Positions 1 through 64,000 of a DNA stretch of 64,000 bases are shown piece by piece. The DNA is from an uncultured Planctomycetia bacterium (GTDB taxonomy: Bacteria; Omnitrophota; Gorgyraeia; VGKH01; JBHPFN01), in assembly GCA_964406665.1 (NCBI GenBank), contig CAYOSQ010000002.1, positions 182,219 to 246,218 of the forward strand, written 5' to 3'. The notes below the pieces were generated by a model. The model was not told the origin of the DNA, did not search any database, and saw only the letters and a program-made list of their open reading frames with translations. The translations under genes and the position numbers were made by a program. Within the stretch, counting starts at the first letter, position 1. The number at the start of each line of letters is the position of its first letter.

Positions 1-379
1 TTGCGCCAGCCGCTAACTATATCATACCCCTCTTCAATCTTTTCTAGAAGTTTTGGAATGTCTGACGGATCATTTTGCATATCTGCATCTATGGGAATTA
101 AAATTTCACCTTTGGAGTGATCAAATCCTGCGGCTAAAGCAGCGGTCTGACCAAAGTTGCGACGTAGTTGAATTAATTTAAAATTGGCATTTTCACCAAT
201 GATGCTTTTAATAATTTCACAAGAACCATCTGTGCTTCCATCATCAACAAAAATAATCTCAAATGAAAAGCCATCAAGAGAGTTAACTATATTTTCCACC
301 AAAGGCTTGATACTATCTTTTTCATTGTAAATGGGCACAACTAAGCTCAATTTCGGCTCTGGTAAATTATTATTTTCCA
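1..379 (-). CDS. Glycosyltransferase family 2 (dolichyl-phosphate mannosyltransferase-like). N-terminal part only; the C-terminus lies beyond the window start.
   Basis: Reverse-strand translation reads MENNNLPEPKLSLVVPIYNEKDSIKPLVENIVNSLDGFSFEIIFVDDGSTDGSCEII...DADMQNDPSD, the classic GT2 DXD-containing N-terminal domain. Start codon at about 377-379. Confidence 0.8.
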
Positions 380-418
380 TAATTTGATTTCCTCGATTTT
401 TCTAGTCAAATAAGAAGC

Positions 419-450
419 AAAGGCCTCTGCGTGTCAGCGCAGAGGCCTTT
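419..450. terminator. GC-rich inverted repeat between convergently ending genes; candidate intrinsic terminator.
   Basis: aaaggcctctgcg-tgtcagc-gcagaggccttt is a perfect 12-bp stem, followed by a T-run on the minus strand. Confidence 0.6.
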
Positions 451-458
451 TGGTTTTT

Positions 459-716
459 CTATCTTTTCTTTTTCTTTGCTTTCTTCTTCTTTCCAGCGCG
501 AACCATCTTTGCGCAAGAAATATCTCCCTGCTTATCAATAAAATACAGATATCCAGCTTCCTTCTTTATGCCAACTTTTGCTACCATAGTAGGTTTGCCA
601 CCTTTTTTGTTGCCTCTAGCCATCTTAGCTTTTGAGACATTACCTTTTTTGTCGACAAAATAAAGGAACCCCTTTTCTTTTTTTACGCCAACTTTTGCAA
701 CTTTTTTCTTTGCCAT
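459..716 (-). CDS. Small lysine-rich protein made of two tandem copies of a roughly 32-aa motif (KVG[VI]KKE.G[FY]LYF[VI]DK.G[ND][VI]S.AKM.R); function unknown.
   Basis: 85-aa ORF with an internal duplication that is obvious in the translation and a poly-Lys C-terminal tail. Confidence 0.5.
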   Translation of the reverse strand: MAKKKVAKVGVKKEKGFLYFVDKKGNVSKAKMARGNKKGGKPTMVAKVGIKKEAGYLYFIDKQGDISCAKMVRAGKKKKAKKKKR

Positions 717-734
717 GAATAATTCACCTCCTTC

Positions 735-1562
735 CTACGTTCCGATTTTTATTTCACTTAAAATACCTTTTAATGTTGCGATTGCAGAAAGTACGGCCAG
801 ATAACTCGTTTTTGGATTATCAGGACAGGCAACATTTTCGGTTTTTGAGACTAATTTACCAAAATCTCCCATAACTTCAACTTCGTGAGAATTAGTCGTA
901 AACTTAGGAGATGTAATCAAACGTATCGTTACCTTTTCTTTTATACCAGATGCTAGTCCAAGTGCTGCAGCAACGTTAATATTTTTTGGGAACAATTTAG
1001 TAGCCATTCTAACTGACCCTTCAAAGAGCGTTGTTTCTTTACGAATAAGATCAAGTTTGATTTTTCTTTTCTTTAAGTATTCAACACCGGTAAGTGCATG
1101 CGGAGGTTTTCTTGTGGTTAGGGTTATTTTAGTAATTTTAGCCATATGAGCGGCCTTTACAGCGTCTAATCCCGAAATTGCACCAGAAGGAATATGTATT
1201 TTACAATTCTTTCTTTTAGCAAGTGAAAAGACATCATCAGCATCAATCATTCCGCCGACACTCATAATCATCACATCTCGGCCAGAAAGAATGCAACGTC
1301 TTGCTATTTTTCGGGAAATTTTTGCAGACGTTGCTTCAAAGATAAAGTTGCTACTTTTAATTAGCTCTTTTAGGCTATGTTTTATTATATTTCTTTTGTT
1401 AATCTCCGAAGCTAATGCTGAAGACTTCCCTTGATCAATATCAAAAATACCGGATAAAATAGCTTTACCTTTCAAATCCTTGGCAACAAAATTAGCTATT
1501 CTTGAACCTATTGCTCCGCAACCAATAATGCCAATTTTTAACCCTTGTTTTTTTATAATCAT
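735..1562 (-). CDS. nadX: L-aspartate dehydrogenase (NadX family).
   Basis: N-terminal Rossmann motif GIIGCGAIGSRIA; length and overall pattern fit the aspartate dehydrogenase (DUF108) family. Confidence 0.7.
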   Translation of the reverse strand: MIIKKQGLKIGIIGCGAIGSRIANFVAKDLKGKAILSGIFDIDQGKSSALASEINKRNIIKHSLKELIKSSNFIFEATSAKISRKIARRCILSGRDVMIMSVGGMIDADDVFSLAKRKNCKIHIPSGAISGLDAVKAAHMAKITKITLTTRKPPHALTGVEYLKKRKIKLDLIRKETTLFEGSVRMATKLFPKNINVAAALGLASGIKEKVTIRLITSPKFTTNSHEVEVMGDFGKLVSKTENVACPDNPKTSYLAVLSAIATLKGILSEIKIGT

Positions 1563-2404
1563 TATTTTGCAAAAGTGTTATCTATCAGTCTTGTGTTCCC
1601 AATTTTAACTGCTAGTGCAATTAGAATTTTTTTATTAATACTTTTTACTGATGCAAGGCTCGTCGGATCAACGCAAACCACATAATCAATCTTAGCAGTT
1701 TTTTTGCTGTTAATCAAGTTTTTTATCGTCGAGATTATTTTCTTAGGATCGCTTTCCCCGTCGGAAATTAGTTTTTTAGCAAGCTTCAATGATTGATTTA
1801 AAATAAGTGCGTCTCTACGTTGATTTCTTTTCAGATTCTTGTTTCGTGAACTCATAGCCAAGCCATCTTTTTCTCTTACTACCGGCATTATTTTAAGTTT
1901 GAGCTTAAAATTTAGATCCTCTATCATTTTTTTAATCACAATTGCTTGCTGAAAGTCTTTTTGACCGAAATATGCTGTTGTAGGTTGAACTATATTAAAT
2001 AGTTTTGACACAATTGTGGCCACTCCTTGAAAATGATCAGGCCTAGATCTACCACACATCATTCTGGTTATGCCGTCAACATTTATTGAGGTTAAAAACA
2101 CTTTTGGATAAATTTGCTTAACAGAAGGATAAAACAAGAAATCAACACCATTTGCTCGAGCAAGCTTTTCATCCCGCTTGAAATCTCGGGGATATTTTTT
2201 TAAATCTTCTTTAGGCGAAAATTGCAGAGGATTAACAAAGATGCTGATTGTGGTAATATCGTTTTCGAGTTTTGACTTTTTGATTAATGAGATGTGTCCA
2301 TCATGAAGATATCCCATCGTAGGAACAAATCCAATAGATAGACCCTGTCTTTTAAACCGCAAAGACAATGATGACATTTCGTTGATATTCTTAACTATTC
2401 TCAT
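1562..2404 (-). CDS. panC: Pantoate--beta-alanine ligase.
   Basis: PTMGYLHDGHISLI HIGH-like motif; 280 aa. Confidence 0.9.
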   Translation of the reverse strand: MRIVKNINEMSSLSLRFKRQGLSIGFVPTMGYLHDGHISLIKKSKLENDITTISIFVNPLQFSPKEDLKKYPRDFKRDEKLARANGVDFLFYPSVKQIYPKVFLTSINVDGITRMMCGRSRPDHFQGVATIVSKLFNIVQPTTAYFGQKDFQQAIVIKKMIEDLNFKLKLKIMPVVREKDGLAMSSRNKNLKRNQRRDALILNQSLKLAKKLISDGESDPKKIISTIKNLINSKKTAKIDYVVCVDPTSLASVKSINKKILIALAVKIGNTRLIDNTFAK

Positions 2405-2825
2405 GAGCAGTTATTTCTCTAGCAACTTCAGGTGCAATCTCTTTTAAAGGATTAATCACAAATGAACGTTCTTTCATCTTTGGATGAGGAATAATGAGAT
2501 TGTTTCTTCTTATCTTTTTTTCTCCATAGAGAAGTATGTCTAAATCAATTGGCCTAGGCCCATTCGTTATGGTTTTCCTTCTTCCTAGTTTTCTTTCTAT
2601 GCTCTTTAATGATTTGAGTAAATCGGTAGGCTTAAGAGATGTTTCTACTTCAATCGCTGCATTTAAAAAACGTCTTTGAATAACTCCTCCCTCAGGTTCT
2701 GTTTCAACTAAGGTGGAAACCTTTTTAACGCTTACTTTAGATTCTGCGAGTAGACTGATTGCTTTTTTTATATTATTTTTTCTGTTGCCCATATTTGATC
2801 CTATGCCTAAAAAAACACGGACCAT
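2391..2825 (-). CDS. folK: 2-amino-4-hydroxy-6-hydroxymethyldihydropteridine pyrophosphokinase (HPPK).
   Basis: VFLGIGSNMGN...GPRPIDLDILLYG HPPK signature; 144 aa. Confidence 0.85.
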   Translation of the reverse strand: MVRVFLGIGSNMGNRKNNIKKAISLLAESKVSVKKVSTLVETEPEGGVIQRRFLNAAIEVETSLKPTDLLKSLKSIERKLGRRKTITNGPRPIDLDILLYGEKKIRRNNLIIPHPKMKERSFVINPLKEIAPEVAREITAHENS

Positions 2826-3976
2826 TACAAAACCTCTTTTAATCTATCCACTGCCTCGTTTATTCTTTCTTTTGCAACTGTTAACGCCATGCGCACATAT
2901 CCTTCTCCAGCTTGTCCAAATCCAACGCCTGGAGTTGCTACAATATTTGCTTTTTCTAAGAAAGCTTTCGCTGTTTCCATTGAATCCTTAAATTTTTTAG
3001 GAATCTTTGCCCAGACGTAGAATGTTGCTTGTGGAGGTTCAATTTTCCAGCCGATACTTCTTAAACCGTTTATTAAATAATCTCTTCTTTCTTGATAAAC
3101 TGAGCGCATCTGTTCAGGATAGCTATCATCAGCCTCTAGGGCAGCGATACCAGCCCACTGAATAGCTTGAAATATACCAGAGTCAACATTTGCCTTTACT
3201 TTTGCAATTGCTTTAATCATATCTGCGTTTCCGCAAACCCAGCCTATCCTCCAACCCGTCATATTAAAAGTTTTAGACAAAGAATGAAATTCAACAGCAA
3301 TATCTCTTGCTCCTTCTACCTCAAGAATACTGGGAGGCCTTACTCCATCAAAATAGATCTCTGAATAGGCCAGGTCTGATGCAATCATCATTCCTTTTTC
3401 TTTAGCAAGAGAAACTATTTGTTCTAGAAATCCTTTATCCGCAACTGCCGACGTAGGATTATTAGGATAATTAAGATACATTAGCTTTGCATCTTTGATT
3501 TTCTCAAGAGCTGGAAGGAATTTATTTTTTTGCATAAGAGGCATATTTACAACCTTACCTCCTGCTAAAATTACAGCAGAGCGGTACGCAGGATAACAAG
3601 GATCTGGAACCAAAACTTTATCTTTAGGATTAATTAATCCTAAGGGCATATGAGTAAGTCCTTCTTTTGAACCAATTAATGGATAGACCTCAGAATTTAG
3701 ATCTAACTGTACACTAAATCTTTTTCTATACCAATTAACAATGGCTTCTCTTAGTCTAGGCAAACCTGCATCAAGCGCATAATGGTGATTATTTGCACTT
3801 GCAACTGCTTTATTCATTGCTTCAATTACAAATTCTGGTGTGGGTGTATCTGGATCTCCAATCCCAAGATCTATGATATCTCTACCCTGTGCCCTTGCTT
3901 CTCTTTTTGCCTTATCAATTTCAACAAATAGATATGGTGGTATGTCTTTTAGTCTTTCAGAAAATTCTATATTCAT
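2825..3976 (-). CDS. dapL: Class I/II aminotransferase, most likely LL-diaminopimelate aminotransferase (DapL type).
   Basis: FSERLKDIPPYLFVEIDKAK...IDLGIGDPD N-terminus typical of DapL. It sits directly downstream of dapB, dapA, dapF and lysA. Confidence 0.7.
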   Translation of the reverse strand: MNIEFSERLKDIPPYLFVEIDKAKREARAQGRDIIDLGIGDPDTPTPEFVIEAMNKAVASANNHHYALDAGLPRLREAIVNWYRKRFSVQLDLNSEVYPLIGSKEGLTHMPLGLINPKDKVLVPDPCYPAYRSAVILAGGKVVNMPLMQKNKFLPALEKIKDAKLMYLNYPNNPTSAVADKGFLEQIVSLAKEKGMMIASDLAYSEIYFDGVRPPSILEVEGARDIAVEFHSLSKTFNMTGWRIGWVCGNADMIKAIAKVKANVDSGIFQAIQWAGIAALEADDSYPEQMRSVYQERRDYLINGLRSIGWKIEPPQATFYVWAKIPKKFKDSMETAKAFLEKANIVATPGVGFGQAGEGYVRMALTVAKERINEAVDRLKEVL

Positions 3977-3998
3977 ACCTCTTTACCTTAACCCCTTT

Positions 3999-4718
3999 CT
4001 ACTTAACTTCGGCTAAAACATCCTGCATATCGTACAAACCGCTTTTTTTGCCAACAAGAAATTTTGCCGCAACTAAAGCACCTTGTGCAAAAATATCCCT
4101 TGTTTTTGCTGAATGAGACAGCTTTATTGTATCCACATCACTTTCAAACACTATTTCGTGATCACCAACAATTTCTCCTTCTCTGATCGATTCTATATTA
4201 TCCACTTTCTTTTTAGTTTCTGATTCAATGATGTTGGCTAAGCGCTTAGCCGTACCAGAGGGAGCATCTTTCTTGTGAACATGGTGTGCTTCGGTTATTT
4301 TTACGTCATATTCTTTAAGGTTTGTTGCGGCTTCTTTTAAAAGTATAAAAAGTAAATTAACGCCAACAGACATATTTGGAGAAAAAACAACAGGAACTTG
4401 CTTTGAGCATTCTTTGATTTGTTCAATTTGCTCAACACTTAAACCAGTTGTGCCTATAACGATTGGTTTATTTAGCTTTACGCACTGTTTTAAATTGACA
4501 ATGGTTGATTCTGGCGAAGTAAACTCTATGAGAACATCAGAATTTTTTACTTGAGCAATATCTTCGGATATCTTAATACCATTTAAAGATTCTCCAATGG
4601 AATCATGGCTTTTTCTCTCCAATAATACTGAAACAGCCAGAGAATCATCTCCTTCAGCAAGGGTACGTATGCGAGTACCCATTTTTCCCATACTGCCGCT
4701 TATCGCTATTTTTATCAT
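3999..4718 (-). CDS. dapB: 4-hydroxy-tetrahydrodipicolinate reductase.
   Basis: MIKIAISGSMGKMGTRI NAD-binding N-terminus; 239 aa. Confidence 0.85.
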   Translation of the reverse strand: MIKIAISGSMGKMGTRIRTLAEGDDSLAVSVLLERKSHDSIGESLNGIKISEDIAQVKNSDVLIEFTSPESTIVNLKQCVKLNKPIVIGTTGLSVEQIEQIKECSKQVPVVFSPNMSVGVNLLFILLKEAATNLKEYDVKITEAHHVHKKDAPSGTAKRLANIIESETKKKVDNIESIREGEIVGDHEIVFESDVDTIKLSHSAKTRDIFAQGALVAAKFLVGKKSGLYDMQDVLAEVK

Positions 4719-4720
4719 TT

Positions 4721-5599
4721 TTACCTCAGTAATTTATAATCTTTTAATGCTTTTTTAAGCTTTACTACATTTTCTTTCTTCATTGAACAAAGCGGAAGCC
4801 TTAGATCCGGCTGACACATCCGCATTAATCCCATAGCAGTTTTTACAGGAATTGGGTTAGTTTCAATGAACATAGCCTTTACCAGAGGTAGTAACTTGTA
4901 GTGAAGCTCTTGAACTTTTCTTATATTTCCCTTCTCAAAGTTATCTATCATAGCACTTACATCGTGAGGAACGATGTTTGCAACAACAGAAATGACTCCC
5001 ACGCCACCAATGCCTAAAAGTGGTAAAGTAAGCGCATCATCACCGGAAAGCAAGAGAAAATCGTCTCCACAAACTTTTCGTATTCGCGACATTTGTTCAA
5101 GATTTCCCGAAGCTTCTTTTACTCCGATGATATTTTTACAGTCTCTATCCAGTAGTGCCATTGTTTCCGGTTCGATATTAACACCGGTTCTTCCCGCAAT
5201 ATTGTAAAGAATTAAAGGTATTTTTACTGATTCAGCTATAGCTTTAAAATGAAGATACAAGCCATTTTGCGTAGGTTTGTTGTAGTAGGGAGAAACTTGT
5301 AAAGATGCGTCTGCGCCCATCTTTTCAGCATGCTTTGTTAACCTTATCGCTTCTGCGGTAGAATTTGAACCAGTACCAGCAATAACTGGAACTCTACCTG
5401 CTGTAGCTTCAACAGCAATCTCAATTACACGCTCGTGTTCTTCAAAGCTAAGAGTAGGAGACTCTCCTGTGGTTCCACACGGCAATATTCCTCTGGTTCC
5501 ATTTTTTATCTGAAATTCAATTAACTCTCTAAGTTTCTTTTCATCTAACTTACCGTTTTTAAATGGTGTAACAATTGCAACTATTGAACCATTAAACAT
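4721..5599 (-). CDS. dapA: 4-hydroxy-tetrahydrodipicolinate synthase.
   Basis: MFNGSIVAIVTPF matches the E. coli DapA N-terminus MFTGSIVAIVTP. The start is placed at this internal Met; the ORF track extends to 5638, overlapping dapF. Confidence 0.9.
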   Translation of the reverse strand: MFNGSIVAIVTPFKNGKLDEKKLRELIEFQIKNGTRGILPCGTTGESPTLSFEEHERVIEIAVEATAGRVPVIAGTGSNSTAEAIRLTKHAEKMGADASLQVSPYYNKPTQNGLYLHFKAIAESVKIPLILYNIAGRTGVNIEPETMALLDRDCKNIIGVKEASGNLEQMSRIRKVCGDDFLLLSGDDALTLPLLGIGGVGVISVVANIVPHDVSAMIDNFEKGNIRKVQELHYKLLPLVKAMFIETNPIPVKTAMGLMRMCQPDLRLPLCSMKKENVVKLKKALKDYKLLR

Positions 5600-6410
5600 A
5601 GTATTCTCCTTTGTAAACAATATTTGCTTTGCCTTCAAGCCAAATATTTGAAATCTTGTTTTCTAGAAAGTCGAAATAGACATTGAGTATTTCAGTACTT
5701 AAAGTCAGCACCTTTGTTTTTATATTCTTTTTATCTTTAACTCCAGGATTCGTCTTAAAAAATGATATTATACTTGAGGCAACCGAACCAGTCCCACAAG
5801 CCAAGGTTTCGTTTTCTACCCCTCTTTCATAAGTCCTTATGCTTATCGAATCCCTTCCAGTGATTTCAATAAAATTAACGTTTGCTCCTCTGGGGGAAAA
5901 TTTTCTGTGATAGCGAATCTTTCTCCCAATGTCTTTTACATCAATTCCTGAGAGACCATCCGCAAGAATAACCGCATGAGGTACACCAGTATCAATATAA
6001 TTTACCATTAAAGGACGTGGTTCTATGTCAATAAGGATATCCAGTTTAAGATCTTTTGGGTGTGACATCTTAATTTTGGCAACACCTTTTTTGCTTTCTG
6101 CTAGCAATTTGCCGGCCATTGTCAGGATAACCTTTGTTTTTTTCTTATGCTTCTTTACAACCTCCAGATAAACAGCACAGCAACGTATTCCATTACCGCA
6201 CATTTCTGCTTCTGAACCATCAGGATTAAATATACGCATTCTAGCATCTGCACCTTTTGCCTTATCTAATACCAAAAGCCCATCGGCACCTATTCCAGTT
6301 TTTCTCTCGCATATTCTTCTGGCTAATTGCGGCAAACCAGATTTAATGCCCTCAACGATTATAAAATCGTTTCCTGCGCCAACCATTTTTGTGAATGCTA
6401 TCTTTTTCAT
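5592..6410 (-). CDS. dapF: Diaminopimelate epimerase.
   Basis: GAGNDFIIV and CGNGIRC catalytic-Cys motifs. Confidence 0.9.
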   Translation of the reverse strand: MKKIAFTKMVGAGNDFIIVEGIKSGLPQLARRICERKTGIGADGLLVLDKAKGADARMRIFNPDGSEAEMCGNGIRCCAVYLEVVKKHKKKTKVILTMAGKLLAESKKGVAKIKMSHPKDLKLDILIDIEPRPLMVNYIDTGVPHAVILADGLSGIDVKDIGRKIRYHRKFSPRGANVNFIEITGRDSISIRTYERGVENETLACGTGSVASSIISFFKTNPGVKDKKNIKTKVLTLSTEILNVYFDFLENKISNIWLEGKANIVYKGEYYV

Positions 6411-7669
6411 CTTAAAGCCCTGGGAATCTCTTCGCCTCTTATAAGATCAGAGTGAACCTCTCTTTTTCTTATGATATAAAACTTATTCTTCATAACTAAA
6501 ACTTCAGCAGCTCTTAATCTTGCATTATAGTTTGAAGACATAGAAAAGCCATAAGCTCCTGCACCCATAACAGCAATATATTGGCCTTCATCAAGAACAG
6601 ATAAATTCCTATCCTTGGCAAAGAAATCTCCGCTTTCACAAACAGGTCCAACGACATCAGCCTTTGAGCCTCTGTTCTTGTTATTGATCTTTTGTAGCGG
6701 CAGTATCTCATGATAAGCATCATACAATGCCGGACGCATCAAATCATTCATGGCAGCATCAACAATAATGAACCTCTTCTTTTTAGTCCTCTTGATATAC
6801 TGGATTCTGGTAACAAGGATTCCAGCATTTCCCACAATGAACCTTCCGGGCTCAAGAATAATTTTTAAAGAAGTCTTCTTTAACATTGGTAAAACTGAAC
6901 GGGCAAACAACTCCGCAGTCATAGGCTTTTCATTTTTATAGATAATGCCTAATCCTCCGCCAATATTGAGATATTCAAGCCTAACCCCTTGTTTGTTTAG
7001 TTCAGATATAAAGCGGATTATTTTCCTAATCGCATCTATAAAGGGCTTCGATTGAGTAATCTGTGATCCAATGTGAGTATGTAAACCAACAATTTTCGTA
7101 TGGCTAAATGCTCTTCTTTTTGCAAATATATCTCTGGTAGTATTTAAATCAATACCAAACTTATTTTCCTTCTTTGCTGTTGTAATGTAATGATGAGTTA
7201 AGGCATCAACATCAGGATTAACCCGAATGGCTACCTTAACCTGCTTTTTAAGCTTTCTGGCGACAAAATTAATCATATTCAACTCAGATAGCGACTCCAC
7301 ATTAAACATGAGGATACCAGCTTTTACAGCTTGTTGAATTTCTTTGGTGCTTTTTCCCACACTGGCATATACTATTTTTTTCGGATTAGCTCCCACCTTT
7401 AAAGCTTTGTATAATTCTCCACCTGAGACAATATCCAGCCCCGCTCCTTCATTAACCAAAATCTTAACTACTGAAAGATTGGAATTTGCTTTCATGGAAT
7501 AGCAAATCAATGGCCTGGCAGATGAAAAAGCACGCCTGAGCTTATTGTAATGGTCTGTTATAGTCTTGTAGCTATATAGATAAAATGGTGTCTTAACCGT
7601 CCTGGCGATATCTTCTATCTTCGCTGACTCACAGTAAAGCTGACCTTTTTTATAATTAAACTCGTGCAT
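6407..7669 (-). CDS. lysA: Diaminopimelate decarboxylase.
   Basis: PLP-dependent fold-III decarboxylase pattern (YSMKAN, GGGLGI, ESGD); 420 aa. Confidence 0.9.
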   Translation of the reverse strand: MHEFNYKKGQLYCESAKIEDIARTVKTPFYLYSYKTITDHYNKLRRAFSSARPLICYSMKANSNLSVVKILVNEGAGLDIVSGGELYKALKVGANPKKIVYASVGKSTKEIQQAVKAGILMFNVESLSELNMINFVARKLKKQVKVAIRVNPDVDALTHHYITTAKKENKFGIDLNTTRDIFAKRRAFSHTKIVGLHTHIGSQITQSKPFIDAIRKIIRFISELNKQGVRLEYLNIGGGLGIIYKNEKPMTAELFARSVLPMLKKTSLKIILEPGRFIVGNAGILVTRIQYIKRTKKKRFIIVDAAMNDLMRPALYDAYHEILPLQKINNKNRGSKADVVGPVCESGDFFAKDRNLSVLDEGQYIAVMGAGAYGFSMSSNYNARLRAAEVLVMKNKFYIIRKREVHSDLIRGEEIPRALR

Positions 7670-9038
7670 TCAATCTCCCTTTCCAAGACTTAATTTGCTT
7701 TTGAACCAATACAGGCGATGTGCCCCCATAAGACTTCTTTAGCTTAACAGATGCCTTAGCGTTTAACAGTTTTTTTACATCCGCTTCAAAAGCATTAGAA
7801 TATTTCTTAAGCTCGCCCAAACTTAAATCAGAAAACTTTTTACCCCTATCTAAACACTTACGTACCATATTACCTACAGTATCGTGTGCTATTCGATAAG
7901 GAATACCCTTTTTGATAAGATACTCCATTACGTCAACAGCAAAGAGTGATTCATCTTCGATCTTTTTTTCTAGAGAAACTTTTTTAACCCTAACCCCTTT
8001 AAACAATTCTGCGAAAATCTCCAGTATCTCCTTAACAGAATCAACAGAACTAAATAAAGGTGGTTTATCCAACTGCATATCTCGATTATAAGAAAGTGGC
8101 AATCCTTTCATCATGATTAATACACTGGATAAATCTCCAAGAACTTTTCCTACGGTTGCACGGATTAATTCTAATATATCCGGATTTTTCTTCTGAGGCA
8201 TTATTGAAGAACCCGTACAAAATGACCAATCTATGCCGATAAAGTTAAATTCCCGCGTAGACCAAAGAATCAAATCTTCTGCAATCCGTGATAAATGAAC
8301 CGAAAGCAATGAAATAGTAGATAACATTTCTATTACAAAATCTCGATCACTTATTGAATCAATGCTATTAGCAGTTATCTTGTTAAAACCTAATTCTTTT
8401 GCAACTAGATTACGATTTATTCCTAAGGATGTTCCGCTTAAGGCGCAAGCACCAAGTGGCATAACCGCTGTTCTTTTTGAAGCATCTGAAAATCTTCCCT
8501 TATCGCGCTGAAGTATTTCTACATAGGCTAAAACATGATGAGCAAGCAAAACAACTTGAGCAGGTTGCATATGTGTATACGCCGGCATAATAACATCTTT
8601 GTTCTTATTGGCAAAAGCAACTATAGATTTTTGTAAATTTGTTATTAGATTGCTTATCGTTTTAGCTTCATCCAAACAGTACATTTTCATGTCTAATGCA
8701 ATTTGATCATTTCTTGAGCGAGCCGTATGAAGCTTGCCAGCAACCGAACCAATTCGATTTTCCAAAGCTTGCTGAACATCAGAATGTATATCCTCAGCTT
8801 TCAAATTAAATTTAAACTTATTTTTTTTGACCTTAGACAGAATTTCATTTAAACCTTTTACGATTTTTTGAGAATCCTTTAATGGGATAATTTTACTTTT
8901 CCCTAGCATCTTTGCATGAGCAATACTTCCCATTAGGTCGTACTTGGCCAAGCGTTTATCAAAAGATATGCTTGAGCTAAACTGATCAGCCAAAAGACTA
9001 GTCTTCTTTGCAAATCGAGAACCCCAAAGTTTTTTCAT
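7656..9038 (-). CDS. argH: Argininosuccinate lyase.
   Basis: MKKLWGSRFAK...SIMPQKKNPD fumarate-lyase signature. Confidence 0.9.
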   Translation of the reverse strand: MKKLWGSRFAKKTSLLADQFSSSISFDKRLAKYDLMGSIAHAKMLGKSKIIPLKDSQKIVKGLNEILSKVKKNKFKFNLKAEDIHSDVQQALENRIGSVAGKLHTARSRNDQIALDMKMYCLDEAKTISNLITNLQKSIVAFANKNKDVIMPAYTHMQPAQVVLLAHHVLAYVEILQRDKGRFSDASKRTAVMPLGACALSGTSLGINRNLVAKELGFNKITANSIDSISDRDFVIEMLSTISLLSVHLSRIAEDLILWSTREFNFIGIDWSFCTGSSIMPQKKNPDILELIRATVGKVLGDLSSVLIMMKGLPLSYNRDMQLDKPPLFSSVDSVKEILEIFAELFKGVRVKKVSLEKKIEDESLFAVDVMEYLIKKGIPYRIAHDTVGNMVRKCLDRGKKFSDLSLGELKKYSNAFEADVKKLLNAKASVKLKKSYGGTSPVLVQKQIKSWKGRLNARV

Positions 9039-9054
9039 TTTTTCCTCTTTAAAT

Positions 9055-10224
9055 TTAAGATTGGAAAGGCATTCCCCAAAGCTTTATAAAGCCTTCGGCA
9101 AGCTTTGGATCAAACTTATCTTTTTTTCCATATGTCGCCAGCTCTTCTTTATATAAAGAATGAGGAGATCTTCTTCCTACTGAAATACAACTTCCTTTAT
9201 ACAACTTTAATCGAACATCTCCAGTAACATTTTTCTGAGTTTTTTCAATGAATTTATCCATTGATTTCTTTAATCCAGAATACCAAGTTCCGTAATAAAT
9301 CATTTCAGCATAACGTGGTGCTAGCAGAGATTTATAGTGTTGTGTTTCACGATCCAAAACCATTGCCTCTAGCTCTTTATGTGCAAGATATAGAATCGTT
9401 GCACCAGGCGCTTCGTAAACCTCGCGAGATTTGATCCCCACAAGACGATTCTCAATCAAATCTGCTCGGCCGATTCCGTGTTTACCACCGATAGAATTAA
9501 CTTTGTCAATTAGTTTAAGCAAAGAATAATCTTTACCATTAACTGCTTTAGGTATACCCTGTTTGAATGAAACAGTAATATATTGGGGATTCCCAGGTGC
9601 TCTCTGAGGATCTTTTGTAATCTGATAAGCATCTTTCGGCGGCTCTTTCCATGGATTTTCCAAAATTCCACATTCTATGCTTACTCCCCAAAGGTTTTTA
9701 TCAATGCTGTATATCTTCTTTTTTGTAACATCAATAGGTATTTTTTTCTTCTTTGCATAATCAATTTCTTGCTCGCGTGTTTTGAGATCCCAGACTCTAA
9801 CAGGTGCAATTACCTCAAACTTTGAATCTAAAATTCGGGCAGTTACTTCTATGCGAACCTGATCATTTCCTTTACCTGTGCAACCATGAGAAATTGCCTT
9901 GGCTTTTTCTTTATGGGCAACCTCTACTAAATATTTAGCTATTAGCGGGCGTCCTAGCGCTGTTGCAAGTAAATATTTATCTTCATAAATCGCATTAGCC
10001 TGCAAGGCTGGTATTACAAAATCTTGAGCGAATTCTTTTTTTAGGTCTTTGACATAGACCTTAGAAGCTCCAGTTTTCAAAGCTCTTTTTTTGATCAAAT
10101 TAAAGTTCTCTCCTTGGCCAAGGTCAGCCATAAAGCAGATTACATCATAACCTTTATCTTTAAGCCATTTTACACAGCAAGAAGTATCTAGTCCGCCGGA
10201 ATATGCCAATACAACCTTTTTCAT
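9055..10224 (-). CDS. argG: Argininosuccinate synthase.
   Basis: VVLAYSGGLDTS PP-loop; 389 aa. Confidence 0.9.
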   Translation of the reverse strand: MKKVVLAYSGGLDTSCCVKWLKDKGYDVICFMADLGQGENFNLIKKRALKTGASKVYVKDLKKEFAQDFVIPALQANAIYEDKYLLATALGRPLIAKYLVEVAHKEKAKAISHGCTGKGNDQVRIEVTARILDSKFEVIAPVRVWDLKTREQEIDYAKKKKIPIDVTKKKIYSIDKNLWGVSIECGILENPWKEPPKDAYQITKDPQRAPGNPQYITVSFKQGIPKAVNGKDYSLLKLIDKVNSIGGKHGIGRADLIENRLVGIKSREVYEAPGATILYLAHKELEAMVLDRETQHYKSLLAPRYAEMIYYGTWYSGLKKSMDKFIEKTQKNVTGDVRLKLYKGSCISVGRRSPHSLYKEELATYGKKDKFDPKLAEGFIKLWGMPFQS

Positions 10225-11148
10225 CTATTTTCCTCCTAACAAAGAAACTAAAATAGCTTTTTGCACATGCATGCGATTTTCTGCCTGGTCAAAAACTATA
10301 GAATGCTTGCTTTCCATTATATTATCAGCCACTTCCTCTCCATGATGAGCTGGCAAACAGTGCATAAACTTATAATTCTTTTTTGCATTTGACACAAGAT
10401 TTTTGTTTACCTGAAATCCCTTAAAAGCTTTCATTCTTTTAGCTGATTCTTTTTCCTGACCCATGCTGGTCCAAACGTCTGTATAGACGACATCAGCTCC
10501 TTTGACAGTCTTGACAGACCAATTAGATGCAGTGGTGGAAGTAACAACAGTATTTTTTGCTAATGATTGAGCTTCTTTAATAACCTTATTTATTGGCTCG
10601 TATTCTTTTGGTGTTGCAATTTTTAAATTTATTCCTGCAAGCGCACACGCATAAGCAAGCGAATGACAGACATTATTACCGTCACCTACATAGGCTAGCG
10701 TTTTTCCCTTGCAAGTCTTAAGTTTCTCACGAATTGTATAAGCATCAGCCAGTGCTTGGCAAGGATGCAATAAATCTGACAATCCATTTATAACCGGAAT
10801 AGACGAATTTTTTGCCAAATCAACAATATCCTTATGAGAAAACGTCCGCGCAACAATACCATCAAGATAGCGCGAAAGTGTCTGAGCAACATCTTTAGTA
10901 GTTTCGCGCTTTCCTAGTTTTATCTCATCAGGACCTAAATAAATACAGTTGCCACCTAATTGCCAGACTCCTACTTCAAAAGATACGCGCGTACGATTAG
11001 AAGGTTTTTGAAAAACCAGACCGATTGATTTACCCTTAAGTTTCTGAGAATACTTTTTAGAATTTTTCTTTATATCATCAGTTAACTTAAAGAACTTTTC
11101 AATATCTCTTGGTTTATAATCTTTTAAAGCAATAAAATCTTTTTCCAT
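10225..11148 (-). CDS. argF: Ornithine carbamoyltransferase.
   Basis: STRTRVSFE carbamoyl-phosphate motif and HCLPA ornithine-binding motif. Confidence 0.9.
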   Translation of the reverse strand: MEKDFIALKDYKPRDIEKFFKLTDDIKKNSKKYSQKLKGKSIGLVFQKPSNRTRVSFEVGVWQLGGNCIYLGPDEIKLGKRETTKDVAQTLSRYLDGIVARTFSHKDIVDLAKNSSIPVINGLSDLLHPCQALADAYTIREKLKTCKGKTLAYVGDGNNVCHSLAYACALAGINLKIATPKEYEPINKVIKEAQSLAKNTVVTSTTASNWSVKTVKGADVVYTDVWTSMGQEKESAKRMKAFKGFQVNKNLVSNAKKNYKFMHCLPAHHGEEVADNIMESKHSIVFDQAENRMHVQKAILVSLLGGK

Positions 11149-11158
11149 GATTTTTCCT

Positions 11159-12337
11159 TTAAGTTTTGCTTAAAACCTCATCTAATATTCTTATTGCTCG
11201 ATTAATTTGACCCCTTGTTACATTAAGCGCTGGCATCATTCTTAAGATTTTCTCATGTGTACAATTAATGATTAACCCTTTCTCAATGCAATCCTCAACA
11301 ATTTTTTTACCAGAAATTGATAACTCAATACCAATCATCAGCCCGATGCCACGAACTTCTGTTATGCATGGATATTTTTTCTTTAAATCATTAAGTTTTT
11401 TAAAAAGGTTTTCGCTCATTAACTGAGCGTTCTTAAGCAGCTTTTCTTTCTGAATAGATCTAAACATAGCCAGGGCTGCTTTGCAAACAATCGGGCTTCC
11501 ACCAAATGTAGATGCATGCATTCCGGGTTTAAGCGTGTCAGCTATTTCTTTTCGAGCAACCATCACACCCATAGGCAAGCCACCGGCGATAGATTTTGCC
11601 AGAGTCATAATGTCTGGGGTTATGCCATAATTCTGATAACAGAACATTTTAGCTGTTCTTCCCATTCCTGTTTGAACTTCATCAACTATCAAAAGCAAAT
11701 CCTTTTCCTTGCAAAGCTTATCTAAGTCTTTTACAAAATCTTTAGTGGCAACGTTAACTCCACCTTCTCCTTGAACTAATTCCAACATAATAGCAACGGT
11801 TTTGCTACTGATAGCTTTTTTTACGCTGTCGATATTATTAAATTCAACTGCTTTAAAACCAATGGGTATAGGAGAAAAACCTTGTTGGTATTTTTCTTGT
11901 CCTGTTGCCGCAAGTGATGCAAGAGTTCTACCGTGAAAAGAATCCTTAAAGCTGATAATTTCATAACGCTTGTTTTTTCCATAGGCTCGGGCAAATTTTA
12001 TTGCAGCCTCATTTGCTTCAGTCCCGGAATTACCGAAAAACACTTTACCTTTAAATGACCAGAAGATAATCTCTTTTGCAAGTTTTGCCTGAGGGATGTG
12101 ATGCAAGTTATTTGGTATATGAATAAGCTTGCTTACCTGATCCCTAACTGCTGACATTACCTTAGGATGACAATGGCCTAAATTACTTACTCCCCAGCCC
12201 GGGAAGAAATCTAGATATTCTTTATTGTGAATATCAACAAGCTTCATCCCTTTTCCTTTTACGAAAATCAAAGGTGAGCGAGTATAGGTATTTAATATAA
12301 AATCTTTATATGCCTGAAAAACTTGATTTGCTTTCAT
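11159..12337 (-). CDS. argD: Acetylornithine aminotransferase.
   Basis: Class-III aminotransferase pattern (GNSGTEANEAAIK, DEVQTG). Confidence 0.85.
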   Translation of the reverse strand: MKANQVFQAYKDFILNTYTRSPLIFVKGKGMKLVDIHNKEYLDFFPGWGVSNLGHCHPKVMSAVRDQVSKLIHIPNNLHHIPQAKLAKEIIFWSFKGKVFFGNSGTEANEAAIKFARAYGKNKRYEIISFKDSFHGRTLASLAATGQEKYQQGFSPIPIGFKAVEFNNIDSVKKAISSKTVAIMLELVQGEGGVNVATKDFVKDLDKLCKEKDLLLIVDEVQTGMGRTAKMFCYQNYGITPDIMTLAKSIAGGLPMGVMVARKEIADTLKPGMHASTFGGSPIVCKAALAMFRSIQKEKLLKNAQLMSENLFKKLNDLKKKYPCITEVRGIGLMIGIELSISGKKIVEDCIEKGLIINCTHEKILRMMPALNVTRGQINRAIRILDEVLSKT

Positions 12338-12341
12338 TGTC

Positions 12342-13196
12342 TTATGAAATTATTTCCGTTCCGATACCCTTATCAGTAAAAATTTCCAAAAGCAGCGCGT
12401 GAGGAATTCGGGCATCTATTATGTGAGTTTTCTTAACTCCACCTTCCTCTGTTTTAATACAAGCCTGCACCTTAGGAATCATTCCTTCCTGAATAACTCC
12501 TTCTTTAATCAATGCTTTCGCATCCTTTACCTGTAGAGTGGAAAGAAGTGATTCATGATCATGCTGATTACGCATAATTCCTTTTACGTTAGTTAACAGC
12601 ACAAACTTCTCTGCTTTAAGCCCGATGGCTATTGCCGAAGCAGCATCATCAGCATTAATATTGTAAAGCAGACCATCTTCACTTTTTCCCATAGGACAAA
12701 TAACCGGGATGCAATCGAGAGATGTTGCCCTTTTGATTGACGAACAACGCACTTCCTTGATGTCTCCCACAAAGCCTAAGCTTTTCTTGCTCTTTTTTCG
12801 AACAGTTGTAATAAGATTGCGTTTCTCGCCGCTTAACCCCATAGCGCCAGCATGTAGATTCTTTATTTCTCCAACTAATAGCTCATTGAGTTTCTTTAAC
12901 TCCTCATCAACGATTTTTAGAGTATCCGCATTAGTTACTCTTATTCCGTGATGGAACTCGTTCTTTTTTCCTAATGCTTTCATTCTTTCACTTATGTTTG
13001 GCCCTCCCCCGTGAACCAACACAGGTCGTATTCCCATAAAATGAAGGAAAACAATATCCTCAAGGACACTTTTGCGGATACTTTCTTCGCCAAGAATGCT
13101 TCCACCATATTTTATTACCACGGTTTTTTTGCGAAACGCTCTAATATACGGAAGCGCCTCGATTAAAACATCTGCTTTTTTTATAATTGCTTCCAT
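12342..13196 (-). CDS. argB: Acetylglutamate kinase.
   Basis: VVIKYGGS...LVHGGGP amino-acid kinase motifs. Confidence 0.9.
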   Translation of the reverse strand: MEAIIKKADVLIEALPYIRAFRKKTVVIKYGGSILGEESIRKSVLEDIVFLHFMGIRPVLVHGGGPNISERMKALGKKNEFHHGIRVTNADTLKIVDEELKKLNELLVGEIKNLHAGAMGLSGEKRNLITTVRKKSKKSLGFVGDIKEVRCSSIKRATSLDCIPVICPMGKSEDGLLYNINADDAASAIAIGLKAEKFVLLTNVKGIMRNQHDHESLLSTLQVKDAKALIKEGVIQEGMIPKVQACIKTEEGGVKKTHIIDARIPHALLLEIFTDKGIGTEIIS

Positions 13197-13197
13197 T

Positions 13198-14358
13198 CTA
13201 ATTATACCCCGCGTTAATCTTTACATAATCAACGGATAAATCCGAAGTATAAATCGTGCTTTCGTGATCACCCATTTTTAAATCAATATTTATATTAACT
13301 TCTTTTTTTCTAAACGAATCAGTTTCGATAACCACCTTTGAAGGATTAAACTGAACTCCCGATGCTCCCATTGCAGCCATTATCCTACCAGTGTTCTGAT
13401 TTCCTGCAAAAATTGCAACCTTAAGCAAAATTGAATTAGCAACTGCTTTGGCAAGTTTCTTTGCGTCATCTTTTGATCGAGCACCCTTAATCATAACATT
13501 TACAAATTTATTTGCACCCTCAGCATCAGAAACAATCATTTTTGCAAGTGCTAAAGAAACATAAGCCAATGCCGCAGCGAATTGCTTGTAATCTCTGCTG
13601 CTAGATTCGATACATCGGTTATTTGCCATTCCATTAGCTAGAACAAACACCGAATCATTGGTACTTTCTTGCCCATCAACAGTAATGCAATTAAAAGATT
13701 GATCAACTGCACTCTTTAAAGCCTTGCGCAAAGCCCGTGATTCAATTGCCGCATCAGTAGTTATGAATGCCAACATTGTTGCATGTCTGTTTCCTGAGAA
13801 ACTTAAATCAGGATAAATCATCCCAGCACCCTTGGCCATTCCGGCAATTGTTACAGTTTCACCACCTGCTTTAATAGATACCGCTATTTCTTTCGGCTTT
13901 GTATCAGTAGTCATAATTGCCTGTGTGGCAGTATAGTTGTTTGCACAAGACAATCCCTTTACCAGTAGCGGCGCTGCCTTCTCTATTTTTTCAACCGGTA
14001 GTCTTTGATTAATTATACCTGTTGAAGCTGCTAAAACATCAGTTGCGTTAATGCCAAGTTCTTTGGCAATACATGCTGTCATGCGTTTTGCATTATCTAA
14101 TCCTTCTTTTAGTTGAACACAATTAGCATTACCACTATTTACAACAATCGCTTGAGCCCGTTTATTTTTTAAGTGCACTTTATCTAAAACAATGTGTGAA
14201 GCCTTAAAAATGTTTGAAGTAAACATCGCCATAGCAATAGCTGGATTGTGAGAATAAATCAAAGCTAAGTCTTTTTTTCCAGATTTTTTTATCCCGCTAG
14301 CTAAACCGTTTGCCGTAAAGCCAATCGGTGCAGTTACTCCTCCTGAAACAGTTTTCAT
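13198..14358 (-). CDS. argJ: Bifunctional glutamate N-acetyltransferase / amino-acid acetyltransferase.
   Basis: ATMLAFITTDA self-cleavage-site motif (ATML). Confidence 0.9.
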   Translation of the reverse strand: MKTVSGGVTAPIGFTANGLASGIKKSGKKDLALIYSHNPAIAMAMFTSNIFKASHIVLDKVHLKNKRAQAIVVNSGNANCVQLKEGLDNAKRMTACIAKELGINATDVLAASTGIINQRLPVEKIEKAAPLLVKGLSCANNYTATQAIMTTDTKPKEIAVSIKAGGETVTIAGMAKGAGMIYPDLSFSGNRHATMLAFITTDAAIESRALRKALKSAVDQSFNCITVDGQESTNDSVFVLANGMANNRCIESSSRDYKQFAAALAYVSLALAKMIVSDAEGANKFVNVMIKGARSKDDAKKLAKAVANSILLKVAIFAGNQNTGRIMAAMGASGVQFNPSKVVIETDSFRKKEVNINIDLKMGDHESTIYTSDLSVDYVKINAGYN

Positions 14359-15377
14359 AACAACCCTGCCGTTTCTTTAAAATTTCCAATAATATTTAAA
14401 TTCTGCACTGCCTGAGAAGCAGCACCTTTCATTAAATTATCAATTACTGCAACGATAACTAACATCTTTTTTTCTTTAGTGTATGAAATTCCAATATCAC
14501 AGAAATTTGTACCCACAACATCTTTTATTTGAGGAAGTGAGCCTAGTTCACTAATTCTCACAAAAGGCTCTGTTTTATAAAATCTTTTGTACAAACTATG
14601 CAAATCCTTAACTGACGTTTTAGACTTAACTTTAACATAGATAGTCTCAAGAATTCCTCGATTAATAGGTATTAAATGAGGAACAAAATTAACATCAACT
14701 TTTTTTCCTGCTAATTTAGATAACTCTTGATTAATTTCTGGCATATGTTGATGCTGATTGATTTTATATGCCTTAAGGTTCTCATTTATTTCAGAGAAGA
14801 AAAATGGTAATGCCGCTTTTCTTCCGGCACCCGTAACACCAGATTTAGCATCTATCACTATGGAACCGGTGTCGATTAATCCTGAAGTTATCGCAGGCGA
14901 TAAAGATAAAATTGCTGCCGTAGGATAGCACCCGGGATTAGCAATAAGTTTTGCACCTCGAATATCTTCCCTGTAAAATTCCGGTAAACCGTATACAGCG
15001 TTTTTTATGTTTGTTTTATCCTTATGGGCTACACCGTACCAATCTTTATAAGTGTTAGAATCATTTAATCTATAATCTGCACTTAAATCAATTACCTTCT
15101 TACCCGCCTTTAACAATTCAGACGAAATCAACATAGCGACAGTATGTGGAACAGCTAAGAATAAAACATCGCAAGAATCAATTGCCTGTTTAAGATTAAA
15201 ATTATCACAGACTAGGTTAATCTTACCTGAATACTTAGGAAAGATGTTGCAAATGTTTTCTTTTTTATCAATTTTAGCGGATACATATGTAATTCTTACA
15301 TTAGAATGATTAAGTAAGATATCAATCAATGTTTCTCCGGTATAACCGGTTGCTCCGACTATTCCTACCTTTAACAT
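14355..15377 (-). CDS. argC: N-acetyl-gamma-glutamyl-phosphate reductase.
   Basis: VGIVGATGYTG N-terminus and NPGCYPT active-site Cys motif. Confidence 0.9.
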   Translation of the reverse strand: MLKVGIVGATGYTGETLIDILLNHSNVRITYVSAKIDKKENICNIFPKYSGKINLVCDNFNLKQAIDSCDVLFLAVPHTVAMLISSELLKAGKKVIDLSADYRLNDSNTYKDWYGVAHKDKTNIKNAVYGLPEFYREDIRGAKLIANPGCYPTAAILSLSPAITSGLIDTGSIVIDAKSGVTGAGRKAALPFFFSEINENLKAYKINQHQHMPEINQELSKLAGKKVDVNFVPHLIPINRGILETIYVKVKSKTSVKDLHSLYKRFYKTEPFVRISELGSLPQIKDVVGTNFCDIGISYTKEKKMLVIVAVIDNLMKGAASQAVQNLNIIGNFKETAGLL

Positions 15378-15556
15378 TATTACCGCCTTTTTAATATAGC
15401 TGCTTTAGTTTAAATATTTATAGAGAATTTAGCGACAAGCTGAGAAACTCTATATTCCTAATAATATCATATTTCCCGCCGAGGTCAACACATTTTTCGT
15501 CGGAAATAGACCTCAATCTACAGAACTAGAATTAATTAGCTCGACGATAAAATAAA

Positions 15557-15582
15557 AAGCGCCAAAACCTTTTGGCGCTTTA
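15557..15582 (-). terminator. Intrinsic terminator downstream of rpsI.
   Basis: aaagcgccaaaa-cc-ttttggcgcttt is a perfect hairpin flanked by A/T runs. Confidence 0.7.
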
Positions 15583-15609
15583 AGAACAAATGTATTTAAA
15601 AATCTCGAA

Positions 15610-16005
15610 TTATCTCTTAGTCCACTGGAATTTCTTTCGTGCCCCCTTCTGTCCGTATTTCTTGCGCTCTTTCCTACGAGAGTCTCTTCTTAGGTAACCC
15701 TCTTTTTTCAAACTTGAGTGCAGCTCTTCATCAGCTCGATCCAGTGCTCTAGCAATACCCATTCTTAAGGCGCCAGCCTGTCCAGAAACACCACCACCAT
15801 TAACTCTTGCAAAGATATCAAATTTCGCAGTGCTCTCTGTTGTAACCAACGGTTGCAAGATAAGAATCCTGTCAGTCTCACGCATAAAGTAGTCTTCTAG
15901 CCTGCGTCCGTTTATCTTAAAGTTACCTTTTCCAGCTGTTAAGCGTACGCGGGCAATAGACTTTTTTCTTCTACCAGTTGCTATGAAAGTTGTCTTCTCT
16001 GACAT
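15610..16005 (-). CDS. rpsI: 30S ribosomal protein S9.
   Basis: GGGVSGQAGALRMGIARAL...KKFQWTKR C-terminus. Confidence 0.95.
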   Translation of the reverse strand: MSEKTTFIATGRRKKSIARVRLTAGKGNFKINGRRLEDYFMRETDRILILQPLVTTESTAKFDIFARVNGGGVSGQAGALRMGIARALDRADEELHSSLKKEGYLRRDSRRKERKKYGQKGARKKFQWTKR

Positions 16006-16008
16006 TAA

Positions 16009-16440
16009 TTAAACCTCCAACTTCTTAGGATTCTGTGCTTTATGCAGATGATCTTCTCCTGCGTACACCTTAAGTTTTCCAAATATCTTTTTACCCAAAT
16101 GATTCTTAGGCAACATTCTTTTGATTGCTAACGATATAACTTTATCAGGACGTTTTTTGAGCATAGTTTCTAAGGTCGTGCTTCTTAATCCACTCGGATA
16201 TCCCGTGTAGTGTGTATAGACTTTTTCTTTTAATTTCTTACCTGTTACGCGAATCTTTGCTGCATTTGTAATAATAACAAAATCTCCAGTATCAATATGA
16301 GGAGTAAAAATAGGCTTGTGCTTTCCTCTTAATATAGCAGCAACTTTTGCCGCCAACCGACCTAAAATTTTATCCGTAGCATCGACAACATACCACTTTG
16401 CTTTTATGTCTTTTTCTTTTGCAACATACGTCTTTTTCAT
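16009..16440 (-). CDS. rplM: 50S ribosomal protein L13.
   Basis: KWYVVDA...LGRLA N-terminus; 143 aa. Confidence 0.95.
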   Translation of the reverse strand: MKKTYVAKEKDIKAKWYVVDATDKILGRLAAKVAAILRGKHKPIFTPHIDTGDFVIITNAAKIRVTGKKLKEKVYTHYTGYPSGLRSTTLETMLKKRPDKVISLAIKRMLPKNHLGKKIFGKLKVYAGEDHLHKAQNPKKLEV

Positions 16441-16543
16441 TAAAAATCCTTATTAATTTAATTATATCCTTTTCACGAGTTGAACCTGTGGAAGCCTTAA
16501 TGATTCACAAGAGTTATACTTATATCATTTATTTTAAATCTTG

Positions 16544-17287
16544 TCAATAGTTAACTTTCATAAGACATAAGCCTTTGGCAGGAACGGTAGATCCGGCAAA
16601 TTTTCGGTTTTTAAGCCTTAAAATACGCTTAATACTTCCTTTTGCTAGCCTTCCCCTGCCAATATCAATTAGAGTTCCCACAATATTTCTAGCCATTTTG
16701 TACAAAAAACCCTCGGCTTCAATATCAAAATATATAAACCCATTGTGTTTTTTAATGGTTATTTTCTTTAATCTGCGAATTGAGCTACGCTCTTTCTTTT
16801 CAGCAGCTTGAAAACTCTTAAAATTATGCCTGCCTACTAGTTCCTCAGACTCCTTGCGCATCAAATTAAGATCTAGCTTATACAAGCAGCGATAATGGTA
16901 CTGTCTGTTAAAAATGGGCTTTTCAGGGCTATTTAACAATGAATACCTATAAACTTTAGATTTAACATCAAATCTTGCATGGAAATTTGAAAGAACTTCC
17001 CGAATATTACTTATGCCAATATCTTCTGGTAAGGTTGCATTCAACGAGCGCTTAATTTCTTTCCCAGATAGATCTCTTGCGGTTTTGAAATTGGCAACCT
17101 GAGCTAACGCGTGCACACCGCTATCTGTCCTGCCCGAACCAACAAGTGAAACCTTTTCTCGCAAAATTCTACCTAGAGCTTTCTCAATCGTACCCTGAAT
17201 AGTCTTTGTGGAAGGCTTTCTTTTTTGAGTCTGCCAACCATTATAGTTAGTTCCTTGATACTCAATAGTAATTTTGAAGTTTCTCAT
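16544..17287 (-). CDS. truA: tRNA pseudouridine(38-40) synthase.
   Basis: IEYQGTNYNGWQ...GSGRTDSGVHA catalytic-Asp motif. Confidence 0.85.
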   Translation of the reverse strand: MRNFKITIEYQGTNYNGWQTQKRKPSTKTIQGTIEKALGRILREKVSLVGSGRTDSGVHALAQVANFKTARDLSGKEIKRSLNATLPEDIGISNIREVLSNFHARFDVKSKVYRYSLLNSPEKPIFNRQYHYRCLYKLDLNLMRKESEELVGRHNFKSFQAAEKKERSSIRRLKKITIKKHNGFIYFDIEAEGFLYKMARNIVGTLIDIGRGRLAKGSIKRILRLKNRKFAGSTVPAKGLCLMKVNY

Positions 17288-17304
17288 AAAATTGTGGATT
17301 AATT

Positions 17305-18327
17305 CTAGAGCAGTTCTTGCTTAACTACTTCTTCAGCAATCTGGATGGCGTTTAGTGCGGCACCTTTGCGAAGATTATCTGATACAACCCATAACCAAAG
17401 ACCAGTTTCAACATATGGATCTTTGCGAATGCGTCCGATAAACACCTCATCTTTTCCTTCACAATCAATGGGCATAGGGTAAACATTGTTAACAACATCA
17501 TCAACCAGCTTTATGCCGGGCGAATCAGAAAATACCTTCTTAATTTCTACAATAGGCATCTGCTTAGCAGTTTCAATATATATTGCTTCAGAATGGCCGG
17601 TTTTCACAGGAACCCTAACAGTAGTTGCAGAAATCTTAATATTTTCATCGTGCATAATCTTTTGAGTCTCATGAACCATTTTCCATTCTTCTGAAGTAAA
17701 ATCAGAATCAGAAAATCCGCCAATTTGAGGAATTACATTAAATGCAAATGGTCGAACAAGCTTTGAAGAAAAATTCGAAACTGCTGGAGATGAAAAATCT
17801 ATATCTATATTGACTTCACCTTCTAACTGCTTAACCGCACTTCTACCAGCTCCAGAAACAGCCTGATAACTAGAGACAATTACTCTCTTTAGCCCAGCAA
17901 CTTTGTAAATGGGGTTAAGTGCAACAACCATTTGTATAGTTGAACAGTTAGGATTAGAAATAATCCCGTTATGTTTTTTTACGTCTTCAGGGTTGACCTC
18001 AGGAACCACTAGGGGAACATCTGGCTCCATTCTAAAGTCAGCACCATTATCTATAACAATAGCACCTCTTTTTTTAGCTTCAGGAGCAAAGGTTACAGCG
18101 GCACCCTTTTCTCCCTCAGTACCAGCGAACAAAGCAATGTTTATGTCTTTAAAACCATCGTTGTTTATTTGCTCAACAGAATAAGTTTTATCGTCAACAG
18201 ATATTTCTCTAGCACTTCTGGCAAAAACACGTAATTCACCGATGGGGAAATTTCGCTGCGCTAAAATACGCAACATCTCCTCACCTACTGCACCAACTCC
18301 AACAACTGCAACATTATATTTTTCCAT
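17305..18327 (-). CDS. asd: Aspartate-semialdehyde dehydrogenase.
   Basis: VAVVGVGAVGEEMLRIL N-terminus and NPNCSTI catalytic-Cys motif. Confidence 0.9.
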   Translation of the reverse strand: MEKYNVAVVGVGAVGEEMLRILAQRNFPIGELRVFARSAREISVDDKTYSVEQINNDGFKDINIALFAGTEGEKGAAVTFAPEAKKRGAIVIDNGADFRMEPDVPLVVPEVNPEDVKKHNGIISNPNCSTIQMVVALNPIYKVAGLKRVIVSSYQAVSGAGRSAVKQLEGEVNIDIDFSSPAVSNFSSKLVRPFAFNVIPQIGGFSDSDFTSEEWKMVHETQKIMHDENIKISATTVRVPVKTGHSEAIYIETAKQMPIVEIKKVFSDSPGIKLVDDVVNNVYPMPIDCEGKDEVFIGRIRKDPYVETGLWLWVVSDNLRKGAALNAIQIAEEVVKQELL

Positions 18328-18331
18328 TTTA

Positions 18332-18676
18332 TTATATATTTTTTTCAGCGATATCGCCTGCTAAAGGAAGCTTAAAGCATTCTCCCTTATAAGCCTTAAC
18401 CATTAAAATAACCCAAAGTACAATATTTAAAACGCCAACTATTGGTATCAAGATCCAGCCAAGAACTGGCACAAAAGGCAAAACTATGCTAAAGACAAAC
18501 AATCCTCCAAACACAACAGTGGATTGCATTGCATGAAACCTAACAAATTTATTGTTTTTCTCCAGGACAATAAAAATTATTCCGGAGACAAATCCCAAAA
18601 GATAACATAAAAGTGCGGCCACATTTGGCTGAAGCCCAACCTCCGTTGTACCTAAATCTTTTTGTTCATCAACCAT
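18332..18676 (-). CDS. Small integral membrane protein (DUF4870-like).
   Basis: Three predicted TM helices; the ALLCYLLGFVSGIIFIVLEKNNKFVRFHAMQS pattern recurs in DUF4870 proteins. Confidence 0.5.
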   Translation of the reverse strand: MVDEQKDLGTTEVGLQPNVAALLCYLLGFVSGIIFIVLEKNNKFVRFHAMQSTVVFGGLFVFSIVLPFVPVLGWILIPIVGVLNIVLWVILMVKAYKGECFKLPLAGDIAEKNI

Positions 18677-18690
18677 TTAGCACCCCCCTC

Positions 18691-19746
18691 TTAGAAATTT
18701 TCAATTACCAAGTCTCCAACTTCCTGGGTGGAATATCCCATCTTTCCAGCACCGAGACTTTTTAACTTTGTTTGTGTAATCTTTATAACAGAATCCTCAA
18801 CCATCTTAGCAGCTTTATCTTCCCCTAATGTTTCCAGCATCATAGAAAGCGCGCAAATTGCAGCTAAAGGATTAATAACATTCTTTCCTGTATATTTAGG
18901 CGCAGAACCACCTATAGGTTCAAACATAGATACGCCTTCTGGATTAATATTTCCGCCGGCAGCAATACCCATTCCCCCTTGGACCATTGCACCCAGATCA
19001 GTTATGATGTCACCGAACATATTATCTGTCACAATAACATCGAACCATTCAGGATTTTTTACAAACCACATACAAGTAGCATCAACGTGAGCATAGTCAG
19101 TTTTTATATCCGAATATTCTTTTGCCACTTCATTAAACGTTCTTTCCCAAAGATCCCAGGCATAAGTTAATACATTTGTTTTTCCACAAAGCGTTACCTG
19201 TTTTCTCATGTTTCTTTTTCTTGCATATTCAAACGCATAACGGATACAGCGCTCAACGCCTTTTCTGGTATTGTGGGAAATCTGAATAGCTACTTCATCT
19301 TTTGAATCTTTATTCTGGAATTCTCCCATTCCTTTATAGAGACCCTCTGAGTTTTCTCTTACAACCACAAAATCAATATCCTCAGGACCTTTATCTTTTA
19401 CAGGACAAAAATCAGCATTATACAACTTAACCGGACGCAGATTGATATATTGATCCAGGCTGAAACGAAGTTTAAGTAGCAAACCTTTTTCTAAAATCCC
19501 TGGTTTTACATCAGGATGACCCACAGCACCAAGATAAATAGTTGACATACCTCTTAATTCATCTATATCAGCATCAGATATAATTTCGCCGGTCTTTAAA
19601 TATCTGTCACCGCCAAAATCATACTCTTTGGTTTCGTACTTAAAACCAACTTTAGAAGCAACAGCTTCTAAAACTTTAAGGCCTTCTCTTACAACTTCTG
19701 GGCCCGTTCCGTCGCCGGGGAGAACTGCAATTTTGTAAGCGCTCAT
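18691..19746 (-). CDS. leuB: 3-isopropylmalate dehydrogenase (isocitrate/isopropylmalate dehydrogenase family).
   Basis: IAVLPGDGTGPEV N-terminus; adjacent to leuD and leuC. Confidence 0.8.
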   Translation of the reverse strand: MSAYKIAVLPGDGTGPEVVREGLKVLEAVASKVGFKYETKEYDFGGDRYLKTGEIISDADIDELRGMSTIYLGAVGHPDVKPGILEKGLLLKLRFSLDQYINLRPVKLYNADFCPVKDKGPEDIDFVVVRENSEGLYKGMGEFQNKDSKDEVAIQISHNTRKGVERCIRYAFEYARKRNMRKQVTLCGKTNVLTYAWDLWERTFNEVAKEYSDIKTDYAHVDATCMWFVKNPEWFDVIVTDNMFGDIITDLGAMVQGGMGIAAGGNINPEGVSMFEPIGGSAPKYTGKNVINPLAAICALSMMLETLGEDKAAKMVEDSVIKITQTKLKSLGAGKMGYSTQEVGDLVIENF

Positions 19747-20243
19747 TTTCTACTTCTTCCTTTTTCTTTTTTAACCCAATTCATCAAACCACCTGCCTTT
19801 ACCAATCCCTGCATAAATTCAGGAAAGCTTTTTGAGTTGTATGTTTTGTGTTGTGATAGATTTCTTATAACACCTTTTTTTAGATCTACCTCAAGTAAAT
19901 CCTGCTGCCTAATATTTTTAGCCTGCGATAACTCAATAATTGGTAATCCGATATTAATTGCGTTTCTAAAAAATATTCTAGCAAAGCTTTGGGCGATTAC
20001 GCAAGATATCCCAGCACCCTTTATAGCCCTGGGTGCATGCTCGCGTGAAGAACCACAGCCAAAATTTTTTCCTGCAACAATTATATCAGACTTCTTTATA
20101 TTTTTAATAAAATCTTTGTCGATATTTTCCATGCACAGTTTTCCCAGCTCTTTTTCATCAGTAAGGTTCAAATACTGTGCTGCAATTATATCATCAGTAT
20201 TAATATCATCACCGAACTTATATGCTCTTCCTTTTAAAATCAT
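19743..20243 (-). CDS. leuD: 3-isopropylmalate dehydratase small subunit (short archaeal type).
   Basis: 166 aa, with the GDDINTDDII motif. Confidence 0.8.
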   Translation of the reverse strand: MILKGRAYKFGDDINTDDIIAAQYLNLTDEKELGKLCMENIDKDFIKNIKKSDIIVAGKNFGCGSSREHAPRAIKGAGISCVIAQSFARIFFRNAINIGLPIIELSQAKNIRQQDLLEVDLKKGVIRNLSQHKTYNSKSFPEFMQGLVKAGGLMNWVKKEKGRSRK

Positions 20244-21544
20244 ATAACCTCCTGCGGATGGGTTATTCTTCCTGTAATACTACTTGCTGCAGCAACCGCT
20301 GGATTTGATAAATAAACAAAGCTCTCTGGATCTCCCATTCTTCCGATGAAATTCCTGTTAGTAGTAGCTAAGGCGACTTCGCCTTTAGCTAAAACTCCGT
20401 CGTGTCCTCCCAGGCAGGGGCCGCACGTTGGTGTTGAAAACACTGCTCCGGCCTTAACGAAAATTTCGGCAAATCCTTTTTCAACAGCCTCTAAATAAAT
20501 CTTCTGTGTAGCTGGAATCACGATAAGCCTAAGCCCAGGAAAAGCCTTTCGCCCTTTTAGGATATTTGCCGCAATGCGTAAATCACTAATTCTGCCGTTT
20601 GTGCAAGAACCAATAACAACTTGATTTAATTTTACGTTTTTAAGTCTGTTCGCTGGTTTTGTGTTGCTAGGCAGGTGCGGACAAGATACCACGGGTTCCC
20701 ATTTGCTTACGTCGTATTTTTTGATAGCACAGTAACGAGCATCTTTGTCACTTTTTAATCCCGCCCATTTATCTATTTTTTTCCTAAGGTTCTTTTTTTC
20801 TTTCGCTGCCAAAACTTTTTTAAGGTAATCAAAGGTAATTTTATCAGGTTCAATTATTCCGGATTTTCCCCCTGCCTCAATTGCCATGTTGCAGATAGTT
20901 AACCTTTCATCCATCTGCATATTTCTAATAACGCTTCCGGTAAATTCCATTGCTTTATATCTTGCCCCGTCAACCCCAATATCACCGATTGTATGCAGGA
21001 TTAAATCTTTCCCAGATACCCACTTATTAAGCGTACCTTCATATACAAACTTTATCGTCTCGGGAACTTTAAACCAACATTTACCCAGTGCCCAGCTTGC
21101 ACCTAAATCAGTTGAACCAACGCCGGTCGAAAACGCACCCAGCGCACCATATGTACAAGTGTGTGAATCAGCACCGATTATCAACTTACCTGGTTCTATT
21201 AAACCCATTTCAGGAAGAAGAGCATGCTCAATACCCATACATCCCACTTCATAATAATGCTTTATCTTTTGTTCTTTAGCAAAGTCCTTCAAGTATTTAG
21301 CTGCATTTGCACTGGTAAAATCACGTGCTGGCAAAAAATGATCAGGAATAAGAGCAATCTTATTCCTATCGAATACTTTTCTTATCTTGAGCTTCTTGAA
21401 TTCTTGAATAGCAAGCGGTGCGGTAATATCATTACCTAAAGTTAAATCCACACTAGCTAAGATGAACTCTCCCGGATGAAAGGTCTTAGAAGTAGACTCC
21501 TTAGAATGAGCCAGTAGTATTTTTTCTGTAATTGTTAATCCCAT
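20240..21544 (-). CDS. leuC: 3-isopropylmalate dehydratase large subunit (aconitase family, archaeal type).
   Basis: Aconitase-family Cys ligands (GSCTNGR, CGPCLG). Confidence 0.8.
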   Translation of the reverse strand: MGLTITEKILLAHSKESTSKTFHPGEFILASVDLTLGNDITAPLAIQEFKKLKIRKVFDRNKIALIPDHFLPARDFTSANAAKYLKDFAKEQKIKHYYEVGCMGIEHALLPEMGLIEPGKLIIGADSHTCTYGALGAFSTGVGSTDLGASWALGKCWFKVPETIKFVYEGTLNKWVSGKDLILHTIGDIGVDGARYKAMEFTGSVIRNMQMDERLTICNMAIEAGGKSGIIEPDKITFDYLKKVLAAKEKKNLRKKIDKWAGLKSDKDARYCAIKKYDVSKWEPVVSCPHLPSNTKPANRLKNVKLNQVVIGSCTNGRISDLRIAANILKGRKAFPGLRLIVIPATQKIYLEAVEKGFAEIFVKAGAVFSTPTCGPCLGGHDGVLAKGEVALATTNRNFIGRMGDPESFVYLSNPAVAAASSITGRITHPQEVI

Positions 21545-21559
21545 TATTCTTTATTAAAT

Positions 21560-22801
21560 CTATTCAACAAACTTCTTTATGGCGAGAGTAGCATTATGTC
21601 CGCCAAATCCTAAGGAATTAGACATGACTACTTCGACCTTCTGCTTGCGGGGCTTATTAGGTACATAATCCAAATCACATTCAGGATCGGGGTTTTTGTA
21701 ATTAATCGTTGGGGGGATAATTTCATTTTTTATCGCCAGAGTGCAAGCTACAAACTCAATGCCACCTGCAGCACCCAAGAGATGTCCGGTCACTGACTTG
21801 GTAGAGCTAATGGCCAATTTTTTTGCATGTTCGCCAAATGAAGTCTTGATAGCTTTCGTCTCAATCCTGTCATTAAGTTTAGTAGAAGTACCGTGTGCAT
21901 TTATATAATCAACATCTTCAGGTTTTAAACCAGAATTTCTTAAAGCCATCTCCATAGCAAGTGATGCTCCATGACCATCCGGATCAGGTGCTGTGATGTG
22001 ATAAGCATCCCCGGATAAACCATAACCTGCTATTTCCGCGTATATCTTGGCGTTTCTTTTCTTTGCGTGATCTAGAGTTTCCAGAATTACTATTCCTGCT
22101 CCTTCAGCTATAACAAAACCGTCTCTTTCTTTATCAAATGGTTTACTAGCCCCTGTTGGGTCGTCATTCTGTCTAGAAAGTGCCTTGAGCGCACAGAAGC
22201 CACCAACAGCTAAAATAGAAATACAGCTCTCTGTTCCTCCAGCAATCATTACATCAGCGTCATCGTGCTGCAAGAGCCTAAAGGCATCCCCTATAGAGTG
22301 AGACCCTGAAGCGCAAGCTGTAGTAACGCAAGTGTTCGGACCTTTTACACCTAAATCTATAGAAACCTGACCGGCTGCTTCATTAACAATCAACCTAGGA
22401 ATCAAGAACGGAGAAAACTTTTTAGGACCTTTTGCTAGATATTTAATATACTCTGATTCCATGGTGTGTAAGCTTCCAATACCAGAACCGAGAATTACTC
22501 CAATTCTATCTAGCTCCTCTTTTTCTAGATCTAATGCTGAATCTTTAATGGCTTCACGCGAAGCTATAACAGCAAACTGAACAAAACGTTCTAGATGCCT
22601 AGCTTCCTTAGTATTGAAATGATCGCTAGCATCAAAATCCTTTATTTCACCCGCAATTTTGGAATCGAAAAGCGTAGGGTCAAATTGAGTAATCATTCCA
22701 ATGCCGTTTCTTCCCTCAAGCAAAGAATTCCAATACTTAGAAACGCAATTTCCTACTGGCGTGATTGCTCCCAAACCTGTTACAACGATTCTTTTTTTCA
22801 T
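21560..22801 (-). CDS. fabF: 3-oxoacyl-ACP synthase II.
   Basis: RIVVTGLGAITPVGN N-terminus, active-site ACASG and HGTSTKLND motifs. Confidence 0.9.
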   Translation of the reverse strand: MKKRIVVTGLGAITPVGNCVSKYWNSLLEGRNGIGMITQFDPTLFDSKIAGEIKDFDASDHFNTKEARHLERFVQFAVIASREAIKDSALDLEKEELDRIGVILGSGIGSLHTMESEYIKYLAKGPKKFSPFLIPRLIVNEAAGQVSIDLGVKGPNTCVTTACASGSHSIGDAFRLLQHDDADVMIAGGTESCISILAVGGFCALKALSRQNDDPTGASKPFDKERDGFVIAEGAGIVILETLDHAKKRNAKIYAEIAGYGLSGDAYHITAPDPDGHGASLAMEMALRNSGLKPEDVDYINAHGTSTKLNDRIETKAIKTSFGEHAKKLAISSTKSVTGHLLGAAGGIEFVACTLAIKNEIIPPTINYKNPDPECDLDYVPNKPRKQKVEVVMSNSLGFGGHNATLAIKKFVE

Positions 22802-22810
22802 AAACTTTTT

Positions 22811-22850
22811 AAAATAGCGCCCCGACTTAAAACATAGTCGGGGCTATTTT
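22811..22850 (-). terminator. Hairpin between acpP and fabF (partial terminator or attenuator, as in other bacteria).
   Basis: aaaatagcgccccgact-taaaacat-agtcggggctatttt is a perfect GC-rich stem with flanking T-run. Confidence 0.65.
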
Positions 22851-22880
22851 ATCTATTAAATCAGTTTTTCACTTAAGTTC

Positions 22881-23120
22881 TTATACAGCCTGGGATTTAG
22901 AATCGATATACTTAATCGCATCCCCAACAGTAGACATTTTTTCAGCATCTTCATCAGGAATCTCGATACCAAACTCTTCTTCCAATGCCATTACTAGCTC
23001 TACTGTATCTAAAGAATCTGCACCTAGGTCATCGATGAAAGAAGCCTGTTCTGTTACTTCTTCAGGTTTTACTCCTAATTGCTCAGCGATGATTGATTTA
23101 ACCTTTTCTTGAACTGCCAT
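22881..23120 (-). CDS. acpP: Acyl carrier protein.
   Basis: [20 protein letters not shown] phosphopantetheine-attachment motif. Confidence 0.95.
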
Positions 23121-23162
23121 TTACAAACCTCCTTATCAGCTTTTTCGGAACTTTTTCCGAAA

Positions 23163-23918
23163 TTACATTGCCATTCCGCCATCAACTACTATGGTCTGGC
23201 CAGTTATATATTTTGAATCTTCTGAAGCTAGAAACAGGCACGCGTCAGCCACATTAGCCGGTGTGCCAAGTTTCTTCAATGGGATCATTGCCAGCATCTT
23301 CTCCTTTACTGTATCAGAGAGCTTATTTGTCATCTCTGTTTGAATATATCCAGGAGCGATTGCATTAACATTGATATTGCGCGAAGCTAGCTCTTTTGCA
23401 ATAGATTTAGTAAAGCCAATGATTCCAGCCTTGCTTGCTGCATAGTTTGCTTGTCCCGCATTACCCATTATGCCAATGATCGAAGCGATGTTTACCACTT
23501 TACCTGATTGCTGCTTGACCATCACCTTTGAAACTACCTTGGTGCAGTTAAAGACACCTTTTAAATTTACGGTTAGAACTGCATCCCAGTCTGCCTCTTT
23601 CATCCTAAGTAGCAAGTTATCCTTGGTGATGCCAGCGTTATTGACTAATATATCAATCCTTTTGAATTTGTCAAGGATTTTATTAACCATCTCATCTACA
23701 CTTGATAGATTTGTAACGTCAACTGCAAAGCTGTCTGTCGTACAACCCAACTTTTTCAGCTCATCGCTGGTTTCCTTGGCCATCTCAGCATTTATATCAG
23801 AGATAATCACTGTAGCACCTGCCTTTGCCAGCTGCAGGGCGATCTCTTTTCCTATGCCTCTTGCCGATCCAGTTACTAGGGCAATTTTGTCTTTTAAGTC
23901 CATAGTTTTAAACTCCAT
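23163..23918 (-). CDS. fabG: 3-oxoacyl-ACP reductase.
   Basis: ALVTGSARGIG Rossmann motif, NNAG and YAASKAG SDR catalytic motifs. Confidence 0.9.
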   Translation of the reverse strand: MEFKTMDLKDKIALVTGSARGIGKEIALQLAKAGATVIISDINAEMAKETSDELKKLGCTTDSFAVDVTNLSSVDEMVNKILDKFKRIDILVNNAGITKDNLLLRMKEADWDAVLTVNLKGVFNCTKVVSKVMVKQQSGKVVNIASIIGIMGNAGQANYAASKAGIIGFTKSIAKELASRNINVNAIAPGYIQTEMTNKLSDTVKEKMLAMIPLKKLGTPANVADACLFLASEDSKYITGQTIVVDGGMAM

Positions 23919-23983
23919 AAAAACCTGGGTCTATAATATCAATAAATTTCTCTTTTGCAAGAGAAAATTCAAAAAATTCATTA

Positions 23984-24895
23984 CTAGAAGGAATAAACCA
24001 AAGAAGACAATATCTTCATGTCCGTTTTTTTCGTTCCAGCTGAGGGCTCAGAGTTGTAATCATTTATCCAACTGATCTGCAAAGAGAGTTTTTCGCTAAT
24101 AGGATTAGTGAACACTGTTTCAGAATGAAGTCTGTACTTGCCGGCATCTGCAAGCGATGGATACAAATAGACATCTTCCGAAATGCGTGAATCTTTAAAC
24201 AGCTTTTTCTCAAGAAAAGCACGCGGAATAAGCACCGGCTCTGTTTCGTCTTTAGTTGAGTCAATATAATTTGTATATTCAGCTCCAATGCCAATTTCTC
24301 CCATAGCTTTGAAATCATCGGTATCAGCCAACCAATACCCCACCCCTGTTGAGGGAATAATCCTATAATTTATATTAGCAAATTTGTCGTGGTTGCTTTC
24401 AATCTTGTAAAAATTATACCACTTCCTTTCCCAAAAACTGTAAGCATAGCGCGTCATACCGTTCCATGTTTGAGCGTCCATTTTTTTATTAGTTGAAGAA
24501 AAAAACGTATCGCCTTTGAGATGAAATTCATCATCATCGGTTTTTCTGTGGACGACCAGCTTGGTAGAAAGTTGACTATTTTCTGTATTGCCACTTGTTT
24601 GATTATAACCAACAGATATATTTTTTTCCCATTGAGGCAATGATTCTGCTGGCTTTGCTTCTTGCGAAATCTCCTCTACTATTTCATTGACAACGATTTT
24701 ATCTACATAGTCTTTATTAATGGTTATTTCTCCAGTCGCTTCACTTTTAATCACAACAATATCTTCTGTTTCGCTGACGATCTCCCCGCTTATTTTATCG
24801 CTGTTTTTAAGATGTATCTGGGCAGCAGAAAGATTACTAGTAAATGCTGTGAGAAGAAAAACCAAAATTAAGCCTAAGTTAACAAGAGTTCTCAC
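23984..24895 (-). CDS. Secreted outer-membrane beta-barrel-like protein (DUF481/YdiY-like).
   Basis: Signal peptide; N-terminal IHLKNSDKISGEIV motif; aromatic C-terminal residue (SF). Confidence 0.5.
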   Translation of the reverse strand: MRTLVNLGLILVFLLTAFTSNLSAAQIHLKNSDKISGEIVSETEDIVVIKSEATGEITINKDYVDKIVVNEIVEEISQEAKPAESLPQWEKNISVGYNQTSGNTENSQLSTKLVVHRKTDDDEFHLKGDTFFSSTNKKMDAQTWNGMTRYAYSFWERKWYNFYKIESNHDKFANINYRIIPSTGVGYWLADTDDFKAMGEIGIGAEYTNYIDSTKDETEPVLIPRAFLEKKLFKDSRISEDVYLYPSLADAGKYRLHSETVFTNPISEKLSLQISWINDYNSEPSAGTKKTDMKILSSLVYSF

Positions 24896-24909
24896 CTAAA
24901 AAAACCTCC

Positions 24910-25680
24910 TTAAATATGAGCTGCTACAATATTTTTTAATTTATCGTGAATTTTTCCGTTTGAGGCAATATAGCCAACTGAAGAATGAGTTAAGGTTTCC
25001 CCTTTTAACCCGGTAATCTTACCTCCCGCTTCTTCAATAATACAGACACTGCCGGCAAAATCCCAGGGTAAATCATGAAACTCAATTGAAGCATCCAAGC
25101 AACCTTCGGCAATATAGCTTAAGATACGAGCAGAAGAACCATACATCCTAATGTTAAAAGCTTGCAAAGCAACATCCCGCAAAGTGGTAGTCATAACATC
25201 TGCTGCCTTGGCAATACTAGAATCAAATGAAATCGAACATCTGCTTAAGTCCTCATTATCGGACACTTTAATCTTTTTTTCATTCTTGAAAGCACCCGCA
25301 CCTTTTTGAGCACAGTACATCTCCTTCTCAACCGGCATATAGATAACACCTGCGATAAACTCTTTATTGCGGATAAGCCCAATGCTCACTCCAAAAATAT
25401 TCATATTACGGATATAGTTATGCGTTCCATCTAAAGGATCTATAATCCAGAGATTCTCCTTATTATTACCTTGAGAGCCGCTTTCTTCGGCTAATATTCC
25501 ATGCTCTGGGAAATCTTCCTTTATCTTTTTAACTATAATACCCTCTGCTTCTTTATCTAAGTTAGTAGCTAAAGACCTGTCCTTCTTTCTTTCAATGTTG
25601 CTGACCTTACCAAAATTTTCTAAAAGAAAATCTCCGGCCTCTCTTGCTGCGGATACGGCAGTATTGATAATCTCACTCAT
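24910..25680 (-). CDS. suhB: Inositol monophosphatase family protein.
   Basis: WIIDPLDGT metal-binding motif. Confidence 0.85.
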   Translation of the reverse strand: MSEIINTAVSAAREAGDFLLENFGKVSNIERKKDRSLATNLDKEAEGIIVKKIKEDFPEHGILAEESGSQGNNKENLWIIDPLDGTHNYIRNMNIFGVSIGLIRNKEFIAGVIYMPVEKEMYCAQKGAGAFKNEKKIKVSDNEDLSRCSISFDSSIAKAADVMTTTLRDVALQAFNIRMYGSSARILSYIAEGCLDASIEFHDLPWDFAGSVCIIEEAGGKITGLKGETLTHSSVGYIASNGKIHDKLKNIVAAHI

Positions 25681-26023
25681 TTCTCTTCCTTTTTTTAGTC
25701 TTTATGCTATTTATAAGTTCTATTTTTCTATCTCGAGAAAATGTTTTTACTTCATATTCTCGAACAAGTGCATCTTTTCTATCTGACCTTCCTTCACTAT
25801 AGCGAAGCTTTACGGGTCTGCGCAAGCTTGTATAATAGGAAGCTTTTCCATCATTGTGCATTTTAAGCCGGCGCTCAATGTTGTTAGTTATTCCTGTATA
25901 AAGAGAGCCGTCTGAACATTCAACAATATAAAGTTGCCAGGATAAATCAGCATTTTTCTTAAGTTTGCCACTTTGCAGCTTATCTTTCATCCTGCTGATC
26001 ATTTTTTTGTATTGCGAATCCAT
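25673..26023 (-). CDS. GIY-YIG nuclease-domain protein (YhbQ/UPF0213-like).
   Basis: WQLYIVECSDGSLYTGITNNIERRLKMHN...REYEVK GIY-YIG core. Confidence 0.8.
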   Translation of the reverse strand: MDSQYKKMISRMKDKLQSGKLKKNADLSWQLYIVECSDGSLYTGITNNIERRLKMHNDGKASYYTSLRRPVKLRYSEGRSDRKDALVREYEVKTFSRDRKIELINSIKTKKRKRNE

Positions 26024-26031
26024 TTATAGTT

Positions 26032-26727
26032 TTAGTTTTCTAAAGAAATAATTGTTTTTGAATGATCTGGTGATGCGGTTGCCAGTTCTTCTTTGCTTAC
26101 GATTTTGGTTCCTTTCGGAGGCTCAAAGAAAAACAGATACTCATTTATGTCTTCTTTAGTCTTAAAAGCTGTACATTCGATTCCCCAGGTAAGGTAATGA
26201 TTATACGGATCGGCATTTAAAAAAGCCTTTTTCTTCACTCGCTTAACATAAAATTCTTCCCTGTGGACAAACAACTCTACGTTATTAAAACCGCCTACTT
26301 CTTTTTCTTTGAAGACATAGCGATGACAAGGGCTATCATTAAAAAATATATCTTCGGGTTCAGGTAACCCCGTAGCTTTCATCTTCCAGAAAAAAAGTTT
26401 CTTGCTTAAAAAAGTTGCAGAAATGTTCCTGCGCACAGCATAAGGTGCATCAAAAAAATCTTCACTGGGAAAATAATACCACAGTGTCTTACCGTTATAG
26501 ATTACCTCATATAAAAGCTTGGATTCTTTAAAGTACTTTACGCGAAACATTTTCCCCTTAACCAGAAGGGTTATTTTCTCATAGGTTGAATCACCTGAGG
26601 GAATCCGAGATCTCTTGGCATATGATGCCTCGAATTGATTATTACCATTTACTTCAAGCGCAACCGGGCTTGGAAGCGAACAGCCATATACCAATAAAAT
26701 GCTTAGAACAAATAATACTCTCTTCAT
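26032..26727 (-). CDS. Hypothetical lipoprotein.
   Basis: Signal peptide with lipobox LVYGC. Confidence 0.5.
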   Translation of the reverse strand: MKRVLFVLSILLVYGCSLPSPVALEVNGNNQFEASYAKRSRIPSGDSTYEKITLLVKGKMFRVKYFKESKLLYEVIYNGKTLWYYFPSEDFFDAPYAVRRNISATFLSKKLFFWKMKATGLPEPEDIFFNDSPCHRYVFKEKEVGGFNNVELFVHREEFYVKRVKKKAFLNADPYNHYLTWGIECTAFKTKEDINEYLFFFEPPKGTKIVSKEELATASPDHSKTIISLEN

Positions 26728-26745
26728 GTCATCACCACAAAATAT

Positions 26746-26907
26746 TTAACGAGTCCTTTTGTTTTTTCTTCTTAAAGCCTTAGCCATTCGCTCAATTGCC
26801 TGTTTCTTAGTGCTACCTTCAGTAAGATGATCACAGCAAATCACGGCATAACCAATACGATTTTTAATCTTAAAGACTTTTACAGCTTTTCCTTCAATCT
26901 TCATCAT
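26746..26907 (-). CDS. Small ORF (53 aa) not in the ORF track; weak resemblance to a HicB-like/UPF0150 N-terminal fold.
   Basis: My translation of the reverse strand gives MMKIEGKAVKVFKIKNRIGYAVICCDHLTEGSTKKQAIERMAKALRRKNKRTR. No hicA partner is adjacent. Confidence 0.3.
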   Translation of the reverse strand: MMKIEGKAVKVFKIKNRIGYAVICCDHLTEGSTKKQAIERMAKALRRKNKRTR

Positions 26908-26925
26908 AACTCCTTTATCAATAAA

Positions 26926-27123
26926 CTATTTAATAGTTTCTTGACGCATAATTGATTTATCAACTTCATAATAATCAGCATTTTGCTGTGTAGGTAATTG
27001 AACAAAATATAATATAAAGAAGAAAAAAAGAATAGCAACAGTCATCAAAGAAACAATCACTACGCAAACTGTGCTTTTCTTCTTCAGGTTACCTATAACA
27101 TCTGCGCGATCTTCTGATTCCAT
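26926..27123 (-). CDS. Small single-pass membrane protein, hypothetical.
   Basis: 65 aa with a central hydrophobic helix. Confidence 0.4.
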   Translation of the reverse strand: MESEDRADVIGNLKKKSTVCVVIVSLMTVAILFFFFILYFVQLPTQQNADYYEVDKSIMRQETIK

Positions 27124-27140
27124 CGTATTTAAAAGATTGC

Positions 27141-27929
27141 CTATCCCTCATTTTTCTTAGTATAATTTGAAGCCTTAAGCATCTGCAGCAACATACCAAT
27201 CATTGGAGAAGAATCTCCCTCTCCTAATTTTTTAACGCCCGCGTCTAAAATTGCTGAGATCTTATCTAGGTTCTTTTCTGTAACGGAAACACTCTCCCTT
27301 GTTTCGATTTCTTTAACTGCTTCAGAAATAAATTTTTTTTTCTGAATTTTTGAAAATTGTTTCCACTCTCTTGCAGTTATGCCATAACCGTTTATTGTTG
27401 CTTTATCCGCTGGAAAGAAAAAAACAATAGAATCTTTTTTTAACTTTTTAAAAAAAGATGAATATTCGTTTTCGAAAGAGCTAAACTCGCTAAAGACCGT
27501 TCCATCCCACATATAAATCTTTGTTCCTACATCTTCAAGCTTGCTGGGTCTTTTATTCATAGTGTCTCTATAGTAAATCTTCCTAGTTTTAACAACAATG
27601 TACATCCTGCTGTCTTCGGGATCCGGTCGCTTAAACTTAACCTCAGAGATAACTTCGGTATTTTCTTTACCCGGAATTCTAAAAGTAGAGTCCATGGTTT
27701 GCGCATGAAAAATCAACTTCCATTCAGGGAGCTCATCCTTAAAAATTCTCATATCTTCTCTATAATGATTATCATCAACAACTGTTCTAGATTCAACTAT
27801 GATCTCATCTAAAGAATCGCCATCAAAATCAAGATAGGTATAATTCTCATACTCAGACCAGGCAAAACAATAAGATGCAATACCTAGCAATAAAAGCAAA
27901 AAAACAATACTTGATAAATGACGGTTCAT
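27141..27929 (-). CDS. Hypothetical secreted protein.
   Basis: N-terminal signal peptide; no recognisable motifs. Confidence 0.5.
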   Translation of the reverse strand: MNRHLSSIVFLLLLLGIASYCFAWSEYENYTYLDFDGDSLDEIIVESRTVVDDNHYREDMRIFKDELPEWKLIFHAQTMDSTFRIPGKENTEVISEVKFKRPDPEDSRMYIVVKTRKIYYRDTMNKRPSKLEDVGTKIYMWDGTVFSEFSSFENEYSSFFKKLKKDSIVFFFPADKATINGYGITAREWKQFSKIQKKKFISEAVKEIETRESVSVTEKNLDKISAILDAGVKKLGEGDSSPMIGMLLQMLKASNYTKKNEG

Positions 27930-28025
27930 AAACTACTCCTTAAACTATGCGTTTTTTTCTCGAGAATGATTTGAAGACTATAAAACTAATAAGAAAAACT
28001 GCAAGTAGCTTTTTCACTTAATCAG

Positions 28026-28352
28026 CTACTTAATTATCAAACCACGGTTAATAAATGGAGCTATCAAAACAAAAACTATATAGGGTGAAAGAATCAACAA
28101 GGAAACCAATACAGTCAAATTAAGAACAAACTTAAGTTTTACGCTCTCTTGCCATTCCTTCAAAATCAAAATCATGGCTATAGCAATAAGTATGTACGCA
28201 TTAGTTAAATCGGCTCCGGGAAACCCAGGAAAAACCTTTTCAAAAAGTATATTGAATGAAACAATCAAAGATGCTAAAAGCGTTAAGAACGAAAGATTGG
28301 CAATCAATATAATAATACTAATGCCAGGAATATTATTTTTGTTTTCAAACAT
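28026..28352 (-). CDS. Hypothetical polytopic membrane protein.
   Basis: 108 aa with three hydrophobic segments. Confidence 0.45.
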   Translation of the reverse strand: MFENKNNIPGISIIILIANLSFLTLLASLIVSFNILFEKVFPGFPGADLTNAYILIAIAMILILKEWQESVKLKFVLNLTVLVSLLILSPYIVFVLIAPFINRGLIIK

Positions 28353-28446
28353 AAAATCCTCCTTTTTGCTTATTATTTTTACCTGATTATCTTAACTCTA
28401 ATTAGCGATTTTTGCAAGTTTTAAACAGTAAAATATAACAACTAAA

Positions 28447-28476
28447 TAATTATTGCGTTTTTTAATCTATGATATA
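28447..28476 (+). promoter_or_regulatory. Putative sigma70-type promoter with extended -10 (ttattg-N17-TGaTATAAT), upstream of the + strand gene at 28499.
   Basis: Read directly: TG-extended TATAAT about 25 nt upstream of the AAGGAGAA RBS. Coordinates are good to about 1-2 nt. Confidence 0.45.
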
Positions 28477-28498
28477 ATAAACTCAAAAGGAGAATAGA

Positions 28499-29008
28499 AT
28501 GGACTATATATCAGAATTAATGGTAGCGGATTGGATTATAATAATTCTAAGTCTAACATTAGTAAACTGCCTCCTTTACATATTAAGACTTAACAAAAAA
28601 TTAAAAACTGAGATACACAAACGAACAGTCCCAGAGCTAAATCTTCAGCTAGACCTAGATAAAATCGGTCTTTTTATTATCAACACTGGAGAAATCACTG
28701 CCAAAGACATCAACATTGTGGATTTATCTGCGACGATAAGTGATTACGGATACGATACTGATTTTAGATTTGAATTTGAAACAGTTGATGAACTAAAGCC
28801 CAAGGAAGAAAAAAAGCTTTACCCTCGTGTTTTCCAATCACAAGATGAATGCCCTCCTCATTTAGCTGAAAAAATTACAATGCATCTTTACAATACTCCC
28901 TGTAATGTTGAGACGTTATTTTCTAACACCGAGAGAATTAAATTCAAGACCTTATTTCGCAGAGAAGCTAAAGAATTCATCCAGAAAAAAACTGAACCCA
29001 TTCAATAA
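28499..29008 (+). CDS. Hypothetical membrane-anchored protein.
   Basis: N-terminal TM helix; good RBS (aaaggaga). Confidence 0.55.
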   Translation: MDYISELMVADWIIIILSLTLVNCLLYILRLNKKLKTEIHKRTVPELNLQLDLDKIGLFIINTGEITAKDINIVDLSATISDYGYDTDFRFEFETVDELKPKEEKKLYPRVFQSQDECPPHLAEKITMHLYNTPCNVETLFSNTERIKFKTLFRREAKEFIQKKTEPIQ

Positions 29009-29064
29009 TCCTGCCTAACAAATTCCAATATTTTTTTTGTTGATTTCAAAACGGAAATGAAATG

Positions 29065-30567
29065 CTATAACCTTTGCCAGGAAATAATAGACATCCTCCA
29101 GATAGGGTCATCACCGATCATTCCGGGCGGAAGATTACTGACGGTCTGAGGAACTTGGTAAATCTTTGGTACCTGACCTCCTAAATCAAAAAAATTAGAA
29201 ATAATTGTTCCCATTATATTAGTTTGCTTTGCCATAATTATTTTATTCTCCGCATAAAATAACCCCATAATATCAAGTTGGGCCTGAGATCCTAAAGTCA
29301 TATCATTGGGAGTCATTATACCTAAGATATTTGTTGGATAAGAATTATTGCCCGGGGTAAGAAGATTCGTATCTATCTGTATATTTCCTTCGCTTAAGAT
29401 TGTGCCACCGGCACCTCCGGAATTGGTATATAGAATTGTATTATTTTTGTCATCCATGACAAAGTCTCCCTCGATATAAACAATGCCATCGATAACCATG
29501 TTACCGCTTCCATCCATTGATATTGTTCCATTTGCATTAGTATAATTAAAATTCGAAGTAACATCTATGTTTGCCAACTGAGCCAATTCCCCGGGATCGC
29601 TAATAACTAATGCATTGGCCCGCAAGTAATCCTGATAAGTTGCATATCCAGGATAAGGATCAGATAAGCTTGGAAATACAACAGTGTCACCTAAATCGTA
29701 CGCATTTGACCAGCCATTGTCTGAATGAACATTGTCTGATCCTGCAGTTCCGCCAAAACCATCAGTTACAAAAGAACCATCAATTGTTTCTTTAATCCCA
29801 TTGCCAAAGATATCAGGTTGACCGGCAGTTGCAGCTCCGCTTAAGCCAACCATCCCTCTTTTTACTCTCAGTTCTGCATTTATGGTAGAGATGACTTCTC
29901 CGTTAAATAGTACTGTTGGCAAAGCAGGAACTTTAGCTTCTAAGGTGGGATCTAATCCTGAATAATTATTTCCTATTAACTCTGCAGTCCCGCCTAAATC
30001 AACTACATACTCTGTGGGATCAAGGCCTGTTCCTAAAATATGCACAGACCCGCGAACATCCACGCAACCATTGATCGTAGTACCGGCAGCACCCTGGCCA
30101 GCAAAAATAGCATTATCCCAAATAGTAGATCTACTCATAACTCCATATACCTGCAATATTTGAGAAACATCTCCATATGTTCCCTGAGATTTTAACCAAA
30201 CTGCTGTTGAAGAGACAGTCTTAATTTTTACTTCATAAGAACCACCTGATATTGCTGTAGAAGGATAATCCATTGTATAAAAACCATCTGCATCCGGACC
30301 GCTTAAAGTAATACTATTTATTACTCCGCCACTCCAATCTTGATCTAAGATATATTCTGCACGTAAATCGTAAATTCCTTGCTCAAGCCCTGCCTCTGCA
30401 ATATTAAAAGCTAAGGCGATCATTTTCTGGCGTTGTGAGATATTATTTTCATTTAGACTCATCATCATAATAGCTGCACCTAAAATACTAAATACAACAA
30501 CTATTATTAGAACCATTACCAGTGCACTTGCTTTTTTGTTTGTCATCATTGTTCCTTTGCAAAACAT
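29065..30567 (-). CDS. Type IV pilus assembly protein, PilX-like minor pilin (large).
   Basis: N-terminus MMTNKKASALVMVLIIVVVFSILGAAIMMMSL...AFNIAEAGLEQG fits the PilX N-terminal domain pattern. The true start is probably one of the internal Mets (MMTNKK). Confidence 0.65.
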   Translation of the reverse strand: MFCKGTMMTNKKASALVMVLIIVVVFSILGAAIMMMSLNENNISQRQKMIALAFNIAEAGLEQGIYDLRAEYILDQDWSGGVINSITLSGPDADGFYTMDYPSTAISGGSYEVKIKTVSSTAVWLKSQGTYGDVSQILQVYGVMSRSTIWDNAIFAGQGAAGTTINGCVDVRGSVHILGTGLDPTEYVVDLGGTAELIGNNYSGLDPTLEAKVPALPTVLFNGEVISTINAELRVKRGMVGLSGAATAGQPDIFGNGIKETIDGSFVTDGFGGTAGSDNVHSDNGWSNAYDLGDTVVFPSLSDPYPGYATYQDYLRANALVISDPGELAQLANIDVTSNFNYTNANGTISMDGSGNMVIDGIVYIEGDFVMDDKNNTILYTNSGGAGGTILSEGNIQIDTNLLTPGNNSYPTNILGIMTPNDMTLGSQAQLDIMGLFYAENKIIMAKQTNIMGTIISNFFDLGGQVPKIYQVPQTVSNLPPGMIGDDPIWRMSIISWQRL

Positions 30568-30571
30568 TAAA

Positions 30572-31102
30572 TTAATTTCTCAAGTTTACATCAAAAATAT
30601 TAGATACCGTTATAGTAAGACCTTTAAAAGTATTCTTTTCAGCTACTAAACTAACTTCAACCATTTCAGGAGTAGTAGACTCTCTAATAAATTCAATAGA
30701 TGCTATGTTGTGAGCAATCACAGTAATATCTGTACCACCTTCTGTCCGTTGTAATTCTGTCCCTGCTAGAGCATACTGTATCGAATCTGGAGCCCAAGAG
30801 ATATTTCCCCCAGCCATTCCGTTACAAACATTAAAAATAGCTGAAGTGTCTACTTCTCCATCTGCTTCTACAGAGATTTGAGAAGCGCCTGACTGACGCA
30901 ATTCATCAGATATATGAGTTATAGCTTTTCTGATTTCCTGCTGCAATTCAGTTTGACCACTGTTTATCTGCCAAGAGTCATTACCTACAGTCAAAACGGC
31001 TAAAAAGATAGAACTAACAAGTAGCAATATAAAAGTTGTAACCAGTGTTTCTACAAGAGTAAAACCTCTGAAATTTAATTTTGAGCTGAACAATCTTTTC
31101 AT
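30572..31102 (-). CDS. Prepilin-type N-terminal cleavage/methylation-domain protein (PilW/pseudopilin-like).
   Basis: RGFTLVETLVTTFILLLVS class-III signal (G|FTLVE). Confidence 0.75.
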   Translation of the reverse strand: MKRLFSSKLNFRGFTLVETLVTTFILLLVSSIFLAVLTVGNDSWQINSGQTELQQEIRKAITHISDELRQSGASQISVEADGEVDTSAIFNVCNGMAGGNISWAPDSIQYALAGTELQRTEGGTDITVIAHNIASIEFIRESTTPEMVEVSLVAEKNTFKGLTITVSNIFDVNLRN

Positions 31103-31104
31103 AA

Positions 31105-31449
31105 TTATTCTCTTCTTGCTATATTTGTAATTAAAGTCGCCAAAGAATCAAGTATGCCGTCACCGTCATCAGGTTCTCCCGCGTCAAGCTCACCATTTAA
31201 ATTAAGATCTGCCCCAACTATGCGCCCGCTTTTGGTTCTCCAGCATATAACAATAGTAATTTCAAACAAATCTGGGTTTGAATCATTAATATAAATTGAC
31301 CCTATACCAGTAGGTTGGGTAGTTTCAAAGGTATTTCCTGGTGTCCCACCTGAAATATAATCAGTTGTAATGAGATCATAATTAGAGTTTCTAATCTCAT
31401 CAAGCTTCGACTGTGCTTCGCTAATAGCAAATGTAGTATCGCGAGACAA
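31105..31449 (-). pseudogene. C-terminal portion of a PilV-like minor pilin. It lacks its own signal or TM segment, and its frame continues upstream to 31485, overlapping the next ORF. Probable frameshift.
   Basis: No SD or ATG start (the track uses TTG). The upstream in-frame extension is KIFVDCSSLTE. The C-terminal ...TIVICWRTKSGRI pattern is pseudopilin-like. Confidence 0.45.
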
Positions 31450-31454
31450 TTCTG

Positions 31455-31628
31455 TTAACGATGAACAATCAACGAAGATTTTTCAACCACACCTGCAACA
31501 ATAATATTTTCATCACTATTTACTACGCCACCGATCCACCTTTGGACTAAAATAACTGAAATAATGATTATTATTAAAACAAAAATAAACTTTGCACCGG
31601 AAATTGAGATTTTGTTATCTTCTGTCAT
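31455..31628 (-). CDS. 57-aa ORF with a TM helix (MTEDNKISISGAKFIFVLIIIIISVILVQRW...). It is translationally coupled (ATGA) to the upstream gene and is probably the N-terminal part of the frameshifted pilin-like gene.
   Basis: My translation. Its stop lies inside the extended frame of the ORF at 31105-31449. An A5 run (gaaaaatc) sits at the junction. Confidence 0.4.
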   Translation of the reverse strand: MTEDNKISISGAKFIFVLIIIIISVILVQRWIGGVVNSDENIIVAGVVEKSSLIVHR

Positions 31629-32014
31629 TTCTGCATCTTTATTTTTTTAGCTTTCTTTTGCATTTGTTCTTTCTTATTATACTTCATTTTCTTCTTTTTT
31701 TCTTCTGAATTTTGATTAATTTCATGGGCCTCTTTTTTTGATTTTTTCTTAAGTTTTTTCGCAGCTCTTTTTGCTTTACGCTCAGCCTTGATCTTCTTTT
31801 TTTCTTCTTTGGACTTTCCCACAGTTGCAAACCAATCTGACACCCTATGAAATACTGCTTGGTCACTTGCATGCTCATATGCCTTGCTGCTTGCACCTTT
31901 TGTACCCTCATCAGCTGCAAAGGCAATTACTGGAGACAAAACTAAAATTAAACATAAAATTAAACCAAAAGACTTTCTCATTCTATCCTCCTTTTTACTT
32001 CTGCCACCTGACAA
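31625..32014 (-). CDS. Secreted lysine-rich protein (signal peptide followed by a K-rich low-complexity tail).
   Basis: MRKSFGLILCLILVLSPVIAFA signal peptide; the C-terminal half is about 50% Lys. The real start is probably the internal MRK. Confidence 0.5.
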   Translation of the reverse strand: MSGGRSKKEDRMRKSFGLILCLILVLSPVIAFAADEGTKGASSKAYEHASDQAVFHRVSDWFATVGKSKEEKKKIKAERKAKRAAKKLKKKSKKEAHEINQNSEEKKKKMKYNKKEQMQKKAKKIKMQK

Positions 32015-32927
32015 CCTTACCTTTTCTTATATAAAAAGTAACCGTATCTTCCTTATCGGCGCTTCTATAATCTTCATATGTGATAATATCACCGTCATCA
32101 TCAATTATGTGTCTTTTGGGCTCGTAAAATCTGAATGTATCAAAAAATTCTTTCTCAGGCATGCCTTTGTAGACTTTCTTAATTACAGCACTAAACTCTT
32201 TGGTTGATTTAAGGCCTACCTGAACCAATCTTAGAGCTAAGCCTATGCCTGCTGCAATTACAACAAAAACTACAACCAAAGTTGTCAAGAAAGACATTGA
32301 GCGCTTCTTTATCCCGAATGTCTTAGCCCACTCTTTCTTCTTTATCTGTTCTTCACTGCAGGGTTCTTTTAAAACACCGGATAGCTCTCCCAGTGTTTTT
32401 CTACATTCAAGATCTTTTAAAAGTTCGCCTTTACATTCACAGCATAAATACAGCATTACCAAATACTTCTTAAACGCCACTTCGGGAATTTTACTGGTAT
32501 CAGGATATCTTTTCCAGGTTAAAAGATCTTTATCGCCTTTTTCAATTTTACATTTATTGCAGATATGTATCTTTCCATAGTTTTTTCCATCGCGGCAGTT
32601 TCTTAGTGCTATAACTGTATCTTCACTTAAGTCCTCTTCGCTGTGACAAAAAATACACAAAGCATCGTCTTTCATTAAATCGTGAGAAAACTCTTCTTTT
32701 AGATCTCTCTGGCCGCTTCTTAATTCTGTAAATAAACGTTCCAGATATTGATCTTTCTCCTTCGCCGGGGGGTTAATCGTAACTATGAATTTAGCCGCCT
32801 CCCACATTATCAGATCTTTGACAGTTTTTACTTCCTCCGGCAAAGAAAAGCTAAGCTCAACCTTCTTTTTCCTTATAGAGCCTTCCTCTTTATGAATGCT
32901 TTGATCCTCTGAAAGATTTTCTTCCAT
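31995..32927 (-). CDS. Cysteine-rich single-pass membrane protein (N-terminal cytoplasmic CxxC...CxxC zinc-ribbon-like region, a TM helix, then a C-terminal domain).
   Basis: CIFCH...CNKC and CCEC...C cysteine pairs; TM helix FLTTLVVVFVVIAAGIGLAL. Confidence 0.5.
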   Translation of the reverse strand: MEENLSEDQSIHKEEGSIRKKKVELSFSLPEEVKTVKDLIMWEAAKFIVTINPPAKEKDQYLERLFTELRSGQRDLKEEFSHDLMKDDALCIFCHSEEDLSEDTVIALRNCRDGKNYGKIHICNKCKIEKGDKDLLTWKRYPDTSKIPEVAFKKYLVMLYLCCECKGELLKDLECRKTLGELSGVLKEPCSEEQIKKKEWAKTFGIKKRSMSFLTTLVVVFVVIAAGIGLALRLVQVGLKSTKEFSAVIKKVYKGMPEKEFFDTFRFYEPKRHIIDDDGDIITYEDYRSADKEDTVTFYIRKGKVVRWQK

Positions 32928-32930
32928 CTT

Positions 32931-33434
32931 CTATTCTGCTCTTTTATAGATTTCTTTTACTGTTCCAGCTACAAAGATCATTGTTTGATCATCTTTGCTT
33001 ACTGAAAAAGTGTAGTCTACAGTAAGCGGTGTGCTTACTCCCGGACAATCAGATTGACTCATAACCATTTTCATTTTATTCCCTTTTACTTCTAAGCTTC
33101 CGGAAGCTGAACATACTGAAGTTGAAGAGGAAAATGAATTCTTGCTCAATGTCATGTTTGACGGAGTTTGGTGCTCAAGTGCACCATTTATATACGTTGC
33201 CTGCCTTATCCAATTACCTAAATATCCAGTTGTTTTTCCCTCAAATTCTTCAGGCTCAACTGAGACAGGTTGTTCATTAACTGCAGCATCTTCGCCTTCC
33301 TGTTTGGCAGAGTTGATAACATCATTAATGTTATCAAAGGGTATTTTCCAGGCATATACCTGAGAAAACAAACCAGAACTGATTATACTCAACGTCAAAG
33401 AAATAATTACTACCAGCAAAGCTTTTTTCATCAT
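32931..33434 (-). CDS. Hypothetical secreted protein.
   Basis: Signal peptide MMKKALLVVIISLTLSIISSGLFSQVYA. Confidence 0.5.
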   Translation of the reverse strand: MMKKALLVVIISLTLSIISSGLFSQVYAWKIPFDNINDVINSAKQEGEDAAVNEQPVSVEPEEFEGKTTGYLGNWIRQATYINGALEHQTPSNMTLSKNSFSSSTSVCSASGSLEVKGNKMKMVMSQSDCPGVSTPLTVDYTFSVSKDDQTMIFVAGTVKEIYKRAE

Positions 33435-33450
33435 AGCTCCTTGTTAAAAT

Positions 33451-33876
33451 TTAGTCTAAACACCACCAATTATCCACAACCAATCTTCTGCTTTCAGGGA
33501 TACACTTAACCCCTTCTTCACAAATCCTCTTAATAATTGTAAACTCCCCTGTAGCTACTATTTCACTATCGCAAGCAAGCTTCTCTTCTTTGGAAAGAAG
33601 AACTATATTGCCGAAATCGCTGTCAAAATCATAGTGCCTCCAAGAGCTCATACCGGAACCCATATCAAGGACAGGCTCGATTATTTCAAACTCTCGCGGC
33701 TCTGTAGCAAAAATACCAACCACCCTTACCCTCTCACCGTTACAGCCTTCAATCTCTGTTGTATCATTACAGAATATTTCTTCTTCAACCATTGGCGTTG
33801 CACTGGTAACTGCGTCTTGTGCTAATATAGGAGTTACTAAAGTCAACATAATCAAAACTACTATTAATCTTTGCAT
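33451..33876 (-). CDS. Hypothetical secreted cysteine-containing protein.
   Basis: Signal peptide MQRLIVVLIMLTLVTPILAQDA; six Cys in the mature part. Confidence 0.5.
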   Translation of the reverse strand: MQRLIVVLIMLTLVTPILAQDAVTSATPMVEEEIFCNDTTEIEGCNGERVRVVGIFATEPREFEIIEPVLDMGSGMSSWRHYDFDSDFGNIVLLSKEEKLACDSEIVATGEFTIIKRICEEGVKCIPESRRLVVDNWWCLD

Positions 33877-33918
33877 CGTAACCTTTCTTTTAAAACCTTT
33901 TTTTATGCAAGTAAATCG

Positions 33919-35409
33919 CTAGCGATATCTTTCTTCTGAAATAAGATTTCTTTTTTCGTCAAATGTTTTTTTATTAACTGCTACACCTTGTTCATATAGA
34001 ATTTCAGAGAGCAACACACCTTCTATGCTATACTCTCTTGCTAATCCGTCTAATATATCGTTTTTGTATGTTTCTTCACCTCTGAGTTTGCCGTTTTCAT
34101 GATAATCTCTAACAGTCCCCTGAAGCTTCCCGTCGGTATAGTTGGCAGCTGTCTCCATTCTTCCATTTTTGTAATAAAGCATAATACCGCCGTGAAGCTT
34201 ACCGTCTTTTCGGCTGAGCCTTGATTTAATTGTTCCATTATCATAGTATTCATAAGCTGCTTCTAGAATAATTTTTCCCTTTACGTCATAATTAACCTGC
34301 TGTGTCGTTTTACCATTCTCATAATACGTCACTCTCATTAAATTTCCACCAATATAGTAATCCCGGGCAGCACCTTCTATCTTATTATCCCTATAAGTCT
34401 TCTCAGATTGAATCTTTCCATCTTTATAATATCTCTTGCTGACTCCGTGAATTTTATAATTAACATAAGGGATTTCGGCTGCAAGTTCTCCGGTATTGTA
34501 GAATTCTTTCTTTATCCCTTCAATCTTTCCTTTAATATATCTAGCCTGAGATCTTAGCCGGCCATTTTTATGATATATTTTACGGGTTCCCTCAATCCTC
34601 CCATTGACAAAAATCTCCTCAATTTCTAGTTCTCCGGTTTTAAAATAATGCTTCCCCGGTCCGTCAGCATTACCATTTTTATAGATTATTTCAGAGGCGA
34701 GCTGTCCATTTACATGATAATATTTGCGCTTGCCGTGCTTTCTTCCGTTAACATAAGGTTGAATAACAGAAATTTGCCCTGTCTTATAATAAGTTTTTTT
34801 CAATCCGTGGCGCCTTCCACTTTTCATAGCGGTAATGGATTCTATTTTTCCGTTTGGCCAGTATTTCTTTTTATAGGTTGTTCTAAATTTATTATTTAAG
34901 GTTATGGCAATAGTTAAAATACTCCCCAAAATGCAGGTCAGCAGAAAGCCTATAACAACTTTTTTTATAGGGATTCTTTTCTTCGCAACCACTTCTGCAT
35001 CAGGTAATACATCCATCTTTTCAGATGCCTTAAACTGATCTCTTACCTTTTTTCTGGTAAAGAAAACAATAAAAACTGTTGCAAAGACCAGAGGCACAAC
35101 GGCTAAATTAAATACAGGAGAAGTACGATATATTCTTCCATGTTTAATTATGGGCATTAATCCGAAAAAAAACCCTGGAAGCGAGCTTAATAATATAGCG
35201 ATTGAAAGCAACAGTGACAGAAACCATCCGATTATATTCAAACGAAATACAAGAATTCCTGAGATAAACACCAGCATTCCAATCAAGCCCACCCTTATAA
35301 ACACAATTCCACCGCTAAAAAGAGCAAAAATGCTGCTAGTAATTGCTAATCCTAGCAGCATTTCAAATATGCTTATTAAGGTTACACCTATTGATCTCTT
35401 CTGAGTCAT
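33919..35409 (-). CDS. Polytopic membrane protein with C-terminal MORN-variant (YwqK-like) repeats.
   Basis: About four N-terminal TM helices, then at least 10 repeats of the form G.....Y..NG.L..E..Y.NG...G (for example KTYYKTGQISVIQPYVNGRKHG). Confidence 0.6.
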   Translation of the reverse strand: MTQKRSIGVTLISIFEMLLGLAITSSIFALFSGGIVFIRVGLIGMLVFISGILVFRLNIIGWFLSLLLSIAILLSSLPGFFFGLMPIIKHGRIYRTSPVFNLAVVPLVFATVFIVFFTRKKVRDQFKASEKMDVLPDAEVVAKKRIPIKKVVIGFLLTCILGSILTIAITLNNKFRTTYKKKYWPNGKIESITAMKSGRRHGLKKTYYKTGQISVIQPYVNGRKHGKRKYYHVNGQLASEIIYKNGNADGPGKHYFKTGELEIEEIFVNGRIEGTRKIYHKNGRLRSQARYIKGKIEGIKKEFYNTGELAAEIPYVNYKIHGVSKRYYKDGKIQSEKTYRDNKIEGAARDYYIGGNLMRVTYYENGKTTQQVNYDVKGKIILEAAYEYYDNGTIKSRLSRKDGKLHGGIMLYYKNGRMETAANYTDGKLQGTVRDYHENGKLRGEETYKNDILDGLAREYSIEGVLLSEILYEQGVAVNKKTFDEKRNLISEERYR

Positions 35410-35427
35410 TTTATTAAAATAAGAACT

Positions 35428-35550
35428 CTACTTCTTCTTTCTTCCCAATAAATAGCCAATACAAGCACCCATTATTGCAATACAGACCAAAACTAAAAGC
35501 TTGCTACATTGAGCATCGCTAAAAAAAGATCCAAGTGGACATGTGTTCAT
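35428..35550 (-). CDS. 40-aa small hydrophobic ORF upstream of the MORN-repeat gene (not in the track).
   Basis: My translation: MNTCPLGSFFSDAQCSKLLVLVCIAIMGACIGYLLGRKKK, with a weak SD (aagggaag). Confidence 0.3.
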   Translation of the reverse strand: MNTCPLGSFFSDAQCSKLLVLVCIAIMGACIGYLLGRKKK

Positions 35551-35794
35551 TTCTTCCCTTTCGTATATGAATATACCCTTTTAGGCGTTTTCGGTTTATG
35601 TTAAATTTAGAATCTCGGGTAACCAATATTCTACTATCCCTAACCCTTACTTGCAAGAGAAAATCGTAAACTATCTTTCAACCCGTTATTTATTAAAAAC
35701 ATTAATTAAATAAAACCGTGTTGACATTTTTAAATATAAATGGTAATTTTTTATAAGAAAGTTAAATTTTGTTTTTGAAGAAAATCATCTAAAA

Positions 35795-36022
35795 ATGTCA
35801 AAAACTAATATAATTCTCATCGCAGTAATTGCCGTTTCACTCTTTGTAATATTCATCCTCTCGAATAATAAAACCCCTGAAGTTTCTATCCCTCAAGGAG
35901 ATATAAAGGAACTACCTCCTCAACTTCGCAACGCTATAAGTGAATTGAACAAAGAAGAATATGAAGGTCTTTCTCAAAAACAGATAGAGGAAAAATTTAA
36001 ACAAAAGGGAATCCGGTTTTGA
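35795..36022 (+). CDS. Small membrane-anchored protein, hypothetical.
   Basis: N-terminal TM helix; overlaps the next gene by 4 nt. Confidence 0.5.
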   Translation: MSKTNIILIAVIAVSLFVIFILSNNKTPEVSIPQGDIKELPPQLRNAISELNKEEYEGLSQKQIEEKFKQKGIRF

Positions 36023-36453
36023 ACCTAAAGAAGAAATCCTTTACTATTATTGAAATAGTTATTGTTATATTAATCTTAGGTATTTTATCTGCCGTTGCCC
36101 TTCCTGGGATGTTTGATCTTACTTCAGATGCTAAAAATGCATCGGATGACTATACAATAGCTGCAATATTTGGTTTGGTAAATAACCTATATATGGAGAG
36201 CGCATTAAACTCCGCCACCTCTTCATATCCCACAATGACTCAAATTGTAAATAATCTTACCCAACCGATTTTCTATAACGGCCTTACTGCCAACGAGTGG
36301 TCTTATATTGAAGTTTTTGGTGGTAATATTATTGTCTTGTATTGCCCGCACGGAATTACTGGGGTAGGTAGGCGCTATTGGGTATATTTCCGCATTGATT
36401 TCCCCCCTTATGGTGCAGGAAGTATCGTAGAATTCGGCTCCGGCCCTCACTAA
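36019..36453 (+). CDS. Type IV pilin / pseudopilin with a prepilin N-terminal cleavage/methylation domain.
   Basis: KKKSFTIIEIVIVILILGILSAVALP (G/S|FTIIE class-III signal). Confidence 0.8.
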   Translation: MNLKKKSFTIIEIVIVILILGILSAVALPGMFDLTSDAKNASDDYTIAAIFGLVNNLYMESALNSATSSYPTMTQIVNNLTQPIFYNGLTANEWSYIEVFGGNIIVLYCPHGITGVGRRYWVYFRIDFPPYGAGSIVEFGSGPH

Positions 36454-36628
36454 TAAATTCGTACTCTCGCTAAAACCTAGTCTATTCTGCCCCGACCGCA
36501 AGCGGTCTGGATTGTTTACGCGAAGCGTAACCCTTTAGGGCTTCGTCCAAACGACTTATCTCCAGTGATTTACCTCACTGTCCATAAGTCGTGGCCACGC
36601 TAAAATTACAGGCGCCTAGAAAATTGGC

Positions 36629-36786
36629 GACGACATAAGTTATGGGGTGCTAAGCACGACGTAACTTATAGGTCGGAAGCCATCCCGCAAAGCGGGACAG
36701 ACGACATAAGTTATTGAGTGCTAAGCACGACGCAACTTATAGGTCGGAAGCCATCCCGCAAAGCGGGACAGACGATATAAGTTATG
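36629..36786 (+). repeat. Tandem direct repeat, unit A, 71 bp, about 2.2 copies.
   Basis: gacgacataagttat[g/t]g[g/a]gtgctaagcacgacg[t/c]aacttataggtcggaagccatcccgcaaagcgggaca is repeated head-to-tail at 36629 and 36700, with a partial third copy at 36771. Confidence 0.85.
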
Positions 36787-36960
36787 GACAGCACCGAAGG
36801 TGCAGGAAGATAAGTGATTATGTGCGCAGCCGCACCGACGCTTTTATCGGTGCAAAACAAGCACATCACTTAACGACAGCACCGAAGGTGCAGGAAGATA
36901 AGCGATTATGTGCGCAGTCGCACCGACGCTTTTATCGGTGCAAAACAAGCACAACATTAG
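36787..36960 (+). repeat. Tandem direct repeat, unit B, 88 bp, 2 copies.
   Basis: gacagcaccgaaggtgcaggaagataag[t/c]gattatgtgcgcag[c/t]cgcaccgacgcttttatcggtgcaaaacaagcaca... starts at 36787 and 36875. Each copy folds into a multi-stem structure. Confidence 0.85.
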
Positions 36961-36975
36961 CATCTCTACTAAAAA

Positions 36976-37020
36976 GGGCAGTCCTATAAATCATATTGGA
37001 CTGCCCCTAAAGCTTTTCTT
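36976..37020 (+). terminator. Rho-independent terminator closing the pilin / repeat-RNA transcript.
   Basis: gggcagtcc-N13-ggactgccc is a 9-bp GC stem followed by ctaaagcttttctt. Confidence 0.75.
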
Positions 37021-37048
37021 AATGCAAAGTACGTACTCGAATTTTCAG

Positions 37049-37156
37049 CTACTTCTTTTTAAGTGCATCTAGTACTTTATACAGCGTCTGCCTCATATCG
37101 TTTAAAAAGTAACAAATAGCAATGATCCCTAAAAGGATTAAAATATCTAATAACAT
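37049..37156 (-). CDS. 35-aa small hydrophobic protein (not in the track) with a strong SD.
   Basis: My translation: MLLDILILLGIIAICYFLNDMRQTLYKVLDALKKK, preceded by aaggaggtgataat-ATG. Confidence 0.5.
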   Translation of the reverse strand: MLLDILILLGIIAICYFLNDMRQTLYKVLDALKKK

Positions 37157-37204
37157 ATTATCACCTCCTTATTTCTTTAAAATTCTTAATAACAAAGCGT
37201 AAAA

Positions 37205-37579
37205 CTATAATAGTTTCTTGATATCTTCTAAAATCGCTCGGGCTGTGGTCTCATCACCCACACCAACACGAATTTCAATCTTCACATTTTTGGAACCTTT
37301 AACAAAAATATCAACAGCAACTTTCTTATCAGTCTGATCAGTACCACGAAGTTGAGTTACTCCACTCTTAGCAACCTTTTCAGTCAAGGCAATCTTTCTA
37401 GTTTCAAATACTTTTTCTGTTGCTGATACAGCCTCTATCATAGAAACATTTTCTTCAGAAATAATCTTTCCTGCTTGCCATAGTGCAGTTCCACCGGCAC
37501 CGGCCAATACTGCAACGCATCCACACAAGGTTATACTCATTATAACCAATAAAAAAGCACTAAACACCCTTCTTGCCAT
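37205..37579 (-). CDS. Hypothetical lipoprotein.
   Basis: Signal peptide plus lipobox ITLCGC. Confidence 0.55.
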   Translation of the reverse strand: MARRVFSAFLLVIMSITLCGCVAVLAGAGGTALWQAGKIISEENVSMIEAVSATEKVFETRKIALTEKVAKSGVTQLRGTDQTDKKVAVDIFVKGSKNVKIEIRVGVGDETTARAILEDIKKLL

Positions 37580-37800
37580 CCTTTTCTCCTTTCAACAGAA
37601 AAGACAACCCTGCTTTTAGAGTTGTCCGGAATTGATTAATTTGGTTTTAGATTTGTCAATAGGTACTGTCCTATCATAGTAAAGACTATTGTAGTATCTT
37701 TTATTGTTTTTTGCAAGCTGATATCCAATTAAATAGAGGATATCTTACCAGCTTATCATGCAGCTGGAGTTCACATCTAATCAACGTAATTATTCCTAAA

Positions 37801-37864
37801 TATAAAAGTACGTACTCAAGTACGTACTTTTATATCTATCGCTACTACGTAGTGACTACGTAGT
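37801..37864. promoter_or_regulatory. Cluster of perfect palindromes: a 34-bp palindrome TATAAAAGTACGTAC-tcaa-GTACGTACTTTTATA, plus two tandem copies of the 10-bp palindrome ACTACGTAGT. Candidate operator sites or a bidirectional terminator.
   Basis: Read directly. The half-site AAAGTACGTACT recurs at 37026-37037, on the other side of the lipoprotein and small-ORF unit. Confidence 0.5.
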
Positions 37865-37918
37865 TATATTATTATCAAAATATTATTAATTAACTATGTA
37901 CCTCCAGATCTTACGGAG

Positions 37919-38353
37919 TTAATCGACCTGATGAGCGGTAAGAAATAAAGCCTTTTCTAGAGCAACGAAGAAATCCTGATAAGTCTCAGCATCTTCAACT
38001 GACTTAATGCCGTATTGAGCATTTGCCCTAACTAATAGTTGTGCCTCTCCCCTAGATCTAACCGTAACAGTCATTTTTACAATGGCATATCCAAGAAACT
38101 TCTGTCCAGTTACAGAACCAATCATTAAATCTGCCTTTTCAATAACAAAATCTAGGTCTTGCATAGTGCTAATAACTGTTTGAACCATCATTTTTTTATC
38201 TACAGTATCAAAAGCTCTCGTTTGCATACTTCTTAACTGAACTTGGCTTTCATCCATCTCAAAAGCTCTACGCGCTGTATTCGCACAACCAAAACACAAT
38301 ACACTAATTACCAATACAATAAATATAGTTCTACAGTTTTTAAATCTTATCAT
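37919..38353 (-). CDS. Hypothetical lipoprotein (paralog of the next gene).
   Basis: Lipobox LCFGC. The C-terminal motif YQDFFVALEKALFLTAHQ matches YQKFFDSLSKAIFLEAHK in the neighbouring gene. Confidence 0.55.
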   Translation of the reverse strand: MIRFKNCRTIFIVLVISVLCFGCANTARRAFEMDESQVQLRSMQTRAFDTVDKKMMVQTVISTMQDLDFVIEKADLMIGSVTGQKFLGYAIVKMTVTVRSRGEAQLLVRANAQYGIKSVEDAETYQDFFVALEKALFLTAHQVD

Positions 38354-38883
38354 ATCTTATGTGCCTCCAGGAATATTGCTTTTGACAAACTATCAAAAAA
38401 TTTCTGATAAATTTCAGGGTCACTAATTGTCTCTACTCTACTAAGAGCCCCCATTTGATTCCATACCAATCTTTGAAAAGTTACCCTAACAACAATTTTA
38501 CTCTTATCGTAACTAAGTTTTCCAATAACAGAAGCTTTAACTTTTTGAGTAGCATCACAAGTAGAAGTTAAATTCGTACCAAACATAATATCCATAAAGA
38601 TAGCACCAGCTATCTGTCCACCATCCGTAGCATCACTACTCTTTGAACCAGCTATGAAACCCAATTCACTTTCACTGTCATCTAATGTAAAACCTAAATC
38701 TTGCAAAACACCAGCAATGGCAATAATTATTTGTTCTTCATCCACAGTTTCATACTGTCTCATTTGAAGAGTGCGTTTCTCCAAAGTTTCTTCAGGAAGT
38801 GCCAAAAAACCTTTTGGTATGCTGGCACAGCCAATTAATGAAGAACAAAAGTATAAAATAATTACCAACCTGAAAAACTTCAA
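38350..38883 (-). CDS. Hypothetical lipoprotein (paralog of the previous gene).
   Basis: Lipobox SLIGC; shared C-terminal motif; ATGA overlap with the downstream paralog. Confidence 0.55.
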   Translation of the reverse strand: MKFFRLVIILYFCSSLIGCASIPKGFLALPEETLEKRTLQMRQYETVDEEQIIIAIAGVLQDLGFTLDDSESELGFIAGSKSSDATDGGQIAGAIFMDIMFGTNLTSTCDATQKVKASVIGKLSYDKSKIVVRVTFQRLVWNQMGALSRVETISDPEIYQKFFDSLSKAIFLEAHKI

Positions 38884-38906
38884 AACAATCTCCTAACTTT
38901 CGATTA

Positions 38907-39323
38907 CTAAAATCTTGAAGTATGATAGGCAAAATCACGAACTTTTCCATCATTATCAAATTTAATAATCACTGTTAGCGTTCGCTGGCTTTTTGAAGCC
39001 GCTCCTGCACTACCTGGAGTTAAAAACTTCAATCCTGCTCCACTATCTGAATATACTACATCCGTAGCTATCTTATCATAGATCCAAACCTCACGCCTTT
39101 CCTCATCAGTACTAACAACATTTGGCGAACCTAAAACTTCAGCTACTTGGGCAGATGTCATTCCTACTGAAACTTCTCGCTGAACGGTTCCAACGGTAAG
39201 TCTATCTCCAGTATCATCACGAATTTGGTCCCTATGATAAGAAGCTGGAGCGCAGCCAACAAAAATAAATATTACTATCAAAAATAAATACAATGCTTTC
39301 ATCGTTACTCCTTTTTTAATCAA
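38907..39323 (-). CDS. BamE/SmpA-OmlA-like lipoprotein.
   Basis: Lipobox FVGC. LTVGTVQREVSVGMTSAQVAEVLGSP resembles the BamE core (IRVGMTQQQVAYALGTP). Confidence 0.5.
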   Translation of the reverse strand: MIKKGVTMKALYLFLIVIFIFVGCAPASYHRDQIRDDTGDRLTVGTVQREVSVGMTSAQVAEVLGSPNVVSTDEERREVWIYDKIATDVVYSDSGAGLKFLTPGSAGAASKSQRTLTVIIKFDNDGKVRDFAYHTSRF

Positions 39324-39462
39324 TTACCCTCTTTCGAACTACTTACGCGCAAATAAGCTTCTGATTGCATTCTATATCTAATCTCTAAAGCTGTCAATGT
39401 GTTATGCTTTAAAAATCATTAGTAAAAATCATTAGGACCGGTTCTATATATCTTATGCAATA

Positions 39463-39975
39463 TCAAGATGTTGAAAAAGAACTGTCCCCGAATCTATCTA
39501 GAGAAATATTATTTTGTATTATATCATTATTTATACTGTGATAAAGATAAAAATTGCTCCAAGGGTATTCTTCTGGGTTGTTTACCATCTTAGCTCTTAT
39601 TGGGTTATTATGAATATATTCTATACATTCTCTGATGTAATGGTCTTGTTCAATTACGTTACTTTTAAATCTTCCCTGGAAAAGATGGCCTATATAACTG
39701 TGTGACTTACGAAAAGAAAGGCCATAAGAAAGCATAATCGATTGCATGATTCTGGATATAGTATAGGGGTGGATGACTTCTATTACGATATGAAAATGAT
39801 TATCCATAAGGCAGAAGCCGTATAGCTTAAAAGAGAAACGTTCTTTGAATTTTGAGAGAACTTTTAGAAAAGTAATTTTATCTTCCTTTTCTTTTAAGAT
39901 CATTTGTCGATTGTTACCACGGGCGGTAACATGATAAACTGCGCTGCTGTAGTAGATTCTTCGCTGTCTAACCAT
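39463..39975 (-). CDS. IS200-like Y1 HUH transposase of the REP-associated tyrosine transposase (RAYT) type, stand-alone.
   Basis: HVTARGNNRQMI...CLMDNHFHIVIEV (HUH motif), GHLFQGRFKS, YIHNNPIRAKMV, EYPWSNF. No terminal inverted repeats or second IS gene were seen. Confidence 0.75.
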   Translation of the reverse strand: MVRQRRIYYSSAVYHVTARGNNRQMILKEKEDKITFLKVLSKFKERFSFKLYGFCLMDNHFHIVIEVIHPYTISRIMQSIMLSYGLSFRKSHSYIGHLFQGRFKSNVIEQDHYIRECIEYIHNNPIRAKMVNNPEEYPWSNFYLYHSINNDIIQNNISLDRFGDSSFSTS

Positions 39976-40081
39976 AGTAGGGACACTTCTTTAGCAAGTT
40001 GTTAGCTCATATATAGTTATTGAGAACCGGTCATTATTTTTGTTATTATTTTTGTCTTTTTTTTGAAAAATGTTTACGGAA

Positions 40082-40444
40082 TTACAAATCAGGTCCCCAT
40101 CCACAGCCCTCTATTCCCCCTTTTTCGATATCAACATATACAGAGAACCACTCAAGACCTTGTTTTCTTTTTATGGTTCGATTAGCTTCAAATCTAATTT
40201 CACAAGTTCCATTTGGAATCGACCAGCCTTTCTCTATAACTTGAGGTTTTGCAATGATACAATCGTTGTTAATTCCTTTATCAATAAGATAGTTTTGTGC
40301 AATAATTATTGCTTCTTCTCTGCTTACACCATCAGAAATATTTATTACTTTCATTTTCTCTTTAATTATTGACTCAAAGCTAGGTCTATTTCCCATAGCT
40401 TCTCCTTTTTTTGCAACAAAAACTATCAAATTTATTGCTAACAA
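40082..40444 (-). CDS. Hypothetical small protein immediately downstream of the RHS toxin fragment; candidate cognate immunity protein.
   Basis: Position and size (120 aa) are typical of Rhs-CT immunity genes. No recognisable motif. Confidence 0.4.
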   Translation of the reverse strand: MLAINLIVFVAKKGEAMGNRPSFESIIKEKMKVINISDGVSREEAIIIAQNYLIDKGINNDCIIAKPQVIEKGWSIPNGTCEIRFEANRTIKRKQGLEWFSVYVDIEKGGIEGCGWGPDL

Positions 40445-40485
40445 TATCAGAACTAAAAATTTTATCTTTATTTGACTTAACTCCT

Positions 40486-41631
40486 TTATGGCATATCAGG
40501 AAACCCGGGTGTCCATCCATCAATAGGAACATCTCCGCCAGCTCCATATATTACACTATTCACAGCGAAATTGCTATTATGATCTGTGGCTATATAAGAA
40601 AACTTACCAACAAAGGTAGATTCATAAAATGCAATATTTTCTTGTAATGCACTCATATTTATATCCACATTAAATGACTCAACATAACGACCGCCTAAAG
40701 ATAAAGATTTTTCTGTACAATTATGGGTTCCCCATCCTGATAAATTGTCTACTTTGTTAGTTGTTGTTATTTGACGAGCCATAGGATCAGGTCCCATTTC
40801 AAACTTACCGTTTTTTAGCTGATCAGAAATAATCGCCCGATGTCTTGGCCCAGTTGTACTTCCTGGATCATTAGCTAAATTCTTGCCCAATGGTCTTTGG
40901 ACTATTCCAACAGTACTATCTTTCTGATTCGCATTTAGGGCATATCTTGCTCTCATTTCTGTGGCGTATTCATTAAATTGTGCATCTCTATTTGAAACCC
41001 AACCATCGCCTGCTTTCCAGTTTTGAAATTGTTCCGATTTAGCAACGCCTGAACTGAGAGCTCCACCGGTAATTCCTCCAGTAAATCCTCCAGCAAAGCT
41101 ATCCCAGCTATCGGTTGTGCCTGCGGCTCCTGCGCCAACAACAAACATCCCTGCCAGAACACCGTAATGTTCACCGCCAATAGCCCATCCTCCAAGCCCA
41201 CCCAGGGCTCCTCCTGCGGCTGCACCTATCAGCATTCCTTTCCAGCCACCCTCAAGGCCTCCTGTAATGGCGCCACCCAATGACCCTCCAATAATACCTG
41301 CCATTGTTGTACCAACTAGAGCAAAACCAGCAGGACCAAGAAGAACTGCTGCAGCAGCACCCACAAATGCTCCTGCAAAGCTATTCCAAAACTTCTTCCA
41401 TGACCAATGACCAGAAGGATCTATTCTATTTACAGGATTGTTTAAACAGTAAGAATATCTATTTAAACTCTGAGGATTATGCGGACCGGGTACTATCGTA
41501 TCAGCTGTTATAAATCTGCCAATGAGCGGATTATAATATCTAGCTCCATTCAGCTCAAAAAAAGTTTTAAAGTCGGTAAATAAGATTATTCTTAAATAAA
41601 CAAAAGTAGGATGCTTGTTAAAAAAAATCAA
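40486..41631 (-). CDS. Orphan RHS-repeat-associated C-terminal toxin module. It keeps only the last ~30 aa of the RHS core, followed by a glycine-zipper-rich region and a roughly 200-aa C-terminal domain of unknown activity.
   Basis: ARYYNPLIGRFITADTIVPGPHNPQSLNRYSYCLNNPVNRIDPSGH is the canonical RHS core end (YYDP..GRF...DP; the DPxG autocleavage site). No N-terminal RHS body or promoter space is present (only 5 bp to the divergent kinase gene). Confidence 0.75.
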   Translation of the reverse strand: MIFFNKHPTFVYLRIILFTDFKTFFELNGARYYNPLIGRFITADTIVPGPHNPQSLNRYSYCLNNPVNRIDPSGHWSWKKFWNSFAGAFVGAAAAVLLGPAGFALVGTTMAGIIGGSLGGAITGGLEGGWKGMLIGAAAGGALGGLGGWAIGGEHYGVLAGMFVVGAGAAGTTDSWDSFAGGFTGGITGGALSSGVAKSEQFQNWKAGDGWVSNRDAQFNEYATEMRARYALNANQKDSTVGIVQRPLGKNLANDPGSTTGPRHRAIISDQLKNGKFEMGPDPMARQITTTNKVDNLSGWGTHNCTEKSLSLGGRYVESFNVDINMSALQENIAFYESTFVGKFSYIATDHNSNFAVNSVIYGAGGDVPIDGWTPGFPDMP

Positions 41632-41636
41632 ATACT

Positions 41637-43304
41637 ATGATGTCTGATTTCATATCGCGCCTAAATCTTTTTGCAGTATCTTCAATTCTCATTTTTTTCT
41701 CTAACCTAACTATATCTATACTTGCATTTCTGAAAGGACAGGACAAGCGATTAAGCATTGTCTTTGGTCTACTTTGTCTTTGCGTTACTACTTGGGGAAT
41801 CGGAGGATATATTTCCTCTACAACAACATCCAAAGAGATTGCTTATCTAGGATGGCAAATTGCGAACATATGTTCAGTATTCGTATCACCAATATATTTT
41901 CATCTTGTCTGCATATACACTAAAACAGCTAGAAAACATCTGCTTTTGTTGATGTATTTTTGTGGATTCGTATTTATCTCTTTTAATTTCTTTGCTAAAG
42001 AAATGTTTTTAGGGGACTTGCAGTTACTTTTTAATCAATTTTATTATATTAGCTGGTCTGTAGACAAGAATTTGATTTACTTAATTTTTTATATTTGCTT
42101 CTATTGGATTTTTTTATTATATTCTTTTTATATATTGGTGAGAAATTTTTTAAATTCAAGTAAAAAAAAGCGCAATGAGATAAAATATTTTTTAATAGGA
42201 ACAAGCATTGGATGGCTAGGAGCTCATGGTGATTTTTTAAGCGTGTTTAAACCAACTTTTTATCCGTACTTAAATTTTTTAATAGCTATTTATCCTATTA
42301 TTTTGACTTACGCAATCTTTAAACACCAGCTCATGGATATAAAAATCGTTCTTCGTAAGGGACTTGTATATTCTATTTTAATTGCTTTTATAACTATAAT
42401 CTATTTGCTAGTTGTGCTTTTGTTTGAAAAGCTACTTCAGGGAATTGTAGGCTATCAATCAATATTTACTAGCATACTGACTGCTCTAATAATTGCACTT
42501 ATTTTTATTCCCCTAAAGAACAAAATACAAAACTTCGTTGATATGGTATTTTTCCAGGGAACCTTTACTCAAATCGCCAAGGAAAAAGAACTAATAAGCG
42601 AGGAGCTTAATCGCTCTGAACGGCTAAAATCAGTAGCTACTTTTGCATCTGGCATGGCCCATGAAATTAAAAATCCCTTAACTGCGATAAAGACATTCAC
42701 TGAGTACTTACCAGAGAAAAAGAACGACCCTGAATTTCTAGACAAATTTTCTAAGATTGTTTCAGGAGAAGTAGGCAGAATTGATTCTTTGGTTCATCAA
42801 CTATTAGACTTTGCTAAACCCTCTCTCCCCAAGCTCATTCCTGTTAACATCCATACTCTTCTTGAAGAAACCCTGAGCTTCCTTAATAATCAACTAATTA
42901 AACATAAAATTAAAGTAAAAAAAGAGCTAAGAGCAACGCAATTTACTATACAAGCTGATTTAAATCAGCTAAAGCAAGCATTCTTAAATATATTTCTGAA
43001 TGCGATTGACGCAATGCCTAATGGTGGCTCTTTTGATATCAAGACTACAGCTATTAATTCACAAACAGCAGACAAACAATTCATTCAAATTATAATAAGC
43101 GATACTGGATGTGGTATCAGAAAAAAGGATTTACCGCATATTTTTGAACCGTTTTATACAGCTAAAGATGGCGGGGCAGGCTTAGGACTTTCGATTACAC
43201 ACGAAATTATAAAAAATCACGACGGGAAAATACTTGTTGAGAGTAACACTAACAAAGGAACAACCTTTATAATTGAATTACCTTTAAAAAGTAATAACTA
43301 CTAA
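41637..43304 (+). CDS. Sensor histidine kinase with an N-terminal multi-TM sensor domain (paralog 1).
   Basis: Six to seven TM helices with WGIGGYISSTTTSKEIAYLGWQIANI, then HisKA (SHEIKNPLTAIKTF) and HATPase_c (DTGCGI...GLGLSI). Confidence 0.85.
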   Translation: MMSDFISRLNLFAVSSILIFFSNLTISILAFLKGQDKRLSIVFGLLCLCVTTWGIGGYISSTTTSKEIAYLGWQIANICSVFVSPIYFHLVCIYTKTARKHLLLLMYFCGFVFISFNFFAKEMFLGDLQLLFNQFYYISWSVDKNLIYLIFYICFYWIFLLYSFYILVRNFLNSSKKKRNEIKYFLIGTSIGWLGAHGDFLSVFKPTFYPYLNFLIAIYPIILTYAIFKHQLMDIKIVLRKGLVYSILIAFITIIYLLVVLLFEKLLQGIVGYQSIFTSILTALIIALIFIPLKNKIQNFVDMVFFQGTFTQIAKEKELISEELNRSERLKSVATFASGMAHEIKNPLTAIKTFTEYLPEKKNDPEFLDKFSKIVSGEVGRIDSLVHQLLDFAKPSLPKLIPVNIHTLLEETLSFLNNQLIKHKIKVKKELRATQFTIQADLNQLKQAFLNIFLNAIDAMPNGGSFDIKTTAINSQTADKQFIQIIISDTGCGIRKKDLPHIFEPFYTAKDGGAGLGLSITHEIIKNHDGKILVESNTNKGTTFIIELPLKSNNY

Positions 43305-43321
43305 ACCCTATAACCTGATTC

Positions 43322-44503
43322 CTAAATCTTTCCCTCTTCACTCAATTCAATAAAAGCCTTTGCGGCTAAAGGATTAAATTGAGCACCAATCCCCTTCTTT
43401 ACTTCTGAGATCGCGATATCTAAAGGAAGGGCTTTTCTATAAGGTCTATCTGAAGTCATGGCATCAAAAACATCAGCAACAGCTATAATTGCTGCAGTAA
43501 GAGGTATCTCATCACCCTTAAGTCCTTCTGGGTAACCCTTGCCATCATATCTCTCATGATGATACTTAACCCCCTTAATGCAATCATCGAGTTCTTTTAT
43601 AGGTTGGAGAATTTTAGTACCCTGAATCGTATGCTCTTTTATCTTGTCAAATTCTTCATCAGTAAGTTTACCGGGTTTATTCAAAATTGCTTCCGGAACA
43701 GCAATTTTTCCAATGTCATGGAGTAAGCTTGCAATATGTAGATTTTCTAAAAACTTATCCGGCACATGGACAACTTTATTTTTTATCAATTTATTAGCAA
43801 TCAGAAGAGAATATTTTGTAACCCGCTCAGTATGGCCTCTGGTGTAATGATCTTTGGCTTCAATTGCTTCTGCAAGTGCAATCGTAGTATTTATAAATAG
43901 TTCGTGGTTAATCCTAAGCTCGGTGGCTAGATCATCAAAAAGCTGGGCATTGCGTATTGCCATAGCAACATCATAAGCTAAAGCCACAAAAAAATCCAAC
44001 TCGCCTTTAAAAAATTTCTTTCTGGAAGTTTTCTTTCCTAATACTAAAACTCCGAGTAACTCTTTTCTGTAATAACTCGGGATACAAACGCTAGCTTCAA
44101 ATAAATCCATCTGCTTCTTTACTCCGAGGATAAGCTCCTCTAAGCCTTTTTCTTTCTTTACAAGCTGATCTTTCCAAAGGATGTTGTTTATATTGTCATA
44201 CACTAAAGCTCCGCCATCTTTGCTTAAAAGATATTGCTTTTGCAGCTTAAAGAACTTAATAAGAGAACTATCACTTTTTACTCTCGCATAACCTGCAGGG
44301 ATTTTTACTCCCTTTTCTCCGCGGGAAACAGTTAAGACATATGATTCTCTTTTTTTATCATGCAAAAGTATACCAGCGTATGATACACCTATCTTCCTGT
44401 TCATCATACGCACAATCATCTTAATAAGAGATTCTGGCTTATGCACAAGAATCATAGTTTTTGCTGCTGTTTCTAATTCTTTTTTGTAATCTAAATGCGT
44501 CAT
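43322..44503 (-). CDS. GAF-like domain plus HD-GYP domain protein (putative c-di-GMP phosphodiesterase).
   Basis: HDIGKIAVPEAILNKPGKLTDEEFDKIKEHTIQG...HHERYDGKGYP HD-GYP signature. Confidence 0.8.
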   Translation of the reverse strand: MTHLDYKKELETAAKTMILVHKPESLIKMIVRMMNRKIGVSYAGILLHDKKRESYVLTVSRGEKGVKIPAGYARVKSDSSLIKFFKLQKQYLLSKDGGALVYDNINNILWKDQLVKKEKGLEELILGVKKQMDLFEASVCIPSYYRKELLGVLVLGKKTSRKKFFKGELDFFVALAYDVAMAIRNAQLFDDLATELRINHELFINTTIALAEAIEAKDHYTRGHTERVTKYSLLIANKLIKNKVVHVPDKFLENLHIASLLHDIGKIAVPEAILNKPGKLTDEEFDKIKEHTIQGTKILQPIKELDDCIKGVKYHHERYDGKGYPEGLKGDEIPLTAAIIAVADVFDAMTSDRPYRKALPLDIAISEVKKGIGAQFNPLAAKAFIELSEEGKI

Positions 44504-44508
44504 ATTAA

Positions 44509-44865
44509 CTATGATAATTCCTTTAGCACGACTTCTTCAAGTTCGTCAAGAACCAAAGGCTTATGAATATAATTAACTGCACCTAACTGTTTAGCCCTTT
44601 CCATTGACTCTTTATCTTCCACACCTGTAACCATAATGACTTTTATCGTGTTATCAATCTTCATAATCTCTTCAAGGACGTCCAGTCCATTCATATCCTC
44701 CATTCTTACATCAAGTAGCATAAGATCAGGCCTTTGCTCCTTAATTGAATTTAATGCCTCAATGCCGCCAGATGCTGTTGCAGTATCCACTTTTCTTTTT
44801 TTGAAAAAATTACTGGCGAATTCCCGAACATCTGGCTCATCATCTACTATTAATAGTCTAGACAT
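44509..44865 (-). CDS. Single-domain response regulator (receiver only).
   Basis: LLIVDDEPDVREF...DLMLLDVRMEDMNGLDVLEEI has the acidic pocket and phospho-acceptor Asp. Confidence 0.85.
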   Translation of the reverse strand: MSRLLIVDDEPDVREFASNFFKKRKVDTATASGGIEALNSIKEQRPDLMLLDVRMEDMNGLDVLEEIMKIDNTIKVIMVTGVEDKESMERAKQLGAVNYIHKPLVLDELEEVVLKELS

Positions 44866-44899
44866 TTTAATCCCCTTTCTAGGTTATAGCGTTTAGGGT

Positions 44900-45268
44900 T
44901 TAGCGCTTAGTCTCAAGTTTAGAAATAAGAACGTTTAACATTTTTAAAATCTCAAGAAGAAAATTATCAGACTTAGAATACTCTAAATTTTTGGTATCTT
45001 CAAGTTTTTTTGAAATACAAATTTGCGTCTCCAGCTCGGAAGCTGAACTGTAGGCAATAGTCAAGAAATGAATATATTCTTTTACGTGTTTCCTGCAATA
45101 TCCCTCGGCAATATTAGAAGGAATAGCAACAGCAGCTCTGCGCATTTGAGAAGTTAATCCGTATATTTCACTTTGAGGGAAAGATTTTGTTAATTTATAG
45201 ATTTCTAAAACCAAATCCATAGCCTTTTGCCACACAATTAAGTCTTTATATGATTTTAACTTAGCCAT
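44900..45268 (-). CDS. Four-helix-bundle protein (23S rRNA intervening-sequence protein / Avd-like family).
   Basis: SYKDLIVWQKAMDLVLEIYKLTKSFPQSEIYGLTSQMRRAAVAIPSNIAEG is the family signature. Confidence 0.8.
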   Translation of the reverse strand: MAKLKSYKDLIVWQKAMDLVLEIYKLTKSFPQSEIYGLTSQMRRAAVAIPSNIAEGYCRKHVKEYIHFLTIAYSSASELETQICISKKLEDTKNLEYSKSDNFLLEILKMLNVLISKLETKR

Positions 45269-45305
45269 TAAATTTTCCTACACCCTAAAACCTATCCCCT
45301 GCACC

Positions 45306-47492
45306 CTATTTCTGCGCGGGTAATTTCATAGTAAACATTGTTCCACTGCCATACTCAGAAGTAACACCTATTCTTCCCTTATGGTTATTTACTATAATTT
45401 TTTGTATTACGTACAACCCTAAACCAGTACCTTTTTTACTCGATGCTTTTGTGGTAAAAAATGGTGTAAATAATCTTACCTGCTCTGCATCTTTTACGCC
45501 CATTCCATTATCAATGAACCTAATCTCGATAGAGGAGTCTGTTGCTTCAGCCTGGATTGTAACATTACCCCTGTAACCTTCTTCCTTTAACTCACTTCTT
45601 CTCTGCATAATAGCATCGTAGGCATTATCTATCAAGTTAAAGAAAACTTCCTGAAGCTGAACAAAGTTTCCTTTTATTTTAGGGATATCTTGGGAATAAT
45701 CCCTAATTAAATCTATCTGGCTAAGTTTAACTTTATATTGTGCCATTTCAAGTGATGCATCAACAAGCTCATTTAGATCTATTGCCTTAAAGCCGGATTC
45801 TCCAGCTCGAGAATATTTAAGCAAACCATGAACAACCTCTCCGCCCTGCTTTACATTTTCTTTAACTCTCTCAAGTGCATGGCTAATCTGAGTGATGGCT
45901 TCGCGCATCTCTTCAGGAGATGAATTATCGTTTAACAGTTTTATCGTGTCCAGTGTATCTGCAGCAATCATTCCAAGTGCATGAAAACGGTTATTTATCT
46001 GATGTGACAGGCCATCTGCCATAGTACCGATCGTGGTCATCTTTTCTGCCTGGAAAAGCTGAGTTTGTGTTTCCTTAATATCTTCATAAAACTGTGCATT
46101 TTCAATCGCTAGAGCAGCTTGATTAGTTAAAACAGAAAATACTGACAAATCATCCGGTGAATAAATATGGCCAGAAATCTTCTCTCCTAAAGTCAGAAAA
46201 CCAATAAGCTCATCTTCAACCAAGCTAGGAACAACAACAGCAGCCCCTAAAGATTCCATTTGCTTTTGAATAGCAAGAAGCCTGGAATCATTAAAATCAG
46301 ATGCCTCTTGTTTTATCTCTTCATAAACTAGCGGCACTCTTTTCTTCCTCAAGGCCTTTATCAAAGCAGTGTTTTCTTCAACCGAAACAGGCGGAGGAGA
46401 TTTCTTCTTATCTCTGTGGGCCTGAAGTGTAAAAATATGATTATTGGGCTCAAGTAGATATATTGAACTATGTTTAATGCGTACTGTACGGGTTACAATA
46501 TGAACAATCAGATTAAGAAGCTTTTTTAGGTCTCGGATTCTCGTCATTCCGCTAGAAGCCTGCCTAAGAGTTTTTTGATACCTTCTCTGCTCTCTTAACA
46601 ATGCGTCTTCTGCTCTTCTTTGAATGTAAAGGTATATAAATGGACCTGATGTCGCAAGAAAAGTTGATAATGCTAAAGGTCCTATCCACCAATTATCACC
46701 CAACAATAGTGTTAAGTATGGACGAAGTCTATAGGCGACAACAAAAGGTGTTCCTAGAATCAAGGAATAAACACTAATGAATATACCTGTGCGAGTAATG
46801 GCAACAGTTACATCCATCAGGCGATAGCGAAAGATGGCATAACCAATAATCAGAGGGTAAATAGCTATTAAGAAATTACTCAGGGGGTAAACATTAATTC
46901 CAAAAACTAATAAAAACATACCATGAGGGCCAACCCATCCTATCAAAGATGCTAAAATAATATATTTCGCCCTATTGCGAGCAAGTCCACTGCTTTTTTT
47001 ATAAAATTTCACCAACAAAAAGAAGGCGTATGAAATGAGAAAATGGTAAAAAACTATATAGTATGATAAATAAAGTAAGCTTTTTTTCTTGCTCCATGCC
47101 ATCCAATAGAATTGGTTAAATACTAACTCGAGCTCACCAATAAAGAATTCCTTATACAAAAAGGCAAACCCTATATAGATAAATCCAAGCATATAGGAGA
47201 AAAAAATGAGAGGTTTTTTAGTAACCTTAGTGAACTTGCAGACAAAATGTAAGAATAATGGTGGAGTAAGAATCATTCCAATATGAGCAATCTGCCATCC
47301 TCTGTAAGCTACTTCTTTTGACGTAGTTACTCCTAAAATTAAACTTCCTATTCCAAAAATCGCCGCTCCTAAACATACTAGAGCATAGCTAATAGAAACA
47401 ACTCTTTCTTGACCTTTTAAATAAATAACAACCCCTACAAATAGGGTAAAAACAACAACTAATATACATGACAAACTAAAAACACTTATCAT
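45306..47492 (-). CDS. Sensor histidine kinase with N-terminal multi-TM sensor, GAF domain, HisKA and HATPase (paralog 2).
   Basis: Same N-terminal 7TM-like module (FGIGSLILGVTTSKEVAYRGWQIAHI), a central GAF region, and a HATPase C-terminus (DNGMGV...GTGLGL). Confidence 0.85.
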   Translation of the reverse strand: MISVFSLSCILVVVFTLFVGVVIYLKGQERVVSISYALVCLGAAIFGIGSLILGVTTSKEVAYRGWQIAHIGMILTPPLFLHFVCKFTKVTKKPLIFFSYMLGFIYIGFAFLYKEFFIGELELVFNQFYWMAWSKKKSLLYLSYYIVFYHFLISYAFFLLVKFYKKSSGLARNRAKYIILASLIGWVGPHGMFLLVFGINVYPLSNFLIAIYPLIIGYAIFRYRLMDVTVAITRTGIFISVYSLILGTPFVVAYRLRPYLTLLLGDNWWIGPLALSTFLATSGPFIYLYIQRRAEDALLREQRRYQKTLRQASSGMTRIRDLKKLLNLIVHIVTRTVRIKHSSIYLLEPNNHIFTLQAHRDKKKSPPPVSVEENTALIKALRKKRVPLVYEEIKQEASDFNDSRLLAIQKQMESLGAAVVVPSLVEDELIGFLTLGEKISGHIYSPDDLSVFSVLTNQAALAIENAQFYEDIKETQTQLFQAEKMTTIGTMADGLSHQINNRFHALGMIAADTLDTIKLLNDNSSPEEMREAITQISHALERVKENVKQGGEVVHGLLKYSRAGESGFKAIDLNELVDASLEMAQYKVKLSQIDLIRDYSQDIPKIKGNFVQLQEVFFNLIDNAYDAIMQRRSELKEEGYRGNVTIQAEATDSSIEIRFIDNGMGVKDAEQVRLFTPFFTTKASSKKGTGLGLYVIQKIIVNNHKGRIGVTSEYGSGTMFTMKLPAQK

Positions 47493-47494
47493 TT

Positions 47495-48925
47495 TTACCT
47501 CATAATTCTCAGTATTTTAAAAGCAACCCTTTTGCCGCTGAGAGCGGCATTAGAAATCCCGCCTTGACCAAAGGCATATGTAAGCCAATGACCGCACAGA
47601 AATAAACCATCAATTTCGGTTTTGTTAGTAACTAATTTAAAGTTTGCTTTGTTTGCCTGGCTAGGAAATGCTGCCCATCCATAAGCAGAGCCATTGAAGT
47701 TTAGGGTGTGTCTAAAAAGATCATAAGGAGTAGCAATTATTTTTAAAGAAATATGTCTAGATAAATTCTCGATTATCTCTTCTGCTCTTTTTATTAAATT
47801 GTGGCTAATTTCATGTTTGTTGTTCTCCCAAAAACTTTCATTCTTAAACGGTGCCATCATCAGGATATGCATGCTTTTTAAGGTAGATCTAGAAACATTG
47901 AATTCTGACAAAGAGCACAAAAGATTATTGCCGGAAAAATTAATGCTCTCTGGATTATTATCCTGCAAATACACGTTATTCATATCAGAAGTTGGATACC
48001 ACAAAGCAGTACATTTTTTCAAACCTAATTCACTAAAAGTATTTTTTAATCCGAGATAAACAAGAAATATCGAAGGCGTAGAAACAAGACTATTAAGTTT
48101 GTTGATATAATTTTTTGCTAAATAATCCTCGCCTATCAAGCTAAAAAAAGTTTGCCGTAAATCACAATTGGAAACAATAAATTTTGACTCCACAAGTTGC
48201 TCATCTATCCTAATCCCCTTAACCTTGTTGTTTGAAATCTTTATTTTGTTAACCTTGCTGGAAAACAAAATGCTGCCCCCAAATTCTTTTAGTTTTTTAG
48301 CCAAGGCCTGGGGAAAAGAAATCATACCTTCTTTTGGATAATAACCACCATTAATTATAAAATCTCGATAGAGAACAACGGCAACCAAAGCAGAAATTGC
48401 CTTCGAAGAAACACCTAAATTACCCAACGGTATGTTTAGGAGATATTTTATTTTCTTATCAGCGAAATATTCATTTAAAAATTCCAAAAAAGTCTTATGT
48501 CTTAACTCATAATAAAGTTGACTATTGCGAGTATTTGTAATAAACATAAAGAAATTTTCAATATTATTTGCTTCCTTGGGAAACGAGCTCTGTAATCCAT
48601 GAATTGTTTTCTTAAGATCATTCCAAAAACAAATCTCATAGTCATGCGTAACTATAATATCTGAAGGATCGATTCTCGTAAATTCAATATCCAAGCTTAA
48701 TTCTTCTACTACATTTCTTAATCTTCCTCCTTTATACATTTCTCCCAAAGAATGTGGCCCTGCATCAAACCTATAGCCATCCCTTTCAAAAGAACTACAG
48801 TATCCTCCAGGCTTATCATTTTTCTCTACTATTAAAACTTTTTTTCCGGCTTTAGCAAGATAGCAACCACAAACAAGCCCACCAATTCCTGCTCCAATTA
48901 TTACAACATCATATTTCTCGCTCAT
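47495..48925 (-). CDS. FAD/NAD(P)-dependent oxidoreductase of the phytoene-desaturase/amine-oxidase (CrtI-like) family.
   Basis: YDVVIIGAGIGGLVCGCYLAKAGKKVLIVEKNDKPGG dinucleotide-binding fold; 476 aa. Confidence 0.75.
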   Translation of the reverse strand: MSEKYDVVIIGAGIGGLVCGCYLAKAGKKVLIVEKNDKPGGYCSSFERDGYRFDAGPHSLGEMYKGGRLRNVVEELSLDIEFTRIDPSDIIVTHDYEICFWNDLKKTIHGLQSSFPKEANNIENFFMFITNTRNSQLYYELRHKTFLEFLNEYFADKKIKYLLNIPLGNLGVSSKAISALVAVVLYRDFIINGGYYPKEGMISFPQALAKKLKEFGGSILFSSKVNKIKISNNKVKGIRIDEQLVESKFIVSNCDLRQTFFSLIGEDYLAKNYINKLNSLVSTPSIFLVYLGLKNTFSELGLKKCTALWYPTSDMNNVYLQDNNPESINFSGNNLLCSLSEFNVSRSTLKSMHILMMAPFKNESFWENNKHEISHNLIKRAEEIIENLSRHISLKIIATPYDLFRHTLNFNGSAYGWAAFPSQANKANFKLVTNKTEIDGLFLCGHWLTYAFGQGGISNAALSGKRVAFKILRIMR

Positions 48926-49521
48926 CTTATATGTCTCACTGTCTCTGATAAAGGTTTCCTTATAGAACGCTTGCCTTCTTCAATGCGATAACCAAAGGTC
49001 AAGACTGCAATTAGCTCATCAGTAGTATCAAGAAGTTCGTTTATTTCTTTTTGACAAAATAATGGAGTATCCAACCAACAAGAACCAACGCCAAGTGCTT
49101 CTGCAGCAAGTATCATGTTTTGAATTGCAGCAGAAATTGCAGAAAGTTGAGCAGTCTTAATTATTTTAGAAAATTTAGAATAAATTACTTTAAATTTATG
49201 TTTTATTTCTTCCAAATCTCTAGAATTATAAACTAGAATTATAATGGGAGCACCTTTAATTATATTTGATGCTGAATGCAACATGATATTAACACCAGTG
49301 GTTGATTTTTTAGATTCTTTTAGGATTAAATTAGCAATTCTTGCAATTGAATTTTTATTCGAAATAACAATAAATCTCCAAGGTTGAATTTGCAGAAAAC
49401 TGGGGACAGAAGGCCCCCAAGTTCCTGCTTCGACAATCTTATCTATTATTTCACTTGAAATTGGTTTTTCTTTATATCTTCTTATCGTTTTTCTTTGTTT
49501 TATTAATTCTAGAACATCCAT
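48922..49521 (-). CDS. Nitroreductase-family flavoprotein.
   Basis: LELIKQRKTIRRY...QPWRFIVI nitroreductase motifs. Confidence 0.8.
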   Translation of the reverse strand: MDVLELIKQRKTIRRYKEKPISSEIIDKIVEAGTWGPSVPSFLQIQPWRFIVISNKNSIARIANLILKESKKSTTGVNIMLHSASNIIKGAPIIILVYNSRDLEEIKHKFKVIYSKFSKIIKTAQLSAISAAIQNMILAAEALGVGSCWLDTPLFCQKEINELLDTTDELIAVLTFGYRIEEGKRSIRKPLSETVRHIR

Positions 49522-49539
49522 ACTTCTTTTACCTCTTTC

Positions 49540-50658
49540 TTAATAGACAGGTCTAGTAGCTTTCCTTGGATTATCTTTTCTAATAAACCCAGATTTGATG
49601 CAATATTCAAAAGCTCGACTAAGATTATTTTTATCGATCGCTGGATATCGAAATCTGTATACTTTAAGCATATCAGCCGTCCTCTTGGCAACAAAATTTG
49701 CCTTATAGTTAAAATACGGAATATGAGGCTCACAGAAGGCACTTTGGATTGCTGTGAGCTCTAAGAAATCAAAATCTTCTTTTGGGATAAACTCAGGCAT
49801 CTTGAAACTAAAATAATCGCTGGCAAGTTTCATAAAAAAACTTAAATTAGTATTTTTTTGGCTGATAATATGAAAAACTCGGCTTCCCTTCTCTTCTGAA
49901 AGTACAATTATAGCTTTTGCAACAGTATCAATATTAATCAAGTTCTGTCCGCAATCTAAATTCGCCGGATATTTATCAAAAATCTCATTAGTAAAATAGC
50001 GTAAAGGTTGATAGACTAATCTGAAACTATTTGTCTTTCCTGTCTTTGAATCACCCATAATCATGCTCGGACGAAAAACTGAGACATTTAGACCTTTTTC
50101 CAGATATTCTTTAACCAACAATTCTGCTTCAAATTTACTCTGTTCATACGTATTGTTAAACCCTTGACCCACATCCAACATAGTCTCATCAAAATCAATT
50201 ACCTTAGTCCCAACTACATACATTGTGCTTATATGATTAACTTTCTTTAACCGTCCTTTCTTTTGACATTCAGCTGCAAAATCTAAAACATTGCGCGTAC
50301 CTTCAACATTTATTTTACGTATCTTTTCAATAGGAACTTTTAATTCAGCTAATGCAGCACTGTGTATAATAATATCAGATTCGAAAAGAAGAAGCTCTTT
50401 GTCTTTCGGGTTAATACCTAAACCAGGTAAAGCAATATCTCCTTCGATTACTTTTAGATTAGAAGCAATGAAATCAGAATCCCACTGTTCATCATATACA
50501 AACCTTAAAGCCTCATCAACTCTCTGATTGGCAGTTTTTCCATCCTTCTGTCGCGCTAGAGCAAAAATTTTGTATCCTTTTTCAAACAATTCTTTAACCA
50601 AAAAACTGCCCAAAAATCCTGTTGCGCCAGTTATAAATACATTTTTCTTAGCTTTCAT
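49540..50658 (-). CDS. SDR-family NAD(P)-dependent reductase of the thioester-reductase / fatty-acyl reductase (NAD_binding_4) type.
   Basis: VFITGATGFLGSFLVKEL Rossmann motif and the Y..SK catalytic pair (NTYEQSKFEAE). Length 372 aa, typical of TE-reductase domains. Confidence 0.65.
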   Translation of the reverse strand: MKAKKNVFITGATGFLGSFLVKELFEKGYKIFALARQKDGKTANQRVDEALRFVYDEQWDSDFIASNLKVIEGDIALPGLGINPKDKELLLFESDIIIHSAALAELKVPIEKIRKINVEGTRNVLDFAAECQKKGRLKKVNHISTMYVVGTKVIDFDETMLDVGQGFNNTYEQSKFEAELLVKEYLEKGLNVSVFRPSMIMGDSKTGKTNSFRLVYQPLRYFTNEIFDKYPANLDCGQNLINIDTVAKAIIVLSEEKGSRVFHIISQKNTNLSFFMKLASDYFSFKMPEFIPKEDFDFLELTAIQSAFCEPHIPYFNYKANFVAKRTADMLKVYRFRYPAIDKNNLSRAFEYCIKSGFIRKDNPRKATRPVY

Positions 50659-52267
50659 ATGCCCTTACAAGAAGTTCAATAATTAATTTCGTCCCTACCC
50701 CTACTTTACTTTCTAACCTTATATTACCACTATGTTCCTTAATAATATTATATACTATTGACAAACCTAATCCAGTACCTTGTTCTTTTTTTGAATAGAA
50801 CGGTTCAAAGATGCGAGGAAGGTCTTTCTTCTGTATCCCGCACCCAGTATCTTTAATTGAAATCACAGTAAATTGAGAATTAATGTCGCTATTTGAGGTG
50901 CTAACTGTAAGCATACCCTCATCAGGCATAGCATCAATTGCATTTAGAAATATATTCAGGAATGCTTGCTTCAGCTGATTCGAATCTGCCTGTATGTTAA
51001 AATGAGTTGCGCTATATTCCTTCACTAGGTTTATTTTGTGTTTTACTAGCTCATTGCTTAAGAAATTTAAAGTTTCATTCAAGACAACATGAACATCTAC
51101 AACCTGCAACTTCAAAGGTTTTGGTTTAGCAAAATTTAAAAGCTGATGGACCAAGGAATCAATCCGCTCAACCTCAATCCCAACAATCTTAGAGAATTTG
51201 TTTAAAAATTCAGGATCGCTTTTTTTCTCTGGTAAATGTTCTGCAAAGGTTTTTATAGCAGTTAACGGGTTCTTTATTTCGTGTGCCATACCAGATGCAA
51301 ATGTTGCTACTGCTTTTAAGCGTTCGGATCGCTCAATTTCTTTTTCGAAAAGCTGCTTTTCTTCGCTCAAACTCTCCAAAGTGCCTTTAAAAAACTTCTT
51401 ATCCAAAAAATGCTGAATTTTATCCCTTAAAGGATTAAAAACTAAGCCGATTGAGAATACTGCAAGTAGGTTAACAGCAAAAGACTGATATCCAACTAAA
51501 CCCTGAAATAACCTACTAACACTAATAACAAATATTAGATATCCAGCAGTTATAATGGCTGCCAAAACAGAATAGACCAAGCCTTTCTTGATAACAATCT
51601 CAATATCCATAAGATGATGCTTAAGAATTGCGTAAGCAACTATCCCAAGATATGACCCAACTAATATCCATCCAAATGGATATATTTCTATTCCATAATT
51701 AGCAACAAAATCAACAGAGCTCAATGTTAAAATAAAACAAGCAACTATTACATAGCGTATCTGAAATCTTCTTACTAAGGAAATTTTCTCCTTTAAGTAA
51801 TGATTAATCAAAAAAGCAATCAATAAAATAACTAACAAAGCAGTGAAAAATAATAAAAGCGGATGCAGAAGACCCGCCTTAGGATAATGTCCCCAAAAAT
51901 AAACATAAACACCGTCAATGATAAAATCACTTTTCAAAATTAAAACCACTAATAAAATCCAAACAGCATGCATTGTATAAACGAATTTACGATAAGAACT
52001 TATGTTTAAAAATGCCAAAACAAAATCAAAGGCAGCTAAAGGCACGCTTACTATGCCGACATATGCTAATCTTAAGAAAAATTCAGCATTGCTTTTATCG
52101 TTAAAATTATATGCAATCGAAGTAAATAATAGCCAAATAAAAATTGATAGACTCATTAAAAAGAAGTTCTTATTTACTACGCTCTTTCTATCCCTTATAT
52201 AGGTAAAAATACCTAGTAAGAAAATTAGAGCGGTCATAATAAAAGTTGGAATAGAATAAATGCTCAT
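50648..52267 (-). CDS. Sensor histidine kinase with multi-TM sensor (paralog 3).
   Basis: N-terminal 7TM-like module, HisKA SHEIKNPLTAIKTF, HATPase DTGCGI...GTGLGLSI. Confidence 0.85.
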   Translation of the reverse strand: MSIYSIPTFIMTALIFLLGIFTYIRDRKSVVNKNFFLMSLSIFIWLLFTSIAYNFNDKSNAEFFLRLAYVGIVSVPLAAFDFVLAFLNISSYRKFVYTMHAVWILLVVLILKSDFIIDGVYVYFWGHYPKAGLLHPLLLFFTALLVILLIAFLINHYLKEKISLVRRFQIRYVIVACFILTLSSVDFVANYGIEIYPFGWILVGSYLGIVAYAILKHHLMDIEIVIKKGLVYSVLAAIITAGYLIFVISVSRLFQGLVGYQSFAVNLLAVFSIGLVFNPLRDKIQHFLDKKFFKGTLESLSEEKQLFEKEIERSERLKAVATFASGMAHEIKNPLTAIKTFAEHLPEKKSDPEFLNKFSKIVGIEVERIDSLVHQLLNFAKPKPLKLQVVDVHVVLNETLNFLSNELVKHKINLVKEYSATHFNIQADSNQLKQAFLNIFLNAIDAMPDEGMLTVSTSNSDINSQFTVISIKDTGCGIQKKDLPRIFEPFYSKKEQGTGLGLSIVYNIIKEHSGNIRLESKVGVGTKLIIELLVRAYES

Positions 52268-52268
52268 T

Positions 52269-53906
52269 TTAATATCTTTGTTCTTGCTTCGCTGTTGGTA
52301 AGTTGATTAAAAACCTCGTCCCTTTACCAACCTCACTGTCGACAGATAATGTACCCTTATGATTATCAATTATTTCTTTGATTATCACCAGACCAAGCCC
52401 TATCCCTTCTTTTTTTGTAGTGAAGAATGGAGTGAAGAGTTTTTTTTGGTCTTCAACGGAAATACCGCTGCCAGTATCTTTTACGCTAATATTTACGAAT
52501 TTGTCTTCTCGCGAATCAACGCTAATTGACAGCACGCCACCGTCATCCATAGCCTGAACAGAATTTAGGAATAAATTTAAAAATACCTGGCGGAGCTGTT
52601 CGTCATCGCCTTCAACTATTGCCTCATTGACTGAGTAGTCTTTTTTTAAGTTTATTTTCTTCAATTTTAGATTCTCTTCTAAAAGAGAAAGAGTGGCATC
52701 GATTGTATTGATAATGTTTACTTTACCTAAAGATGGATGCGCAGGTTTAGCAAGGCTTAAAAGCTGATTTACTACATTGTCAATTCTGCCTAACTCTTTA
52801 GGAATAAGTTTTTGGAACTTATCTTTATATTCCGGATCATTGGCTTTTTCCGGGAAGTATTCTACAAAAGTCTTTATTGCGGTTAGAGGATTCCTGATCT
52901 CATGAACAACGGAGCTGGCTAAGGTGCCCATATAGGCTAATTTTTCTTTTTGAAAAAGCTGCTCTCTTAAGCGCTCTCTTTCTTGGACTAAGGTTTCAAG
53001 CGTACCTTTAAAAAACTTCTTATCCAAAAAATGCTGGATCCTATCCCTTAAGGGATTAAAAGTTAAAGCAATAGCAAATACTGCAAGAAGATTAACTGCG
53101 AAAGATTGATAACCAACTAAACCCTGAAATAACTTACCAATACCAATGACAAAAATCAAATAACAAGCAGTAATAATAGCTGCTAACACAGAATAAACCA
53201 AACCTTTTTTAATGACAAACTCAATATCCATAAGATGGTGACGAATTATTGCATATCCAATAATTAATGGATATAAGGCAAGTGCAAAATTGGAAAAAGG
53301 ATAAACGTTAAAACCAAAATTAAGCAAAAACATTCCATGTGGCCCCAACCATGCAACTAATGTGCCAAGGATAAAGTATTTTAATTGATTTCGTTTTTCC
53401 CCCGTGGAACTCTTAAAGTGGCCTAATAATAACAAGAATGAGTACAAGAGCAAAAACCAATAAAAGCTTATGTAGAAAAATAAATATATTGGATTTTTAT
53501 TGCTAGGCCAATCATGCCAATAGAATTGATTGAATACCCATCTCCCCTCACCCAAAAAGTAATCGCTGGCAAAAAAAACTAAAAACAAAAATAAGCCTGA
53601 AAAAAGATAAGCGGCAATAAGTAAATATTTTTTCCTTAGCTTAAGAAGCTCTAAGGTAAAATGAAAGAATATTGCCGGACCGAGCACAACGCCAATATTA
53701 GCTATCCGAAACCAAGAAAGAAAGACTTCTCTCGATAAGGTAGTTGAATACTTATATGATCCTATTCCCCACGCTGTTGCTACCACACAAAGACTTATCC
53801 AGATAATACTAATTTTTCTATTTTTTCCTTTTTGAGATACAAGTATTGCTATCGCAAGATTTGAAACTATCACCAATATTGACGAAAAAGCAAATATGTT
53901 CATCAT
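52269..53906 (-). CDS. Sensor histidine kinase with multi-TM sensor (paralog 4).
   Basis: AWGIGSYKYSTTLSREVFLSWFRIANI N-terminal module; HisKA VHEIRNPLTAIKTF; HATPase. Confidence 0.85.
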   Translation of the reverse strand: MMNIFAFSSILVIVSNLAIAILVSQKGKNRKISIIWISLCVVATAWGIGSYKYSTTLSREVFLSWFRIANIGVVLGPAIFFHFTLELLKLRKKYLLIAAYLFSGLFLFLVFFASDYFLGEGRWVFNQFYWHDWPSNKNPIYLFFYISFYWFLLLYSFLLLLGHFKSSTGEKRNQLKYFILGTLVAWLGPHGMFLLNFGFNVYPFSNFALALYPLIIGYAIIRHHLMDIEFVIKKGLVYSVLAAIITACYLIFVIGIGKLFQGLVGYQSFAVNLLAVFAIALTFNPLRDRIQHFLDKKFFKGTLETLVQERERLREQLFQKEKLAYMGTLASSVVHEIRNPLTAIKTFVEYFPEKANDPEYKDKFQKLIPKELGRIDNVVNQLLSLAKPAHPSLGKVNIINTIDATLSLLEENLKLKKINLKKDYSVNEAIVEGDDEQLRQVFLNLFLNSVQAMDDGGVLSISVDSREDKFVNISVKDTGSGISVEDQKKLFTPFFTTKKEGIGLGLVIIKEIIDNHKGTLSVDSEVGKGTRFLINLPTAKQEQRY

Positions 53907-53964
53907 AAGCTACTTTTTAAATATTCATTCGAGTAAATTCGTATTTGATTCTTATATATTTGCA

Positions 53965-55203
53965 TTAATCATATTTTCTCAATACCAAACATGCATTATT
54001 TCCCCCAAACGCGCTTGAATTATTCATTGCAACATTTACATTTTTTTTCCTTGCCTTATTTGGAACACAATCTATATCACAGTCAGAATCCGGTGTTTCA
54101 TAATTAATTGTAGGTGGGATTATCCCTTTCTTTATTGTAAGACAGCAGACAATTGCTTCAATCGCTGAAGCTGCTCCCATGGTATGACCCAACATTGATT
54201 TAATTGAACTAATGGGAATATCTTTGTAGTTCCCGCCGAAAGCTTTTTTTATTGCTGCGCATTCTGCCTTATCATTCTGAATTGTTCCTGTACCGTGAGC
54301 ACAAATATAATCAACTTCTTCAGGTATAGCCTCAGACTGGGTTAGCGCATTTTTAAAACATTTTGTTATGCCAAATGTAGTTGGCGCTGTCATGTGGTAG
54401 GCATCACAAGATAAGCCACAACCTAAAACCTCAGCATAAATTTCAGCTTTTCTTTCTAAGGCGCTGTCTAATGACTCTAAAATAACAATTCCTGAACCTT
54501 CCCCTGCTAACATTCCCTGCCTATTCTTATCAAAAGGTTGACATTTTTCTGGCGCCATAGCAAAAATTCTGCTGAAACCAGCCATATTAATTCGTGAAAA
54601 AGCATCTGCACCTCCTGCAATTACCATATCAACCTCGTTGACTTTGATTAAATCACTAGCAAAAGAAATGGAATGATTACCTGCTGAACACGCGTTAGGA
54701 AAAAGATAATTACACCCTTCAGATTTTAAATCAAAAGAGATATTTGAAGAGATAGCATTTGAAGGATATTTTGTAATTAATTCTGAATCGATGCCGTTTT
54801 CCCCTTTTTGAAGCCAAAGCTGATCAATTAACTCCATTGTTTGAGCTTCCCCCATCGTTGTTCCTAAACACACACCAACTCTCTCCTTATCAACGCCAAC
54901 AATATCAATCTTAGCATCTTCAAGGGCTAATTTTGATGCAGCTATAGCTAGTTGAGAGGCACGCCCCAAAACCTTTAATTTTCTCCTATCAATAAATTTT
55001 TCAGGAGAGAAATTTTTAATCTCCCCGCCGTAATGACGATCATATTGAGAGGTATCGAAAGATTCTATCTTGCTTATGCCAGACTTACCATTAATGCAAT
55101 TCTTCCAGAATTCCTGCCAGCCAATTCCTATAGAGGAAACAACGCCCAACCCTGTTATAACAACGCGCCTGTTTTTGTTCATTTTATTTAACATTATTGT
55201 CAA
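53965..55203 (-). CDS. Beta-ketoacyl-ACP synthase (KAS I/II family); a second copy, distinct from fabF.
   Basis: RRVVITGLGVVSSIGIG, active-site Cys (NACSAG) and His (CAHGTGT) motifs. Confidence 0.8.
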   Translation of the reverse strand: MTIMLNKMNKNRRVVITGLGVVSSIGIGWQEFWKNCINGKSGISKIESFDTSQYDRHYGGEIKNFSPEKFIDRRKLKVLGRASQLAIAASKLALEDAKIDIVGVDKERVGVCLGTTMGEAQTMELIDQLWLQKGENGIDSELITKYPSNAISSNISFDLKSEGCNYLFPNACSAGNHSISFASDLIKVNEVDMVIAGGADAFSRINMAGFSRIFAMAPEKCQPFDKNRQGMLAGEGSGIVILESLDSALERKAEIYAEVLGCGLSCDAYHMTAPTTFGITKCFKNALTQSEAIPEEVDYICAHGTGTIQNDKAECAAIKKAFGGNYKDIPISSIKSMLGHTMGAASAIEAIVCCLTIKKGIIPPTINYETPDSDCDIDCVPNKARKKNVNVAMNNSSAFGGNNACLVLRKYD

Positions 55204-55208
55204 CAGTC

Positions 55209-55220
55209 AACTGTCGACAG
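55209..55220. promoter_or_regulatory. Perfect 12-bp palindrome ACTGTCGACAGT in the 27-bp gap immediately 5' of the ketosynthase start codon.
   Basis: Read directly. It is flanked by the related GTCAACAG half-repeat. Confidence 0.35.
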
Positions 55221-55230
55221 TCCACGGTTA

Positions 55231-55593
55231 TCATTTTCTCAAATAGTTCCTAAGCTTTTGTAACATTTTAATAATTATTTCAGCTTCTGAATATAAAGAT
55301 TTAAAATCTTGTTGATTAATAAGTTCTCTTCGTTTACCTAAATATAAACAAGAAACAACTTCAATAGCTGATCTAATTGCGTAACCGATGAATTGCTTAA
55401 ATTCAGCATTGCTTTGACCAGTTGAACCTTCGGCAATGTTCAATGCTATTGAATCAGCAGCTCTTTTTATCTGACTTGATAAAATATATAGCTCTTCTTT
55501 TGGAAATGTCTTTGTCAAACTATTGATACGAGCACTAAATTCAATAGCTTTCTGCCATACTTCTAACTTTTCAAATTTAAAGCCCATATTCAC
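55231..55593 (-). CDS. Four-helix-bundle protein (23S rRNA IVS protein / Avd-like family), second copy.
   Basis: KFEKLEVWQKAIEFSARINSLTKTFPKEELYILSSQIKRAADSIALNIAEG. Confidence 0.8.
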   Translation of the reverse strand: MNMGFKFEKLEVWQKAIEFSARINSLTKTFPKEELYILSSQIKRAADSIALNIAEGSTGQSNAEFKQFIGYAIRSAIEVVSCLYLGKRRELINQQDFKSLYSEAEIIIKMLQKLRNYLRK

Positions 55594-55621
55594 CTATCGA
55601 CCATGGACAATAGACCATGGA

Positions 55622-55846
55622 CTAACCCTTTCTCCGCTCTTGTCTTTTAGAGTTAAACTGCACCTTCTCAACAATCCATTTATCAATCAACTTCTTATGA
55701 AAACGCCAATCATATCCGATTTTAAAACCAGGGATCTTCCCTACCCGCACAAGCTTATACACTGTAGCAGGATGAATCTGCAAATACTCTGCGAGTTCTT
55801 TTATATCCATTATGTCTTTACTAGTGTTTTTTTCAGTCATTTTCAA
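55622..55846 (-). CDS. Small helix-turn-helix DNA-binding protein (excisionase/MerR-like HTH family).
   Basis: MDIKELAEYLQIHPATVYKLVRVGKIPGFKIGYDWRF matches the excisionase-family HTH pattern. Confidence 0.7.
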   Translation of the reverse strand: MKMTEKNTSKDIMDIKELAEYLQIHPATVYKLVRVGKIPGFKIGYDWRFHKKLIDKWIVEKVQFNSKRQERRKG

Positions 55847-55966
55847 CCTATGCTAAAGTGAGCCTAAATGAGTCATATTAAGCTTAACTATGTATTATTA
55901 ATATAAAATAACCAGGCTATTTTGTCAAGATTTTTTTTAATTAATTGGTTTTTTTAGGAATTTGTT

Positions 55967-56899
55967 CTAGGAAAGTGCTTCTATGTCTTGAGGTTTTTCA
56001 ATATTCATTACTTTTAAGGAAGAATCAATCCTACGTTGAAGCCCACGAAGAACTTTGTTTGGGCCAATCTCAAGATAGGAAACAATGCCCTCTTTAGCTA
56101 TGCGGCGAATAGAATCTTCCCAAAGGACTGATGAGCTAACTTGATCTTTTAGGTTGTTGCGGATTTGTTCAGCTTCGTTCTGAGACTTTGCAGTTACATT
56201 ACTTATTACAGGAACTTCAGGTACAGATATGTCGATTTTTGATAATTCTTGACCGAGCCTCTCTCCAGCTTCTTTCATCAGCGATGAATGAAAAGCCCCG
56301 CTTACCTGTAAATCAACGGCGTTTCTAGCACCTAGTTTTAAGGCTTCCTCTTTTGCTACATCAACTTTCTCTTTCTCACCGGTAATAACCACCTGTCCGG
56401 GGCAATTCAAATTAGCAATTTCTGCACCAGTTTGAGAACAGATATCTTTTAATTGATCTCTTTCAAGCCCGATGATTGCTGCCATCTTTCCGGGATTTTT
56501 TGCTGCAGCCTCTTCCATAAATTCTGCGCGCTTTCTAATCAATCTTACACCGTCTTCAAAACCGAATACGCCTGCTGCAATAAGTGCAGAATATTCACCC
56601 AAGCTTAACCCGGCAGTAAATACTGGTTTAATCTCAGATGTTTTTTTATTCTCTTCTAAAGCGCGCAAAGCGGCGATGCTATGGATTAAAATTGCAGGTT
56701 GACAGTTAATGGTAGATTTAAGATCTTCTTCTGGACCTTCGAAGATAATTTTTTTTATGTCAAACTTTAGTACGTCGTTTGCTTTATCAAAAACTTCTTT
56801 TGCAGCAGGTGAAGAACCATAGAGCTCTTTGCCCATACCAACGTACTGCGAACCTTGACCAGGGAATAAAAAAGCGGTTTTTTCTTGCATTGCTACCAT
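55967..56899 (-). CDS. fabD: Malonyl-CoA:ACP transacylase.
   Basis: AFLFPGQGSQYVGMG and GLSLGEYSAL active-site Ser motif. Confidence 0.9.
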   Translation of the reverse strand: MVAMQEKTAFLFPGQGSQYVGMGKELYGSSPAAKEVFDKANDVLKFDIKKIIFEGPEEDLKSTINCQPAILIHSIAALRALEENKKTSEIKPVFTAGLSLGEYSALIAAGVFGFEDGVRLIRKRAEFMEEAAAKNPGKMAAIIGLERDQLKDICSQTGAEIANLNCPGQVVITGEKEKVDVAKEEALKLGARNAVDLQVSGAFHSSLMKEAGERLGQELSKIDISVPEVPVISNVTAKSQNEAEQIRNNLKDQVSSSVLWEDSIRRIAKEGIVSYLEIGPNKVLRGLQRRIDSSLKVMNIEKPQDIEALS

Positions 56900-57873
56900 T
56901 TAATTACACAAGCTCCCCAGACCAATCCTCCACCAAAGGCATCTAAAACTACGATGTCGCCTTTTTTGATGCGTTTTTCTTTTGCGGCTTCAGCTAATGC
57001 TATTGCTGCAGATGCAGATGACATGTTTCCATATCGTGCAATATTCATAAAAACTCTATCTGTGGAAACTCCTAACCTTTTTGCTACAGCAAGAAGTATA
57101 CGTATGTTAGCTTGATGAAAAATAAAACAGTCCACATCATCACAGGTTAATTTTGCTTTCTTAAGTGCTTGCTCGGCGGCATTTGCCATAATTTTAACAG
57201 CAAGTTTAAATAATTCATTACCGCGCATTTTTATAAAATGCTGTTTCTCATCAACTGTTTTCCTTGTTGCCGGATGACGAGAACCTCCACCAGGAATAAA
57301 AAGAAGTTCACCTAAATTTCCATCACTTCCTAAGTGGGTTGAAATTATTCCACCACTTCTTACTGAACCTAATACGCATGCACCTGCTCCATCTCCGAAT
57401 AAAACGCAGGTATTGCGATCTGACCAATCTGTTATTGAAGAAAGCTTCTCAGAGCCGACAACTAATGCATTCTTGTAAACTCCGGCTGCGATAAACTGCT
57501 GAGCAATAGATATTCCATAAACAAACCCGGCGCATGCTGCAGCAATATCAAAGCAAGCAGCATTCTTTGCTCCTATGGCTTTTTGAACAAAGCAAGCGGT
57601 TGAAGGAAAGTTCATATCAGGGGTAATCGTAGCAACTATAATTAAATCAATATCTGCTGCGTCTAAACTCGCATCTTTTAATGCCTCTTTTACTGCTTTA
57701 GTTGCCATATCACTTGCAGCTTCAGATTTCTCAGAGATGCGCCTCTCTTTGATTCCTGTGCGGGTTGTAATCCACTCATCAGAAGTATCTACCATTTTTT
57801 CTAAGTCCGCATTGCTCAACACTTTTTTAGGAACATAAAAACCAAGACCTTTTATACCAACTTTTTTTGTCAT
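56893..57873 (-). CDS. fabH: 3-oxoacyl-ACP synthase III.
   Basis: Catalytic triad motifs AACAGF ... HQANIRI ... GNMSSAS; 326 aa. Confidence 0.9.
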   Translation of the reverse strand: MTKKVGIKGLGFYVPKKVLSNADLEKMVDTSDEWITTRTGIKERRISEKSEAASDMATKAVKEALKDASLDAADIDLIIVATITPDMNFPSTACFVQKAIGAKNAACFDIAAACAGFVYGISIAQQFIAAGVYKNALVVGSEKLSSITDWSDRNTCVLFGDGAGACVLGSVRSGGIISTHLGSDGNLGELLFIPGGGSRHPATRKTVDEKQHFIKMRGNELFKLAVKIMANAAEQALKKAKLTCDDVDCFIFHQANIRILLAVAKRLGVSTDRVFMNIARYGNMSSASAAIALAEAAKEKRIKKGDIVVLDAFGGGLVWGACVIKW

Positions 57874-58859
57874 GCTGTTTTAATCTCCTCAGTGATTACT
57901 TCATTAATTCGCCCTTCTACCTCTACTTTAGCTGCCCGTATAGCATTTTTAATAGCCTTTGCGGAAGAACGTCCGTGACCAATCATCACAATACCGTTAA
58001 CTCCCAAAAGCGGTGCGCCGCCGTATTCTGAATAATCCATATTCTTTTTTAGTCGCCTTAAACTATTTTTCATAAGTAGAATCCCTAACTTACCCCAAAA
58101 ACTACTTAAAATTTCTCTTTTAAAAAGCTGCATAAGAACTTCGGCTAAACTTTCAGATACTTTTAAAGCCACATTACCCACAACGCCGTCAGTTATAATG
58201 CAATCACAGTTTCCGGAAAATAGTTCCTTGCCCTCTACGTTTCCTACAAAATTGATTTTGGAATTCTCTAACAATGCATTAGCTTCTTTTGATAAATCTG
58301 TACCCTTAGACTGCTCTTCTCCGATATTTAAAAGTCCGATGGTAGGATTTTCTTTATTAAGAACCACTTTAGAATAGGCATCTGCCATAAGGCCATACTG
58401 AAGCATGTGTTTCGGTTTTGCATCAATATTTGCACCTACGTCGATTATCAAAGATGCACCTTTAAGAGTAGGCATAACTATGGCAATTCCTGGCCGCTCA
58501 ATACTTGGCAACATCTTCAAAATAAAAGTAGCTGCACAAACAACCGCGCCGGTATTGCCGGCGCTCACAAAAGCATCTACTTTTTTATCTCTTAGCAACT
58601 CTGTAGCCTTAGTAATAGAAGAGTTTTTCTTCTTCCTTATGCTGCTGGTTGCAGACTCATTCATCTCGATTACTTCAGGGGCATGCTCAATAGTTATACC
58701 TCCGGGTAATTTTTTGAATCTTTTAAGTTCTTGCTTAATAAGCTCTTCTTTCCCGACAAGCACAACTTCAACACCAAATTGCTCAACGGCATCAACAGCA
58801 CCATCAACAACCACACGCGGTGCATAATCTCCGCCCATAGCATCTATGGCTATTCTCAC
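57870..58859 (-). CDS. plsX: Phosphate acyltransferase.
   Basis: MRIAIDAMGGDYAP N-terminus; 329 aa. Confidence 0.9.
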   Translation of the reverse strand: MRIAIDAMGGDYAPRVVVDGAVDAVEQFGVEVVLVGKEELIKQELKRFKKLPGGITIEHAPEVIEMNESATSSIRKKKNSSITKATELLRDKKVDAFVSAGNTGAVVCAATFILKMLPSIERPGIAIVMPTLKGASLIIDVGANIDAKPKHMLQYGLMADAYSKVVLNKENPTIGLLNIGEEQSKGTDLSKEANALLENSKINFVGNVEGKELFSGNCDCIITDGVVGNVALKVSESLAEVLMQLFKREILSSFWGKLGILLMKNSLRRLKKNMDYSEYGGAPLLGVNGIVMIGHGRSSAKAIKNAIRAAKVEVEGRINEVITEEIKTA

Positions 58860-59188
58860 CCGGCTCTTCCTTTCTTTGCCAAGCCTAACCTATCTTTAAG
58901 CTTAGCTAATCCACTTCCATATGTTTTTAAATTTTTCTCACGAATGTATGCACTTGTTTTTGATTTATAGGCTTCAAAATAAATCAGCTCAACAGGAAGT
59001 TTGGTTTTAGTAGAGAAAACTTTTCCTCTGCTATGTTCTTCCAACCTATTTTTTAAATCACCAGTACAACCAATATAAATCCAAGATGTTTTTTTACTCG
59101 CAAGCAAATATACAAAATACCAATTGCCGCTAAAAGCTTTACCTGCCGAACCCCTCGTTCCATAATCTTTAGGAAGAGCAGGGCTCAT
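58856..59188 (-). CDS. GIY-YIG nuclease-domain protein sitting between rpmF and plsX.
   Basis: WYFVYLLASKKTSWIYIGCTGDLKNRLEEH...REKNLK GIY-YIG core. It has 4-nt overlaps with both neighbours. Confidence 0.75.
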   Translation of the reverse strand: MSPALPKDYGTRGSAGKAFSGNWYFVYLLASKKTSWIYIGCTGDLKNRLEEHSRGKVFSTKTKLPVELIYFEAYKSKTSAYIREKNLKTYGSGLAKLKDRLGLAKKGRAG

Positions 59189-59382
59189 TTCTTTTTCTTC
59201 TCTTTCTTAACTATCTCTATAACCGGCCTACCCTTATAATATCCGCAGGCAGGACATACCATATGAGATTTTTTGGGCTGTTTGCACTGTGGGCAAATTC
59301 CTAAATTAGGCTTAGTTAATTTCCAATGAGTTCTACGTTTTCTTCCTCTTGTTTTTGAATGTCTTCTTGGAGGTAATGCCAT
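59185..59382 (-). CDS. rpmF: 50S ribosomal protein L32.
   Basis: MALPPRRHSKTRGRKRR...CPQCKQPKKSHMVCPACG zinc ribbon. Confidence 0.9.
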   Translation of the reverse strand: MALPPRRHSKTRGRKRRTHWKLTKPNLGICPQCKQPKKSHMVCPACGYYKGRPVIEIVKKEKKKK

Positions 59383-59409
59383 TTATTTCCTTCCTTTCAT
59401 AAAATTAAA

Positions 59410-59871
59410 TTATTTGCAATTACAAGTTTCTTCATTTAAGTTTTTACCACATTTACTACAAAGCCCCTTGCAATTTGAATTACATAATAGACTTGCAGGA
59501 TACTCTAATATAAGCTCTTCTCGGATTTCATCAGTGATATCTAAATTATGCTCGTTAGGTTCAATAGTATAATCTAGCTGGGATCTAGTTTCAAGCTTCT
59601 TTTCAAATTCTTCAAGACAGCGGCCACAAACCATTTTTGCAAAAGCGCATATTTTTAAATCGACGGTAACAGTATCGCCTACCTTATGAAAATCTGCAAC
59701 AATTTCTATAGGTCTTTCTATTTTGATATGCTCTAAGCTTAAATCCAAAACTGCTGCATCACAGGATTCTTTTACCTTAAGACCTTCATAAGGAATTTTT
59801 GTAACAGAAACATTAATACGACTTGCTAAGGTCTTAGTATTTTTAAGCTCTTTAGTTTTAAAATCGCTCAT
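59410..59871 (-). CDS. yceD: YceD/DUF177 family protein (large-subunit rRNA accumulation).
   Basis: Conserved position upstream of rpmF; C-terminal CxxC...CxxC. Confidence 0.7.
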   Translation of the reverse strand: MSDFKTKELKNTKTLASRINVSVTKIPYEGLKVKESCDAAVLDLSLEHIKIERPIEIVADFHKVGDTVTVDLKICAFAKMVCGRCLEEFEKKLETRSQLDYTIEPNEHNLDITDEIREELILEYPASLLCNSNCKGLCSKCGKNLNEETCNCK

Positions 59872-60350
59872 TTTTTTAATTTCTTCTTCAATTCCTTCTC
59901 AACATAAGGTGGCAGAAAAGATGATAAATCAGCCCCCAATGCCCCGGCTTCTTTAATTAGATTAGATGAAAGAAAAGAATACTGCTCAGAAGGCATTAAA
60001 AATATTGTTTCAATATCCCCGGCTAACCTTCTATTGGTTAAAGCCATTTGGAGTTCGTATTCAAAATCTGAAATCATTCTTAAACCCCGGATAATCACGT
60101 GTATATGTTTTTTTCTGGCATAATCTACAACTAATCCATCAAAGCTTTCTACGTTTATATTATCAAAATCTTTTGTTGCTTCTTTAAGCATAGCTACCCG
60201 CTCTTCTACGGAAAAAATTGGTTCTTTGTGGGCATTTTTGGCAACTGCAACTGTTATTTCACTCACCACGCCTAAACCCCGCTTGATTAAATCTAAATGA
60301 CCATAAGTAACAGGATCAAAACTTCCCGGGTAAATTGCTTTCTCGCACAT
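59868..60350 (-). CDS. coaD: Phosphopantetheine adenylyltransferase.
   Basis: AIYPGSFDPVTYGHLDLI (HxGH nucleotidyltransferase motif). Confidence 0.9.
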   Translation of the reverse strand: MCEKAIYPGSFDPVTYGHLDLIKRGLGVVSEITVAVAKNAHKEPIFSVEERVAMLKEATKDFDNINVESFDGLVVDYARKKHIHVIIRGLRMISDFEYELQMALTNRRLAGDIETIFLMPSEQYSFLSSNLIKEAGALGADLSSFLPPYVEKELKKKLKK

Positions 60351-60351
60351 T

Positions 60352-60894
60352 TCATTTTCTCCTATAAAACGAAAGGATTGTGGTTCCGTATCTCCTTCTT
60401 GTATATAAAGATAAGCTCTCTATAGAGTCTTCTAAATTATCATCTTTATAATGTTGGACTATTACGAAACCGTAGGGCTTAACTATAGCATAACTGGCAA
60501 TTGCAAGCAAGGCTTTTTTGGCCAAATCCTTGTAATACGGTGGATCAAGAAAAACAATATCAAAACTTTTACCTTCATCTGAAAGAAACTTAATCACAGT
60601 CAGGGCATCCTTTGCTGCCAAGTCAAAAGACTCAATTCCTAAACTCTTAAGGTTTTCTCTGATTAACTTAACACAGCGGATGTCTTTTTCAGCAAAATAC
60701 ACTTCCCTAGCACCAAGAGATATTGCCTCAATGCCTACAGCTCCGCTTCCGGCGAAAAGCTCAAGAACACCTGCATCTTGGACAAATTCTCCCAAAATAT
60801 CAAAAGTTGCCTTTCTCACCTTTTGTTCTGTAGGCCTTATACCCTTAGGCATCTTTATCTGTCTGCTACGAAACTTTCCTGATAATATGCGCAT
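60352..60894 (-). CDS. rsmD: 16S rRNA (guanine966-N2)-methyltransferase.
   Basis: LELFAGSGAVGIEAISLGA SAM motif and FLDPPY. Confidence 0.85.
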   Translation of the reverse strand: MRILSGKFRSRQIKMPKGIRPTEQKVRKATFDILGEFVQDAGVLELFAGSGAVGIEAISLGAREVYFAEKDIRCVKLIRENLKSLGIESFDLAAKDALTVIKFLSDEGKSFDIVFLDPPYYKDLAKKALLAIASYAIVKPYGFVIVQHYKDDNLEDSIESLSLYTRRRYGTTILSFYRRK

Positions 60895-60902
60895 CTTTCT
60901 CC

Positions 60903-62999
60903 TTAAGCAGCCATAAGCTTTTCGTATTCAGGAAAACGCTGTTTGACTAATTTTCTAATTTGCAGGTTCTGCTTTTCTTGCAATCCAGGATCATGATGCA
61001 AAAGCTTGATCGCTTCTTCCCTGGCTGCCCTTAACGAATGCATCTGAGTTATTGGATTAGCTATTCTTAATTCTGATAACCCACTTTGCCGTTTGCCAAA
61101 GAATTCTCCCGGACCCCTAATTAATAAATCTTCCTCTGCAATTGCAAATCCGTCAGTTAATTTAGTGATTGCCTTAATGCGCATAAGCGCGGCTTCGCTT
61201 TTAGGATCAGCAATTAATAAACAATGTGATTGATGCTCACCTCTGCCTATTCTTCCGCGCAGCTGATGCAGCTGCGAAAGGCCAAAGCGCTCAGCATGCT
61301 CGATAATCATTACGCATGCGTTGGAAACATCCATTCCCACCTCTAAGACAGAAGTTGCAACAAGCATATGGACCTTTCCTTTTTTAAATTCTTGCATAAT
61401 TTCATCTTGCTGTTTTTGTTTGAGCCTACCGTGGATAAGCCCAACATTGAATTTCTTGAAGACTTTTTTCAGTTCTTTATGCATTTCTTCGGCCGCTTTT
61501 AAATCCAAACTATCTGAAACTTCTATTATGGGATAAATAACATAGGCCTGCCTTCCCTGGTTAATCTTTTCTGTTATAAATTCATAAACTTTTTTGCGAT
61601 CTCCCTCGTCATAAAGTTTTGTTTTTACCGGTAATCTTCCCGGAGGCATTTCATCAATAGAAGAAATATCTAAATCACCGTACACTGTTAAAGAAAGTGT
61701 GCGCGGAATAGGCGTTGCCGTCATGATTAAAACATCAGGATTATCACCCTTTTTGGGCAATAAAGCTCTCTGAGAAACACCAAACTTATGCTGCTCATCA
61801 ATAACAGCCAAGCCCAGGTTCTTGAATGCGAGTTCTTCTTGAATAAGTGCATGCGTACCAATGACAAGATCTATCTTGCCGTCTTTGATTTTTTTATACA
61901 ATTTTTCTTTTTCTGATGTGCCAATGCTGCTAGTCAATAAGGCAATCGAGATTTTCTTATTCCCAATCTTTAATTTTGTAACTTGTTTTTTTATATTGTC
62001 ATAATGTTGCTTAGCAAGTATTTCGGTTGGTACCATAAAAGCCACTTGCCAACCACCGGAAATCGCCATTAAAGATGCAAACGTTGCAACCACAGTTTTA
62101 CCAGAGCCCACATCTCCCTGTAGCAAGCGTTGCATAGGACGGTTGGAAATCATATCATTTTTGATTTCTTCAAGCACTTTTTTCTGAGCAGTGGTTAACT
62201 CAAAACCTAAGCATTGTTGAAATTCACTTGAGAGGCTTTCATCCACGCTATGAGAAATTCCTTTTTTCTGCTTTGAGTTCAGCTTGCGCAGTACAACCGG
62301 TACTTGATACAAAAAGAAGTCATCAAAAGAAACTCGGTTATAAGACTCTTTTTGCAAACTCTCGTTTTCAGGAAAATGGATGTTTCTTAAACTTTGCGCT
62401 AAGTTAAGCAGCTCTCTCCTTTTTCTAATATCATATGATAAAGGATCAACAATCTTAGGTATGTACTCATCAAGACAAAGCTTTACCAACCATCTTAAAT
62501 ATCTTTGCGTTATTCCTTGAGTTAAAGGATATATGGGAACAATTCTTCCCACGCTTAGATTGTCATCATCACTAGTTTCGTCATTTCCACAAGATTCAAA
62601 TTCAGGCGAATTCAGCTGAAGGCGTTCATCATACTTTTCAACTTTGCCAGAAAGCACTATTTCCTGACCTATATGAAAATAGTTCTCCAAATAAGGCTGA
62701 TTAAACCAAACTGCGTTAATTTTTCCTGTATCATTTTGCACAAGTACTTCTAAAACACTAAAGCCACGTCTGCGAAATGATCTTCTGACATTTTTGTACA
62801 ATACCTTCGCCTTTAGCGTTAACTCATCTCCAGGCTGAGCTTCAGATATGGGCTTAAGTTCACGCCTATCCTCGTATCTAGAGGGAAAATAATAAAGCAA
62901 ATCTATTATAGTTGCAACTCCCATGCGTGCAAAAAGCTGAGCTTTTTTAGGACCCACACCTTTTAAATATCTGATTGATGACTCTAGGTTTTTGTACAT
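60903..62999 (-). CDS. recG: ATP-dependent DNA helicase RecG.
   Basis: N-terminal wedge-domain region, Walker A (GDVGSGKT), DEQH box and helicase C motifs; 698 aa. Confidence 0.9.
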   Translation of the reverse strand: MYKNLESSIRYLKGVGPKKAQLFARMGVATIIDLLYYFPSRYEDRRELKPISEAQPGDELTLKAKVLYKNVRRSFRRRGFSVLEVLVQNDTGKINAVWFNQPYLENYFHIGQEIVLSGKVEKYDERLQLNSPEFESCGNDETSDDDNLSVGRIVPIYPLTQGITQRYLRWLVKLCLDEYIPKIVDPLSYDIRKRRELLNLAQSLRNIHFPENESLQKESYNRVSFDDFFLYQVPVVLRKLNSKQKKGISHSVDESLSSEFQQCLGFELTTAQKKVLEEIKNDMISNRPMQRLLQGDVGSGKTVVATFASLMAISGGWQVAFMVPTEILAKQHYDNIKKQVTKLKIGNKKISIALLTSSIGTSEKEKLYKKIKDGKIDLVIGTHALIQEELAFKNLGLAVIDEQHKFGVSQRALLPKKGDNPDVLIMTATPIPRTLSLTVYGDLDISSIDEMPPGRLPVKTKLYDEGDRKKVYEFITEKINQGRQAYVIYPIIEVSDSLDLKAAEEMHKELKKVFKKFNVGLIHGRLKQKQQDEIMQEFKKGKVHMLVATSVLEVGMDVSNACVMIIEHAERFGLSQLHQLRGRIGRGEHQSHCLLIADPKSEAALMRIKAITKLTDGFAIAEEDLLIRGPGEFFGKRQSGLSELRIANPITQMHSLRAAREEAIKLLHHDPGLQEKQNLQIRKLVKQRFPEYEKLMAA

Positions 63000-63012
63000 T
63001 ATTTTAAGGGAT

Positions 63013-63954
63013 TTAAGCTTGATTATTTTCTTTTCCTATGAGTTTTTTTATTGAATCAACAACCAGGTTAGGATCAACCTTCATGCATTCAATGTTAATC
63101 TCACAGCCGGGCTTTTCACAGGGAGAGCAATTGACATCAGGATTTTGCAAAACAACAGATTTATCAGAATACGGATAAGATCTATCAGGATGCGTAGGAC
63201 CGAAAAATGCAATAATTGGAATATTTAAATAACTGCCTAAATGAAGGATGCTTGAATCCACACCCAGCAAAGCAAGGGCATAATTTTTCAACAAATAAGC
63301 AACTTCTATCATGCTTCTAGTCTTACCTACTAAATTAGTCACGCCACCTTGCATTAGAATATCACCGTAATATTCTCGGTCTTTTTCATCACCAACTATT
63401 ACCACAGAATAATCAGCCCTTAGCAGCTCTATGACTTTTCTTAAGCAATCTTTATCATAACATTTTATTCGAGAGCGTGATGAACAAGCAATGAATATTG
63501 ATTTTCTAAGATTTAATCTCTTTAAATATTCCTTCTCTTCGCTATTTAGCGGAAAGCTGCTATTAGTTAATTCTTTATCAGAAGTGAATTTATCAATAAG
63601 CGATAAGTATTTTTTTCTAATGTGGAGATTTTTCTCATAGCGTCTGACTATTGGACTGCGAATCTTTGCAGCAGCGATAAACGGCATAAGTGTATTTTTT
63701 AAATCAACAAATATGTCAAACTTTCCAAACAAGGAAAATGCGAAGCGCCCCTGATGCAACAAATTCCAACGCTTATCAAAAATCTCAACATTATCTATAT
63801 AGTTATTGCGTATTAGAAAATCCTTGGTCTGAGGCGAAGCCACTGCAGTAATTTTACTTGAGGGAAAATTTGCTTTAAGCCTATCCAATAATGGAAGTGC
63901 CAGGATTACATCACCCACATTTGTAGGAAAAGTTATGGCAATTCTCTTATGCAT
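63013..63954 (-). CDS. Glycosyltransferase family 9 (LPS heptosyltransferase-like).
   Basis: MHKRIAITFPTNVGDVILALPLLDRLKANFP N-terminus typical of GT9. Confidence 0.75.
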   Translation of the reverse strand: MHKRIAITFPTNVGDVILALPLLDRLKANFPSSKITAVASPQTKDFLIRNNYIDNVEIFDKRWNLLHQGRFAFSLFGKFDIFVDLKNTLMPFIAAAKIRSPIVRRYEKNLHIRKKYLSLIDKFTSDKELTNSSFPLNSEEKEYLKRLNLRKSIFIACSSRSRIKCYDKDCLRKVIELLRADYSVVIVGDEKDREYYGDILMQGGVTNLVGKTRSMIEVAYLLKNYALALLGVDSSILHLGSYLNIPIIAFFGPTHPDRSYPYSDKSVVLQNPDVNCSPCEKPGCEINIECMKVDPNLVVDSIKKLIGKENNQA

Positions 63955-64000
63955 TTTGAATTCAAGTTAATGCTCAACAGAAATATTTATCTCGGGTTTT

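Follow-up and report, generated by a model that had tools for sequence, protein, structure and literature searches.

An old separation of fabD and fabG, probably lineage-wide, in an uncultured marine Omnitrophota chromosome

The canonical fab cluster of the E. coli/Bacillus type carries plsX, fabH, fabD, fabG, acpP and fabF in single copy, on one strand and in one order, with yceD-rpmF upstream. The E. coli cluster also has internal promoters, and independent transcription of the two halves is not unusual in itself. Split or dispersed fab genes occur in other phyla, as in Acidobacteriaceae, where fabD stands alone. The window analysed here, a 64,000-nucleotide stretch of a metagenome contig, shares with the canonical cluster the gene copy number, strand and order, the upstream yceD-rpmF pair, and has a strong hairpin after acpP; it differs in that fabD and fabG lie 32 kb apart with separate conserved predicted promoters, and in a GIY-YIG gene placed between rpmF and plsX. 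With the dispersed arrangement it shares a fabD that is not followed by fabG, but here at least three genomes keep the two halves linked and in one orientation, and the breakpoint is filled by a specific conserved module.

The fab genes and the gap between them

Profile search of the window revealed that all six fab-cluster genes passed their NCBIfam equivalog cut-offs. They lie on the minus strand in canonical order, and the upstream half, yceD-rpmF-(GIY-YIG)-plsX-fabH-fabD, ends at 55967. The split with conserved strand and order, as given in the preliminary description, was thereby confirmed. The position 23918 given there as the beginning of fabG-acpP-fabF was corrected: the true fabG start is almost certainly 23903, because homologues are 246 amino acids (aa) long and because the upstream ATG, at 23918, runs into the Shine-Dalgarno motif GGAG and lies only 15 nt past the -10 box. 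The fabD-fabG gap therefore measures 32,063 bp (~32.06 kb). Since GIY-YIG lies between rpmF and plsX, the upstream half itself is not strictly canonical; at this site the gene is absent from L083, L085 and L171 and present in L172, and in L084 it lies between yceD and rpmF. A terminator-like hairpin with a T-run (22819-22844; 9 pairs, 7 of them G-C) was found 3' of acpP, and leuC-leuD-leuB follow fabF in the window and in all relatives.

The gap contents listed earlier were also recovered, namely pilin-like genes, a MORN protein, DUF3568 and BamE-like lipoproteins, a REP-associated tyrosine transposase (RAYT), a C-terminal fragment with an RHS core, four 7TM histidine kinases with enzyme genes in between, and an HTH_17 gene adjoining fabD.

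Table 1. Features of the split fab cluster and of the intervening DNA, in the direction of fab transcription
Feature	Coordinates	Strand	Evidence
yceD, start of conserved upstream half	59410..59871	-	Pfam YceD
rpmF (L32)	59185..59382	-	JGI gene call and Pfam Ribosomal_L32p, identical contig L073 (7518-7715), mapped to window
GIY-YIG gene between rpmF and plsX	58856..59188	-	Pfam GIY-YIG; 4-nt overlaps at both ends
plsX	57870..58859	-	TIGR00182, 355 bits (cut-off 243)
fabH	56893..57873	-	TIGR00747, 439 bits
fabD, final gene of upstream half	55967..56899	-	TIGR00128, 342 bits
Predicted HTH_17/KS module promoter	55900..55928	-	TTGACA-17-TATATT; sigma-70-type, 11/12 consensus match
HTH_17 small DNA-binding protein, first module gene	55622..55846	-	Pfam HTH_17; TIGR01764 domain
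23S_rRNA_IVP small gene (four-helix bundle)	55231..55593	-	Pfam PF05635
KS2, FabF paralogue	53965..55203	-	TIGR03150 438 bits (below 493.75); NF005589 420 bits (above 387)
Two tandem 7TM histidine kinases	52269-53906; 50648-52267	-	Pfam HisKA_7TM, HisKA, HATPase_c
Thioester-reductase-type SDR (NAD_binding_4)	49540..50658	-	Pfam PF07993, E 4e-58; TIGR01746 173 bits, below cut-off
Nitroreductase-family protein	48922..49521	-	Pfam Nitroreductase
CrtI/phytoene-desaturase-family FAD oxidoreductase	47495..48925	-	Pfam Amino_oxidase; crtI_fam 129 bits, below cut-off; PDB 4rep, 4dgk
7TM-GAF histidine kinase	45306..47492	-	Pfam HisKA_7TM, GAF, HATPase_c
Second 23S_rRNA_IVP small gene	44900..45268	-	Pfam PF05635
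Response regulator	44509-44865	-	Pfam Response_reg
HD-GYP phosphodiesterase, end of conserved module	43322-44503	-	Pfam HD_5/HD
Fourth 7TM histidine kinase	41637..43304	+	Pfam
Orphan RHS C-terminal tip	40486..41631	-	TIGR03696 Rhs_assc_core 55 bits (cut-off 32.5), residues 27-75 only
Candidate immunity gene (120 aa)	40082-40444		Putative role, from position next to RHS tip
RAYT	39463..39975	-	NF047646 81.9 bits (cut-off 80); Pfam Y1_Tnp
Four small lipoprotein-like genes	37205..39323	-	Pfam DUF3568, two unknowns, BamE-like; lipobox-like N-termini in translations
GC-rich non-coding short-hairpin stretch	36455..36990	.	Two tandem duplications; folding z-scores -7.5, -6.8
Type IV pilus minor-pilin segment, with small secreted proteins	29065..36453	.	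Pfam N_methyl, PilX_N, MORN_2
Pilin (minor-pilin segment)	36019-36453	+	
MORN protein (minor-pilin segment)	33919-35409		
Pilin trio (minor-pilin segment)	31105-31449; 30572-31102; 29065-30567 (PilX-like)		
Four lipoprotein-like or membrane protein genes	26032..29008	.	No Pfam match
GIY-YIG	25673-26023	-	Pfam
IMPase-family phosphatase	24910-25680	-	Pfam
DUF481 outer-membrane protein	23984-24895	-	Pfam
Predicted fabG-acpP-fabF promoter	23933..23960	-	TTGCAA-16-TG-n-TATTAT; sigma-70-type, consensus match and conservation
fabG (246 aa)	23163..23903	-	TIGR01830, 343 bits; ORF 23163-23918
acpP	22881..23120	-	NCBIfam acyl carrier protein
fabF (housekeeping KAS II)	21560..22801	-	TIGR03150, 640 bits (cut-off 494)

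Gene order in relatives and the module next to fabD

The comparison covered about 9-10 distinct genomes, picked by similarity and unevenly sampled. On the fabD side, the relatives all shared the recG-rsmD-coaD-yceD-rpmF synteny. In each of the six fabD-side relatives (L002, L083, L084, L085, L171 and L172; FabD 47-69% identical to the window) fabD was followed directly by HTH_17 and never by fabG, and in five of them the order continued with a FabF-like ketosynthase (KS) and then a 7TM-sensor/HD-GYP signalling unit. No fabD was found upstream of fabG in L087, L088, L090 and L092-L095, which are all the loci that combine a FabG identity of 70% or more with available upstream sequence, over the 7-10 kb checked (5.2 kb in L090). 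Two relatives, GCA_042567325.1 and JGI Ga0171657_1000729, carried both halves on a single contig with strand and order kept and gaps of 16,183 and 22,084 bp, so that the space separating fabD from fabG did gain DNA. In the closest relative, GCA_042571725.1, each half is on a contig of its own. Another lineage has fabG after dnaG-rpoD.

Contiguous fabD-fabG was observed in UBP18 (L043) and in most other phyla sampled, and is probably the ancestral state. Other phyla, too, commonly have split fab clusters: fabG was not adjacent to fabD in 13 of 62 informative fabG loci sampled, and fabD was not adjacent to fabG in 43 of 56 informative fabD loci, a biased sample consisting mostly of Acidobacteriaceae. 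The earlier statement that the six genes are contiguous in most bacteria was thus too strong.

The module next to fabD, from HTH_17 through HD-GYP, spans ~12.6 kb and was conserved in relatives down to 55% FabD identity; judged by these comparisons, it is vertically inherited. HTH_17 was 56-79% identical, each time at a level comparable with or higher than that of FabD, and KS2 was 64-66% identical in five relatives. The first 23S_rRNA_IVP gene occupied the same site in L083, L084 and L172 and was absent in L085 and L171. The tandem 7TM kinases are paralogues (300-nt internal repeat D1, 77% identity), of which relatives have a single copy. The thioester reductase was found in the modules of L084, L085, L171 and L172, the CrtI-like gene in those of L083, L084, L171 and L172, and the nitroreductase in the window's species only. 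The 7TM-GAF kinase was 61-67% identical in L083-L085 and 43% in L002, and a 7TM-GAF-HD-GYP fusion took its place in L171 and L172. The response regulator and HD-GYP protein were 63-78% and 61-81% identical, respectively, in L083-L085. KS2 shares the module with the CrtI-like oxidoreductase and the thioester reductase.

KS2 is 42% identical to the window's own FabF and retains an intact, invariant Cys-His-His triad (C172/H303/H340), which the extra KS of L083 keeps as well. Its best PDB match was 9s5h_B (473 bits, 52% identity), compared with at most 340 bits for ordinary FabFs. The preprint text does not give this PDB code; based on its molecule name and heterodimer composition, 9s5h_B is probably the anammox amxFabF2. 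The anammox 'Cluster I' (putative ladderane lipid) comprises amxACP, amxFabZ, amxFabF2, amxFabFmut, a phytoene-dehydrogenase homologue and a B12 radical SAM protein. The window resembles it in this nearest solved relative of KS2 and in a CrtI-family oxidoreductase, but differs in having no dedicated ACP, FabZ, radical-SAM gene or triad-dead partner KS.

Promoters and the variable part of the gap

The -35 and extended -10 columns of the predicted fabG promoter were invariant in eight aligned sequences (alignment A1), and the genes upstream of fabG differ among the aligned relatives (DUF481, a 387-aa ORF, a 214-aa ORF, rpoD). Both hexamers of the HTH_17 promoter were kept in the window, L083, L084 and L085 (alignment A2, four sequences). 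Motif match and conservation suggest that both promoters are active. Read-through from fabD to fabG is implausible because three plus-strand gene blocks (28499-29008, 35795-36453 and 41637-43304) intervene. Of the two routes proposed earlier for fabG-acpP-fabF, a promoter inside the gap or read-through, the need for an own promoter was supported.

The view that everything between the halves is accessory did not hold, given the vertically inherited ~12.6 kb module, the recurrence of IMPase/DUF481 in relatives and the Omnitrophota-wide pilins. The GIY-YIG-IMPase-DUF481 order upstream of fabG was also present in L090, and DUF481 lies directly upstream of fabG in L087. Among the four genes in 26032..29008, only 26032-26727 had a weak match (28%), in L090. 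A 500-aa protein of the pilin segment has hundreds of Omnitrophota homologues with 48-58% identity, and GCA_030688425.1 carries the same pilin trio order inside a pilB-pilC-...-pilMNO-secretin operon; by these homologies, the gap pilin genes belong to a native, Omnitrophota-wide type IV pilus family.

The RHS tip ORF starts at the RHS core motif and continues into a distinct C-terminal (toxin) domain. Tip and neighbouring small ORF (40486-41631 and the candidate immunity gene) show the usual tip-plus-immunity layout of RHS loci with orphan tips, except that the window has no full-length RHS gene close by; in L088 the equivalent gap does contain a complete RHS toxin, of 2400 aa. The fourth 7TM kinase is a paralogue sharing inverted repeats with 50.9-51.3 kb (I1, I2), and its strand opposes read-through from fabD. 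The hairpin stretch 36455..36990 matched no Rfam family. Leave-one-out tetranucleotide correlation was 0.83 ± 0.03 in the flanks and 0.76-0.82 in the module, with a minimum of 0.67-0.71 only at ~34-42 kb. The composition check called for earlier thus revealed a local dip, but the rest of the gap is near native. Signs of recent flux are confined to ~34-42 kb, with the orphan RHS toxin tip, the RAYT and hairpin-rich repeats, and the dip together with the RHS/RAYT content is compatible with recent acquisition of that part.

Origin of the split

An assembly chimera of two unrelated regions, which the preliminary description had raised as an alternative, can be considered only as an extremely improbable explanation. 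The sequence comes from a metagenome contig, the shorter contigs of the same species end inside the gap, near 26.3-26.6 kb and 40.8 kb, and the central 26.6-40.8 kb is covered by long contigs only. However, the fabD-HTH_17 junction was covered by 10 contigs from other samples, the DUF481-fabG junction by six and the HD-GYP gene region by five, three of which span the plus-strand kinase as well, two of these three even reaching the RHS tip, all collinear with the window at 99.9-100% identity. Both junctions and the HD-GYP-to-RHS-tip stretch are thus reproduced in independent assemblies of different samples, and in relatives sequenced by other studies single contigs likewise carry the two halves linked but split. 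A recent insertion of mobile or accessory island(s) (~32 kb) into an intact essential operon, with HTH_17 as excisionase, is also very unlikely, and recent insertion of the whole block was largely refuted by the split in every relative, the missing island hallmarks and the native pilins. The HTH_17/TIGR01764 excisionase-family match, the RAYT, RHS fragment and GIY-YIG/IVP selfish genes, the variable gap length and the composition dip would suit it, and excisionase-bearing islands (Xis, HTH_17 family) likewise have a small HTH_17 gene at one edge with toxin fragments, a transposase-like gene and selfish small genes. Against it, the split with the HTH_17/KS module extends to every sampled relative, down to 47-56% FabD identity; a Pfam domain search found no integrase in any window ORF, no tRNA was found in the window, a repeat search of the window revealed no att-like repeats and none of the direct repeats sought at the two junctions, and same-species contigs offered no empty site or presence/absence polymorphism. 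HTH_17 matches the excisionase-family domain as described, but its reading as the edge of an island was not supported: the gene is chromosomal and conserved, and heads the module behind a conserved predicted promoter. The operon was interrupted in place, as proposed, but probably not recently. A lineage-wide split with native composition, which had been named as the mark of an old rearrangement, was largely what was found, apart from the dip at ~34-42 kb.

It is possible, though doubtful, that the gap is held by function, the module (perhaps with IMPase/DUF481) forming a lipid/envelope 'supra-cluster' with the fab genes. KS2, the reductase and CrtI-like enzymes would then draw malonyl-ACP/acyl-ACP into a specialised lipid, such as a fatty aldehyde or alcohol, an ether-lipid precursor or a desaturated chain, and the 7TM-GAF sensors would report membrane state via HD-GYP and c-di-GMP. 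This is favoured by the adjacency of KS2/HTH_17 to fabD across deep divergence, by the intact KS2 triad and its affinity to the probable amxFabF2, whose cluster has a phytoene-dehydrogenase homologue, and by FadL after fabD/HTH_17 in L002. The sensor is fused to HD-GYP in L171 and L172 and works via a kinase and response regulator in the window clade, and the same signal path would therefore be kept in two architectures. ElbD-like reductase homologues have been reported in 93 of 267 Black Sea Omnitrophota MAGs (PMC11868695). This support is, however, guilt by association. The presence of the reductase, of the CrtI-like gene and of the nitroreductase varies among relatives, the module has no dedicated ACP, dehydratase or radical-SAM gene, and nothing in the variable middle (pilins, RHS) points obviously to lipids.

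An old, lineage-wide uncoupling of fabD and fabG, with separate predicted promoters and later drift of the gap, is the explanation that can be held with good confidence, based on gene identities, synteny of relatives, promoter-motif conservation, absence of island hallmarks and independent assemblies. The ancestral rpmF-plsX-fabH-fabD-fabG-acpP-fabF would have been uncoupled between fabD and fabG long ago in the lineage. The first occupant may have been HTH_17, the FabF-like KS, in most relatives the thioester reductase and CrtI-like oxidoreductase, and a 7TM-GAF sensor signalling to the HD-GYP c-di-GMP phosphodiesterase, a block that is now presumably fixed next to fabD, passed on vertically and served by a promoter of its own. 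In turn, fabG-acpP-fabF(-leuCDB...) would have become a separate transcription unit, with the sigma-70-type promoter in the ~80-bp spacer directly upstream of fabG. The space from module to fabG would then have changed freely, giving gaps of 16, 22 and 32 kb in three genomes and fabG after dnaG-rpoD elsewhere. In the window species, a native minor-pilin segment may have moved into this space from elsewhere, joined by lipoprotein genes and an extra kinase paralogue, as well as by a small flux patch with the RHS toxin tip, RAYT, hairpin repeats and GIY-YIG and IVP selfish genes.

Three loci (L097, L099 and L102) carry contiguous plsX-fabD-fabG with Omnitrophota-like rsmD-coaD synteny; if these are Omnitrophota, the split would be younger than the phylum. 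The split would represent ordinary evolution of gene order rather than a recent insertion, with much of the intervening DNA native.

Layout and predicted transcription of the divided fab cluster

The six fab genes (plsX, fabH, fabD, fabG, acpP and fabF) all scored above NCBIfam equivalog or subfamily cut-offs and could be assigned as orthologues, which verified the split of the operon and the placement of its two halves in the preliminary description. The window had approximately 36% G+C content, and its minus strand carried nearly all genes. All six orthologues of the canonical contiguous operon were present, but their adjacency for co-transcription was missing, with a gap of 32,063 bp between fabD and fabG that held approximately 45 ORFs of at least 60 amino acids (AA), three plus-strand blocks among them; leuC/leuD were located downstream of the fabF half. 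The start of fabG is almost certainly 23903: homologous proteins have 246 AA, and the alternative ATG at 23918 coincides in part with the ribosome-binding GGAG. Among named relatives, Candidatus Omnitrophota MAGs were nearest to the window's FabD (63–69% identical) and FabG (up to 82% identical).

Features of the divided fab cluster and its gap, listed from yceD to fabF
Feature	Coordinates	Strand	Remarks
yceD	59410-59871	-	upstream of plsX
rpmF	59185-59382	-	upstream of plsX
GIY-YIG nuclease-family gene	58856-59188		between rpmF and plsX, 4-nt start/stop overlaps
plsX	57870-58859	-	NCBIfam
fabH	56893-57873	-	NCBIfam
fabD	55967-56899	-	NCBIfam
TTGACA-17-TATATT	55928-55900		upstream of HTH_17
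Leader	55847-55900		after the predicted HTH_17 promoter
HTH_17	55622-55846	-	first gene after fabD
23S_rRNA_IVP small gene			between HTH_17 and KS2
KS2, FabF-like ketosynthase	53965-55203		
Two tandem 7TM histidine kinases	50648-53906		
Thioester-reductase-type SDR, nitroreductase, CrtI-family FAD oxidoreductase			after the tandem kinases
7TM-GAF histidine kinase, second IVP gene, response regulator			with HD-GYP, 43322-47492
HD-GYP phosphodiesterase	43322-44503		
Fourth 7TM kinase	41637-43304	+	
ORF starting at RHS core motif (TIGR03696)	40486-41631		followed by a small ORF
RAYT			NF047646
Four lipoprotein-like genes			between RAYT and hairpin array
GC-rich hairpin array	36455-36990		about 540 nt, non-coding
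Pilin		+	followed by a MORN-repeat membrane protein and small secreted proteins
Minor-pilin trio			last member a 500-AA PilX-like protein
Four unknowns			between pilin trio and GIY-YIG
GIY-YIG, IMPase-family phosphatase, DUF481 outer-membrane protein			DUF481 ends 80 bp before fabG
TTGCAA-16-TG-n-TATTAT	23960-23933		in the 80-bp spacer before fabG
fabG	23163-23903	-	NCBIfam; ORF to 23918
acpP	22881-23120	-	NCBIfam
fabF	21560-22801	-	NCBIfam

When the region upstream of fabG was aligned across eight relatives with mutually unrelated upstream genes, the invariant columns were the -35 and the extended -10 elements. With the operon split in place, the fabG half needs its own promoter, and this conserved predicted promoter is directly upstream. 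Read-through from fabD to fabG appears implausible, because the three plus-strand blocks and the structured non-coding array intervene. The predicted promoter upstream of HTH_17 was conserved in four genomes, and a strong hairpin with a T-run could be observed after acpP. Three transcription units may be inferred, namely yceD/rpmF to fabD, HTH_17 to HD-GYP, and fabG-acpP, the last possibly extending through fabF and the leu genes. In an alignment of the same four genomes, the HTH_17 leader was conserved and carried two or three tandem repeats of 9–10 nt (TTAGGCTCA / TTTGRCTCA / TTTAACAC). The module of conserved genes that runs from HTH_17 to HD-GYP may have its operator, or a leader element, here.

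Age of the split and origin of the gap

The split is not an assembly artefact. The window matched a contig of 69 kb from a marine metagenome (JGI 3300009008 Ga0115649_1001655), and identical-protein look-up recovered the fabD-HTH_17-IVP-KS2 junction on 10 contigs and the DUF481-fabG junction on six contigs from other samples. The surroundings of HD-GYP were found on five contigs; three of these also spanned the plus-strand kinase, and two of the three reached into the RHS tip. All contigs from other samples were collinear with the window at 99.9–100% identity, and 26.6–40.8 kb was the sole stretch supported by long contigs alone. Exact FabD, FabG and HD-GYP protein look-ups for strain-level empty sites or other arrangements returned collinear contigs only.

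The preliminary description had read the gap as one or more insertions, and the comparative evidence was against a recent insertion, as every sampled relative was split. HTH_17 followed fabD, and fabG never did, in all six relatives compared on the fabD side: L083 (GCA_042571725.1; FabD 69% identical to that of the window), L084 (GCA_042567325.1; 66%), L085 (JGI Ga0171657; 63%), L172 (56%), L171 (55%) and L002 (Omnitrophica WOR_2; 47%). In the first five of these, HTH_17 was followed by KS2, usually a 7TM kinase, a reductase and/or CrtI-like enzyme, and a 7TM-GAF sensor coupled to HD-GYP; L002 kept HTH_17 and a homologue of the 7TM-GAF kinase with a FadL gene in between. Identity to the window was 56–79% for HTH_17, 64–66% for KS2 and 47–69% for FabD, a pattern consistent with vertical inheritance together with the flanks. 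Flank synteny was kept throughout the relatives, with recG-rsmD-coaD-yceD-rpmF upstream and leuCDB-asd-truA-rplM-rpsI-argCJB downstream.

On the fabG side, no fabD was present upstream of fabG in any of the seven loci with upstream sequence and FabG at least 70% identical (L087, L088, L090 and L092–L095), within the 7–10 kb examined (5.2 kb for L090). L090 had the same GIY-YIG-IMPase-DUF481 order before fabG as the window, and smc...dnaG-rpoD preceded fabG in L092. In two relatives, the halves shared a contig and a strand and kept their order, 16,183 and 22,084 bp apart; DUF481 immediately preceded fabG in one of them, an arrangement also seen in the window, and the gap of the other contained a full-length RHS toxin of 2400 AA. 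Neither fabD-fabG adjacency (an empty site) nor presence and absence of the block could be found among the relatives or the same-species contigs, and the middle of the gap differed in size and content. Conservation covered the 12.6 kb next to fabD and the 2 kb next to fabG, and only the middle was variable. Because the relatives share the split and because the module and flanks are conserved, the uncoupling of fabD and fabG appears to be an old, lineage-wide and stably inherited gene-order variant. The contiguous ancestral arrangement was found in UBP18 (L043), as it was in the majority of the other sampled phyla.

The hallmarks of an island were also sought. No tRNA or tmRNA was detected in the window, the Rfam scan of the window revealed no family, and no integrase, recombinase or DDE transposase had a Pfam or NCBIfam match among the gap ORFs, where only the RAYT was present, in mid-gap. 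No direct or inverted repeats pairing the two junctions were found in the 21–58 kb searched, the matches being repeats between kinase paralogues and local tandem repeats. HTH_17 as the excisionase of such an island was not upheld: it had no cognate integrase or mobile element, its match to TIGR01764, a domain model, covers the DNA-binding domain only, and it is a conserved chromosomal gene, kept beside fabD in six relatives. The GC content showed no step (0.33–0.39 in the gap versus 0.35–0.40 outside). Leave-one-out tetranucleotide correlation with flanking sequence was 0.83 ± 0.03 for flank windows and 0.76–0.82 for the conserved module, and most of the gap was within or just under the flank range. 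Composition was near-native for most of the gap and departed from this only at approximately 34–42 kb (hairpin array, lipoproteins, RAYT and RHS tip), where the minimum of 0.67–0.71 was 4–5 sd low; this patch is the only part of the gap that looks like recent flux. The view that the whole gap is accessory did not hold, since much of it, including the module, the fabG-proximal genes and the pilins, is native, and only a few kb look recently mobile.

The minor-pilin genes of the gap matched N_methyl and PilX_N, and pilus-operon membership was seen for the orthologous trio in GCA_030688425.1, which lies inside a complete pilB-pilC-...-pilMNO-secretin operon. In the window, the segment is detached from those assembly genes. 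The 500-AA PilX-like protein had hundreds of Omnitrophota homologues with 48–58% identity. Because the homologues are Omnitrophota-wide and the trio belongs to a pilus operon in GCA_030688425.1, the pilin segment is not foreign and would be a native pilus segment relocated into the gap in the window's species.

Within the patch of low correlation, the RHS ORF matched the core domain TIGR03696 with 55 bits (cut-off 32.5), and it is an orphan tip and an incomplete toxin, because the YD-repeat shell is missing. At the equivalent position, L088 (1-7004) encoded a complete RHS/YD-repeat toxin of 2400 AA that included a PT-HINT domain. Several same-species contigs ended inside the RHS tip, a hint that strains may vary at this point. 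The RAYT protein scored 81.9 bits against NF047646 (cut-off 80). The hairpin array consisted of numerous short GC hairpins and included two tandem duplications (71 nt × 2.3 and 88 nt × 1.9). On either strand it folded much more strongly than shuffled sequences did (z -7.5 and -6.8), and no other copy of its units was present in the window or the fetched loci. The array may be REP/BIME-like and linked to the RAYT, which lies 2.5 kb away, or may represent a structured RNA; the lone Rfam match in this region (36.4–37.0 kb), to GcvB at 22 bits and E 0.016, was considered chance.

Small genes also varied in position. In the relatives, the GIY-YIG gene near rpmF was missing, occupied the window's site, or lay in the yceD-rpmF interval (copies in L084, 3859-4113, and L172, 4609-4989), and both GIY-YIG and 23S_rRNA_IVP (four-helix-bundle) genes occupied differing positions across all these Omnitrophota loci, like selfish insertions within operons.

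Other phyla commonly have divided fab clusters as well. An adjacent fabD was missing in 13 of 62 diverse fabG loci with upstream sequence, and a downstream fabG in 43 of 56 fabD loci, a biased sample of mostly Acidobacteriaceae. In the window, a well-known cluster shows a lineage-specific variation in gene order that is not very unusual; no description of it in Omnitrophota was found in the literature searched. The genome-collection scan with FabD by a peptide-pattern method yielded mostly distant Acidobacteriaceae and was used only as background, and the metagenome scan with FabG yielded just five close relatives. Three metagenome loci (L097, L099 and L102) had the order rsmD-coaD-...-yceD-plsX-fabD-fabG-acpP-fabF, with no fabH between plsX and fabD and an Omnitrophota-like synteny upstream of plsX. 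A further locus (L105), with a response-regulator/HD-GYP gene directly upstream of fabG, was considered as a compact gap and rejected as coincidence in a high-GC organism of another lineage.

The ketosynthase module next to fabD

KS2 scored 438 bits against the FabF equivalog TIGR03150 (cut-off 493.75) and 420 bits against the subfamily NF005589 (cut-off 387), had an intact Cys-His-His triad, and was a paralogue of the window's own FabF (42% identical). Its best solved relative was chain B of PDB 9s5h (473 bits, 52% identity), with ordinary FabFs at no more than 340 bits. PDB 9s5h contains two different KS chains and is most likely the anammox amxFabF2/amxFabFmut heterodimer, whose cluster also encodes a phytoene-dehydrogenase homologue (bioRxiv 10.64898/2026.05.19.726425). 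From this ladderane-associated Cluster I, only a KS similar to 9s5h_B and a gene of the CrtI family had counterparts in the window. The dedicated ACP (amxACP), amxFabZ, radical SAM enzyme and triad-dead amxFabFmut of Cluster I have no counterpart in the gap, and the Omnitrophota module is therefore not a member of the anammox cluster. L083 encoded a second, divergent KS in the module (14618-15928); it was considered as a chain-length-factor-like dead partner and rejected, its triad being intact.

The 7TM kinases of the window were recent paralogues. The tandem pair shared a 300-nt direct repeat with 77% identity, the plus-strand kinase formed inverted repeats of 157–214 nt with them (73–77% identity), and the relatives carried just one such kinase at the module site. 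In the deeper relatives L171 (15173-17218) and L172 (14271-16313), one 680-AA protein fused 7TM, GAF and HD-GYP, whereas in the window clade the 7TM-GAF histidine kinase, the response regulator and HD-GYP were separate proteins. Such domain fission or fusion would preserve the signalling path, and the fused form in L171/L172 together with the kinase and response regulator in the window clade suggests a conserved route from a membrane signal to c-di-GMP.

A specialised lipid function of the module is plausible, though of low probability. It seems unlikely that many Omnitrophota carry, at the fabD/fabG breakpoint, a lipid-tailoring and membrane-sensing unit composed of an amxFabF2-like KS, a thioester reductase, a CrtI-like desaturase, an HTH_17 regulator and 7TM-GAF sensors leading to HD-GYP/c-di-GMP. 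Many Omnitrophota MAGs from the Black Sea are reported to encode homologues of ElbD-type reductases (PMC11868695).

Implications for Omnitrophota

The split itself matters little, as an essential operon was not caught mid-disruption, and an 'excisionase-family' HTH at a synteny break is no evidence of an island, which calls for caution in annotation. The conserved putative promoters before fabG and HTH_17 provide concrete predictions for Omnitrophota transcription signals. The KS/reductase/CrtI-like module and the 7TM-sensor-to-HD-GYP unit beside fabD represent a candidate specialised lipid pathway in an uncultured phylum. If the lipid-tailoring reading were true, this would be an undescribed pathway to a specialised membrane lipid (a fatty alcohol/ether-lipid precursor or an unusual unsaturated chain), and its condensing enzyme would be related by descent to the anammox 'ladderane' cluster, described as exclusive to anammox bacteria.

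Follow-up and report, generated by a model that had tools for sequence, protein, structure and literature searches.

Results

The locus lies in an Omnitrophota genome, within a window that comprises the whole 64,000-nt stretch of DNA analysed, where an array of tandem repeats occupies the gap between two convergent transcription units. The plus-strand unit begins with a 75-aa orphan ORF of the ORF list (positions 35795 to 36022) that has no Pfam match and finds its own cluster only among 5.8e9 proteins. The start of a 144-aa type IV pilin-like gene (36019 to 36453, plus strand) overlaps this ORF by 4 nt. The product contains a prepilin N-terminal methylation motif (PF07963 N_methyl, 24.2 bits) and is also an orphan, the relatives found among 5.8e9 proteins being those of its own cluster. 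The end of this gene at 36453 agrees with the first-pass annotation, which had the pilin gene ending 17 nt before the element. The convergent operon on the minus strand contains a DUF3568 family gene (37205 to 37579; PF12092, 68.7 bits), with 51 relatives of which 2 are named Candidatus Omnitrophica by NCBI, names from which the organism was placed in Candidatus Omnitrophota. Its last gene is a hydrophobic small ORF of 35 aa (37049 to 37156) with the Shine-Dalgarno sequence AGGAGGUG, for which a gene call is present in all strain contigs covering the region. The spacer from the pilin stop to the stop of the 35-aa ORF is 595 nt long (737 nt in some strains) and holds no called gene. A Y1_Tnp (RAYT-like) transposase gene is located 2.5 kb from the array (39463 to 39975).

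The GC content over positions 36400 to 36950 is 0.49-0.53 compared to a mean of 0.364 (150-nt windows, sd 0.048) for the 64-kb window, as expected from the earlier description of a GC-rich segment. Twelve other intergenic gaps have a GC content of 0.22-0.37 compared to approximately 0.50 in the element. The MFE of positions 36455-37030 on the plus strand is -210.6 versus -154.5 ± 6.0 for shuffled sequences (z -9.4), that of positions 36470-36965 is -186.9 versus -135.7 ± 6.6, and the minus strand of the whole region gives z -8.1 against dinucleotide shuffles. The single repeat units and hairpin H0 (see below) have folding z-scores of -4.4 to -6.3. Every unit holds a long imperfect palindrome, as illustrated by the alignment of unit A1 with its own reverse complement (z 13.5), and both strands fold as expected for stems that are near-perfect palindromes. 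The array is the sole long region of such composition and folding in the window; elsewhere, strong folding was confined to coding sequence and to one plain terminator. The GC-rich, hairpin-forming tandem repeat is therefore real and not a product of chance.

The repeats are preceded by approximately 140 nt of single-copy sequence (36490-36628, plus strand) containing hairpin P1, a segment with small hairpins and hairpin H0. P1, found by a terminator scan at 36494-36507, consists of GACCG-CAAG-CGGTC followed by UGGAUUGUUU and has a fold of -10.1 kcal/mol. Inverted-repeat searches and folds of the non-repeated segment at 36514-36552 (plus strand) revealed mutually exclusive small hairpins, either TTACGC-GAA-GCGTAA or GCGAAGC...GCUUCGU around CCC-UUUA-GGG, and folding of this segment alone is weak (z -1.6). 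H0, an inverted repeat at 36551-36592 (plus strand), is present in a single copy 5' of the repeats and is predicted to fold with -18.3 kcal/mol (z -6.3) into a 9-bp outer stem, ACGACUUAU paired with AUAAGUCGU, an internal loop and a 6-bp inner stem.

The tandem 71-nt and 88-nt repeats described previously were recovered by TRF with 2.3 and 1.9 copies, respectively. The unit A array (36629-36788, plus strand; period 71, 94% matches) is composed of A1, A2 and a partial A3. Each unit is predicted to form a long hairpin, built on a CGAC plus AUAAGUU stem with GUGC-UAA-GCAC at the apex, that is joined through a GGAAG linker to the small hairpin CCCGC-AAA-GCGGG; the folds have z-scores of -5.5 and -4.4. 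The unit B array (36787-36962, plus strand; TRF interval 36787-36953, period 88, 97% matches) is composed of B1 and B2, in which the small hairpin GCACC-GAA-GGUGC leads through an AGGAAG linker to one long interrupted hairpin with the paired elements AAGUGAU/AUCACUU and GUGC/GCAC and the apical stem GCACCGA-N8-UCGGUGC. The folds and the alignment show that B2, the last copy, is degenerate, its outer stem no longer having a 3' arm. Units A and B abut head-to-tail without spacers and have in common a recurring 16-nt arm motif, ATAAGTKATNNNGTGC.

The first-pass annotation proposed that unit B folds into a three-way junction, a structure that would require eight bases to be used twice, since the hairpin gtgcg-cagc-cgcac shares its GCAC with gcaccga-N8-tcggtgc and its GTGC with the outer stem. 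Once the overlapping pairs are removed, the rest of the junction has a predicted energy of -18.6 kcal/mol compared to -30.2 kcal/mol for the long interrupted hairpin (MFE of unit B, -32.0 kcal/mol), and the pair probability of the gtgcg-cagc-cgcac hairpin is 0.000. Thus, unit B is modelled as one long interrupted hairpin and not as a junction.

Several further properties of the array were evaluated and set aside. The possibility that A and B are diverged paralogues, and could thereby provide internal covariation, was raised by a suggestive MAFFT alignment; the local-alignment score was z 1.3-1.5 against shuffles and, since the similarity is not significant, the two units are unusable for this purpose. 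Concentration of GC in stems and A-rich loops (47% A) were considered as evidence of selection and of strand, although dinucleotide shuffles reached the observed values in 70/200 and 31/200 cases, respectively. A long-range inverted repeat (36419-36436 with 37038-37055, 78%) was considered as a closing stem and many chance pairs were found to be equally good. Flanking 12-mers at 36455 (AAATTCGTACTC) and 37027 (AAGTACGTACTC) were considered as a target-site duplication; the palindrome recurs in tandem at 37806-37829, and a hairpin or an operator motif is the more likely explanation. No strain was found to have an empty site lacking the element.

A strong hairpin, GGGCAGUCC...GGACUGCCC, with a stem of 9-11 bp is located at 36976-37006 and had been taken for a plus-strand terminator at the end of the element. 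On that strand the tail is CUAAAGCUUUUCU, whereas the uninterrupted U5 run is on the minus strand, where the hairpin lies 43 nt past the 35-aa ORF stop. The folds have energies of -23.2 kcal/mol (minus) and -18.9 kcal/mol (plus). From its sequence and predicted folds, the hairpin is a textbook candidate for the intrinsic terminator of the minus-strand DUF3568/35-aa operon and would be at best a weak bidirectional stop for transcripts of the plus strand. Within the array, the approximately 12 hairpins differ from intrinsic terminators in having no U-run on either strand. The only plus-strand terminator-like site found by the scan is P1, located 40 nt beyond the end of the pilin gene, which is possibly a weak terminator of the pilin gene. 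Since no U-run follows the array hairpins on the plus strand, read-through is possible. A separate observation, unfavorable to the reading preferred below, is that P1 might end most pilin transcripts, leaving the array largely untranscribed.

Consensus scanning revealed no sigma-70-like promoter for an independent transcript, and no per-unit terminators were found. The purine fraction of the plus strand is 0.544 compared to 0.548 ± 0.024 for the sense strands of 51 genes encoded here, whereas that of the minus strand (0.456) is under the minimum of all 51 genes. The z-scores of the units are also slightly stronger on the plus than on the minus strand. These two results, the co-oriented pilin operon located upstream and the minus-strand terminator that precedes the array all favor the plus strand, and the most plausible source of any array RNA would be plus-strand transcription from the pilin operon. 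Of the earlier proposal that the element is transcribed as a 3' UTR or as tandem small RNAs, the origin in the plus-strand pilin operon thus retains support from the purine fraction, while the terminator said to close the transcript belongs to the opposite strand.

The deduced lengths of the units (71 and 88 nt) and of the 142-nt strain indel described below are not multiples of 3, consistent with the earlier statement that the segment contains no credible ORF. No called gene was present in the gap in the strain contigs examined (16 loci, several of which are the same contig fetched twice), and a search of 1.84e9 representatives with the longest open frame yielded no real protein relative. A hidden protein-coding repeat was rejected, the sole match (P0054) being an unrelated repeat protein with 32% identity over short stretches.

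The array had also been described as matching no recognizable RNA family, which was borne out by a search of the whole window against Rfam 15 with 0 matches at gathering thresholds. In E-value mode (E up to 10, positions 36300-37200) the only matches were GcvB on the minus strand (22.3 bits, cut-off 42) and mir-354 (17.1 bits, cut-off 50). ARAGORN identified 0 tRNA or tmRNA genes in the window. A CsrA sponge of the CsrB/RsmZ type was rejected, as GGA occurs 8 times versus 6.5 ± 1.9 in dinucleotide shuffles, which is not an enrichment; only 3 of the 8 motifs have any unpaired base in the MFE structure. The repeats of ToxI-type RNAs are approximately 36 nt long. A type III toxin-antitoxin locus with ToxI-like repeats was rejected on the basis of unit lengths of 71 and 88 nt, the convergent orientation of the next genes and the lack of a plus-strand gene after the array. 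Likewise, the array is not a CRISPR, the units being head-to-tail without unique spacers, nor is it a recombination repeat of the Neisseria pilE/pilS kind, the window containing no silent pilin copies.

Metagenomes of several samples yielded about 20 contigs with the locus, all approximately 99.9% identical. Contigs L001/L009 and L008 contain an additional 142 nt corresponding to one extra A1-A2 pair, such that unit A is present in 4.3 copies in these contigs and in 2.3 copies in the others. The only other differences between strains within the element are 2 SNPs, of which one affects the 5' leader and the other an internal loop. Several short metagenome contigs end at the repeat boundaries 36622, 36950 and 36952. 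The number of head-to-tail copies therefore differs between near-identical contigs, as in a VNTR or minisatellite. Copy number is in flux within a near-clonal population, which is typical of minisatellites and argues against an RNA of precise dimensions. It was also observed that a repeat with no function would account equally well for the copy-number variation and the degenerate B2, a point to be set against the preferred reading.

Relatives of the locus were sought with the DUF3568 gene as the anchor for synteny. Six relatives of this gene (59-69% identity) are in entirely different contexts, and neither a long spacer nor the pilin nor the 35-aa ORF accompanies any of them. The locus is restricted to one near-clonal lineage with no synteny in relatives, and no homologue was found from which covariation could be drawn for any fold. 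Exact and stem-anchored pattern scans with both units gave 0 matches in GTDB species representatives, JGI contigs and IMG/VR, collections in which the source lineage is absent and which therefore say little about dispersal within its own genome. No blastn match of the units was obtained with plasmids and phages, and a search of the literature on non-coding RNAs of Omnitrophota returned nothing.

Discussion

The reading that we favor, tentatively and with slightly less than even confidence, is that the array is a hairpin minisatellite confined to this lineage and probably read on the plus strand as 3' UTR or read-through of the pilin gene, where it would serve as a generic barrier to exonucleases and transcription. 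In the mechanism proposed, RNA polymerase passing the weak P1 site after the pilin gene would produce a plus-strand transcript of the array, read-through that we infer, and the pilin message would acquire a long structured 3' UTR. The GC-rich stems would act generically, by virtue of their number and stability, rather than through one precise fold. The 3' stem-loops of REP and similar elements shield the upstream mRNA from 3' exonucleases. By analogy with these REP/BIME elements and with BOX-type arrays, the stems may block 3'-to-5' exonucleases, stabilizing the pilin message, and may also act as a road-block that impedes polymerases and, together with the minus-strand terminator, insulates the two convergent operons. 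The array would lengthen or shorten by slipped-strand mispairing or by unequal recombination between units.

A rather unlikely but serious alternative is that the array is a minisatellite without function, a palindrome-rich spacer that lengthens and shortens by replication slippage and is tolerated between two 3' ends. This reading is compatible with the variable copy number among near-identical strains, the decayed terminal copy B2, the lack of relatives in any collection searched, and neighboring genes that are orphans in a variable region. However, neutral GC-rich stems should decay under AT-biased mutation, and the GC content of the array is 0.50 compared to 0.22-0.37 for other gaps. Furthermore, the single-copy 5' part (36490-36628) is likewise GC-rich and hairpin-dense, indicating that the structure pre-dates the duplications, and the substitutions between copies, although too few for statistics, fall for the most part in loops or in stem arms without a pairing partner.

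Also unlikely, and slightly less likely than the preceding alternative, is the main reading of the first-pass annotation, in which the array encodes a structured non-coding RNA of its own, or a series of tandem small RNAs, that has a specific partner, for example as a protein-binding scaffold. GC-IGR screens detect such RNAs by the signature of a long intergenic region that is GC-rich and ORF-free within an AT-rich genome (PMC6429828, PMC11109978), and the array shares this signature, strong predicted structure included. The folding of the individual units (z -4.4 to -6.3), the modular architecture with its recurring arm motif and the lack of any match in Rfam are also in favor. On the other hand, the number of copies varies between strains, the resemblance of unit A to unit B is not significant, and neither a sigma-70-like promoter nor terminators for each unit were detected. 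In addition, the proposed junction fold is impossible, and GGA is not enriched, so that there is no signature of a CsrA sponge. Candidates accepted in GC-IGR screens have multiple distinct representatives with covariation, whereas the array has a single near-clonal representative and no homologue; with <5 representatives its rank would be that of the unnamed or low-ranking candidates (PMC11109978). As no homologue was found and the copy number is polymorphic, the array would be classed in such a screen as an unnamed, low-ranking or mobile/repeat candidate, and candidates of this kind are the commonest outcome of GC-IGR screens (PMC11109978). A more specific proposal, which we regard as improbable, is a new modular structured RNA co-transcribed with the orphan type IV pilin, the hairpins of which would dock a protein or the machinery for pilus biogenesis or localization and the number of modules would tune dosage.

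The first-pass annotation offered as an alternative that the array is REP/REPIN-like and mobilized by the Y1 (RAYT-like) transposase encoded 2.5 kb away. The units do resemble the REP/BIME elements of E. coli and the tandem REPINs of Pseudomonas fluorescens SBW25 in being GC-rich extragenic imperfect palindromes (PMC3116915, PMC3337134), and the array lies between convergent genes as REP, BIME and REPIN elements often do, when not at the 3' ends of genes, with a Y1_Tnp gene nearby. REPINs are present in hundreds of dispersed copies, flank the RAYT gene and can form tandem arrays, of up to five in the known examples, so the tandem layout alone does not exclude a REPIN (PMC3337134). The array, in contrast, was found at one locus only. 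No further copy of a unit was detected in the 64-kb window by blastn-short or with covariance models of the units (R1, R2), nor with covariance models in approximately 20 kb past the window ends, or in 43 kb from eight other Omnitrophota loci. The recommended search for copies across the genome, run over the approximately 84 kb of genome sequence in all, therefore returned a single locus and no dispersed family, and 0 exact-pattern matches were obtained in GTDB genomes, in JGI contigs and in IMG/VR. The Y1_Tnp gene is flanked by an AT-rich 34-nt inverted repeat of its own with an ACCGGT core that occurs once in the window and bears no relation to the units, and the covariance models had no match at these flanks. 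Finally, the 71- and 88-nt units are direct head-to-tail copies rather than inverted REP doublets, each with a second, unrelated small hairpin beside the long imperfect palindrome. Neither of the defining features that could be evaluated, dispersal (within approximately 84 kb) and flanking of the transposase gene, is found, which makes membership in the REP/REPIN family very improbable.

Also highly improbable is a role at the level of DNA, in which the array would form a cruciform or a gyrase or nucleoid-protein site that relieves supercoiling between the convergent operons, a function that has been proposed for BIMEs. The array is positioned exactly between convergent transcription units, its near-perfect Watson-Crick palindromes fold equally on both strands, and it contains GCGAAGC, the sequence of a very stable DNA mini-hairpin; the purine strand asymmetry, however, fits a transcribed sense strand, and the array is a single locus.

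The preferred reading, a minisatellite of hairpins at the 3' end of the pilin gene, finds its closest parallels in other intergenic repeats. The BOX elements of Streptococcus pneumoniae and the MIRU-VNTR of Mycobacterium are modular intergenic repeats of 40-100 nt that vary between strains in tandem number, have predicted stable secondary structure and are co-transcribed with adjoining genes; they are found throughout a species or genus, at many loci in each genome. The array resembles these elements in its modular, intergenic, strain-variable tandem units and predicted stable structure, and differs in being a single locus, within the approximately 84 kb searched, in one lineage. By analogy, we infer that it works in the manner of REP/BIME or BOX-type 3' hairpin arrays without being a member of those families. 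The array looks like a structured intergenic tandem repeat at gene 3' ends, which is a known kind of element, and not like a conserved new class of RNA. A note of caution follows from the composition of the locus, as new non-coding RNAs are classically recognized by just such a signature, a GC-rich intergenic island dense in hairpins within an AT-rich genome.

Provided that it is transcribed and active, the array would represent a structured 3' region evolving fast by duplication of units in an uncultivated and poorly studied phylum, adjacent to a fast-evolving gene for a surface structure. As a VNTR, it would also be convenient for telling apart strains of this Omnitrophota population.

Palindromes and small ORFs near the array

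A palindromic motif, AAGTACGTACT(C/T), was found in two tandem copies, followed after 15 nt by two tandem copies of ACTACGTAGT, the whole set (37806-37864) being placed between a 144-aa gene and the DUF3568 gene (37205-37579, minus strand). An exact single copy of the first palindrome at 37027-37038 adjoins the terminator hairpin (36976-37006) beside the array of hairpin-forming tandem repeats, and a degenerate copy at 36455-36466 lies directly past the stop codon of the type IV pilin-like gene. The window contained 13 matches to this motif versus 2.0 expected, allowing at most two mismatches and with palindromes counted on both strands. Such a motif might represent an operator set or, alternatively, a terminator hairpin made of palindromes.

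Downstream of the DUF3568 gene is a small ORF encoding a hydrophobic protein of 35 aa, MLLDILILLGIIAICYFLNDMRQTLYKVLDALKKK (37049-37156, minus strand). Its Shine-Dalgarno sequence is strong, and gene calling recovered the ORF in all strain contigs covering it; it falls outside the ORF list, which comprises lengths of at least 40 aa. The pilin-like gene (144 aa) and the 75-aa ORF upstream of it (together 35795-36453) form a plus-strand islet inside a run of minus-strand genes, adjoined by a pseudopilin/PilX_N cluster (29065-31449). Among 5.8 billion proteins, relatives of each of the two islet products were confined to its own cluster.

In strain contig Ga0118727_1008537 (L008/L027), gene calling gives 412 aa for the MORN-repeat gene (33919-35409 and 496 aa in the window) and a separate ORF of 84 aa, a difference that could be a frameshift or rearrangement. 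The same strain carries the expanded array of unit A (4.3 copies), one of the two repeat units.

Transposase and candidate toxin genes

The gene encoding an IS200/RAYT-like Y1_Tnp transposase (39463-39975) is flanked on both sides by a 34-nt inverted repeat (39420-39453 and 40015-40048), 74% complementary with an ACCGGT core. The repeat is single-copy within the window and looks like the cognate ends of the transposase itself.

The 381-aa ORF at 40486-41631 (minus strand), without a Pfam match, contains the N-terminal motif YYNPLIGRFITADTIVPGP...NPVNRIDPSGH, which resembles the end of an RHS/YD-repeat core. Its glycine-rich stretch, with a GC content of 0.59, is the most GC-rich spot of the window (40976-41400 being singled out). 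The next ORF on the same strand encodes 120 aa, and the two may constitute a toxin tip and immunity pair.

Reference terminator

A textbook intrinsic terminator, AAGGCCUCUGCG-UGUCA-CGCAGAGGCCUUUUGG, is located at window positions 420-455. It represents the standard form in this genome and is a useful yardstick against which the array's atypical hairpins can be compared.

Follow-up and report, generated by a model that had tools for sequence, protein, structure and literature searches.

A probable displaced orphan cassette of a BC-type RHS toxin, with undescribed toxin and immunity families

Orphan rhs-CT/rhsI cassettes are known in Enterobacteria (E. coli, Salmonella, Serratia, Dickeya), where they consist of a short piece of RHS core joined to a complete variable C-terminal (CT) domain, have no start of their own and are followed by a small cognate immunity gene; they are an established store of alternative toxin tips. 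The cassette described here, found in a 64-kb stretch of DNA (the window), resembles them in combining a 5'-truncated core fragment with a complete CT, in lacking recognisable start signals of its own and in being followed by an immunity gene. It differs in that it does not lie downstream of a main rhs gene and abuts a divergent kinase gene, in that it keeps only about 47 core residues, and in that its toxin and immunity families are undescribed. Furthermore, enterobacterial Rhs proteins are PAAR/VgrG-linked, whereas the parent proteins of the window cassette are SpvB/TcdB_midN-RHS fusions.

The latter architecture is closer to the TcB-TcC 'cocoon' of Tc (ABC) toxins (TcdB2-TccC3, YenB/YenC), with which the full-length carriers of the CT share SpvB, TcdB_toxin_midN, FG-GAP and RHS repeats in one chain, as well as an RHS core tail ahead of the released toxin; unlike in Tc toxins, the released region of the window family opens with a conserved glycine-zipper module, and the presence of immunity genes points to bacterial targets and sibling protection rather than to insect toxicity. 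Immunities to envelope-acting T6SS effectors (Tae/Tai, Tge/Tgi, Tle/Tli) carry signal peptides, lipoboxes or transmembrane segments, and the candidate immunities of the window family appear to do the same, but the window pair resembles none of these effector or immunity families in sequence or in fold. The architecture of the cassette is already known, and its toxin and immunity families are undescribed, matching no annotated family in the databases searched. We regard the locus as very probably a displaced, 5'-truncated orphan CT cassette of a BC-type RHS toxin together with its cognate immunity gene.

Layout of the locus and its boundary with the kinase gene

The features on which the following account draws are, in the order in which they would be read from the kinase gene:

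41637..43304, plus strand: histidine kinase gene, intact, with HisKA_7TM, HisKA and HATPase_c domains (Pfam)
41554..41636, minus strand: AT-rich leader, codons 1-26 of the toxin ORF, with no RHS homology (the TIGR03696 match starts at residue 27)
40486..41631, minus strand: toxin ORF, 381 codons, stop codon at 40486-40488
41407..41553, minus strand: RHS core tail, residues 27-75, GARYYNPLIGRFITADT...NRYSYCLNNPVNRIDPSGH (TIGR03696)
41056..41406, minus strand: Gly/Ala-rich glycine-zipper module, residues 76-192, WSWKKFWNSFAGAFVG...GGLEGGWKG...SWDSFAGGF
40918..41055, minus strand: two-helix linker, residues ~193-238, SEQFQNWKAGDGWVSNR...
40489..40917, minus strand: variable toxin core, residues ~239-381 (about 140 residues), with no Pfam, PDB or BFVD match
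40082..40495, minus strand: putative immunity gene, whose stop-to-stop frame opens at 40495, with a 120-codon ORF at 40082..40444
39420..40048, minus strand: region of a REP-associated tyrosine transposase (RAYT), gene at 39463-39975, directly after the immunity gene
38907..39323, minus strand: BamE-like lipoprotein gene (Pfam BamE, E 7e-7)

Both reading frames of the first-pass annotation (40486..41631 and 40082..40444, both on the minus strand) were recovered as first described, and the toxin ORF is indeed jammed against the divergent kinase gene, with TTG 41631 facing the kinase ATG at 41637. The kinase gene forms the upstream boundary of the cassette, and as its 7TM domain runs from residue 21, ATG 41637 is taken as its real start. 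The in-frame stop that closes the toxin ORF upstream (TAG 41637-41635) overlaps this same ATG, and the toxin reading frame is thus closed 26 codons upstream of the RHS tail. Within the leader the sole upstream start candidate is TTG 41631-41629, and the promoter and 5'UTR of the kinase gene probably lie there as well. The locus is 100% identical among contigs from six metagenome samples, two of which cross the kinase/toxin junction; since these two independent contigs run across the boundary, the junction is real and an assembly chimera at this point is ruled out.

On the other side of the cassette, the RAYT gene matches NCBIfam NF047646 (81.9 bits, cutoff 80) and Pfam Y1_Tnp, and is flanked by 34-nt inverted repeats (I1, 39420-39453 and 40015-40048). 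The BamE-like lipoprotein encoded beyond it resembles a 160-aa lipoprotein of a homologous locus, L012 (BLASTP E 1e-7, against a database of 7 sequences), and lipoproteins weakly related to it stand at or near the immunity position in other loci of the toxin family; judged by this sequence relationship, its gene may be a second immunity-type gene. An Rfam scan of positions 35000-43000 gave no match.

A truncated RHS tail joined to a shared glycine-zipper module

Residues 27-75 of the toxin ORF match the NCBIfam model TIGR03696 (Rhs_assc_core) at positions 32-76 of 76 (E 8e-15; 55.1 bits against a cutoff of 32.5), and the second half of the model alone is present. The ORF thereby begins shortly before the RHS terminal motif, as had been proposed, with 26 non-homologous codons ahead of the match; the same proposal held that only the last 30 RHS residues are present, and here the truncation stands while the length does not, about 47 core residues (TIGR03696 positions 32-76) being kept. 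The two Asp-containing motifs of the C-terminal autoproteolysis region lie within the tail, which aligns with the extreme C-terminal core of solved Rhs/TcC chains (7q97, 8h8a, TccC3 and YenC2, the match to the TccC3 and YenC2 ends being weak) as well as with the end of the full-length proteins of loci L002 and L010. No RHS_repeat, SpvB, TcdB or PAAR match was found in the toxin ORF with Pfam. The 64-kb window holds no full-length or main RHS gene and no RHS repeats, its largest ORF being of 728 aa. A full-length partner with which the cassette might recombine was also sought, and the scan of metagenome contigs gave only relatives of 49-75% identity and did not return the window's own contigs; no full-length gene of the same population was recovered.

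Full-length homologues define what is missing. In L002, a 2314-aa protein with SpvB, TcdB_midN and a YD shell has at its end the tail, zipper and CT known from the window (...GLYYYGARYYDPVIGRF...NNPLKYVDPTGH, then the glycine zipper, then the CT domain) and is followed by an immunity homologue, and the proteins of L010 (2077 aa) and L015 (2255 aa) have the same build; all three carriers come from Omnitrophota metagenomes. Because these full-length relatives end in the same way, we take the window ORF to be the C-terminal part of such a protein without its shell and delivery region. The earlier call of an orphan, displaced cassette is borne out by these homologues, which carry the same tail, zipper and CT, together with the lack of a main RHS gene in the window.

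Truncation recurs in the family at differing points. The orphan at L001 is kept from GLYYYGARYY onward and has no start codon ahead of its RHS tail, the one at L019 retains LDPTGH as its only core remnant, and loci L013, L039 and L024 keep 110-145 core residues. At L014, which lies on a complete Omnitrophota chromosome, no more than the last 102 aa of the toxin remain, accompanied by two immunity paralogues. In L024 a main gene of 2313 aa and a small gene are followed by an orphan of 482 aa with a small gene of its own, the classical order in which main gene and orphan each have an immunity gene behind them.

Between tail and toxin core, residues 76-195 are rich in glycine (30%) and alanine (17%) and contain 20 GxxxG motifs, against 10.3 +/- 2.3 in 2000 composition-preserving shuffles, none of which reached 20; the glycine-zipper character noted in the first-pass annotation is thus an enrichment above composition. 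Of three hydrophobic segments, one (residues ~84-112) is clear and two are weaker; mean hydropathy reaches 1.96 over 19 residues, and the zipper may insert into the target membrane or carry the toxin to it. A scan of metagenome contigs with tail plus zipper returned 23 loci, 49-75% identical over this part, in most of which the C-terminal domain is not recognised by the toxin-core HMM. The module is joined to at least six different, unrelated toxin tips, including AHSEG-containing, DUF4329/JAB-like, NCIGF and HTHGG...SAC types, and others. Several of these tips are likewise unannotated, and no homologues of the NCIGF-type domain turned up when these were sought; since several other tips are equally unannotated, an unrecognised CT is common rather than exceptional in Omnitrophota.

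The sharing extends beyond the zipper. The linker motif SEQFxNWxxGxGW / SEQFxNFxxGxGFxSNR, which in the AF2 model forms helices at positions 4-14 and 22-41 of the 189-aa query, is common to some other CT types, profile positions 5-56 matching L025, whose CT is different (hhalign, A2 versus A5). What had been described as a CT domain of roughly 200 residues with no recognisable motif is accordingly without a match in the libraries searched, as proposed, but is composite, its first ~45 residues being the shared pre-toxin linker. On these sequence relationships, zipper and linker appear as a reusable pre-toxin module and not as a private killing device of the window toxin, and the identification of such a conserved module, reused with many tips, is one outcome of this comparison.

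The toxin core and its downstream partner

As the linker helices occur ahead of other CT types, the toxin core is placed at residues ~239-381. Exactly this span (profile positions ~41-177) is found in stand-alone copies of the core, which have no zipper and open with a signal or lipoprotein leader. When the last 189 residues served as query, a word-indexed search retrieved only 12 proteins, all unannotated, from metagenomes or from one Candidatus Omnitrophica MAG, and a search of 1.84 billion representatives with a profile built from them gave 87 clusters, nearly all from Omnitrophota; in every case the domain forms the very C-terminal end. Among representative genomes, the family is present in one Elusimicrobia MAG and in six MAGs of Omnitrophota, to which the genome of the window probably belongs as well. 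Its long members, 2,000-3,500 aa in length, combine SpvB, TcdB_toxin_midN, FG-GAP and RHS repeats, apart from one of DUF6531 + RHS type; the domain ends P0029, P0032, P0043, P0060 and P0065 (BC-type) as well as P0077 (DUF6531 + RHS). Omnitrophota, ultra-small and possibly host-dependent, are thereby shown to diversify BC-type RHS toxins as enterobacteria do.

The claim that the CT matches no known toxin held up: no match was found in Pfam, NCBIfam or PADLOC, nor in a PDB profile search with the CT profile, and a PDB sequence search with the ORF returned the RHS tail only. Extended to all 13 family members and to E values as high as 10, the Pfam scan yielded only scattered single matches. For the last 189 residues AF2 gave a confident model (pLDDT 83.6, pTM 0.82), with the order helix, helix, four strands, helix, strand and two helices, and a Foldseek search of PDB and BFVD turned up no neighbour for it (best E 0.13-0.18, TM no higher than 0.35). 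Our literature search on Omnitrophota and Rhs found no description of the family. The undescribed toxin/immunity pair is hereby defined by ~87 representative clusters and a confident toxin model that has no known neighbour.

Among 67 diverse members, near-invariant positions are R245, H263, E277, G279, T305, Y335, Y345, N351-S352-N353 and G364, and the conservation of the polar residues suggests that they form an active site. The H...NSNF pattern is reminiscent of the NCEHF/NCNHF of permuted papain-like hydrolases (LRAT / PPPDE / NlpC-P60), in which a His lies on a strand and NCxxF, with the catalytic Cys, where a helix starts. Such a hydrolase with Ser for Cys was not supported, there being no Foldseek match and no Pfam match even at E 10. 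The S352 position is Ser in 91% of members and Glu or Asp in the rest, never Cys; alignment with the related NCIGF-type domain is ambiguous and does not place the NCIGF Cys on S352.

Downstream of the toxin, matches to the CT and immunity HMMs are adjacent, with the immunity directly downstream, in 11 independent loci (the window, L001, L002, L003, L011, L013, L014, L015, L016, L017 and L039). Because this adjacency is conserved, the 120-aa ORF, already placed at the immunity position in the first-pass annotation, can be taken as the cognate partner of the CT, and its assignment as a cognate immunity gene is supported by these sequence comparisons. The protein gave no match to Pfam, NCBIfam, PADLOC or PDB profiles. 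Its AF2 model (pLDDT 86.4) found nothing significant in PDB with Foldseek (best E 0.22), the top of the list holding weak PepSY-type entries, namely YpmB 2gu3 (probability 0.75, TMq 0.43, E 0.43), with FoxB 7abw and the vibriolysin propeptide 3nqz also there. Like PepSY / YpmB-like alpha+beta domains, the immunity protein has a helix and a second helix followed by beta strands; unlike them, it has no Pfam PepSY match and no significant fold match.

In every immunity homologue the start codon, ATG or GTG, is followed by a signal-like N-terminal leader. In the window, the SD sequence AAGGAG (40486-40481) is followed after 9 nt by ATA (40471-40469), which in a DNA alignment corresponds to ATG in L002, L003 and L014, and the leader is still in frame (..SQIKIKFLVLILLAINLIVFVAKKGEA|MGNRPS); on this alignment, the window immunity gene has lost the ATG that opened its signal peptide (ATG to ATA). 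The starts that remain are TTG 40444, inside the hydrophobic core, and ATG 40396-40394, which has a good SD and would yield a leaderless product of 104 aa. This internal SD and ATG are conserved among the immunity genes.

Partners change along with the C-terminal domain across loci: a BamE-like lipoprotein directly follows the toxin in L012 and L018, and a polytopic membrane protein is the downstream partner in L025, whose CT differs. In L020, an immunity homologue lies far from any matching toxin.

Expression, origin and site of action

Of the 47 long genes of the window, ATG opens 45 and GTG the other two, TTG not being used at all, and an SD is recognisable in 25. The toxin ORF has no in-frame ATG before codon 110, and its TTG has no SD. 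Because an ATG is lacking, the TTG is without SD and TTG is unused in the window, we consider the toxin part most likely silent, without expression signals of its own as far as these can be read from the DNA. It is nevertheless intact, with no frameshift or stop over 355 homologous codons, which is more in keeping with selection or a recent origin than with decay.

These observations can be accommodated in a model where the parent protein would have been a BC-type RHS toxin, with SpvB, TcdB_midN, FG-GAP and a YD/RHS shell. In the full-length protein the shell would enclose the C-terminal region, and an aspartyl-protease motif ending in DPxGH would cut this region free, the released piece comprising the glycine-zipper membrane module, the two-helix linker and the ~140-residue toxin core. 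The window would keep the last ~47 core residues and the whole of the releasable piece, with shell, delivery domain, ATG and ribosome-binding site gone. Alone, such a fragment would most likely be either not made or not deliverable, and it could serve only as a stock from which a full-length gene might acquire the CT by recombination; the immunity gene could still protect.

A different reading would have the fragment expressed as a self-standing small toxin that starts at TTG 41631 or at an internal GTG and inserts into membranes through its zipper without an RHS shell. The intact frame, identical in six samples, would suit it, as would the existence of stand-alone exported copies of the core; moreover, GTG at codon 90 has AGGAG 5 nt upstream and could in principle give a product of zipper plus CT, and a promoter-like TTGAGC-17-TATAAT lies at 41558-41530, inside the RHS tail. 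However, promoter-like matches are at chance level (6, against 6.4 expected in shuffled sequence), no gene of the window uses TTG, the AGGAG/GTG-90 pair follows from the conserved peptide FAGAFVG and also occurs inside full-length genes, and the product of the fragment would have no signal peptide. The RHS tail is also cut in mid-motif, with other orphans cut elsewhere, and we hold an independently expressed toxin to be highly improbable. Assigning the killing itself to the zipper, as a toxic pore former to which the C-terminal globular domain would be an accessory or targeting part, would account for the strong GxxxG enrichment and the hydrophobic segments. Yet at least six unrelated C-terminal domains stand behind this zipper, and since it is common to several unrelated tips it is unlikely to be the killing part; the downstream partner varies with the C-terminal domain, the core has a conserved polar set typical of an active site, and copies of the core occur without any zipper. 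A pore-forming zipper as the toxin is for these reasons improbable.

The immunity gene could instead be the selected unit, an orphan immunity against the toxins of neighbours, with the toxin fragment a decaying passenger. The reduction of the L014 toxin to 102 aa beside two retained immunity paralogues, the immunity homologue of L020 far from a matching toxin and the SD and ATG that the window immunity gene has of its own all speak for this view, but the window shows the opposite pattern, an intact toxin and an immunity gene whose export-signal ATG has been lost; selection on the immunity gene alone therefore seems to us somewhat unlikely for this locus, while deserving consideration.

As to where such a toxin would act, the candidate partners are predicted to be exported or membrane-bound, on account of their signal leaders, the BamE-like lipoproteins of L012 and L018 and the polytopic protein of L025, and the stand-alone copies of the core point the same way with their signal or lipoprotein leaders. 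This common location of the candidate immunity partners is the ground for proposing an envelope target: the core may be an enzyme that acts on the envelope or at the outer face of the cytoplasmic membrane, with the zipper anchoring or delivering it, a tentative reading that falls a little short of an even chance and whose basis is the conserved polar residues and the location of the partners. The conserved internal SD and ATG of the immunity genes would also allow a cytosolic immunity form, and hence a cytosolic target. A more elaborate version, which we think unlikely as a whole, would make the core a new fold and a new class of envelope-toxin enzyme with the catalytic set R245/H263/E277/Y345/N-S-N. 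Three defences would then stand against it: an exported immunity of PepSY-like type, BamE-like lipoproteins, and lipoprotein decoy copies of the core in which NSN has become NEN. The immunity would be made in exported and cytosolic forms by way of the internal SD and ATG. With all partner proteins predicted to be exported or membrane-bound, the family offers a clean test case for the site of toxin action.

Start codons of the immunity gene

The immunity gene of the window's cassette departs from its relatives at the position where the signal peptide would open. There, within 40469-40486, an ATA stands in place of the signal peptide's ATG start seen in L002 (7716-7735), L003 and L014, three other loci carrying relatives of the cassette, and an AAGGAG motif lies 9 nt ahead of this ATA. 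Among at least 12 independent immunity homologues, the window copy is alone in having a hydrophobic leader that is preceded by neither ATG nor GTG, which probably leaves the window with no exported form or with one that is made very weakly. Immediately after the leader, a methionine is found in 6/6 homologues of our immunity-gene alignment (A4: window 40394-40411, L001, L002, L003, L014, L017), and in all six an (A/G)AGG(A/G)G sequence is present 5-6 nt 5' of the corresponding internal ATG. Nearly all of the immunity homologues listed share the surrounding peptide motif, xGxAM[G/A/S]; it is absent from L016. At the level of sequence, this internal start suggests a second, leaderless and hence cytosolic isoform of the immunity protein; conservation of the Shine-Dalgarno-like site and of its ATG could partly be a product of codon constraints.

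Tip diversity and stand-alone toxin cores

The same RHS tail, glycine zipper and linker are joined to at least six C-terminal domains other than that of the window, which we sorted by sequence motifs (AHSEG, HTHP, NCIGF, HTHGG..SAC and others) and which were collected from the C-terminal ends of matched ORFs at loci L020, L023, L024, L026-L028, L030, L034, L035, L037, L038 and L042. The HTHP type is the only one of these other types with a Pfam match, to DUF4329 and more weakly to Prok-JAB; AHSEG is reminiscent of a lipase motif, and HTHGG..SAC of a caspase-like one. These tips amount to a toxin repertoire of Omnitrophota BC-type RHS proteins that is largely uncharted.

The toxin core also occurs by itself within toxin loci, as proteins of 160-185 aa that carry a signal-peptide or lipoprotein leader:

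L003 764-1291, stand-alone toxin-core copy
L010 10436-10930, stand-alone toxin-core copy
L029 2747-3301, stand-alone toxin-core copy

Further copies were observed in the protein cluster representatives P0010, P0027 and P0042. In the complete stand-alone cores (L003, L029, P0010) the near-invariant R, H and E are retained and the NSN motif is replaced by NEN, and the L010 copy stops short of the NSN position. Such proteins are possibly paralogues with a decoy or immunity-like role, or else the ancestral housekeeping enzyme.

Neighbours, possible arrays and apparent decay of the cassettes

Cassettes are repeatedly adjoined by genes for BamE-like lipoproteins, which in L012 and L018 hold the immunity position directly 3' of the toxin:

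window 38907-39323 (-), BamE-like lipoprotein gene
L001 140-517, BamE-like lipoprotein gene
L012 1237-1719, BamE-like lipoprotein gene
L018 831-1391, BamE-like lipoprotein gene
L029 2341-2724, BamE-like lipoprotein gene

The window copy is weakly related to those in other loci (35% over 72 aa) and is followed by three further lipoprotein genes (38350-38883, 37919-38353 and 37205-37579). Directly 3' of the window's immunity gene lies a transposase element:

window 39420-40048, REP-associated tyrosine transposase (RAYT) gene (39463-39975) with flanking 34-nt inverted repeats

In L031 the immunity gene is likewise followed by a RAYT fragment and by a transposase of the IS4 type.

Just upstream of the L001 orphan, a second cassette (571-1448) comprises a Gly-rich segment, a different C-terminal domain of 185 aa, which shares a GSYMAGWQNS linker with P0012, and an 83-aa membrane protein; the arrangement suggests an array of orphans where the 154-kb contig begins. 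Two genomes (L014 9187-11308 and L019 638-2616) have the same neighbour upstream of the cassette, a divergent HTH_3+cupin regulator gene; the toxin is nearly complete in L019 and shortened to 102 aa in L014, there with two immunity paralogues, a pattern suggestive of stepwise decay at a single conserved site.

Within the window, positions 36250-37000 are GC-rich (0.47-0.48 versus about 0.35 around), hold only short, implausible ORFs and gave no Rfam match at gathering thresholds. The contig's public gene call (L004) shortens the kinase to 450 aa, the region concerned being 41637-41951 (+), and includes a 71-aa antisense ORF (41618-41833 (-)) that overlaps the start of the toxin ORF; on domain evidence the correct kinase call is the 555-aa protein starting at 41637, since its HisKA_7TM match begins at residue 21.
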